From Octopus bimaculoides (Eukaryota), in contig NC_069000.1 of the NCBI RefSeq assembly GCF_001194135.2, positions 33,397,433-33,438,368 of the forward strand: a stretch of 40,936 nt of DNA, in the 5' to 3' direction. Each line of letters begins with the position of its first letter. Positions within the stretch are counted from its first letter, which is position 1. Shown here piece after piece: positions 1 through 40,936 of this stretch. The translations under genes were made by a program, and so were the position numbers. The notes under the pieces were generated by a model that was not told the DNA's origin, ran no database searches, and worked only from the letters and a program-made list of their open reading frames with translations.

Positions 1-62
1 TATATATATACATACATACATACATACATACATACATACATACATACATACATACATACATA
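1..62. repeat. (TACA)n microsatellite
   Basis: Direct tandem tacatacataca. Confidence 0.95.
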
Positions 63-239
63 CATGTGTACTCAGTACATTTCGGTTCACCTATCGCGGA
101 GTCCTCATGATATCGCGGGTTTCTGCAGCCGATAGGTATTGATATTTTTTAGATTTTAATTATTTCTGTGGGAGGTTTTGGAACGTAAAATGTGCAATAG
201 TCGAAGGATTACTGTAAACCACTATGCAAAATTAGTCTT

Positions 240-480
240 GTAGTGGCGCGAAATTATAGCCGCAATTGAGGAAGTACTATTCTGCGCATGCGCAGGGGAC
301 TTCACCACCGGAAGCCCCTCGAGTTGCGTATGCGTAGTAAAACTCGTACTTAAACGGTTAGTTTCACTTTCTCAGCAAGTTGAGCCTGAGACCTTCGACG
401 TGACAATACCTCGCTCCTCCACGAAGCACTATTCACCTCGACGCTATCGATATGGTAGCTATTTGATCCTCTGACAGGCA
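240..480. promoter_or_regulatory. CpG-enriched patch with NRF1-type and ETS-type motifs; possible promoter, or a DNA-transposon internal segment
   Basis: Perfect TGCGCATGCGCA palindrome at 283-294 (NRF1 consensus), CCGGAAG at 308-314 (ETS core) and a variant TGCGTATGCGTA at about 325-336, in locally CpG-rich sequence. No linked exon identified. Confidence 0.35.
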
Positions 481-1213
481 TCAAGGAAGCCCTTAACCTT
501 CCATTACCAAACTACAACTCAATCAGCGGCTGCTAAGCTGAATGACAGGAATTGTGGAACCAAGCATCATCATAAATAAAACCTTTTTATTATGTTGTTA
601 ATTGTTCTAATGTCTCTTCATATATAATGCTGTTGAAAGGTGATAGAGAGAGACTAAAAGTCATTATTACAACTATATGATACCATTTACAGTCTGTTTG
701 ACTAAAATTGCTCCCCTTTACTGTAAGACAGTGGGGCGGGCTGTCTTTCAAAACTCATTCTATGAAAAGTAGGTGGTTGGATTCCAAAAGACTGAGAACC
801 ATTGCTTTATAACAAACTTCTAACAAAGAATTGCTAATTAGGTATGAAATCACTTAGTGACTTCAGTTGTGAAATTATGTAACATTGGCTTCAATCTGAT
901 GCATGAGTTTGAAAATGATATATGTGTTTGGTTGTTTCTTAGCAGAAACTATTTTATTTTGTGTCAAGTTCAGTTTGTTACTAGTTTGAACGTGACAGCT
1001 AAGTGGATAGGTTACTGCTCTGACTATTGATATGCCGTGTCCAAATCTGTTTTCTGATGGTGTTGTGATTCTAAAACAGTACATTTTAATAAACATTATA
1101 TCATTTTAATAGGGTGTCGGTTGGAGTTCGCACTGGATCACCCATGAATGTCAACCAACGACAGAGTGATGTGGTATTAAGATTTAAAAAAAGTGATATA
1201 CATCTCATCTTAC

Positions 1214-1343
1214 ACTGAGAAACAGGGGATCAGCGCAAGGTCCGCAAATGTCCCTGGAAAATTACCAAACATTTTGTGCGTCACACCACAGCAATATAAA
1301 CATTTGATACGAATGCGGGTGTGAGATGACTGTTTAACATTTG
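1214..1343 (-). CDS. Candidate internal exon (phase 1 to 2), unknown product
   Basis: Acceptor tgtgtcttccag|, donor AGT|gtaaga; 130 nt open frame xNVKQSSHTRIRIKCLYCCGVTHKMFGNFPGTFADLALIPCFS. No recognised homology. Confidence 0.2.
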
Positions 1344-1497
1344 CTGGAAGACACAGTATATGTAACATTAGAGAATATTTTAGTCTAAAATATTCCAACG
1401 ATCCGTATTTTATGCCTATTAATTACATCAGCTCTGAAAAGTTGCGTACTCTATGTGTTTATTATACTTCATATTCAATTGTTTTTAAAACTGCACC

Positions 1498-1572
<75 letters not shown>

Positions 1573-1580
1573 TAGTAATC

Positions 1581-1678
<98 letters not shown>

Positions 1679-1737
1679 AAGAAGAAGAAGAAGAAGAAGA
1701 AGAAGAAGAAGAAGAAGAAGAAGAAGAAGAAGAAGAA
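1498..1737. repeat. Compound (AAT)n-(GAA)n microsatellite
   Basis: Direct; it generates the poly-N/I/K/R ORFs at 1412-1799. Confidence 0.97.
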
Positions 1738-1875
1738 TGGTTTCAAATTTTGTCACAAGGGCACCAATTGTGGGTGAGTGGACTAGTCGATTCCATTAAC
1801 CCCAGTGATCAACTGGTACTTGTTTTATCGACCTTGAAAGGATGAAAGGCAAAATCGACCTTAGCGGAATTTGCA
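1738..1875 (-). mobile_element. Octopus tRNA-derived SINE, family B (OR-like) fragment
   Basis: Motif actggtacttgttttatcgacc..gaaaggatgaaaggcaaaatcgacc recurs many times in the window. Confidence 0.75.
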
Positions 1876-2404
1876 TTTATAATTGCTGTTCAACCTGAAC
1901 GTCTGGCCCGAATGCTTGAAATACATTGAACACTGTTGACCCCACACTTACTCTCCCATTGAAATTCTATCCTTGTTATATTAGTTTTTCCGAAAAGTAA
2001 ATCCTGTTTTTTTTTTGTTTTGTTTTCTTTTTGTTTGTTTTTTTGTGTTTCCAATGGATTATTAAACTTGTAAAATATGTCTGGAGATTATAGTTTTTAA
2101 CTATTTCATCAAATATATTATGAAAACAACTAAAGAAAAAGGTTACGTAAAGAACCGTTGGATTGTATGCAGGGGCGGGGAACGCTTAGCAGATTTCGTT
2201 TTCTTGTAGTGCTACAGATTTGGGGGTGAAACCCCAAGAAGTTGACCGATGCTTATATTTATCGACCGCGGGAAAATAATTGACAAAATTGACAATTTGC
2301 TATACTTGAACTTCTAGTACTTGAAACGTAAAATACTACAGAGCATTTTGCCTGGTGGTCTTCTGATTTTGCCATCCACACCTAAAAATGATAATAATCT
2401 GTTC

Positions 2405-2700
2405 TATTATAGGCACCGGGCATGAAATTTCGTGGAGTGGGGGGGCTAAGTCGATTACATTGACTCCTGAACTCAACTGGTCCTTACTTTATCGACTCCG
2501 AAAGGATAAAAGGCAAAGTCGACCTCAACGGCTAATAATGATAATTTTGTGTATCGTAGTCGCAAGGCCACAAATTTGGGTGACAGACGAACTCGAGTCA
2601 CTCAAAGCAAGCATTTGGCTGGTATAAATGTTATCGACTTGGAAAGAATGATCGCAAAATTGACCAGTAAATTAAATACCGAGTGAACTTTGATAAGATG
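2405..2700 (-). mobile_element. Two decayed family B SINE fragments
   Basis: aagtcgattacattgac...tttatcgactccgaaaggataaaaggcaaagtcgacctc, then a second more diverged copy. Confidence 0.65.
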
Positions 2701-3897
2701 TGAACAGCTACCTTCACATATAAGACCTGGGGTGATTCTTTGAAAGATTTCTTGGAAAAACTGTTCGCGATGTATGCCATTACGTACTGTATATTTTGAA
2801 TACATTTTCAAAACAAATATTTCATGAGTTTGTGCTCTCAGTTCATAAAAGCATGACCGTTGATGTGCCAAGGTCGAATGTAATTTCATTATATTTGTAA
2901 GACTTTAAAGTAAGGGGCATTAGTTCACGACAGTAGCTAGCAAAAGGCAGATTCTAGATGGAAGTAGTATAACGAAATATAGCTAATAAACCCTTATGCA
3001 AAATTACCGTCTGTTTTGTTTTGTTTGTTTTTTAACCAAAAGATGCCAAAGCGGAGTTTGCAAAATGCCATTCGGTGAAAGGAGATGCTGAGCCATTCAA
3101 AAGGTTAAGAATTACTGCATTAAACAATCTAATAACTGGTTTATGAAAATTTGCCTACCATCTTCATGGCTTGCTTGATCACGGTCATCCTAAAACAAAA
3201 TAATAAGCTGTCAACAATGCTAGCGTTCTGTCCGGAATTACAATGTAACTGTTCCGTCGTAACTTTGTTTCTACAGATTTTTTAAGTAATACACACTTTT
3301 TATGATGCTTTGTAAAAGATTATTTTAAAACGTGCAGATTAAGATTACGTTGATGAAATTTAGTGGTGGAGGTATTTCTATATTTTTTTTTTATTGAGAA
3401 AATAAAAGAAGTTCGTTTATTCGTTTCAAACTATTCAATATTTTCTTAGGATGATCAATGCTAATAACCATTCACATGGCCCCCAAAACTAATGGGTGAG
3501 GGAGAACGATTTTGATAGGAGTTATGGCCCCTAACAACAGAGCGATGTTCGCTAAAGGTATTCCAAGCCAAGGTGGTGATATTACATAATCGTTGTAAAC
3601 AAACAATGATGTGAGATAAGAGGAAGCGGGCACATTGCAGGATATGACCCAGAGTAATTTCGATCTGTCTTGTATTAGACTTGCTCGTTTATCATTTCAT
3701 TAATGAATATATTCGACTTTTATTGTAGTAGGCTAATCATAAACTAGGAATTTTTATGCCTTCCAATTTCATGTTGACAATAAATAATATTAATTAGAAT
3801 AATATCATAGATAGTTTTCCTCTTCTGAAATTATCACGAGAAAATTATTGAATAATAAAAAATGTATGGACCCTTTCTTTGTGAATAATAATAATAA

Positions 3898-4065
3898 AAG
3901 GGCGTGGCTATGTGGTAAGAAGCTTGCTTCCCAACCACATGGTTCCCTGTTCATTCCCACTACGTAGCACCTTGGACAAGTGTCTTCTTCTATAGCTTCG
4001 GGTCAACCAAAGACCTGTGAATGAATTTGGTAGACGGAAAATTAAAGAAGCCCGCCGTATGTATG

Positions 4066-4109
<44 letters not shown>
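3898..4109 (+). mobile_element. Octopus tRNA-derived SINE, family A (OK/CORE-like), 5' part cut by a gap
   Basis: gtggctatgtggtaagaagcttgcttcccaaccacatggttcc...gcaccttggacaagtgtcttc head, then an internal TA/GT microsatellite. Confidence 0.85.
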
Positions 4110-4801
4110 NNNNNNNNNNNNNNNNNNNNNNNNNNNNNNNNNNNNNNNNNNNNNNNNNNNNNNNNNNNNNNNNNNNNNNNNNNNNNNNNNNNNNNNNNNN
4201 NNNNNNNNNNNNNNNNNNNNNNNNNNNNNNNNNNNNNNNNNNNNNNNNNNNNNNNNNNNNNNNNNNNNNNNNNNNNNNNNNNNNNNNNNNNNNNNNNNNN
4301 NNNNNNNNNNNNNNNNNNNNNNNNNNNNNNNNNNNNNNNNNNNNNNNNNNNNNNNNNNNNNNNNNNNNNNNNNNNNNNNNNNNNNNNNNNNNNNNNNNNN
4401 NNNNNNNNNNNNNNNNNNNNNNNNNNNNNNNNNNNNNNNNNNNNNNNNNNNNNNNNNNNNNNNNNNNNNNNNNNNNNNNNNNNNNNNNNNNNNNNNNNNN
4501 NNNNNNNNNNNNNNNNNNNNNNNNNNNNNNNNNNNNNNNNNNNNNNNNNNNNNNNNNNNNNNNNNNNNNNNNNNNNNNNNNNNNNNNNNNNNNNNNNNNN
4601 NNNNNNNNNNNNNNNNNNNNNNNNNNNNNNNNNNNNNNNNNNNNNNNNNNNNNNNNNNNNNNNNNNNNNNNNNNNNNNNNNNNNNNNNNNNNNNNNNNNN
4701 NNNNNNNNNNNNNNNNNNNNNNNNNNNNNNNNNNNNNNNNNNNNNNNNNNNNNNNNNNNNNNNNNNNNNNNNNNNNNNNNNNNNNNNNNNNNNNNNNNNN
4801 N
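4110..4801. other. Assembly gap
   Basis: N run. Confidence 1.
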
Positions 4802-4954
4802 TGAACATGTTTTAATGAGAGTAATAACATAGGGAAAAGGAAGTCTAGAAATGAAATTGTATCACAGTAATAAGAACATAAACAAATTTAAACACTGTTT
4901 GAAAATATGCAGCGAGCTCTGAAAGATCGGGTTCACCCAACTGGGAGTACATAC

Positions 4955-5085
4955 TGTGAGTTTTATGATTCAACGTTGTGTGACCTGGTTTAACCTTTAT
5001 CATTGCCACAACAGCAACTAACATCAGCAGAACTACCACCGCCATGACAAATACCATTGGCGTCATCGGAACGACAATACCAATC
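4955..5085 (-). CDS. Candidate transmembrane-helix exon (phase 2 to 1) of a single-pass membrane protein
   Basis: Long poly-T tract ending ...tttgctttacacgtgtaaag|, donor A|gtatgt; 131 nt encoding IGIVVPMTPMVFVMAVVVLLMLVAVVAMIKVKPGHTTLNHKTH (hydrophobic stretch then basic residues). Confidence 0.4.
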
Positions 5086-5254
5086 CTTTACACGTGTAAA
5101 GCAAAAAAAAAAAAAGATACTTGTGATGTTTTTATCCACTGACATATTCTCCAAACGTACACGAAAGGTCTTGGTTTCAAATCAAGAATCCGCCATATTT
5201 TGTCTGTTCGCATTGCTTTAAAGTTTATGAACAAAAGCCATTTCAATATTCTAT

Positions 5255-5460
5255 GATTTTTTTTTTTCTAATTTGTACAAAAGGCTGGCAATTTTGAGGC
5301 TTATTGGTTAATTATTATTTGATTCATACTTCCTTTTCTGGAAGAATGGCAAGCAAAGCTGACATCGGTGGCATTTGAACTCAGAATATAAGCAGTAGAA
5401 ATACCGGAGAGTGTTTATTCCGAAGCTCTTAACGATTCTGCTGGTCCACCAGCCAATATG
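5255..5460 (-). mobile_element. Decayed family B SINE
   Basis: aatttgtacaaaaggctggcaatttt...gcaaagctgacatcggtggcatttgaactcagaa...aacgattctgctggtccacc. Confidence 0.6.
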
Positions 5461-6059
5461 AATATTTTATGTCATGTTTCAAGCCACTCTAAGGAGATAT
5501 TAATTTCAGCCCTATGGATTCAATAAGGAAGCAGTGTAAAAATAGGCCTTACACATGTTTGCACGCGCAGCCAAGCAGTTATGCTTATTAGATAAATCAA
5601 TTACGGCTAATTAATCTCCTTTACTATTACATCCTTTGCAGCAAGTTATCTGCTAAGGACAGAAGCGTTCAACGCAGAACGATATTCATCCCTCATCTGT
5701 ATAACAGTATAAAACAGAGTCACTTACACTTAGAGAATTTATATATTAAGCACTGTTACTATTCCCAAAGTGGGTTTCTAGATCTGGTTGTATATCTCAT
5801 TCCTAACAAGAAAATCAACTGAATCACTTCCATCATTTCTCATGGAGCCAAAACCATTTTGCTATATGCAGTAAATAAATAGGTGAATGTATAAATCGTT
5901 GGCTTACACTCTTCTCAATCACAGAAACATGCATGTTGTTCACATTATAGTATATGGAATATCGTCCAGCTGTAGCAAGAGATGTACCCAAGAAATTGAT
6001 GGGCTTCGGTACACTTCATAATATATTGTAATCAATGCTATCAAATATTTTTTTCAATA

Positions 6060-6142
6060 CACACACGTGTGTGTGTGTGTGTGTGTAGTAGTTGTAGTAA
6101 TGGTGGTAGTGGTGGTGGTGGTGGTAGTAGTAGTAGTAGTTT
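6060..6142. repeat. Compound (GT)n/(GTA)n/(GTG)n microsatellite
   Basis: Direct. Confidence 0.9.
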
Positions 6143-6517
6143 ACGAATGCGCTCAATAAATTCTTATTCAAGATATAAAATTTATAGCGCATAAATGGCA
6201 TATGTGCGTGTAAATAAATGTGCAGACATTCTGTGTGTATGTGTGTGTGTATGTAACAGAATATTGAGTTTCATTTAGTTTTGCTATTCTTAAAACTTTT
6301 CCATAATATAAGTAAATAAGTATGGTAAATGTATAAATTCTCCTCTGACACCATTCCGAATCTAAGAAACAAATATTTTTTTTTCTAATTTTAACTCGTT
6401 GGATATTAAACAAATAAATGCTAAATAAACTGGAAACCCCGTGTCCTCCAATGCACTCTTTCATATATTGCGATCAGCTCCAACATATATATAAACATGA
6501 TTTATATATATATATAT

Positions 6518-7423
6518 NNNNNNNNNNNNNNNNNNNNNNNNNNNNNNNNNNNNNNNNNNNNNNNNNNNNNNNNNNNNNNNNNNNNNNNNNNNNNNNNNNN
6601 NNNNNNNNNNNNNNNNNNNNNNNNNNNNNNNNNNNNNNNNNNNNNNNNNNNNNNNNNNNNNNNNNNNNNNNNNNNNNNNNNNNNNNNNNNNNNNNNNNNN
6701 NNNNNNNNNNNNNNNNNNNNNNNNNNNNNNNNNNNNNNNNNNNNNNNNNNNNNNNNNNNNNNNNNNNNNNNNNNNNNNNNNNNNNNNNNNNNNNNNNNNN
6801 NNNNNNNNNNNNNNNNNNNNNNNNNNNNNNNNNNNNNNNNNNNNNNNNNNNNNNNNNNNNNNNNNNNNNNNNNNNNNNNNNNNNNNNNNNNNNNNNNNNN
6901 NNNNNNNNNNNNNNNNNNNNNNNNNNNNNNNNNNNNNNNNNNNNNNNNNNNNNNNNNNNNNNNNNNNNNNNNNNNNNNNNNNNNNNNNNNNNNNNNNNNN
7001 NNNNNNNNNNNNNNNNNNNNNNNNNNNNNNNNNNNNNNNNNNNNNNNNNNNNNNNNNNNNNNNNNNNNNNNNNNNNNNNNNNNNNNNNNNNNNNNNNNNN
7101 NNNNNNNNNNNNNNNNNNNNNNNNNNNNNNNNNNNNNNNNNNNNNNNNNNNNNNNNNNNNNNNNNNNNNNNNNNNNNNNNNNNNNNNNNNNNNNNNNNNN
7201 NNNNNNNNNNNNNNNNNNNNNNNNNNNNNNNNNNNNNNNNNNNNNNNNNNNNNNNNNNNNNNNNNNNNNNNNNNNNNNNNNNNNNNNNNNNNNNNNNNNN
7301 NNNNNNNNNNNNNNNNNNNNNNNNNNNNNNNNNNNNNNNNNNNNNNNNNNNNNNNNNNNNNNNNNNNNNNNNNNNNNNNNNNNNNNNNNNNNNNNNNNNN
7401 NNNNNNNNNNNNNNNNNNNNNNN
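6518..7423. other. Assembly gap flanked by (TA)n
   Basis: N run. Confidence 1.
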
Positions 7424-7473
<50 letters not shown>

Positions 7474-7715
7474 TATTTAGTCTGTGTATGTGTGTGCGCG
7501 CGTGTACATGTATGTATTTTGTATGTATGTATGTATGTATGTATAAAATAGTGTGGTGATGAAAGCTCCCACCCATCAGGTCCACTGTTGGCGGATAGGG
7601 GAATTCCTGTAGATATATACGTTACTGGGAATATTCAATAAGCAGTGCCGGACAAAGTCATGCTTTGCCATTTGGCAAGGCACAACACTCGTTATCCAAC
7701 TTCCCAAGATGTCAT

Positions 7716-8175
7716 ATATGCCTTTTACCCATTTTTTATCTTCAATGTCATCGTTGTTGTTTACATCTGGCGTCTCGGATACGTAACTAAAAATCAGTGC
7801 TGGCTGTAATTTCTAAGGAAAAATGATGTAATAGCACTGCTAACACAGTTGAACACAGCATTGACTTATAAAAGCGTTTAATATATTTTGTAATATCTCA
7901 TGGTTGCATAACGAAATACAGTGTCCCCATAAGTCATTAATATTTACGTACCAGCTTCCAAGAATGAGTTACACCGTTATATCTTGTGACTATTTAAGCA
8001 ATGAGTTCGTGAATGATTAATGGTTTGCATGAATGCTTTTAAAGGAGCAAAAGTTCCTGAAATATATCATGTACACCCATTACCCATTTTTCATCTTCGA
8101 TTTCATTGCTATTGTTTACATCTGCCGTCTCGGATACGAAACGTCGAAACAAAAATCAGTGCTGGCTTTTCTATT
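7716..8175. repeat. Local direct duplication of about 95 bp (7716-7812 and 8068-8175), period about 350 bp
   Basis: ttacccattttttatcttcaatgtcatcgttgttgtttacatctggcgtctcggatacg..aaaaatcagtgctggct versus ttacccatttttcatcttcgatttcattgctattgtttacatctgccgtctcggatacg..aaaaatcagtgctggct. Confidence 0.9.
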
Positions 8176-8529
8176 GAAAATCTGTAGAGATAACATTAAT
8201 ATGTGAAGTAATAGTAGGTTCTGAGAATATTATGAGAGCATTGCTTGCTGCACAGAATTTATTGACCTTGATCGTGTTTATGTATGTTCTCTGTGATGTA
8301 CATAATTATCATCTAAGAAAGGAAAGCCTTGATGAATTTCTAAAACCATGAATAGTAAAGATAATGATAAAAGATATTCCTATCAGCGTTTACGGATGTT
8401 ATCAAGGAATGCATTATATTAGTGTAGCTGATAGCAAACACTTATACATAGACGGACAAAGAAGCAATGTGTACATGCAAAATCATACACACAATCACAC
8501 ATGTAAATACACATATGTATATATGCATG

Positions 8530-9245
8530 TATAAAGAGATAGCGCTACAAATAAACACGCTCTGGTTGGATAGATAAAAATATATACATACATATTCACA
8601 TGTAAATATACGTAGGGATATATATAGAAAGAGAAACAAAAACAGAAATTATTCAGATGAACATTCGTATATAAGCATATAGATATTTATATATTTATAG
8701 AACAAATTTACAAAAAAATATAGAAAACTAAGGTGAAAGGACATGATATTCCAGGTCCAACTGTTTGCGGGGACTCGCAATATTCTGATAGTTGTAATTT
8801 GACAGATGGAGTGTGCAAGAAACCAAAGATCGGCAACTTGCAAAGGTCAGTTGCCGATCTTTCAACCATGACGAAGGAGGGTCGGTTAACTGTAATGTTT
8901 ATATGCATCCATTACTGATGGCATATCTTTGAATTTTTACACACTCCATCTAACATCAAAACTATTATGTAATTACGGACCCCAGAAACAGCTGTCGGAC
9001 CTGAAATACCATATCATATTCTCTCCCCTTATTTTACTGTACTTTTTGTACTCCATGTAAATTTGTCCTGTAAATAAATAAATAACTATATACTTATACA
9101 CAAGTGTATCTTCTGAATATTTTCAATTTTTGTTTCTCTCAATGTATATCCCTATATATATTTACATGTGTATATATATATATGTATGAATATTTCATAT
9201 ATCAAGCCCAAGCGTGATTAATTGTATCATTATCTCCTTATAAGC
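8530..9245. repeat. Long imperfect inverted repeat (arms about 8530-8830 and 8925-9245) with a perfect 14-bp stem (8825-8862) in the centre
   Basis: For example cacatgtaaatatacgtagggatatatatagaaagagaaacaaaaacagaaattattcag matches the reverse complement of about 9110-9172; agatggagtgtgcaagaaaccaaagat matches the reverse complement of about 8925-8951. Confidence 0.9.
8916..9000 (-). CDS. Candidate exon (phase 1 to 2) inside the right arm of the foldback
   Basis: Acceptor ggtatttcag|, donor CA|gtaatg; encodes GPTAVSGVRNYIIVLMLDGVCKNSKICH. In phase with the upstream donor CAG|gtaagc at 9250. Confidence 0.3.
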
Positions 9246-9249
9246 TTAC

Positions 9250-9352
9250 CTGGATTCCTCTTATAGCCGATCCTCACACTGCGGACTTCAGCCTTGATAA
9301 AAACTTCGGAGTGTAAGTTCAAATCCTTTGAGCACTGCAACTTCCAGACGCA
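9250..9352 (-). CDS. Candidate exon ending in phase 1 (5' boundary uncertain)
   Basis: Strong donor CCAG|gtaagc. The only long open frame reads CVWKLQCSKDLNLHSEVFIKAEVRSVRIGYKRNP(G). The acceptor is weak. Confidence 0.25.
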
Positions 9353-9399
9353 CTACTTGATATTTGCATTTAACCACTATTTTCTAAACCTTAATTCTT

Positions 9400-9433
<34 letters not shown>

Positions 9434-10123
9434 TGTATGTATATTTGTATCTGGTGTTTTATGTGAATTTATGGAAAGGTATCCCAAATTTGTTAAAAAT
9501 GGAGAAGAGAAGATTTTAAAATTTGAAAGAATGCATGTATTAAAATTCTTTCAAATTTTAACATCTACATTTTTAAGAAATCTGTTGAGTTCTATGGGAT
9601 ACCTTTCCATAAATTCACATAACACTCCACATGCAAGTATTATTTTCATATTCCCTAACTTACACCAGTAAGCTACCAGCAAAATTTTTATTAGAAATCG
9701 TTTTTTGGAACCCTCCAAACTGAAAGGACCATATATAATCCAACCTTTTCACCTATATTTTACTATATTTTTATCTATATATTGATATATATATATTTAT
9801 ATTTATGCATGCATGTAAATATACATGTGTGTGTGAGTGAATGTTTTTGATATATATGCATTTTTTCCCTTAGAGAGTTACACTTCCTCTTCAGAAGGTT
9901 GCACTTAACCCATAAGACGTTTATATGCAGTCTTAAGACATCAAGTTCCTCACCTTTGCCTTAGGGAATGTAAAATTATATTTACTACATTCTGTACTCA
10001 ATAGAATTCAAACATAATTTGAGGCCTGCAGACACACACACACATATATATTTCTGTGTATATTACATACACATATTATATATATATATATCAATAAGTA
10101 TATTTACGTGTGTATATATATAT

Positions 10124-10600
10124 NNNNNNNNNNNNNNNNNNNNNNNNNNNNNNNNNNNNNNNNNNNNNNNNNNNNNNNNNNNNNNNNNNNNNNNNNNNNN
10201 NNNNNNNNNNNNNNNNNNNNNNNNNNNNNNNNNNNNNNNNNNNNNNNNNNNNNNNNNNNNNNNNNNNNNNNNNNNNNNNNNNNNNNNNNNNNNNNNNNNN
10301 NNNNNNNNNNNNNNNNNNNNNNNNNNNNNNNNNNNNNNNNNNNNNNNNNNNNNNNNNNNNNNNNNNNNNNNNNNNNNNNNNNNNNNNNNNNNNNNNNNNN
10401 NNNNNNNNNNNNNNNNNNNNNNNNNNNNNNNNNNNNNNNNNNNNNNNNNNNNNNNNNNNNNNNNNNNNNNNNNNNNNNNNNNNNNNNNNNNNNNNNNNNN
10501 NNNNNNNNNNNNNNNNNNNNNNNNNNNNNNNNNNNNNNNNNNNNNNNNNNNNNNNNNNNNNNNNNNNNNNNNNNNNNNNNNNNNNNNNNNNNNNNNNNNN
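10124..10600. other. Assembly gap flanked by (TA)n
   Basis: N run. Confidence 1.
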
Positions 10601-10635
<35 letters not shown>

Positions 10636-11394
10636 CGGAGATGTACTTGCATAGCAAGTGACATGATGTGAGATCGTGTGCTGAAACAAAACCAATTGCA
10701 GCGTGGAAGGTGTTTATAAGCCATTTAAAAACATAATTTTTCTTTCACATTTGTCATTTATTCTTATAGCAAACAAGTTCCTTGCACTATATTTCAAAAT
10801 ATCGCAGGACAACTCTTACTCTACTCTCTTTACACAGACACACACACACACGCACGCACACACACACACACACACAGAATCTGTTTTATTCTCAGCTGTT
10901 ATAATGTTGCCATTAAAATGTCACGTGATATTATTTTTACAAATTTAATTTAATCAATGTTTCTCTTGCTGTTGCTACTTCTATTACTGTTGTCGTAGTT
11001 TAGTCTCCTTTTGGCCCTGACCTGGCAGTCCTATTATGAGAGGCACTTCTAGCTGTGAATATTCTTTATTATTTGAGTCCTGCCATATTTTGGACCACGT
11101 TATCTAGTATGACTTCCCGTCTTCTTTCTGTTAAATTATAATGTAAAAAATGTCGTTATTTCCCGCAGACAGTATTGGTGGTATTTTTGGTTGGTTGTTG
11201 TTGTTGTTGTTGTTACAATAGTTGTAGTTATTTTGTGATTGTGTAGGTTTTTCTTCTTCATCAACCTTCGACGTGGTTGAAAAATTCCAAACAGTCTAGA
11301 TTGATAGTGGGTTGGACTATTCATACTTTCGATCGCTGAATACAAAACCTTACTCGCGAGACGTCCGTTCAGGTGATTTTCCTGAGTCAACATC

Positions 11395-11525
11395 TGACAC
11401 TTATACGCCAGCTGAGTGGACTGGAGCAACCGGAAACGAAGTGTTTTGATCAAGCGGTCTGTGAATCGAAACCACGATCTTGCAATCGTGAGTACAACAC
11501 CCTAACCACTAGGCCACGTGACTTC
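11395..11525 (-). mobile_element. CORE-like tRNA-derived SINE fragment
   Basis: Reverse strand reads cacgtggcctagtggttagggtgttgtactcacgattgcaagatcgtggtttcgattc (tRNA A/B-box-like head), then cttgatcaaaacactt (CORE-like). Confidence 0.7.
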
Positions 11526-11689
11526 ACTCGTTCTTATGGAATCAGTCAATGGTATAGAAATTGTTGCGGTAGTTATAGTGGTGCCTGTTCGGGTTGCAGT
11601 AGTGTTGGCTATGACAAGCCTCGCTGTGATGGCGGTGATTGTTTTTTTTTCCTCCTATTGTTATGTTGGCTATTTTTATAGGCTGCTTT

Positions 11690-11880
11690 CCGTGTTAGTT
11701 TTTGTTAGTTGTTATTGTTGTTGCTGTTGTGGTGGTGGTGGTGATGGTGGTGGTGGTATCGTTTGTTACTTCAGAAGAAATTGTTTTTTTTGTTACTGTT
11801 GCAGTTGTGATGTTTATTGCTGTTGTAGATTTTTGTTACGGTTGTTATTATTGTGGAGTGTTGTTGGTGGATGTGGTGTA
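11690..11880. repeat. Degenerate (GTT/GGT)n low-complexity tract
   Basis: Direct; source of the Cys/Val-rich ORF 11518-11943. Confidence 0.85.
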
Positions 11881-12204
11881 ATAATAAAAATTGTTTCTTC
11901 GATAGTAATATTGGTTCTCGTTCTTCTCGTTCTGGAAGTTTAACTCTGGGCGTCTACCATTCGATTCATATGCCCTGATGTCTGTGTTCACGTAAATGAT
12001 GCTAAATCGAAAACTTTCAACGTGTATCTTGGACTTTGGGAGGGGTGCATAATGCCACTTCTTTTCAAGGTCTTGCATACAAGAAATACCAGAAAACGAC
12101 TACCAATCATCCGTGTTTCGTTTAGTCTCTTCTTCTATCCAATGTCTTCGAGACTTGTGACCTTTGACAGTTCCAGATACTTTCACGCAAGTAACGAAAA
12201 GTTA

Positions 12205-12880
12205 ATCTCGGCCACGACATTGCCGGCAACACGACGATAAAGGTGTGCAGTGCTGTAGTGTTCCCTTGCCTTCTCTACGCCACGTAATGCATGGCTCACT
12301 TCGGCCGGCACACCTAGGCCCCGACGCAAGTCAAGCTTCGACATCTGAACTTCATCTTGCATGTCAGATGGCGGGGTTGCATTCAGGTTGTAGAGGCCTT
12401 GCGCCGCGTGGGTGCAGTTAGTGTGGAGGTCTTCATTACCTCATCGCAGCTGTGCTGGATGAGACATATTTGCAGGACGGAAGGCGGTAGGCACACAAAG
12501 GCAGTTTTCTACGCTGAGCTGCGTCAGGACAGAAGGAGACGTGGTGGCCAGAGATTGCGTTACAAGAATATGCTGAAGAGACATATGAAGAACTCCGGTA
12601 CCCCATCACCTGACACTTGAGAGGAGAAGGCCTTGAGGCGTGATAAATGGCACCGACTGCTGAAGCTCGTATTTGCAGCCCTTGAGTAGAAACAACACAG
12701 AGAATATGAAAGAGCACATGAGAGGCATCACTTCTCGTCTGCGTCAAGTAACTTCACCTACAGCAGATGTCATCGCTGTTACAGACCAGGATCAGGCCTT
12801 GTAGCCCAGATGCGAGCCTGTCAGAGATAATTTCTGAACAGAACAGTCAACGTCGACCGACGACGACGATATGATGATAC
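12205..12880 (+). mobile_element. 5'-truncated decayed RTE (BovB-like) LINE 3' end
   Basis: Translation TIKVCSAVVFPCLLYAT*...QLCWMRHICRTEGGRHTKAVFYAELRQDRRRRGGQRLRYKNMLKRHMK matches the RTE C-terminal pattern KVYxAVVxPxLLY...QLRWxGHxxRM...PKxxFYGEL...GGQxxRYKDxLK. Ends in a gacgacgacgatatgatgat tail. Confidence 0.85.
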
Positions 12881-13143
12881 ATATGAGATGTATTTAAGTA
12901 TTAGTAATTTGTCCTCCACCCTCACATCAAACAATCTCCCTAGCGAAATGAATCCTAACACTAGCCCTCATCACAATGTCTGGAAATTGCTTCTTGTATT
13001 AATTTACATTTCTAAAATGTTTCTTGTTTTGTTTTATATGTTTTTAATTTTGTTGTTAATATTTTCATTTATTGTATTGTGATCTTGCTGGTGTAATGAC
13101 TTATATTGTTTTTTGTTGTTTTTTATTTTATTCTATTATCCAG

Positions 13144-13291
13144 TTTCTTTGATTGCCATTTTACCGATCTGCAATGGCCTCAGATCGTTGGATATGAAAC
13201 CCATTTGTGAGTCGATTTTGGCAGACATTAGTCACGAAACAGTTACTTTATCATTTCCCTCGGATCTTACCGGAATCTGGACATCGCAAAG
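13144..13291 (+). CDS. APCDD1: APCDD1-like protein, internal exon (exon 2-like, phase 1 to 2)
   Basis: Long T-rich acceptor ...ttattctattatccag|, consensus donor AAG|gtgagt; 148 nt encoding xSLIAILPICNG-LRSLDMKPICESILADISHETVTLSFPSDLTGIWTSQR. Resembles the APCDD1 N-terminus as recalled (human [31 protein letters not shown]|CE; second repeat LHGEWVSQRCE). Intron phases match my recollection of the vertebrate gene. Not database-verified. Confidence 0.65.
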
Positions 13292-13732
13292 GTGAGTGCA
13301 ATTTCTGTCAAGTACTTATGCATGTTAAAAATGATCGTACATTCGCGCACCCACGCATACACAGACACGCAGATACACTCACACACACACACACATACAC
13401 ACAAGCATGCATGCACACATAACAGCAAACAATATGCATAGTCGTTTGACATCGAATTGCATATAAATACAGGAAAAAAGCACACACACTCCTGCAGACA
13501 TGCATACACAAATGCATACATTTCCACACTCACTTCATCAAGTAAGCACGCTCACAAACACACACACCAGCAACAGACACCGTGTATAGGTTGGTTATAA
13601 GTTGCTTTAACATTTCACTCATTGAAAAAATCAGAATAAATGAAAAAACATTTATGTAGTTGTTTCGGACCTTGAGAGAAATTAAAAAGGTGAATTTTTT
13701 TTTTCTCATTTCATTATTGGATACCGCTTCCT

Positions 13733-13865
13733 GACGGCGAGCTGGCAGAATCGTTAGCGCGCTGGGCAAAATGCTTTCGGAATCAATAAAATAAGTACCA
13801 GTTGAACACTAAAGTCAACATAATCGACTTACCATCCCCACCCCCAACGTTTTGATAAGTGCCAA
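13733..13865 (+). mobile_element. Family B SINE, internally deleted
   Basis: gacggcgagctggcagaatcgttagcgcgctgggcaaaatgcttt..aataaaataagtaccagttgaacact. Confidence 0.8.
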
Positions 13866-13917
13866 CTCACGAAACTCTTGGATCTTCAGCTACACTGTTA
13901 TTTCTGCTAAATATTAA

Positions 13918-14165
13918 TATGTGTAGGTGTTGGTGGGTGTGTCTATGTGTGTGAGAGTGTGTGAGTGTGCGTATGTGTGTGTGCGTGTTAGTGTATATGC
14001 GTGTGTGTATATGTCTATAAATACACACGTGCGCATGTGTATGTGTGTGTGCACGTGTATGTGTGTGTGCATGTGTATGTGTGTGTGCATGTCAGTGTAT
14101 ATATATGTATATGTGTGTGTGCGTATCACTATATACAGGTGTGTGTGTGTGTGTGTGTGTGTAAA
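13918..14165. repeat. Degenerate (TG)n/(TATG)n tract
   Basis: Direct. Confidence 0.9.
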
Positions 14166-15704
14166 TAAATACATGTTTTGACCGATTCTTTACGGCGAAA
14201 TGAAAAAGCAGCCTCAAGTCCAACAGGATTTAACTTCAGAATATAAATGGGTTATAATTTCAATATTCTTGTTTAGTATTATTGATAGGCAAGTTCCAGT
14301 GTTAGGGCTGGCGTTAAGTTTGAGAACACGTGAATCGTTTCAGTCAACATTTTTCTATTAAATTGAGTTCTAACTTAGGCACAAGGCTTGGCCTACATGT
14401 GGTTTGTGAACGAGTATTGTTGATTAAATCAACTCCAATATTAGGCTGGTGCCGCTTGATACGTACCACAGACTGTTTGATAGATATAAAAGATCCTCAG
14501 GAGAATTTGAACTTAGAATTAATCTCAACACTGAGAATTGAACTCAACACTGCAAGGCATCTTTGATACTGTTCTATCTATTTTAATATTTATTCCCCTC
14601 CTCTTTGTTTCTATTTTCTGTCACTGCTTTGTTTTAATGTCTGAGGAGCGATAAAGTATATGGAATAGGGGATGAAAACCTTAAATATTCACTTGATACT
14701 TTAACATTCTGATTTCAATTGTTACCAGAATCGGCTTGACTGAGTTTCATCTTCCGTCGATAAAATAAATACTGGTAATATACTGGAATAAATTACAATC
14801 AATATTTACCAATTTTCTTTCAAGTTTGTGGACTTGCTCTCATGTTAGAGAGAGAAAAAGACATGGAATAAGTTACATTTCTTTGGTTTTCGAGAGCAAA
14901 TTTCTCAGAAGTTGTCTTTCTGTTCTACTTCTTTTGATTTGATAAAATCAAGACCTAGTTATATACTGTTTCCAGTTTGATTTCATTGCACGCACACACA
15001 CACACATACATATATACCCACCCAATAAATTTATAGTATTAGGACAAGAAGTCTGTGACGATTACTTTAGACATGACACAATAAAAACTTTAAAAGAAAA
15101 TAGATTAATTGTGACACGCACCCTTGTTAATACATTTCAGCGATTTATTTATTCTCCAAACCACACAGACATACACACACATATGCGATAATAAAATTGC
15201 AAGCTTGACATCCTGCTATGATATTTGAACTCAGACTGCGAATGACCGCAAGGTCTTTTTATTAAGCTCGGCGCTCAACCGTTTCTACCAACTCACCCCC
15301 TTACCATATCTAAAATGTTGCTTTTACATCACTTTGTTTAATTTTCTGCTGTCAAAATTAAAAGATTTTAAGATTCTTTGGAAATCATTTATTTACAAAA
15401 AAAATGCGTATCATTCCGAATGTATTACAGCTAATTGTACAAAAATAACAGTAGCATTAATAACGACATTAAATTTAAAGAGCTGGGATGTGCAGCTCCA
15501 GTAATAAATATAGAGGAACAAGAGATATCACGCTGGAACCGAATTCACCAAATCCGCCTGTGTTGTAATTATCCCTGCAGAAAAACTGAATAGTGAACCA
15601 ACGTGGAAGCTCCTACATGGTTTTCAACTTGTTAGGAACAATAGCAAATCACTTTCAAACCACAGTCTTGCCATCTTTAAAAAATATATATATTGTATAA
15701 TGTA

Positions 15705-15790
15705 GTACTGGATATTCACAAAAGATGGATGGTCATGTCGGGAAAGCTTCTGATCATAGGTCTGCTCGATCAGGGCTGACGTAGGACGAA
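15705..15790 (-). repeat. Short dispersed octopus repeat (ccctgatcgagcagacctatgatc...atgaccatcc)
   Basis: Related copies within the window at about 11005-11065, 24685-24735 and 32240-32300. Confidence 0.55.
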
Positions 15791-18242
15791 ACGCCAACAT
15801 CATCAAGAACAGCAGCCAAACGAGGACTCATCAGGAGGAGGATGTCTATGCGGCTGATCGACCTATGGCTCATAAGAGGAAAATCTAAGGAAGAAATTAA
15901 GAAGAGAAGAAAACTTAATGCCTTAAAGAGTTTAAGGTCCATATCTCATTTTGATTCTAATAATAACGGTTTTTAATCTGAATATGTGTAATGATTTTGA
16001 GTATAAATTTTAGCCAACTGCAGTACATCAATGGTACTAACAACCTGTTACATTTAATGTTGATGGATTGGAATTCAAATTCTGTTCATTTGGTTGCATT
16101 TGAGCATTCAGATGTTGAAGCAGGACGGAAAGTAAATGTTTGCAAGATGTGTCCGGAGCTCTACAGCTTTTGTCAACTTTCACCGACTTAACTTCTCCAA
16201 TATATACATAAATACACACACGTCGTTTTCCTTGCAATTGGGTATTTGTTCACTTGTCACATAAACTCGTCCTCCTTCACGTTCTCTGTTTCCTCTCACA
16301 ACTTATCTCTCACTCATTTCTTTTCACCTCGATTCTATCGTTATTGAGACAATAGGGAATAAATCCTTTTTTTTTTCTCTTTCACCTTAAGTGACAAGAA
16401 GCTTGTCGGCGATTTGCACTATAAAATACTTTATTTCATAATAACGAAAAACAAAATAGTAACAGTAACAATAAAAAGAACTATACCAAAGAATAGAGGT
16501 CAAACAAACGTGTTTCAAATGTTTTATGGCGCAGGAAACATTAAAACAAACCAGCATTTTGAAGAAAGTCACACAAGTGACTTTCTTTGTCATTACGTCA
16601 GGTTTTATTTCATTACTACCGACGGTCATTATTGTGTTGTAGAAGAAAAACGAGCTACACTAACGAAGGTTTTTGCAATTTAACAGGCATATGCAAAAGT
16701 TTTAAGTGCATATTTGTTTCAAAAGTAAATTTGACAACTTTTTACTTTTTTTCCTACTTTATGGGACAGGGTGTTAAGCACCACCGCCATCATCGTTTAA
16801 TTCAAATTGGTGACAAAATGGTAGACCATTTCGTTTTACTTTATTTCGTGCTTCTCTTACATTTATATTTTCTTTTATTTCTATTTCTTTATATATTTTG
16901 AATTTTTACTTAATACGCTACTCCTATGTTTATTTTTATTATTTCAGTCTATCATTTCAACTATTTCAACTGTATATGTGTGTGTTAGTAAATGGCCTTT
17001 AATTCTTAGAAACATTATATTCATACTGTCTCATAAATCTCGTGCTTTTCCTCCCCTTTTGCTGAACATATGTGTGCGCGCGCGGGCGTGTGTATGTGTG
17101 TGTGTGTATGTGTGTGTGTGTATGTATGTGTTCATAGGCGTATATATAGAACAATATGCGTAATTTATAGTAAGTATTTCTAAAAGGATTTTAACACTTT
17201 CCGAAGTTACACATTTTTATCTGATTACTTTGGGCATTTAACACCTTATTTACCACCATAAATATAAAGTGATATCACATGACACTATATTCACAGACAC
17301 ATACACAGACGGAAACTGAAGCACACACACATAAACATGTGTGTGAGTGGAGAGAAAGACTGTGTATGTGATAGATGGCAGTAGCAACGAAGTTTCGGCT
17401 AACCGTCATCAGACTGTGACTTAGTTTGGTTCTCCAAGCTTTTTATATGTTTTTGACAGCATGTGCATTTGGTGGATGCAAGGATGTATATGTAAATTGG
17501 TTGTGATGTGAATTTGTAGAGAGAAAGTAGAAATGGCTGTAATAAACGTGTAGTGGGAGATGAACGGGAAGCAAGCGCGAGTCTAAAGGGTGTGGTTTGG
17601 GACGGTAGGAACAGTTGTTTTGGCTTAACAAAAGAAGTATGTTCTCTTTGGTAGCGGTTTCTGGTTGGTTAAAAGTAAAGGATTCTTTTTTGTTTATGCT
17701 ATTGTTTGTGCATAAATCTGAGTACTGAAATATTTGCATAAAAGTTCACGTAAGAGATAGGTTATATTCGAGTCAAAATTTGTGTTAGATGAAAATTTTC
17801 TCAGGCCTACTCAGGATTATTTTGTTACTGTAAGCTGTTAGAGATTGGTATTATGCTATTTTAGTATTTATACGAGAATATTTCTAGATACAATTGTGAC
17901 AGGTTCAATTCATATTAATCATAGATCAGGGACGTATAGAAATTAGCGGTCAGTGTAAAAGGCTTGCCTTTAAGTAAATATTGAAATATATTTGTAAAAG
18001 GCTTTTGGTTAATTTAATTTTTGTTAGTATAAGTTATCTGATGGAGTATACCGATGTGTTCCTAGTTTAATACATTTAGATATCTAAATAAAAGTATATA
18101 TACGACACATATAATTATACATATAGGCATCAATATTAACATATAAATATATGATTATATATACGCTCACATATTTGTACACATATACATAAAGACATAC
18201 ACATAAATACATATACATAAAGACATTCACATATGTATATTA

Positions 18243-18461
18243 TACGAGAGAGTGCTAGTAAGTTCCCGGCTTTAAGGGTATCGCGAAACGCCTGGCTGGA
18301 AGCCCAACCTTCAGAGATTTTTTTACAGGGCTTAGAAATACTGAAGGACCATTGCAATAAGCGTGTAAATCTGAGAGGGGAATATGCTGAATAAAATTAT
18401 GTTCAACTGATCCGCCTGTATTTTCTTTTTACTCAAAGCCAAGAATTTTCAGCATCTTGTA
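18243..18461 (+). mobile_element. Mariner-derived non-autonomous element (MITE)
   Basis: TIRs tacgagagagtgctagtaagttcccggcttt and aaagccaagaattttcagcatcttgta with TA ends. The interior encodes a mariner transposase C-terminus, WLEAQPSEIFLQGLEILKDHCNKRVNLRGEYAE*. Confidence 0.85.
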
Positions 18462-18614
18462 CATACTCATTTGTGCACAAGTGCATGTGTGTGTTCGTGC
18501 ACCTCTAAAAGCCGAATTATAGCAGAACTATATATACATATATATACATATATTGCAAGTGGTAAGAAGCTTGCTTCCGCGAATGCGTCGGGTTATTTGC
18601 TGTCTGGATTTTGT

Positions 18615-18805
18615 AAGAGTCGGACGCAGTATTTTGTGTTGCTCAGGTGTACTCAGACCTTGACGGGTCTGAGTTGTCGTCGGCGGAGGAGGAGCTGGTA
18701 AGGGCGGTCATAAAGCTGGACGGAGTATTGAAGAGAAGGAGTTTTGCTGAAGCCACGGAGGTGAAGCAAAGGGAGCTGGACTTGGCTAGTTTGAAGGAGT
18801 ATGAC
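18615..18805 (+). mobile_element. Probable LINE (L1/Tx1-type ORF1 end) fragment
   Basis: GC-rich open stretch YSDLDGSELSSAEEELVRAVIKLDGVLKRRSFAEATEVKQRELDLASLKEY fused to a SINE head. Resembles a recalled octopus repeat; class assignment is tentative. Confidence 0.4.
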
Positions 18806-19149
18806 TCAACCGGAATACTCAAATACACTCTTGATTTTCGAGTATATTACGACCCCATTCGAAAGCTACAACAAAGTGAGTAAGCGCGTTGCTGATCAGC
18901 GATATATATCTCCATCCAATTGTCTGGTCGATAAAGTGATGCAGTGATATATGTATGCATACACAAACATATATATACACATACATACATGAACGTGAAT
19001 CTCATTACGTATACATATACATACACAAATAGATCCATACAGATGTCCTGCATCTGTTCATATAGGCGACTCCTCCATTAGAACTCTTCTCGTATCTTAC
19101 AAGGCCGTTGATCTCACGCTAATAAAGTTAGGCAAATGGTAATGGTATT

Positions 19150-19345
19150 TTCATGTAGGGGCACAAGGCCATCAGTTTTTGCTTTTGTTTTTTTGCGGAG
19201 GGACTAAGTCGATTACATCGACCCCAGAGCTCGAACCCAAAAGGATAAAAGACAAAGTAGACCTCGACGGCATTTGAACTCAGACCGTAAAGTCGAAGAA
19301 GCACCGCTACGTATTTTTCCGGCGCCGTAGCGATACTGCCAGCAC
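19150..19345 (-). mobile_element. Family B SINE
   Basis: ggcacaaggcc...aagtcgattacatcgaccccag...ggataaaagacaaagtagacctcgacggcatttgaactcag. Confidence 0.8.
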
Positions 19346-19927
19346 ACCTTATGCTGATTTTAAACTCATCTCATTTTATTACCGTCATGAACCTTATCGT
19401 TGTCTTTTATCTTCATTTCTATATCTACTTAACCATCTATTCTTTATCTTATTTATTATCTGTAATTTTACATTTTTTATTAGCTATTTTATTCCTTATT
19501 TTTCATTATCATCACCATCAACACTGTTACCACGCTTTACTAATTAGTACACTTTCTGCAGTCAAATATGCAATGTTCAGCATGGACTGCTTTCCGGGTG
19601 TTGGTGCATATTCAGTTGTTTGGGTATCTGCTAACTGCAATAAGGCTTCACTTTTACATCATGCAGTTATAGCTTTCATTTACGTTGTGCATTTGTTAAA
19701 TTTGTTGGTCTACTTGTTTCCTGCTTCTGATTTGGATATTCTAGCTTTTCTCATTATGAAAGTGTTAAGGGTTGAATTAGATTGCATTACATGTTCGTTT
19801 TCCTTTTATTGTTAGTTAGAAGCTTGATAGCAAACTTCACTTTGTTATAGTGGTTTGCAGTGCCGTCAAATGTTATTTTATCTGAGGATATTCCTGGGGT
19901 GTTTTGATTAATATTATTCACAATGTG

Positions 19928-20060
19928 GTAAGGAGGTGAGGTAGCAGAATCGCTAGCACTCTGGGCAAAATGCTTTGCGGTATTTCGTCCATCTACACGT
20001 TCTAAATTCAAATTCGACTTTATTTTCTCATTGTTTCGGAGTCGATAAAATAAGTACCAC
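19928..20060 (+). mobile_element. Family B SINE truncated by the adjacent RTE
   Basis: ggaggtgaggtagcagaatcgctagcactctgggcaaaatgc...gtcgataaaataagtacca, then an abrupt switch to RTE sequence. Confidence 0.8.
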
Positions 20061-20500
20061 CCTCTTCATCAGAAGCAGCCATCGTTAGACTTCCCAACTA
20101 GATTCCCAAGCATGACCAATTGATATTATAGGTATTATCCAACCATCTCGTTCTTGAACTACCCCTAGGTTTGTCTCAGCTTGAAGAATCAGACTTGCTA
20201 TTCTTTTCTGTGACATTCTAATCACATGTCCGTAATAACGGTGCTGTAACATCACAATGCAGAGAAGTAGTACCTTGAACTGGAAGGACTCCCTGATCTC
20301 CGAGCAACGTATCGTGTCGAGTAACGTTATACCAGTTATATTTCGGAGAATCCTCATTTCAGCTGTTTGTATTCGCTTCAATGCCAGAATCCAATATATC
20401 ATTGGTACTTTTTGAATTGATTCTGGAGAGTTGAAAAGAAAGTGAATTTTGATGAGATTACGTAGGACTTTTGTCTGACACTCGGCTTTTTTAGCCACCC
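20061..20500 (-). mobile_element. Decayed RTE LINE 3' fragment
   Basis: ORF 20085-20498 contains KRIQTAEMRILRNITGITLLDTIRCSEIRES...QHRYYGHVIRMSQKRIA, the RTE C-terminal AEMRxLR...RxxEIR...LRxYGHVxRM motif. Confidence 0.85.
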
Positions 20501-20524
20501 ATCACATTTCTTATTAATAAATAT

Positions 20525-20935
20525 TGGTTTCAAATTTTGGCACAAGGCCAGCAAGTTTCGGGGAGGGGTTAAGTCGATTACATCGATAAATTGGTACTTA
20601 ATTTATCGATCCCGAAAGAATGACGTCGGTGAAATTTGAACTCATGATGTAAAAACGGACGAAGTACGGATAAGCATTTTGCTCGGCGTTCTAATGATTC
20701 TGCCAGCTGCTGCCCCGAAATTAATGATGTTACTATTTAACATAGGTACGGAGCCATGCATTTTGAGGAGCTTAATAGTCCATATGATTATCGATCTGTG
20801 TATATTACAGGTATTTGCTTAATTGATTTCAGAAGGCAAAGTTGATATCATCGAGATTCGAACTCTGAATTTAGACGAACATAGCTACGACAAACTACCT
20901 TCAGGCATATTCGCCGGCCACCGCGCCGAATTTTG
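20525..20935 (-). mobile_element. Two family B SINE copies
   Basis: tttcaaattttggcacaaggccagc...tggtacttaatttatcgatcccgaaag...tgattctgccagctg; a second decayed copy at about 20750-20935. Confidence 0.75.
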
Positions 20936-21473
20936 CTATTCTACCACCCTCACATCAATGTACATGGAAAAGAAACGGAAGTTTACCGAAATATTTGATA
21001 CATTGCAGAAATTAGTTAAACGAGAGACCTAGTTGTTGAAAGAGGAGAATATATAAACATATTTAAAACATTCTCTGAATGATGTTTGCTTGATAAATGG
21101 GCCTGTTGTTTGGGACGTTGTGACAGGCAAAAAGATCTGTATTTCGTTCAGGTACATGGCATATATATATATTCATATGTCTCTATGTACATGGAAATTT
21201 ATATGAGTGGATGAGAGCATAATGTGTGTATGTGTGTTTTGAGTACTTAAGGTATGTTTTTATTTTATTTTAAGCATTAAGTTTTTCTTTTCCATTCAGT
21301 TAATATACGTAAACATTCGTATGTTTATGTACGTATATTATGAATTTATGTATGTAGGTACATGTTTATGTGTATATCTATGTGACTATATATATATATG
21401 TGTGTATTCATTTATATTTGTATCTACACATAAATGTATTTACATGTGCTTATATACATATATATCTGATAAT

Positions 21474-21474
<1 letters not shown>

Positions 21475-21521
<47 letters not shown>

Positions 21522-21752
21522 CGTCGTTGTGTGTGTGCGCACGTGTGTGTATAATATATATATATATATACATAAAATATACATAAAATATGCATAAAAG
21601 TAACTGTATATATTAACATATATGTATGTGTATATATGCATGTATATATATATATAGATGTGTGTGTGTATATACATGTATATATGTGTATGCATATATG
21701 TATACATGTAGATATGTATATATATACATGTATATGTATATATATATGTATG

Positions 21753-21830
<78 letters not shown>
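21475..21830. repeat. (TG)n and (TA/TATG)n microsatellites
   Basis: Direct. Confidence 0.95.
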
Positions 21831-21833
<3 letters not shown>

Positions 21834-21854
21834 TATGGTGAAATGATCATATAT

Positions 21855-23210
21855 CCAACACACGTTCGTGTCTCTAGTTGCTGGGTGTATATGAAAAGCA
21901 AATATAACCTTCTTCTTTACCCGGAAGACAAATAAAAGGCATTTCATGAATTGTATATACTTGCTGAATGGTATACGTGACACACGAGATGTAAATATTA
22001 AATAGGAATGACTGGGAATTCAAATCGCTGCTCTTTGCAAGTAGATACACAACGAAGTGCATCAACACGCTCAGGCTTAACTTACACTTGAAGCAGCAAA
22101 ATATAAATATTACTCAAAATAAACAAGAATATATTTTGATTTGGGATTTGTTTCGCAAGATTCTTGATGTGAAATCGTGTGTTGAAACAGATATTGCTGT
22201 GAACATCATTTTGCCGATAAAAACACATGCTCCCGTTTTACTTATTTTGCTTTTGTTATTATTGTTAGTCAACGCGTTAATTAATTAACCAATAGGTGCA
22301 GGCAAGGATGCGTGGTTAAGAAGCTTGTTTTGCAACCACGTGATTCAGGGCTCAATCCCACTGCGCGATACCTAGGACAAGCGTCTTCTGTTATAGCTCT
22401 GGACACACCAATGCCTTCTGAGTGAATTTGATTGACAGAAACTGAATGGAGCACGTCGAGAAAGTGTGTGTGTTGTGTGGGGGGGGGTCACATAGCTTGT
22501 CAACCGGTGCTGGTTTGTTTACGTCTCCATAATTTAGCAGTCCGGAAAACGAGACGGGTAGAATAAAACTTTAATAAGTACTTCCTTCAGTCTTTCAACT
22601 AAAATCCCTTCAAGGCGGTGCTCCAGCATGGCCGCAGTCCAATGACTGAAACAAACAAAAGATAAAAGATAAATTAGCTAGTTGAATGGAAACAGAATCA
22701 TTGGCGTATATTTTCATCAATAAAATCGATCTACCCAACATACGATTGATTTCTTATGTTTGTATTTTAGAGAATCTACCGACGTACTCAATAAATTAAT
22801 AGTTTCGGTGAACAGTATACTTATATAATACGCAAACTAACACGATTGAATACAAAGAAAGACATATAACCATGACAATCAAGATACGTTATGGATCTGA
22901 ATCTTTCATACGTTCAGTAAAAACCATATATTTTTGTTGTATTTTGAGCAATATCTATAATGTATGCCGATAAGTGTAGGTGAAATCTGAACATGTTTAT
23001 ACATTTCCTGTGAGTTATCTTGGTGCAAAGAAGAAAGATTTCAATTCACAGTTATTTCAATTACATAGTACGCTACGTACATTATGTATTCGGTTTCCGC
23101 GCGTGTATACAACTTAGTTCAATTCAAACACCTTTTATTTATCTTCCGACTGAAGAGAGTTTTGCTTTATTTGATATACACCCAGCAACGAGAAACACGA
23201 ACGTATAGCA
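21855..23210. repeat. Long imperfect inverted repeat (arms about 21855-22140 and 22920-23210) enclosing a SINE
   Basis: The reverse complement of 21860-21940, ccttttatttgtcttccgggtaaagaag...atatacacccagcaactagagacacgaacgt, matches 23133-23205 ccttttatttatcttccgactgaagag...atatacacccagcaacgagaaacacgaacgt. Homology continues inward. Confidence 0.85.
22293..22672 (+). mobile_element. Near full-length family A SINE
   Basis: tRNA-like head gcgtggttaagaagcttg...gggctcaatcccactgcg; 3' end ggcggtgctccagcatggccgcagtccaatgactgaaacaaacaaaagataaaagata. Confidence 0.9.
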
Positions 23211-23269
23211 TTCCTTGACTTGTTTTCGATTTACTTAATCTCTATATCTTTATATGTCTAAGTGTGGGT

Positions 23270-23316
23270 ATGTATGTTTTTATGCATATATGTATACGTA
23301 TACATTAAGTGCATAA

Positions 23317-23385
<69 letters not shown>

Positions 23386-23750
23386 CTATGTATATATGCA
23401 TATATGTATACGTATATACTAAGTGCATATATATATATATATATGTAATGTATAAGTAATATGTATTTATATATGCATATGTATGTACATATGCTTTTAC
23501 ATATATATGTATGTATATATATATGTACATATACGCATATATATGTATGTGTATATATATATGCATACATATTTATATATAAGCATATATATAAACATTG
23601 TACACACACACACATATATATGTATATATATGTGTGTATGTATGTACATACATATACATATATACATACGCATACAATTATCGCGACAGATAGTGTGCGA
23701 GACGGAGAGAGAGAGAGAGAGAGGGGGGGAGAGAGAGAGAGAGGAGATAG
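23270..23750. repeat. (TG)n/(TA)n/(GA)n microsatellite complex
   Basis: Direct. Confidence 0.95.
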
Positions 23751-24899
23751 AGATCGTTGGCATTGTTTGTGAAAGGAAAGCAAAAGACATGTTAACGTAC
23801 CATATGTGTACCATTATTGCATTTTTGTTTGTCGACATTTGTTTGGTTTTTCTGTCAGCTTTTCTAATCATCCAAAATAAAAATAAAAACATCAATAAAT
23901 AGCAAATTTGATTACGTTTTCAGACGTATTGTTCTTAAAGTAAAGCGAAACAAGATGACTTCCAACTTGATATATAGTTTGTTTGAGAACAGCTGCTGGG
24001 CCTTACTAAATACACAAGCTGGTCGGTCCTCTGCTAGAATACTGCCTACGTATTTTAGTATGTGCTCCAACTAGAAACACACACATGCACGGCTACTCAC
24101 AGGGGTGATACGTTCAAATAGAAATTCACAACACAGTGAACGAGAAACGGGGAGCTACTAAGCAATAGACCGAAATGCTAAAGGTAATAGAAACATTTTT
24201 GTCAAATGACATCTTGTTGGCTTAAAATAAAAGACATACAATATGATGTAGTCCAAGATAAACTGTCTGTAAAAGAAAGACGAAATTATATGTTAAATTA
24301 GAGCTGATCAGTGTTTAAGGGATACCAAGAAGTTTATGTTACATTCATCGTAAATTCTTAAATCAATGAAGAAAAACGTGACATGAGAAATACATAAATA
24401 CCAGATTCCCTATTTTCGCCTTCACTTAAAAACACGGAGTGAACTGTTAGGGAATCTCTTGATGACTTAAAATAGTAGTTAAACCTCAATGAAATTACAT
24501 CGTACTCCCTTAAAAAGTAGAGGAGAGCATATTCAATAATACAGGCCATGATTTATGTCTGACAAAATGAACTAAGAAGATTCGACCCCAAAATACAATC
24601 CAACTTTCCCTACTGTCTTAAAAATGAAGAATACAAAAGAAGAGAAGGTGAAAATCGAAGTAATCATCACGGCTGAAACACCTTAAATCATAAATCTACT
24701 CGGTCAGAGCCGATAGACATCATAACAAGTACAATTGCCGTCACTCCCTGACGCTTGATAATCATTTGACTAATATCAACTGTACAGCAATATTGCTTGC
24801 TTCTCTGAACTACTCCAGCTTCTATTAGATTCAATTCTCACTTCATATATATTCTTCTTGTTATGGCGTGACAACCACACGATTTCTATGCTAAACATG

Positions 24900-26050
24900 T
24901 TGCTCGATTTCCCATTTATAGATCTGTATCCTTCTCGACATTCACACTCAATCCTTCTCTTCCTAAATTCGATCCCGCTAGACTCCAAAGTAAATGTTTC
25001 TTTCCTAAAACTGGTTCCTCGCGTAACTCCATATTTAACTCGCCTCGCGAAACTTGATTCTTCTGTACTCTATACACAAGCTTTACTCCAAAAACTTGGG
25101 TTCTTAGGCACTCTATATTCAATTCTTCCACTCTAAAATTCAGTTTTTCTAAATTCACTCTATACTCAATTCTTTTCTCTACAAAACCAAATAATCCATG
25201 AACTACATACCCAATGCGCCGCTCTATTCTAATTACATTCTCAATTCTTCCTCTCGAACCATTCTTTCTAAAACTTGGTCTACATAGAACCCTTTATTCG
25301 ATCTTCCCATTCCAAAACACGACACCGCTGAACTCAGTCCTTCTCAGTTCCTTCTTTTTCAACTCAATCCTTCTAAAGTCATTCTCAGTAATACCCCTCC
25401 AAACAATTTTGCAAACCTGCTTTTAATCTTTTCATCTCCGCATAACTAGAGCCTCCTGATATGCCATATTTAATTTTCATCTCTGAAACTCTATCCTTCT
25501 GGACTCCGTACCCAAGCTCTCCTTTTCGAACAAGTTCCCTCTTAACTCTTTACTCAATATTTTCTCTCCCAGCACTCAACAGTCAAACACTCTCCTCTAG
25601 ATCCCCGATCTTGTGGATCAATATTGTAAACATCTCTCCAAAACTGGATTTCAAAGAGCTCTTTATTTAGCCATGACTCTCTGAAGCAATACTTTTCTGT
25701 AACGCAGTTCTCAGTCCTTTCCGAAAGCTTGATCTCATTGCATTCAGTTCACTCCAAATCCTTACTCCCCTAAACTTAACCTCTCTCGGAAACCAATTCA
25801 GAAACCTTCCTATCACAGATTGAACCGCATGAACTTCATACTCAGTACTTCTCTAAATATGGATTACTCGCAACAATACTCGTCCGAACGTTTCCCATAC
25901 CAGATACTTCTGCTCTACTAACCCAATAATTCCACCCTGGAATGACTTCCCTCTCCTGAATCCCCCTACAAACCTTCCTCGCCAAAACTCCGTCTTTCTG
26001 ATATCCATAGAAAATTATCCCTTTTCAGAAGACCCCTCTGGAATTCTATT
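24900..26050. repeat. Decayed ~44-bp minisatellite array, C/T-rich on +
   Basis: Unit starts aaaactggtt (25007), aaacttgatt (25050), aaaacttggg (25091), aaaattcagt (25135), aaaacttggt (25270), aaaacacgac (25314), aaaactggat (25640); shared core actctatattcaattcttc. Confidence 0.7.
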
Positions 26051-27773
26051 CTCAAATTTGCTTTTCTATCAACGAAGGGTATTCATTTTTATCAATTATA
26101 GACAGGAGATTTATGATCTCATTTGCTATTTATTATTTATTTCTGACGTATTCTAACACACTAAACCCAACTGCTTTTCTCCCAAACCATATCGCTGAAT
26201 ACCTTTCAACCAATGACATTTTAAAAGCCAAACTGAACTTTAACATTCGCTCTTACCATTTTATAGCTGAACCAGTCATTACCAATTCAAATCCTCTTTT
26301 TCCTTCGGTAACTTGAGTATGCACGAAATAAGATCGTCAGATTTACACTGACTGCCCTCGGCAACAAATGGGCTTTATCTCTGCCTAACCGAGACAACGA
26401 AATATTCGAGCGAAATCTCACTGATAATCTTTTCAAATCCTACCGATAATCAAAACCCTTAGCTCAAATCCAGCAATTTGGTTTATTCGCAGTTCCTATA
26501 CAGAAGGACAGACTAAATATTCTACTTGCAGCATCTAAAAAAGCCGCATCAACAACATATCGTCTGTCAGTTTAGCAGCATAAAATCAAAGAGTGCTTTT
26601 GTTAATCTCACGCTGCAACCCTTTTCACTTCTCCAATTGGAGCAAGTGCCTTGTGATTCCTTGTCTAGTTAATCACTGCTTGCTTTTCAGATCTTTTTAC
26701 CCACTGCTCGTCAACAGAATTACGAATTATTAGGTAGCGATGCTGCTGAAATAGACTTTACATTTGTTGTCCACTTTCTTTCTAAATTCCACATGCAACT
26801 TAATTCAACAAAATTCTCGTCATACTCTCCTTCCTCACTCCACTAGTCTCACCCTGTTATACAAGCTGTCGATTTATGAGAAACCTTTTCCGGTCACTCA
26901 AACCAATGGTTCTCAACCATTTTTATCTATGGACTTCTTTGATTACTATTTTACTCTCGTGAACTCCTATATCCATCCGATGTTTCAAAACTAATTTTAT
27001 AGAAACTGCTTTCAAAATTCCCATTTTGTTTTTCACACTTTAAGTTCACATAGGTCTTTTTGATACCCGGTGCTTAGCTGCTACTGTAGCAAATTCTGAA
27101 GAAATAGAATGAATCGGATGTCAATATTCAAACCGTTAAAGCCACTGAATTAGACATTGGATATAAGTTAAATCTAAGCTTTCAAATGGTTAATGACTTA
27201 ATATCAGTGAATAACGTCTTAGCTTTCAGAAGCTTAGTTAGACATCATTTCATAAATGGTTAATAGCACTGGAGTACGTCTCATCAACAAATATGCAATC
27301 AAAGAAATTGTTGCATTTAAACCATTCAATTCTGAAATTTCTTCCACTTCAATAACTATGCTTTTAAAAGACTATAAAACCTATTAAAAGCACATAAAAG
27401 CATTAGAAGAGAGAGTATTGTCATACAAAGAAAATTTATTAATGTCTCGACATATCAGAATATAACTGATTAAATACAACTCTGCCTAAGCAGTGCGTAA
27501 AATTATAATTGCATTGATTTGCTATTGGAAAATATTTGAAACGGTCAGTTCTTAGTGATATACCAATCGATTATGGCACACACACTGACTCTTGCTTCTA
27601 ATCTCCTATATTCTACTAACCTGTGTACGATGGATACCTACTTTAACTAACCAATCACTAAAGCGGACAAATCACGTCCTTTTCTACAACACGAAATTAC
27701 ATTCAATAACGAGAAATATTTAATGGGAGTTACTGTGTGTCTTTATATATATGTGTGTGTACCTATATATACA

Positions 27774-27774
<1 letters not shown>

Positions 27775-27847
<73 letters not shown>

Positions 27848-27905
27848 CATGTGTGTATATATATATATATATCTATACATACACACGTGTGTGTGTGTGT
27901 GTGAA
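27775..27905. repeat. (TA)n/(TG)n microsatellite
   Basis: Direct. Confidence 0.95.
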
Positions 27906-27934
27906 TACAGTCTTTGCTTTCTCTCTATTTCCAT

Positions 27935-28285
27935 GTGTGTCCCACTACGTGACACCTTGGGCAAGCGTCTTCTACTATAGCCTCAGGCCGACCAAAGCCT
28001 TGTAAATGGATTTAGTAGATGGAAACTGAAAGAGGCCGGTCCTATATATGTGTATATATATGTGTGTCTTTGCGCTAGTGCTTGCCCATCCCCACAACCG
28101 CTTGTCAACCAGTGCTGATGTGTTTACGTCCTCGTAACTTAGCGGTTCCGCAAAATGACTGATAGAGTAAGTGCCAGGCTTTAAAAAGATTTAAAGATTG
28201 GAGTCGATACATTCGACTAAAACTTTTTAAAGGTGGTGCTCCAGGATGGCTGCAGTCTAATGACTGAAACAAGTAAAATGTTAAG
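27935..28285 (+). mobile_element. Family A SINE lacking its 5' end
   Basis: cccactacgtgacaccttgggcaagcgtcttctactatagcctcaggccgaccaaagcc...ggtggtgctccaggatggctgcagtctaatgactgaaacaagtaaaa. Confidence 0.9.
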
Positions 28286-28346
28286 AAAAAGATGTATATA
28301 TCTTTCGTGGTGTGTAGAACCAACTTTTAACCACTATTGTTTGCAG

Positions 28347-28608
28347 GTTTATTCCCATCCGGAGCAGTAGCATTTAGCAGGGTCCCAGCTATGGGGGAAT
28401 TAGCATGTCATGGGATTGCCTCGAAAAAACAAAAGGTCATTCACAGTCACTCCAAGGGACCTGGGCACATAAGGCACTTCAGCTCTTTAAATGCCGATCT
28501 GAGAGAAGGCATTTATATAGAAAACCGGCATGCTGATTACTGGGCCAGTCTTGCCTCACACTTTCTTCAAAAGTGCGATGGCGTTTGGAAACCAGTTGAT
28601 GAGGACAG
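28347..28608 (+). other. Exon-like 262-nt open segment (phase 1 to 2), or the antisense of a decayed retroelement zinc-knuckle region
   Basis: ccactattgtttgcag| ... GACAG|gtaaac with 86 uninterrupted codons. The minus strand reads YPVCRIKVENLQ/HMFTCPH (CxxC..H..C-like) across a frameshift. Confidence 0.3.
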
Positions 28609-28784
28609 GTAAACATGCTACTGGAGGTTTTCAACTTTGATCCTGCACACAGGGTAGCTTTGACTAGCTGACCGCTCATTCGTCGAAGGGATGTGATAGT
28701 CCACCATTCTACATATATTTATCTATCTACATACATATGTACATATAAGCATTACATACATATATACACACATATAAACACATA

Positions 28785-28833
<49 letters not shown>

Positions 28834-30528
28834 GCACGCACATTTACATATATATATGCATACATACATGTACATACAACTCTTCGAAACGCCCGTGTTA
28901 AGACGGGGGTAGCTGATGAAGGAAAATGTTCTCTATGTGGCTTGTGTGTTTTCTGTACTCTGGTTATTATTATTTTCTTGTCTACGTTTTGTTTGCAATG
29001 TCCTGTACCCAGATATGCACCTATATATACAGGCAGACGTAGGTATGCACATACTTGTACGTATATATGCATATACTCATTTACCATTCGTTTATGTATA
29101 TATATATATATATATATATTGGGACGGGAAGCACACACATAAAGCTATAAAAATAGCATATAAATATTGGATTGAAAAACACTTTTGGACAGAAAAAGTC
29201 GAAGGCTGTGGAAAATCCAATGTGGACAGGGAAAATTTGAAAGGAGAGAAATTAATGAGAAACATCATATTTGTGCATACTCCAAGGTATAAAAACACTG
29301 GCTGCAACTGATCATCATCAGTCGTCTACTTCCAACTTCTTTTTCTGAAGAAATACACTGTCCGAAGCGTCGGATTTTCCACAAGTCACAATAATTTCAC
29401 TATATTCTTTTTATCAATTTTGCTACATAAGAATTTCCGACGCACACCAAAACCAGCCTTTCTGGAATCTGTTTGATCACGTGTATGCGTGTGTGTGTGT
29501 GTTGTAGTGTGTGTGTACGTTTGTGTATCTGTGCGCGCGTGTATGTATGTATGTATGTATGTATGTATGTATGTATCAACCAAATGCTGACACATCCTTC
29601 TCGCCCTCCGACTCTCAAATCCACAGAGTTTCGCTGGGTCAAGTGTGAGAGGATAGAGAGACTATTTATATCTGCTCGCAATTAGATAGGCACCTAGAAC
29701 AATTAATGAAAGCATGGTACAAGCTTCCTAGTCGGCTACGCTTTATGCCATTTGTATACGTGTATGCGTACGCGCGTGCACTTATATGTGTATAAATACA
29801 TCTGTATACACGTATCATATATGTAGGTGGGTGTATTTTGAATACTTTAAGAATTTATTGTATACGACATTTAGAATATCACTCCTTTAACTTAATTATC
29901 CATATTCATGCTAATGGAAAATTTGACTAATTTCTCTACCTTTTTTTTTTTTTTTGCTATTTAATTATGCCATTAATGTCCTAAATACTCCGCTCTTTGA
30001 TCATTTTAATGATAGCACTTTCGAACATACGCATACAGACGCACTATTTCGGTTTGAGAGAATAGTCCAATAAATTCACTTCAGTACTTAAATGGTACAT
30101 GTTTTTTTTATAGAAAACTGAAAAAGAATATTTTTTTAAATCTCAGAGGATCGCACAGAGCTTTGAACTTGGACTCCAAAGTATATATAACTAAATGCAT
30201 AAAGTATTATGTCTAGCACACATTCTAGCCTACAATCCAGGGTCTTTACATAAAGTAATAAGATCTACATGATATAGCTTAAAATATACAAATGCTTAAA
30301 AAGAACAATTCTGTGAGCAACCTACATATAAACAAACACGCTATAAAATTGGATCCAAACGAAGAAAAGATAACACCAACAGCAACAACTTCAATAAATA
30401 CAAGGGGAAAGGGACGTAAAAAAAAGTGAACCTGATTCTAATTCAATATTGAAAAATATATTACATTTCTGCTATTATTTTTTTTTTTAATCTTATTCAA
30501 TTCTATTTTATTTAAATAATATTATATG

Positions 30529-30560
<32 letters not shown>

Positions 30561-30591
30561 TGTATGTATGTATGTATGAATGTATGTATGC

Positions 30592-30603
30592 AGATCGGAA
30601 GAG
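30592..30603 (+). other. Illumina adapter remnant at a contig end
   Basis: AGATCGGAAGAG, the TruSeq adapter prefix, lies immediately before the N run. Confidence 0.9.
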
Positions 30604-30800
30604 NNNNNNNNNNNNNNNNNNNNNNNNNNNNNNNNNNNNNNNNNNNNNNNNNNNNNNNNNNNNNNNNNNNNNNNNNNNNNNNNNNNNNNNNNNNNNNNNN
30701 NNNNNNNNNNNNNNNNNNNNNNNNNNNNNNNNNNNNNNNNNNNNNNNNNNNNNNNNNNNNNNNNNNNNNNNNNNNNNNNNNNNNNNNNNNNNNNNNNNNN
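30604..30800. other. Assembly gap
   Basis: N run. Confidence 1.
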
Positions 30801-31689
30801 ATATATATATATATATATAGTCATTGTAGGAGAGCAGAAGAAATTCTCCTCCCATAAAAATAATATTGTGAAGTACGTAGCAATGATTAACTTCTAGCAT
30901 AGGCACAAGAAGTGGAAAGATAAAGTGAACTAAATCGCCACCAGTACATCACTGGTATAAACGACTATTTAGCTGAGTCATTAGTGCGTCGGAGATAATG
31001 CTATGCGGTATTTGTCCCGGATCTCTGCATTCTGAGTTCAAATCTTACTGCCATCAAGTTTTCCTTTCATCATAATTGAAAATACCAATCTTATATTAGA
31101 CCTTTCTTTTTTCTTTCTTTAATTTGGCTGAGCTTTACCTCGAAAAGGGTCGTGGAAGAACCATTTATGAAAAAGAGTTGAGCACTGAAGTTGTTGCTGT
31201 TGTTGTCATCTTCTCTTCGTTTGGATCCAATTTTATGGCGTGTTTGGTTAAATGTAGGTTACTCTCATAAGTGTATTCAGTCACCGTTGATCGGAAGGGT
31301 ACAAGTGTACTGAACCAACGTCGATCGGATACTAAAATTTAATATCAGCAAACGACGGGATGGTCACGACTCAAATACCTTTGAACGTACATCTATTTAC
31401 TCAGCCAGCGTTGACCAGATCTAACAACAGCTAACGACGGAATTGTGATGATTGGAATATATTTGTTCGCAGCTGTTTTCGATCCACAACTGCGTAAGAA
31501 GCCTCAGCATACCATTGCAGGTCTCCTTCTGTTAATGGTTGGCCTCCTTGTCAATGACTGGCTGGAAGTTTTGGACAAATGCTGGTGCGAACTCTTGTAG
31601 ATTATCTGTAACCATCAGCACATTAGACAGAATTTCATACTGCGGGGAATCCTCTCCGATGCTCTTATTTATAATTCCACTAATCCACT

Positions 31690-31850
31690 ACTCCGGACCG
31701 GCACTTATTTATTTACCAACCCTGAAATAGTAAAGAGGGGGAAATCGACCTCGGCGGATTTGAACTGATGAACAGACATTCGACACCATTATTTTCGGTT
31801 TTAGTTCCACTCTAACGGCTCTACCATTTCGCTGCTTATAAAATAATTTT
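31690..31850 (-). mobile_element. Decayed family B SINE
   Basis: ggcacttatttatttaccaaccctgaaa...aaatcgacctcggcggatttgaact. Confidence 0.65.
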
Positions 31851-32052
31851 CTAGCTTAATTATTCAGGGATAATTTTATTTGGTTATTTATAGTTTTTAT
31901 TTATTTATTTATTTATTATTTATTGAGGGATTTGTAGACTCAACTAGATTGGTGCCAGTGCATGGCTGGAAGAAGTGGGTATGAACTAAGAATGTAAAGA
32001 AATGTAAGTACTCGCAAGGCTCATAAACACTATTTTCTTTAATGAATTAACA

Positions 32053-32065
32053 CGATGATGATCGC

Positions 32066-32101
<36 letters not shown>

Positions 32102-32200
32102 GGGACAGAGGAAGCCGACGAAGACGATGACGATGACGACGACGACGATGATGATGATGATGATGACGACAATGATGATGATGGTGATGACGACGACGAC
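32053..32200. repeat. (GAT)n/(GAC)n microsatellite
   Basis: Direct. Confidence 0.95.
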
Positions 32201-33021
32201 CGAAGTTGGAAATCTGCAAAAAGAACTATCGAGCGCTGTTTAGGCCAGTCCTTATAAAGTAGACCGATGATTCAAGACATTCCAGCCATGACCATCTCTG
32301 TTTTAAATTCAAACATAGAGAGCCACATTATGCAATATGTCTTTTTGTCTTCTTAAGGTGTGATTTCAGGAGAGATTTGGCTACTATTTCTAAGAGCTTG
32401 AGGATTGCGTGATGGGATGTTGGCGTGGCGTTATTTTATGTTCTCTCATGACAAACGATGTTTTAATCTTTTTTTTTTTTAAATTCAATTTTTACTGGAA
32501 TGTTCTGGGGGTAAAAAAATAAGCCCTCAAACATTTACCACCACCTCAACTTTACTTGTCGCTACTACCACCTCTCGTTCACCGAGATTTACTATTAATT
32601 TCTTGGTTTGTTATTGAAAAAAAAATAACTAAATATCGCCGGCACATGTTCCCCCAACCCAGGCACAGACTCACGAAAATAAATAACAGAGAGAAAGATA
32701 GAAAGAAAGAAAAGACAGGAAAAAAAAACACTAGATTTTTATTACCTTTTTTTGTTTTAATAAGCAAACACAGGAAACACGTTTCACCAACATTCTTATT
32801 TCGATATATTTACTTGGCTAAAAGTGGTGGGTGGCGGAGTCAGTAGAATATACTGGACAGAATACTTCACGTACCTTTAATTATGAATTCAAATCCTGCG
32901 TAGATCGATTTTTGCTTTTCAGCCTTTCTGAAGTTCGTTCGTTGTTATCAAGCTATATTCAATGTCATCAAATAAAACTTTGTAATTTTGCAGGAACACG
33001 ATTATATTTCATCTTTGCATT

Positions 33022-33168
33022 AGCATAGCTAGAGGGTGAAGAGGCGGTCCGCTCCGGGCAGCGTTATTATGGGGCGACTCTTTTGGGTCTTTTATATAAA
33101 CCTATATAGGGAGAGGCAGCAAAATCAAGGGTGGCCCTGGCGGCACACACTCTTACTACACGACTGCA
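33022..33168. mobile_element. Short GC-rich MITE-like element
   Basis: Ends gcatagctagagggtgaagaggcggtccgctccgggc and ccctggcggcacacactcttactacacgactg resemble decayed cagtggcgtagctag-type terminal inverted repeats. Confidence 0.45.
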
Positions 33169-33189
33169 TCCTTGGCCTAATGCCTCTGT

Positions 33190-33790
33190 GAAAAATTATT
33201 GCAATGAACTGATAGAATCGTAAAAGCGTCGAATGAAATACCTTGCGGTATTTGTTACCTTTCAATCTTCTGGGGGGATGGGTAAAATAAAGTACTGGTC
33301 AAGTACTCGAATCAGTATAAACGACCTACCACTCTCTTCAAATTTCCTGACCTTGTATGTACGTTACCGACAAGTATTACTACTTGGATGGTAACATCGG
33401 TGATGTGTTGGACAAAAAGCTTTGCAGTGTTCGTTCGGCTCTTTATTTTCTGAGGTCGCTGAAATAAAGTAACTGTCAAGTATTCAGATCGATTTAATTA
33501 ACTGTTCTTCATTCTTCTCTCCTCAAAAGTCATGCATAATGTCTTTGTTAGAAACGATTTTTATTGTGAAAATGGTGGCTAAGTTGGGGGAGCAACCGGA
33601 TCGTTAGAAGGTTGCGCAAGATATCTTGCGGAATTTGTACCGGCTCTTTATATTATGGGTCAAAATTCTGGCGAGGTCAACTTCACCTCACTTACTTCTT
33701 GGGTCGATAAAATGATGTACCAATCAAGTACATGATGATATTGACTAAGATTCTCCTCTGAACATTTCTGACCTTGTGCTTCAATCAGAA
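33190..33790 (+). mobile_element. Three consecutive decayed family B SINE copies
   Basis: Repeated atcgttaga..aaatac/gcttgcggtattt...taaaataaagtac..tcaagta units at about 33205, 33385 and 33590. Confidence 0.6.
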
Positions 33791-34030
33791 ACTACTGTAA
33801 AGAGGGCGGTAGATTGGTAGAACCGTTAAAGACACCGCAAAAACTGTTGCTAAGAGTTTCACGTTCGCGTTCGTCGGATACTTTTGAACTGTCTGACAAA
33901 CGGGAACGTGAAACTCTTAGCAACAGTTTTTGTGATGTATTTGCAGCTTCATTAATAAAGCATATTACACCGCCTCCGGTATTCGACTGCTATTTTTTCC
34001 ACCTTGTTTCACGTTTATGTGCTTACTCTG

Positions 34031-34090
<60 letters not shown>

Positions 34091-34984
34091 AACAAGTTTT
34101 AAAATAATGGTCATTACATATTTTTCTTTTTTTGAAGCAAGTTTGGTTTACAGCTGTTTCTAGTAGTTCTTAAAGGTACATTACTGATAGGTTTACTCAA
34201 TTAGTTTATTGATCAGTCGAGAAAATTTGAACGACATAAAAAAATTAATGTTGCCTTCATCAGAGCCATTTCTGGTTATAACAAAGCAGAACACTGAAGG
34301 AATGGTGAATGGATGGGGGTGAGAGAGGAAAAAATGGAAAGATGCAAGTAGAATAGAGAAAAGAGGTTGACAGGTTATATATATATATATAGGTATTGTA
34401 AATCTTACCCTGAATTGTGGTACAATATGGACAGATTTTTGAATACCAAGGAAAATTTATGCAGATATAATAATTTAAAGGATAAGCACATTACAATGGA
34501 TAATACTAGGTGGACTTTTCCTTTTTCTCTCTCTTTTTCTTTTTCTTTGTGATGTAATCTTGGGACTGAGAATGTTTGCGGCTGAAGATAGCTTTAAACC
34601 ATCCTTTCTATCAATTATATACTCATATAATGATGCAACGACAGTTTGTGTATAAAGCTTGAAACACGTGTACCGCGGAATCCTTTGCGTTCTATTTTCA
34701 TTTTACGTTTTAATACATATACATATCAACGGGTAAAAAAAAATTGCTTTAAACAGACATATGCACACGCTGCACTTTGCTACAAAGAAATACTCGTGCG
34801 TCAGTGTGGGACATTGAAAACACAAGTTTTCTAAATATCTCCGCATTTTCAGACCCGCAAGAAAAACTCGTGGAATATTAATGGGCAAAACGCAACCGAG
34901 TGGTTGAAAGTGGCTCGCATTGAATCTCCCCTATTGACGCGTAGTGATTAATGATGATGATGAGGCTTATGATAATGGTAAGAT

Positions 34985-35260
34985 GTGGCCGAATAGTTAA
35001 GAAGTTAGCTTTATAGTCTTAAGGTACAGGACTCGATCCCACTGCCTTGGCATCACTGACAAGTGTGTGTTGCCATAGCCTTCTGGCGACCGAAATCCTG
35101 TATTTTTAAAGTGCAATGAAGCTCGAATGAAGCCCGTCAATGTAGTTGTTGTTTGAAAACCTGGTCTTGTCGTACACTGAGTCACGCTAATTCCGCCTGT
35201 TTAACCACTTACACATTATTCGATTAGCAGGTACTTCAGCTGATATAACAGCTGAATAAC
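34985..35260 (+). mobile_element. Decayed family A SINE
   Basis: gtggccgaatagttaagaagttagc...gactcgatcccactgccttggcatcactgacaagtgtg. Confidence 0.6.
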
Positions 35261-35354
35261 CATGCTCGAAACTGACGGAAACTCATATGTATGACGGCGA
35301 TGATGATGATGGTGGTGTGTAGTTTGTTGTTGGTGGTGGTGGTGGTGGTGGTGG

Positions 35355-36096
35355 NNNNNNNNNNNNNNNNNNNNNNNNNNNNNNNNNNNNNNNNNNNNNN
35401 NNNNNNNNNNNNNNNNNNNNNNNNNNNNNNNNNNNNNNNNNNNNNNNNNNNNNNNNNNNNNNNNNNNNNNNNNNNNNNNNNNNNNNNNNNNNNNNNNNNN
35501 NNNNNNNNNNNNNNNNNNNNNNNNNNNNNNNNNNNNNNNNNNNNNNNNNNNNNNNNNNNNNNNNNNNNNNNNNNNNNNNNNNNNNNNNNNNNNNNNNNNN
35601 NNNNNNNNNNNNNNNNNNNNNNNNNNNNNNNNNNNNNNNNNNNNNNNNNNNNNNNNNNNNNNNNNNNNNNNNNNNNNNNNNNNNNNNNNNNNNNNNNNNN
35701 NNNNNNNNNNNNNNNNNNNNNNNNNNNNNNNNNNNNNNNNNNNNNNNNNNNNNNNNNNNNNNNNNNNNNNNNNNNNNNNNNNNNNNNNNNNNNNNNNNNN
35801 NNNNNNNNNNNNNNNNNNNNNNNNNNNNNNNNNNNNNNNNNNNNNNNNNNNNNNNNNNNNNNNNNNNNNNNNNNNNNNNNNNNNNNNNNNNNNNNNNNNN
35901 NNNNNNNNNNNNNNNNNNNNNNNNNNNNNNNNNNNNNNNNNNNNNNNNNNNNNNNNNNNNNNNNNNNNNNNNNNNNNNNNNNNNNNNNNNNNNNNNNNNN
36001 NNNNNNNNNNNNNNNNNNNNNNNNNNNNNNNNNNNNNNNNNNNNNNNNNNNNNNNNNNNNNNNNNNNNNNNNNNNNNNNNNNNNNNNNNNNNNNNN
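35355..36096. other. Assembly gap
   Basis: N run. Confidence 1.
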
Positions 36097-36099
36097 AAC

Positions 36100-36600
36100 T
36101 TTTATTCTCCTTTTCTCCTTCCCTCCTCCTCTTCTTCTTCTTCTTCTTCTACTACTTTCTTCTTTTCTTCTTCTTTTTCTTCTTCTTCTTTTTCTTCTTC
36201 TTCTTTTTCTTATTTCTTCTTCTTCTTCTTCCTTCTTCTTCTTCTTCTTCTTCTTCTGCCACCTCCCCCTCTTCCTCCTCCTCCTCCTTCTTCTTCTTCT
36301 TCACTTTCTTCTTCTTCTTCTTCACTTTCTTCTTCTTCTTCACTTTCTTCTTCTTCTTCTTCTTCTTCTTCTCCTTCTTCTTCTGCACTTTCTTCTTCTT
36401 CACTTTCTTCTTCTCCTTCTTCTTCGTCTTTCTTCTTCTTTCTTCTTCTTCTTCTTCTTCTGCCACCCCCTCCTCCTCCTCCTCCTCCTTCTTCTTCTTC
36501 TCCTCCTCCTTCTTCTTCTTCTTCACTTTCTTCTTCTTCTTCTTCTTCTTCTTCACTTTCTTCTTCTTCTTCTTCTTCTTCTTCTTTCACTCCTTCTCAC
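36100..36600. repeat. (CTT)n/(CCT)n low-complexity tract
   Basis: Direct; source of the poly-K/E ORFs. Confidence 0.95.
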
Positions 36601-36999
36601 ACATTCCTTTATACTCCTTTCCTGCGTTCTTAACCGTTCTCTTTCTATTTTGTGTTCCCTGCCTTCTTTTTCTTTCCTTTCTTCATCTTTATTTCTTTCT
36701 TTCTTTCTTCATTCTGTCTATTCCTCTTTCTTCCTTTTCTTCCTTCCTCTTTCTTTCGTTCTTTTTATTCTTTTACCCATTAATTTAAAACTTCACTTCA
36801 TTTTCTGTATTCATTTTTTGTTTTTCTTCTATTTTTTTACTTATTTGTTTATATTCAATAGATTTTAATTTAATTAAAATAAACAACAAAAACAACATTT
36901 CCCTGCGGTTGGAGGGGAGGGGTAAGTTGTACTTTGAGTAAAAACAAATGTCGAGATAAGTCAACAATGATTGTAATAGGCGAATGTTATGTGATATTG

Positions 37000-37960
37000 T
37001 TGATGCTGGTGGTGGCGGTGATGGTGATGGTTGTAGTAATGGTGGTGCTGGTGATTGTGATGATAATGGTGATGATGATGATAGTGAGGGTGCTGATGGG
37101 GGAGATGGTGGTGGTGGTGGTGGTGGTTGTCGTTGTACTAGAAGTGGCGTTGGTAGTTGGGGTGGTTCCGGTGGTGGTGTTGTGGCGATAACAGTGGTGG
37201 TGGTGGTGGTGTTAAACAAGACGACTTGTAATGTCTNNNNNNNNNNNNNNNNNNNNNNNNNNNNNNNNNNNNNNNNNNNNNNNNNNNNNNNNNNNNNNNN
37301 NNNNNNNNNNNNNNNNNNNNNNNNNNNNNNNNNNNNNNNNNNNNNNNNNNNNNNNNNNNNNNNNNNNNNNNNNNNNNNNNNNNNNNNNNNNNNNNNNNNN
37401 NNNNNNNNNNNNNNNNNNNNNNNNNNNNNNNNNNNNNNNNNNNNNNNNNNNNNNNNNNNNNNNNNNNNNNNNNNNNNNNNNNNNNNNNNNNNNNNNNNNN
37501 NNNNNNNNNNNNNNNNNNNNNNNNNNNNNNNNNNNNNNNNNNNNNNNNNNNNNNNNNNNNNNNNNNNNNNNNNNNNNNNNNNNNNNNNNNNNNNNNNNNN
37601 NNNNNNNNNNNNNNNNNNNNNNNNNNNNNNNNNGTGGTGGTGGTGGTGGTGGTGGTGGTGGTGGTAGAGGTGGTGGAGGTAATGAGAATTGTGCTGATGT
37701 TGCTAAGATTTCGTAACCTACGATCATGGTGGTAAATGACAGTAATGACTGTGGTGGTCCCCGGTGAATGAACACGATGGTTGTAATGGTGGTACTGATG
37801 ATCATCATCATCTTCATCAACCTCATCATCCTCTTTTCCTCCTCCTCCTCCTTCTCTTCCTCCTCCTCCTCCTCATCATCATCATTATTGTGATTTTGAT
37901 GGTGGTAAGAATGATTATAATGAGGAGGAGGAAGACGACGGAACAGCAACGAGAATGATA
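37000..37960. repeat. (GGT/GAT)n and (CCT/CAT)n tracts flanking gap 37237-37633
   Basis: Direct. Confidence 0.9.
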
Positions 37961-38129
37961 ATGATCATCATCCTCGTGATCATGAGAGTGGACACATTGT
38001 AGTTAAAGAGAAGTGGCGAATGATGACACAGTGACGGAAAAGGGACGAGTGCAGACGAGGTGACATGTCCGTACCCGAGGGGTTGGCTAATTAGTGAAAA
38101 TCACTCCTCAATCTGGGTGACGAAGTATC

Positions 38130-38630
38130 AATGATATAATTTGGCTACAGATATCGATAGCATTAGATACACATTCAAGGTCGTTGTTTCCAGATCTTGT
38201 TGTTTTGCTTTGTAGCCAACCCATCTCGTTATGATTTGGAGAGTTTGCAAAGATCCAAAAGACTTGCCATGTCTCCGAGTGTCCTTTAAATCTAGAAGGC
38301 TCTGCTAAGTCTTCTGCGAAATCAATGTACATATCACCTATCTTCAAAACAATCCAATAAAACTGCTGAATACTAGGAACTGGAAGAATGGTTCAGTTAC
38401 CAGTGCTGCCAGGCGCGTTGCGAGGTAACTGAAATGGACCGTCGGGATTTTGTAGGGCGTTCATTCTGCAAAGCTCTGATTGGGTTTGGAGTTTGATATC
38501 GATACAGCAAATAGGTGAGCCATAAAATTCCATTACTAAAGCTGCATAGAAGACCCTTGGAAGCATTGGCTAAAGAGAGCAGACTGGAGGCTTGCGATTA
38601 CAGGGTTGCAAGCTGAGATTTGATCAGCCC
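38130..38630 (-). mobile_element. Decayed CR1-type LINE reverse-transcriptase fragment
   Basis: The minus strand carries AGADQI (GPDxI-like), RSISVTS (YRPISLTS-like) and DMYIDFAE (YxDFxKAFD-like) remnants in the expected order, with stops and frameshifts. Confidence 0.55.
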
Positions 38631-38734
38631 CGGCTAATTCATGTGGGGTAGGGGTCTTATGCCGAAAGGGGTCTTATACCGAAAGACAAACACAAAGATA
38701 TATACATATACACGCACACACATACACACACATG

Positions 38735-39030
38735 ATTTTACTCTTTTACTTGTTTCAGTCATTTGACTGCGTCCATGTTTGAGCACCACCTTTTGCATAT
38801 ATATATCTTTTATATTTTACTAGTTTCGGTCATTAGACTGCGGCCATGCTGGGGTACTACCTTTAAGAATTTTAGTTGAGTGAATAGACCGCAGTACAAT
38901 TTTTTAAAGCCTGGTACTCATTTTATTGATAGCTTTTGCCGAACCGTTATGTTAAGGGGAGGTAAACACACCAACACAAGTTGCCAAGCAGTGGAAGGGG
39001 GACAAATACTGACTCGCGCATGTGTGTGTG
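38735..39030 (-). mobile_element. Family A SINE 3' portions (two tails)
   Basis: ttttactcttttacttgtttcagtcatttgactgcg and gtttcggtcattagactgcggccatgctgg...gccgaaccgttatgttaagggga. Confidence 0.8.
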
Positions 39031-39044
39031 TGTGTGTGTGTGTG

Positions 39045-39283
39045 GATATCGTGGCACTCCGTCGGTTACGACGACGAGGGTTCCAGCTGATCCGATCAAA
39101 GGAACAGCCTGCTCGTGAAATTAACGCGCATGTGGCTGAGCACTCCACAAACACGTAAGATTCAGCGTGACACTGAGCGTGACAAAGCTGGCCCTTTGAA
39201 ATACTGATACAGCAGAAACAGGAAGAAAGAGTGAGAGAAACTTGTGGTAAAAGAGTACAGCAGAGTTCGCCACCCAGCCCCAT
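39045..39283 (+). repeat. Dispersed octopus interspersed repeat, cut by a gap
   Basis: gtggcactccgtcggttacgacgacgagggttccagctgatccgatcaaaggaacagcctgctcgtgaaattaacg; recalled as a frequent octopus repeat, class uncertain. Confidence 0.55.
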
Positions 39284-40055
39284 NNNNNNNNNNNNNNNNN
39301 NNNNNNNNNNNNNNNNNNNNNNNNNNNNNNNNNNNNNNNNNNNNNNNNNNNNNNNNNNNNNNNNNNNNNNNNNNNNNNNNNNNNNNNNNNNNNNNNNNNN
39401 NNNNNNNNNNNNNNNNNNNNNNNNNNNNNNNNNNNNNNNNNNNNNNNNNNNNNNNNNNNNNNNNNNNNNNNNNNNNNNNNNNNNNNNNNNNNNNNNNNNN
39501 NNNNNNNNNNNNNNNNNNNNNNNNNNNNNNNNNNNNNNNNNNNNNNNNNNNNNNNNNNNNNNNNNNNNNNNNNNNNNNNNNNNNNNNNNNNNNNNNNNNN
39601 NNNNNNNNNNNNNNNNNNNNNNNNNNNNNNNNNNNNNNNNNNNNNNNNNNNNNNNNNNNNNNNNNNNNNNNNNNNNNNNNNNNNNNNNNNNNNNNNNNNN
39701 NNNNNNNNNNNNNNNNNNNNNNNNNNNNNNNNNNNNNNNNNNNNNNNNNNNNNNNNNNNNNNNNNNNNNNNNNNNNNNNNNNNNNNNNNNNNNNNNNNNN
39801 NNNNNNNNNNNNNNNNNNNNNNNNNNNNNNNNNNNNNNNNNNNNNNNNNNNNNNNNNNNNNNNNNNNNNNNNNNNNNNNNNNNNNNNNNNNNNNNNNNNN
39901 NNNNNNNNNNNNNNNNNNNNNNNNNNNNNNNNNNNNNNNNNNNNNNNNNNNNNNNNNNNNNNNNNNNNNNNNNNNNNNNNNNNNNNNNNNNNNNNNNNNN
40001 NNNNNNNNNNNNNNNNNNNNNNNNNNNNNNNNNNNNNNNNNNNNNNNNNNNNNNN
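39284..40055. other. Assembly gap
   Basis: N run. Confidence 1.
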
Positions 40056-40226
40056 AACTTTTATCTTACTAAAATTGACTTGAAACCATGGTACAGAATA
40101 TAGATTGGTAAATGTTTTTATTTTTCATCCCCTTTCGAAATTATCCCTACTTTTTGTGGTATGTAGTCTTGCTGCTATTTCTAGCGGGTTAGATGTCCTA
40201 TTACAGGCATCTCTGTATTTTAAATG

Positions 40227-40264
<38 letters not shown>

Positions 40265-40400
40265 GTTTCTGCATTTTCTATCTATCAAATCCACTCAAAA
40301 GACTTTGGTCGGACCGAGGCTCTAATCTAAGACACTTGGTCCAATTCCCGCAGTGGGATTGGACCTAGAACCATATGGCTGAGAAGCAATCTTGCGCCTA
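40265..40400 (-). mobile_element. Family A SINE head
   Basis: aaatccactcaaaagactttggtcggaccgaggct...aagacacttg...cgcagtgggattggacctagaaccatatgg. Confidence 0.75.
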
Positions 40401-40570
40401 TCTTTGTTTTTGTTTTTGTTTTTGTCAGATATGCGCAACAGTTGCACCGTACTATTACGGCCGCTTCAGCCGATGTAGTTGGCCGGTAGGCGACTAAGAA
40501 ACAAAAATAAAATAAAGCAATGATAAAGTAAAATACTACTACCAATCCAACCACCATTACGCACTGCAAA

Positions 40571-40634
40571 ATGGACGTTGCGCTACTTTTACAGAAGCGA
40601 TACTTTTACGTTCCCTTAGTGATAACTGCGGTTG
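40571..40634 (+). CDS. Candidate first coding exon encoding a signal-peptide N-terminus (ends in phase 1); compatible with APCDD1-like exon 1
   Basis: Start context caaaATGG, 21 codons MDVALLLQKRYFYVPLVITAV plus G, donor G|gtatgt, preceded by a CpG-enriched patch (about 40430-40500). Confidence 0.45.
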
Positions 40635-40901
40635 GTATGTCAATGATCCAATGTTAAGTTTAATAGCTAACCGGGTGAAAATATCGTGCATCTTGTAGGG
40701 GTTGCTAACGGGCGATTGTAGGTAAGGTTTATGCAAAATGTACGGGGTGGGGACAACTTTAAAGTGTATAGTTCCAGGCATTCGGTGTCGGTAAATTGAA
40801 ACTGGGCTCTGTGTGAAGTCAGAAGTTTGGTGCATTAAAATGATTTTTATTGCCTTTCGAAAACACATTTTTAGAGACTTCATTTCGCCGATGCGCCTCT
40901 T

Positions 40902-40936
<35 letters not shown>

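Follow-up and report, generated by a model that had tools for sequence, protein, structure and literature searches.

APCDD1, an inhibitor of Wnt and BMP signalling, spans the membrane once, and a stretch of 40,936 nucleotides from Octopus bimaculoides (hereafter the window) raises the question of whether two of its exons lie in inverted order. The original prediction had joined an APCDD1-like exon 2 to an apparent exon 1 that in this scaffold follows on the same strand, 27.3 kb downstream. If true, such an order would point either to an assembly error to be flagged or to a developmental signalling gene whose transcript is, unusually, spliced out of linear order. The reading preferred here, to which a probability of roughly 0.85 is given, is that the window is part of a single-copy, colinearly spliced APCDD1 gene and that the supposed exon 1 is a chance frame outside the gene's transcript. 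The features on which the argument turns are as follows.

1-13143, + strand: putative 3' part of APCDD1 intron 1, with three N-gaps and no exon 1 among the sequenced bases
4110-4801, 6518-7423 and 10124-10600: N-gaps ahead of exon 2
13109-13143, + strand: acceptor of exon 2, a pyrimidine tract and cag, read directly as ttttttgttgtttttttattttattctattatccag
13144-13291, + strand: exon 2 of APCDD1, 148 bases, entered in phase 1 and left in phase 2
13292-40936, + strand: 5' portion of intron 2 of APCDD1, 27.6 kb or more, with microsatellites, dispersed repeats and four N-gaps, and no exon 3
40571-40634, + strand: candidate frame (ATG, 21 codons, one base, GTATGT), most likely a chance pseudo-exon in intron 2

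The second exon of octopus APCDD1

The segment at 13144-13291 is the genuine second exon of octopus APCDD1. It begins with TTTCTTTGATTGCC and codes for (V)SLIAILPICNGLRSLDMKPICESILADISHETVTLSFPSDLTGIWTSQ(S/R), and direct reading of the sequence upheld its predicted entry in phase 1 with a hydrophobic run, as well as its acceptor and its donor (GTGAGT after 13291). It contributes what is left of the signal peptide's hydrophobic core as well as the first strand region of the barrel domain ABD1, and its last codon is finished by exon 3. As the surrounding open frame (13083-13292) holds no in-frame ATG ahead of the hydrophobic run, exon 2 needs an upstream phase-1 exon. The hydrophobic run and a small-residue stretch, C-N-G, which resembles a cleavage site by eye only, are both supplied by exon 2, and the exon joins of the orthologs look signal-peptide-like, again by eye.

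The label "APCDD1-like" was borne out through close relatives only. Exon 2 is identical, with no mismatch (100%), to residues 1-32 of the O. bimaculoides APCDD1 protein XP_052831101.1 (518 aa, assembly GCA_001194135.2), and it matches O. vulgaris CAI9737514.1 at 92% identity by our own count (E 1e-22, phmmer against 1.84 billion representatives) and Argonauta at about 64% identity (tblastn). The vertebrate profile by itself fails to recognise the exon: a profile of 120 vertebrate APCDD1 sequences, run against the six-frame translation, gave exon 2 a score of 1 bit at the correct profile position and revealed no other exon, and a tblastn search of the window with human APCDD1 likewise found no other exons. 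Pfam returned nothing significant for the 50-residue exon-2 peptide and nothing relevant for the joined peptide, while the joined peptide of 71 residues yielded no candidates in a word-index search, a false negative given that the same database contains XP_052831101.1. For the full octopus protein, the assignment is supported by a phmmer match to PDB 8E0R "Protein APCDD1" (E 6.6e-89 over residues 15-420) and by precomputed annotation, which places PF14921 (APCDDC) in XP_052831101.1 and its relatives.

The octopus protein thus shares a fold family with vertebrate APCDD1 (8E0R; PMC10193966; five coding exons), and the gene shares its intron pattern, namely a phase-1 intron 1, a phase-2 intron 2 ahead of CEVR, and a phase-0 intron 3. 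The first two of these introns, one within the signal peptide and the other a single residue before CEVR, lie at the same places in octopus, fish, and horse. In horse APCDD1, exon 1 consists of 19 codons and one base, ending in phase 1, and exon 2 ends as the window exon does; in the fish Anabas, exon 1 consists of 13 codons and one base, and exon 2 ends in phase 2 before SCEVR. The structure given in the original prediction for human APCDD1, an exon 1 of about 19 residues that ends in phase 1, therefore agrees with the horse gene, and in phase with the fish gene (an exact look-up of Takifugu APCDD1 found no record). In octopus as in vertebrates, exon 2 contains the equivalent of mammalian Cys52, and this column is invariant in an alignment of octopods, the cephalopod transcript ERR4030425, and fish; Cys52 and Cys466 form the interdomain disulfide of APCDD1 (PMC10193966). 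Octopus and vertebrate genes differ in that exon 2 measures 148 bases in the former versus 184 in the latter, vertebrate exons 4 and 5 correspond to a single terminal exon in octopus, and the octopus introns are far longer.

The annotated protein is itself incomplete at its N-terminus. XP_052831101.1 begins at an internal methionine (MKPICES…) and lacks the 18 preceding exon-2 codons (VSLIAILPICNGLRSLD…), exon 1, and the signal peptide, although these 18 codons are in frame behind a strong acceptor in the window. The O. sinensis RefSeq protein XP_029647715.2 also starts at an internal exon-2 methionine without a signal-peptide exon, such that the RefSeq models of neither species place an exon 1. 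No literature on APCDD1 in cephalopods or on run ERR4030425 was found.

Octopod first exons and the frame at 40571-40634

The models of O. vulgaris (CAI9737514.1) and Argonauta hians (GAB1601911.1), in which exon 2 and the continuation SCEVRPGPEF are as in O. bimaculoides, do contain an upstream exon 1, which does not occur in the sequenced part of the window. The two first exons have in common MWS.R…H..G.NAF.TT..SSMG[RK](I)YFT..YISI, and their Smith-Waterman score of 104 was reached by none of 2000 shuffles (22.7 +/- 4.7), a comparison between automatic gene models rather than inspected transcripts. In the cephalopod transcript Logan ERR4030425, an in-frame stop precedes a start, MGTRY…, that is like the internal MG[RK] of the octopods; taken alone, the resemblance between its N-terminus and exon 1 of the octopods is not significant. 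Among Logan-derived proteins, none covers the 5' part of the O. bimaculoides gene. Where both proteins are modelled, APCDD1 of O. bimaculoides is 97% identical to that of O. vulgaris, and their orthologous first exons are accordingly expected to be near-identical rather than unrelated; by orthology, O. bimaculoides would use the counterpart of the O. vulgaris/Argonauta exon. With the exon-1 peptides of O. vulgaris and Argonauta, tblastn against 1-13143 gave a best E of 0.16.

The frame at 40571-40634 reads as it had been described: caaaATGg, with A at -3 and G at +4, is followed by 21 codons (MDVALLLQKRYFYVPLVITAV), an extra base G, and GTATGT, so that the frame combines a good start context with a good donor (G|GTATGT) and ends in phase 1. 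Were it joined to exon 2 across a hypothetical 40634|13144 junction (GATAACTGCGGTTG|TTTCTTTGATTGCC), the extra G would yield the junction codon GTT (Val), the same as in O. vulgaris. The proposed exon pair nevertheless stands in one half only. Whereas 13144-13291 is an exon 2 in need of a short, ATG-bearing phase-1 exon, 40571-40634 does not qualify as that exon: its peptide aligns with the O. vulgaris and Argonauta first exons at Smith-Waterman scores of 13-17, which 20-59% of shuffles equal or better. Beyond exon 2, moreover, the gene extends for about another 144 kb: in two independent assemblies, the stop codon lies 144.2 kb (O. bimaculoides) and 144.6 kb (O. sinensis) from exon 2, which places 40571 inside intron 2. 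The gene span is 281 kb for O. vulgaris and, for Argonauta, 108 kb. In O. sinensis, the start codon in exon 2 is calculated to lie near CM016876.1:17,924,290 on the minus strand, with the first 27 kb of intron 2 reaching to about 17.897 Mb. As a first exon of APCDD1, 40571-40634 was thus rejected, being unlike the conserved octopod exon 1, internal to intron 2, and a candidate at chance level. A further argument, that the joined signal peptide would be too long, was dropped because the hydrophobic core of the orthologous join is almost equally long.

The chance level can be put in figures. The + strand of the window holds 17 non-repetitive frames that lead from an ATG to a phase-1 donor, and two of them (31448 and 40571) combine a purine at -3, a length of 12-40 codons, a phase-1 donor, and a hydrophobic tail. 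Random sequences of equal length from a first-order Markov model gave 0.49 such frames per strand per 35 kb, with at least one candidate in 35% of them, and the impression that the 40571 frame exceeds chance was not borne out. By extrapolation, two to four frames of this kind would be expected in a gene of this size. The segment at 40571-40634 is therefore most likely a chance short frame in intron 2, and it is probably never spliced to anything.

Gene order and competing readings

A search of the whole window, on both strands, with the O. vulgaris protein (tblastn) recovered exon 2 alone, with no second exon 2 and no exon 3, and a motif scan for the start of exon 3 (AG-N-C-E/D-x-R/K) found nothing credible in the window. 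Scans of the window for tRNAs and Rfam families found nothing, and none of ten long open reading frames in it exceeded the Pfam threshold. Exon 2 is situated in a contig of 20,003 bases (10601-30603) and the 40571 candidate in one of 881 bases (40056-40936), neither of them touching a gap. The gaps at 6518-7423, 10124-10600, and 37237-37633 are bordered by the same microsatellite at both edges. The gap at 39284-40055 has unrelated unique sequence at each edge, and for want of continuity there the sequence gives no support for the placement of the last contig.

The preferred reading is built on what exon 2 encodes and how it is structured, on the lack of any other APCDD1 exon in the window, on the different, conserved exon 1 of the relatives, and on the chance rate. 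In this reading, the window would open late in intron 1, contain exon 2 (13144-13291), and close 27.6 kb into a very long intron 2. Exon 1 would lie upstream, beyond the sequenced bases of the window, encode approximately …SSMGRIYFTLSYISI by orthology, and end in phase 1 with a G; its junction with exon 2 would complete the signal peptide, and exon 2 would in turn be joined to an exon 3 that starts (S)CEVRPGPEF far downstream. Splicing would be ordinary and colinear throughout, with 40571-40634 representing a chance run of an ATG, 21 hydrophobic-rich sense codons, and a GT in phase 1.

The best of the other readings, though an improbable one, is that a separate transcript, whether from a nested gene or non-coding, starts within intron 2 with 40571-40634 as its first exon and is spliced to exons beyond the window. 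The good ATG context and donor are consistent with this, as is a CpG observed/expected ratio of 1.23 in the 400 bases around 40571 versus 0.82 for the window, and downstream exons would be out of view because the window stops 300 bases further on. Against it, the unspliced frame has just 28 codons, similar candidates arise by chance, and nothing in the contig at 40056-40936 was recognised by Pfam, Rfam, or tRNA searches. Residues 1-12 of the peptide, moreover, have no match among 1.84 billion representative proteins (phmmer), which is weak evidence in that an identical match of 21 residues is close to the detection limit and the members of 50% clusters fall outside the search. An exact look-up of the antisense open reading frame at 40557-40883 returned no record.

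Less probable still is the leading explanation of the original prediction, mis-ordered contigs, in the form that the 881-base contig has been mis-scaffolded and truly belongs upstream of 13144, where it would carry a lineage-specific or alternative first exon of APCDD1. The absence of sequence continuity at the last gap and the lack of an exon 1 at the expected place in RefSeq speak in its favor, and the joined peptide, in which a basic residue precedes about 21 uncharged ones, compares well with the orthologous MGR plus 20. The phase and the junction base suit exon 2 as well, but phase, hydrophobicity, and ATG context were the very properties by which the 40571 candidate was selected and are hence not independent evidence, and chance candidates are frequent. 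The peptide is also unrelated to the Octopus and Argonauta exon 1 in spite of the 97% identity of the proteins elsewhere, and a displacement of at least 27 kb would seem large for so small a contig.

The proposal of a tandem cluster of APCDD1 paralogs, with 40571 as the beginning of the next copy, draws on the phase argument alone and is very unlikely. Counting exons by tblastn gave one copy of exon 2 and none of exon 3 on the two strands of the window; all hits in octopus genomes are parts of one APCDD1 protein, at one place in each of four octopod genomes; and the peptide is not exon-1-like, in a position that falls within the gene instead of after it. Equally slight is the probability of non-colinear expression, in which scrambling, back-splicing, or trans-splicing would join the 40634 donor to the upstream 13144 acceptor: apart from compatible phases, everything that argues against 40571 as exon 1 applies here too, the relatives carry an ordinary upstream exon 1, and a back-splice would yield a circular RNA of these sequences only and no full-length APCDD1 mRNA. 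That 40571-40634 might be a species-specific alternative first exon, spliced non-colinearly to exon 2 and providing a different signal peptide, is just as far-fetched. Mis-ordered or non-colinear readings are no longer needed.

Implications for APCDD1 in octopods

Taken together, the evidence favors neither an assembly error nor non-colinear splicing and points to a gene that is annotated already and whose very long introns are ordinary. As the RefSeq proteins XP_052831101.1 and XP_029647715.2 are both without a signal peptide, the exon to be sought upstream is one of the O. vulgaris/Argonauta type. More generally, this case illustrates the ease with which short frames that open with an ATG, encode a hydrophobic run, and match in phase arise by chance in introns on the scale of 100 kb.

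Exon 2 of APCDD1 and its boundaries

Two forward-strand segments are concerned, for both of which the coordinates and phases of the original prediction proved right on direct reading of the sequence.

13144-13291, +, exon 2: a 35-base pyrimidine tract with cag on its 5' side, GTGAGT on its 3' side
40571-40634, +, proposed exon 1: caaaATGg, 21 codons (MDVALLLQKRYFYVPLVITAV) and one G, then GTATGT

Exon 2 is entered in phase 1 and left in phase 2, and because the open frame at 13083-13292 has no ATG 5' of the hydrophobic run, an upstream exon is required. Its assignment to APCDD1 is confirmed by XP_052831101.1 ("protein APCDD1 [Octopus bimaculoides]"): the window agrees with residues 1-32 of this protein (MKPICESILADISHETVTLSFPSDLTGIWTSQ) without a mismatch, and the protein goes on with SCEVRPGPEF…, carries PF14921 and matches the solved APCDD1 (8E0R) at E 6.6e-89. 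The window accordingly derives from O. bimaculoides or an extremely near relative, O. vulgaris and O. sinensis differing from it at 2 of the 32 residues. Pfam does not recognise the exon 2 peptide by itself, and a profile built from 120 vertebrate APCDD1 proteins gives the peptide 1 bit, yet in the part of the profile where it should fall; phmmer, run without filters on 1.84 billion representatives, returned a single strong match (E 1.1e-22), the Octopus vulgaris "APCDD1 domain-containing protein" CAI9737514.1 (record P0121). The exon also encodes a cysteine aligned with mammalian Cys52, which pairs with Cys466 as an interdomain disulfide (PMC10193966).

Two vertebrate APCDD1 proteins were aligned to their own loci for exon structure (slashes mark exon junctions). 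Exon 1 of the fish Anabas testudineus comprises 13 codons and 1 base and ends in phase 1 within the signal peptide; its exon 2 stops in phase 2, after …HWVST and ahead of (S)CEVR. Horse exon 1 comprises 19 codons and 1 base (MSCLCRLLLTYLFPALLLH/G), and the end of horse exon 2 agrees with that of the fish in position and phase. The boundaries and phases of exon 2 in the window are those of both species, and the human exon 1 structure given in the original prediction, with its phase logic, agrees with these mappings.

First exons of octopods and the 40571 peptide

The models of O. vulgaris and Argonauta hians both open with an additional exon 5' of exon 2, with the following peptides.

O. vulgaris: MWSTRRQFHHSFGTNAFRTTPTSSMGRIYFTLSYISI/V
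Argonauta: MWSNRYSYHRLGGSNAFITTSSSSMGKYFTFLYISI/L

These two exons are clear homologues: their Smith-Waterman score is 104 (shuffles, 22.7 +/- 4.7; 0 of 2000 reach 104), and from the internal Met onward it is 37, reached by 0.05% of shuffles. An assembled transcript of another cephalopod (ERR4030425), whose 5' leader contains an in-frame stop, begins MGTRYKNATLSTLLVMLLSILPEIGG, which is like the octopod MG[RK]…Y start, a likeness not significant by itself. As APCDD1 of O. bimaculoides and O. vulgaris is 97% identical over the region modelled in both, a true orthologous exon 1 should nearly equal MGRIYFTLSYISI. The 40571 peptide is not near-identical to it and was rejected as the orthologous exon; its scores against the O. 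vulgaris, Argonauta and ERR4030425 N-termini (13-17, equalled by 20-59% of shuffles) fall within the shuffle distribution. The original prediction, in which exon 1 lay 27 kb downstream of its exon 2, is accurate as a description, but the inverted order is most likely not a real feature.

With simple repeats left out, the window holds 50 ATG frames on both strands (17 on the + strand) that are 12-40 codons long and terminate one base 5' of GT[AG][AT]G[TA], and the other criteria of the original prediction, a purine at -3 and hydrophobic last 12 residues, leave two on the + strand, at 31448 (MIGIYLFAAVFDPQL) and 40571. A frame at 677 (MIPFTVCLTKIAPLY), upstream of exon 2 and so in the "right" order, misses these filters marginally (T at -3; hydrophobicity 1.27 against a cut-off of 1.3). 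First-order Markov sequences of window length yield 0.49 such candidates per strand, with at least one in 35%; by extrapolation, 2-4 would be expected by chance per 144-281 kb gene. Since 40571 was selected on phase, hydrophobicity and start context, these are not usable as evidence. Unspliced, its frame reaches a stop after 28 codons.

Gene extent and contig layout

With the O. vulgaris protein, tblastn finds exon 2 alone in the window (E 2.7e-24) and no other match under E 2.5 on either strand; a motif scan of the window gave no credible exon-3 start.

APCDD1 ranges on record
O. bimaculoides: 144.2 kb, from the start codon in exon 2 through the stop
O. sinensis: 144.6 kb, between the same end points, in an independent assembly
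O. vulgaris: 281 kb, exon 1 included
Argonauta hians: 108 kb, exon 1 included

The coding exons from exon 2 to the end total ~1.6 kb by our own arithmetic, so that ~142 kb are left for introns 2 and 3 together. Intron 2 begins with the 27.6 kb that follow exon 2 in the window, and 40571 lies within it. APCDD1 here is a gene present as a single copy and annotated before, its exons colinear in the ordinary way and its introns very long. The O. sinensis terminal exon follows a phase-0 intron (…KKPS/DRTCKIC…) at the vertebrate intron-3 position and is open without break to the stop; vertebrate exons 4 and 5 are therefore fused in octopus. The orthologous exon 1 was not found in the window's sequenced bases; it probably lies beyond them on the 5' side, the three gaps ahead of exon 2 being the less likely place.

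The window (40,936 bases, 36% G+C) is divided by seven N-gaps into eight contigs, and no reading frame of interest spans any of the seven. Exon 2 lies in a 20,003-base contig (10601-30603) and 40571-40634 in an 881-base contig (40056-40936), neither touching a gap; between the two lie four gaps and three small contigs, of 4554, 1140 and 1650 bases. Matching microsatellites flank both edges of gaps 6518-7423, 10124-10600 and 37237-37633, which fits local continuity there. The flanks of gap 39284-40055, which attaches the last contig, are unrelated unique sequence, and that contig's placement therefore depends on the scaffolder alone.

This dependence on the scaffolder favours 40571, as do its good start context and donor, a junction G that gives Val as in O. 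vulgaris, a CpG observed/expected ratio of 1.23 around it against 0.82 for the window, and the fact that RefSeq places no exon 1 in O. bimaculoides or O. sinensis; because of these points, other readings keep a residual probability. A separate transcript beginning at 40571 is unlikely, and a mis-scaffolded alternative first exon is more unlikely still. Membership of an APCDD1 paralogue and non-colinear splicing are each extremely improbable.

Most of the N-gaps adjoin long microsatellite arrays. Very long microsatellites lie at 1498-1737, 36130-36586, 21478-21831 and 23324-23668, and the long arrays include (TAA)59 then (AGA)20, (TCT)150 and long (TG)n/(TA)n blocks. The contig end at 30592-30603 (AGATCGGAAGAG), abutting the N-gap at 30604, is presumably the beginning of the Illumina TruSeq adapter, and looks like adapter read-through that stayed in the assembly where a contig ends in (TATG)n. 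The identical nine bases AACTTTTAT that open the contigs right of two gaps (36097-36105 and 40056-40064) may have arisen by chance, or as an artefact of the scaffolder or of gap closing. A dispersed short repeat (~130-240 bases, 70-78% identity among copies) looks like a SINE, with no tRNA or Rfam match found; it also occurs at the O. sinensis locus (L003, a stretch of CM016876.1 that includes the APCDD1 terminal exon), and one copy terminates in (TTTTTG)n 150 bases 5' of the 40571 ATG.

Window: 40272-40393, 22317-22452, 3915-4076, 27821-28059, repeat copies
L003: 8074-8300, repeat copy

Open frames at 12357-12620 (+) and 20085-20498 (-) (…LRYKNMLKRHM…, …YYGHVIRMSQKRIA…), without a significant Pfam match, look like the C-terminal ends of reverse-transcriptase ORFs from LINE-type elements.

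N-termini of the RefSeq models

An older O. bimaculoides model, XP_014782861.1 (record P0148), omits exon 2 and fuses to exon 3 an unrelated 41-residue N-terminus (MAMQAEGSFAKRVMFLFELESPTESYNSPTAALFRTDVHTI) that is absent from the window. Annotation divides O. sinensis APCDD1 into two products, of 210 aa (X2) and 261 aa (X1), the latter starting from a Met inside the last exon; as the terminal exon is intact at L003 9860-10786 (acceptor 9862/9863 to stop), this split looks like an annotation artefact.

The current models, XP_052831101.1 (O. bimaculoides) and XP_029647715.2 (O. sinensis), both start from exon 2's internal Met, and the window holds 17 more in-frame codons 3' of the acceptor (13144-13194), or 18 counting the split junction codon. 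Both N-termini are truncated, wanting exon 1 and the first 18 exon-2 codons, and the models consequently have no signal peptide. The sole useful outcome of the analysis is an annotation note on the RefSeq N-termini of O. bimaculoides and O. sinensis APCDD1.
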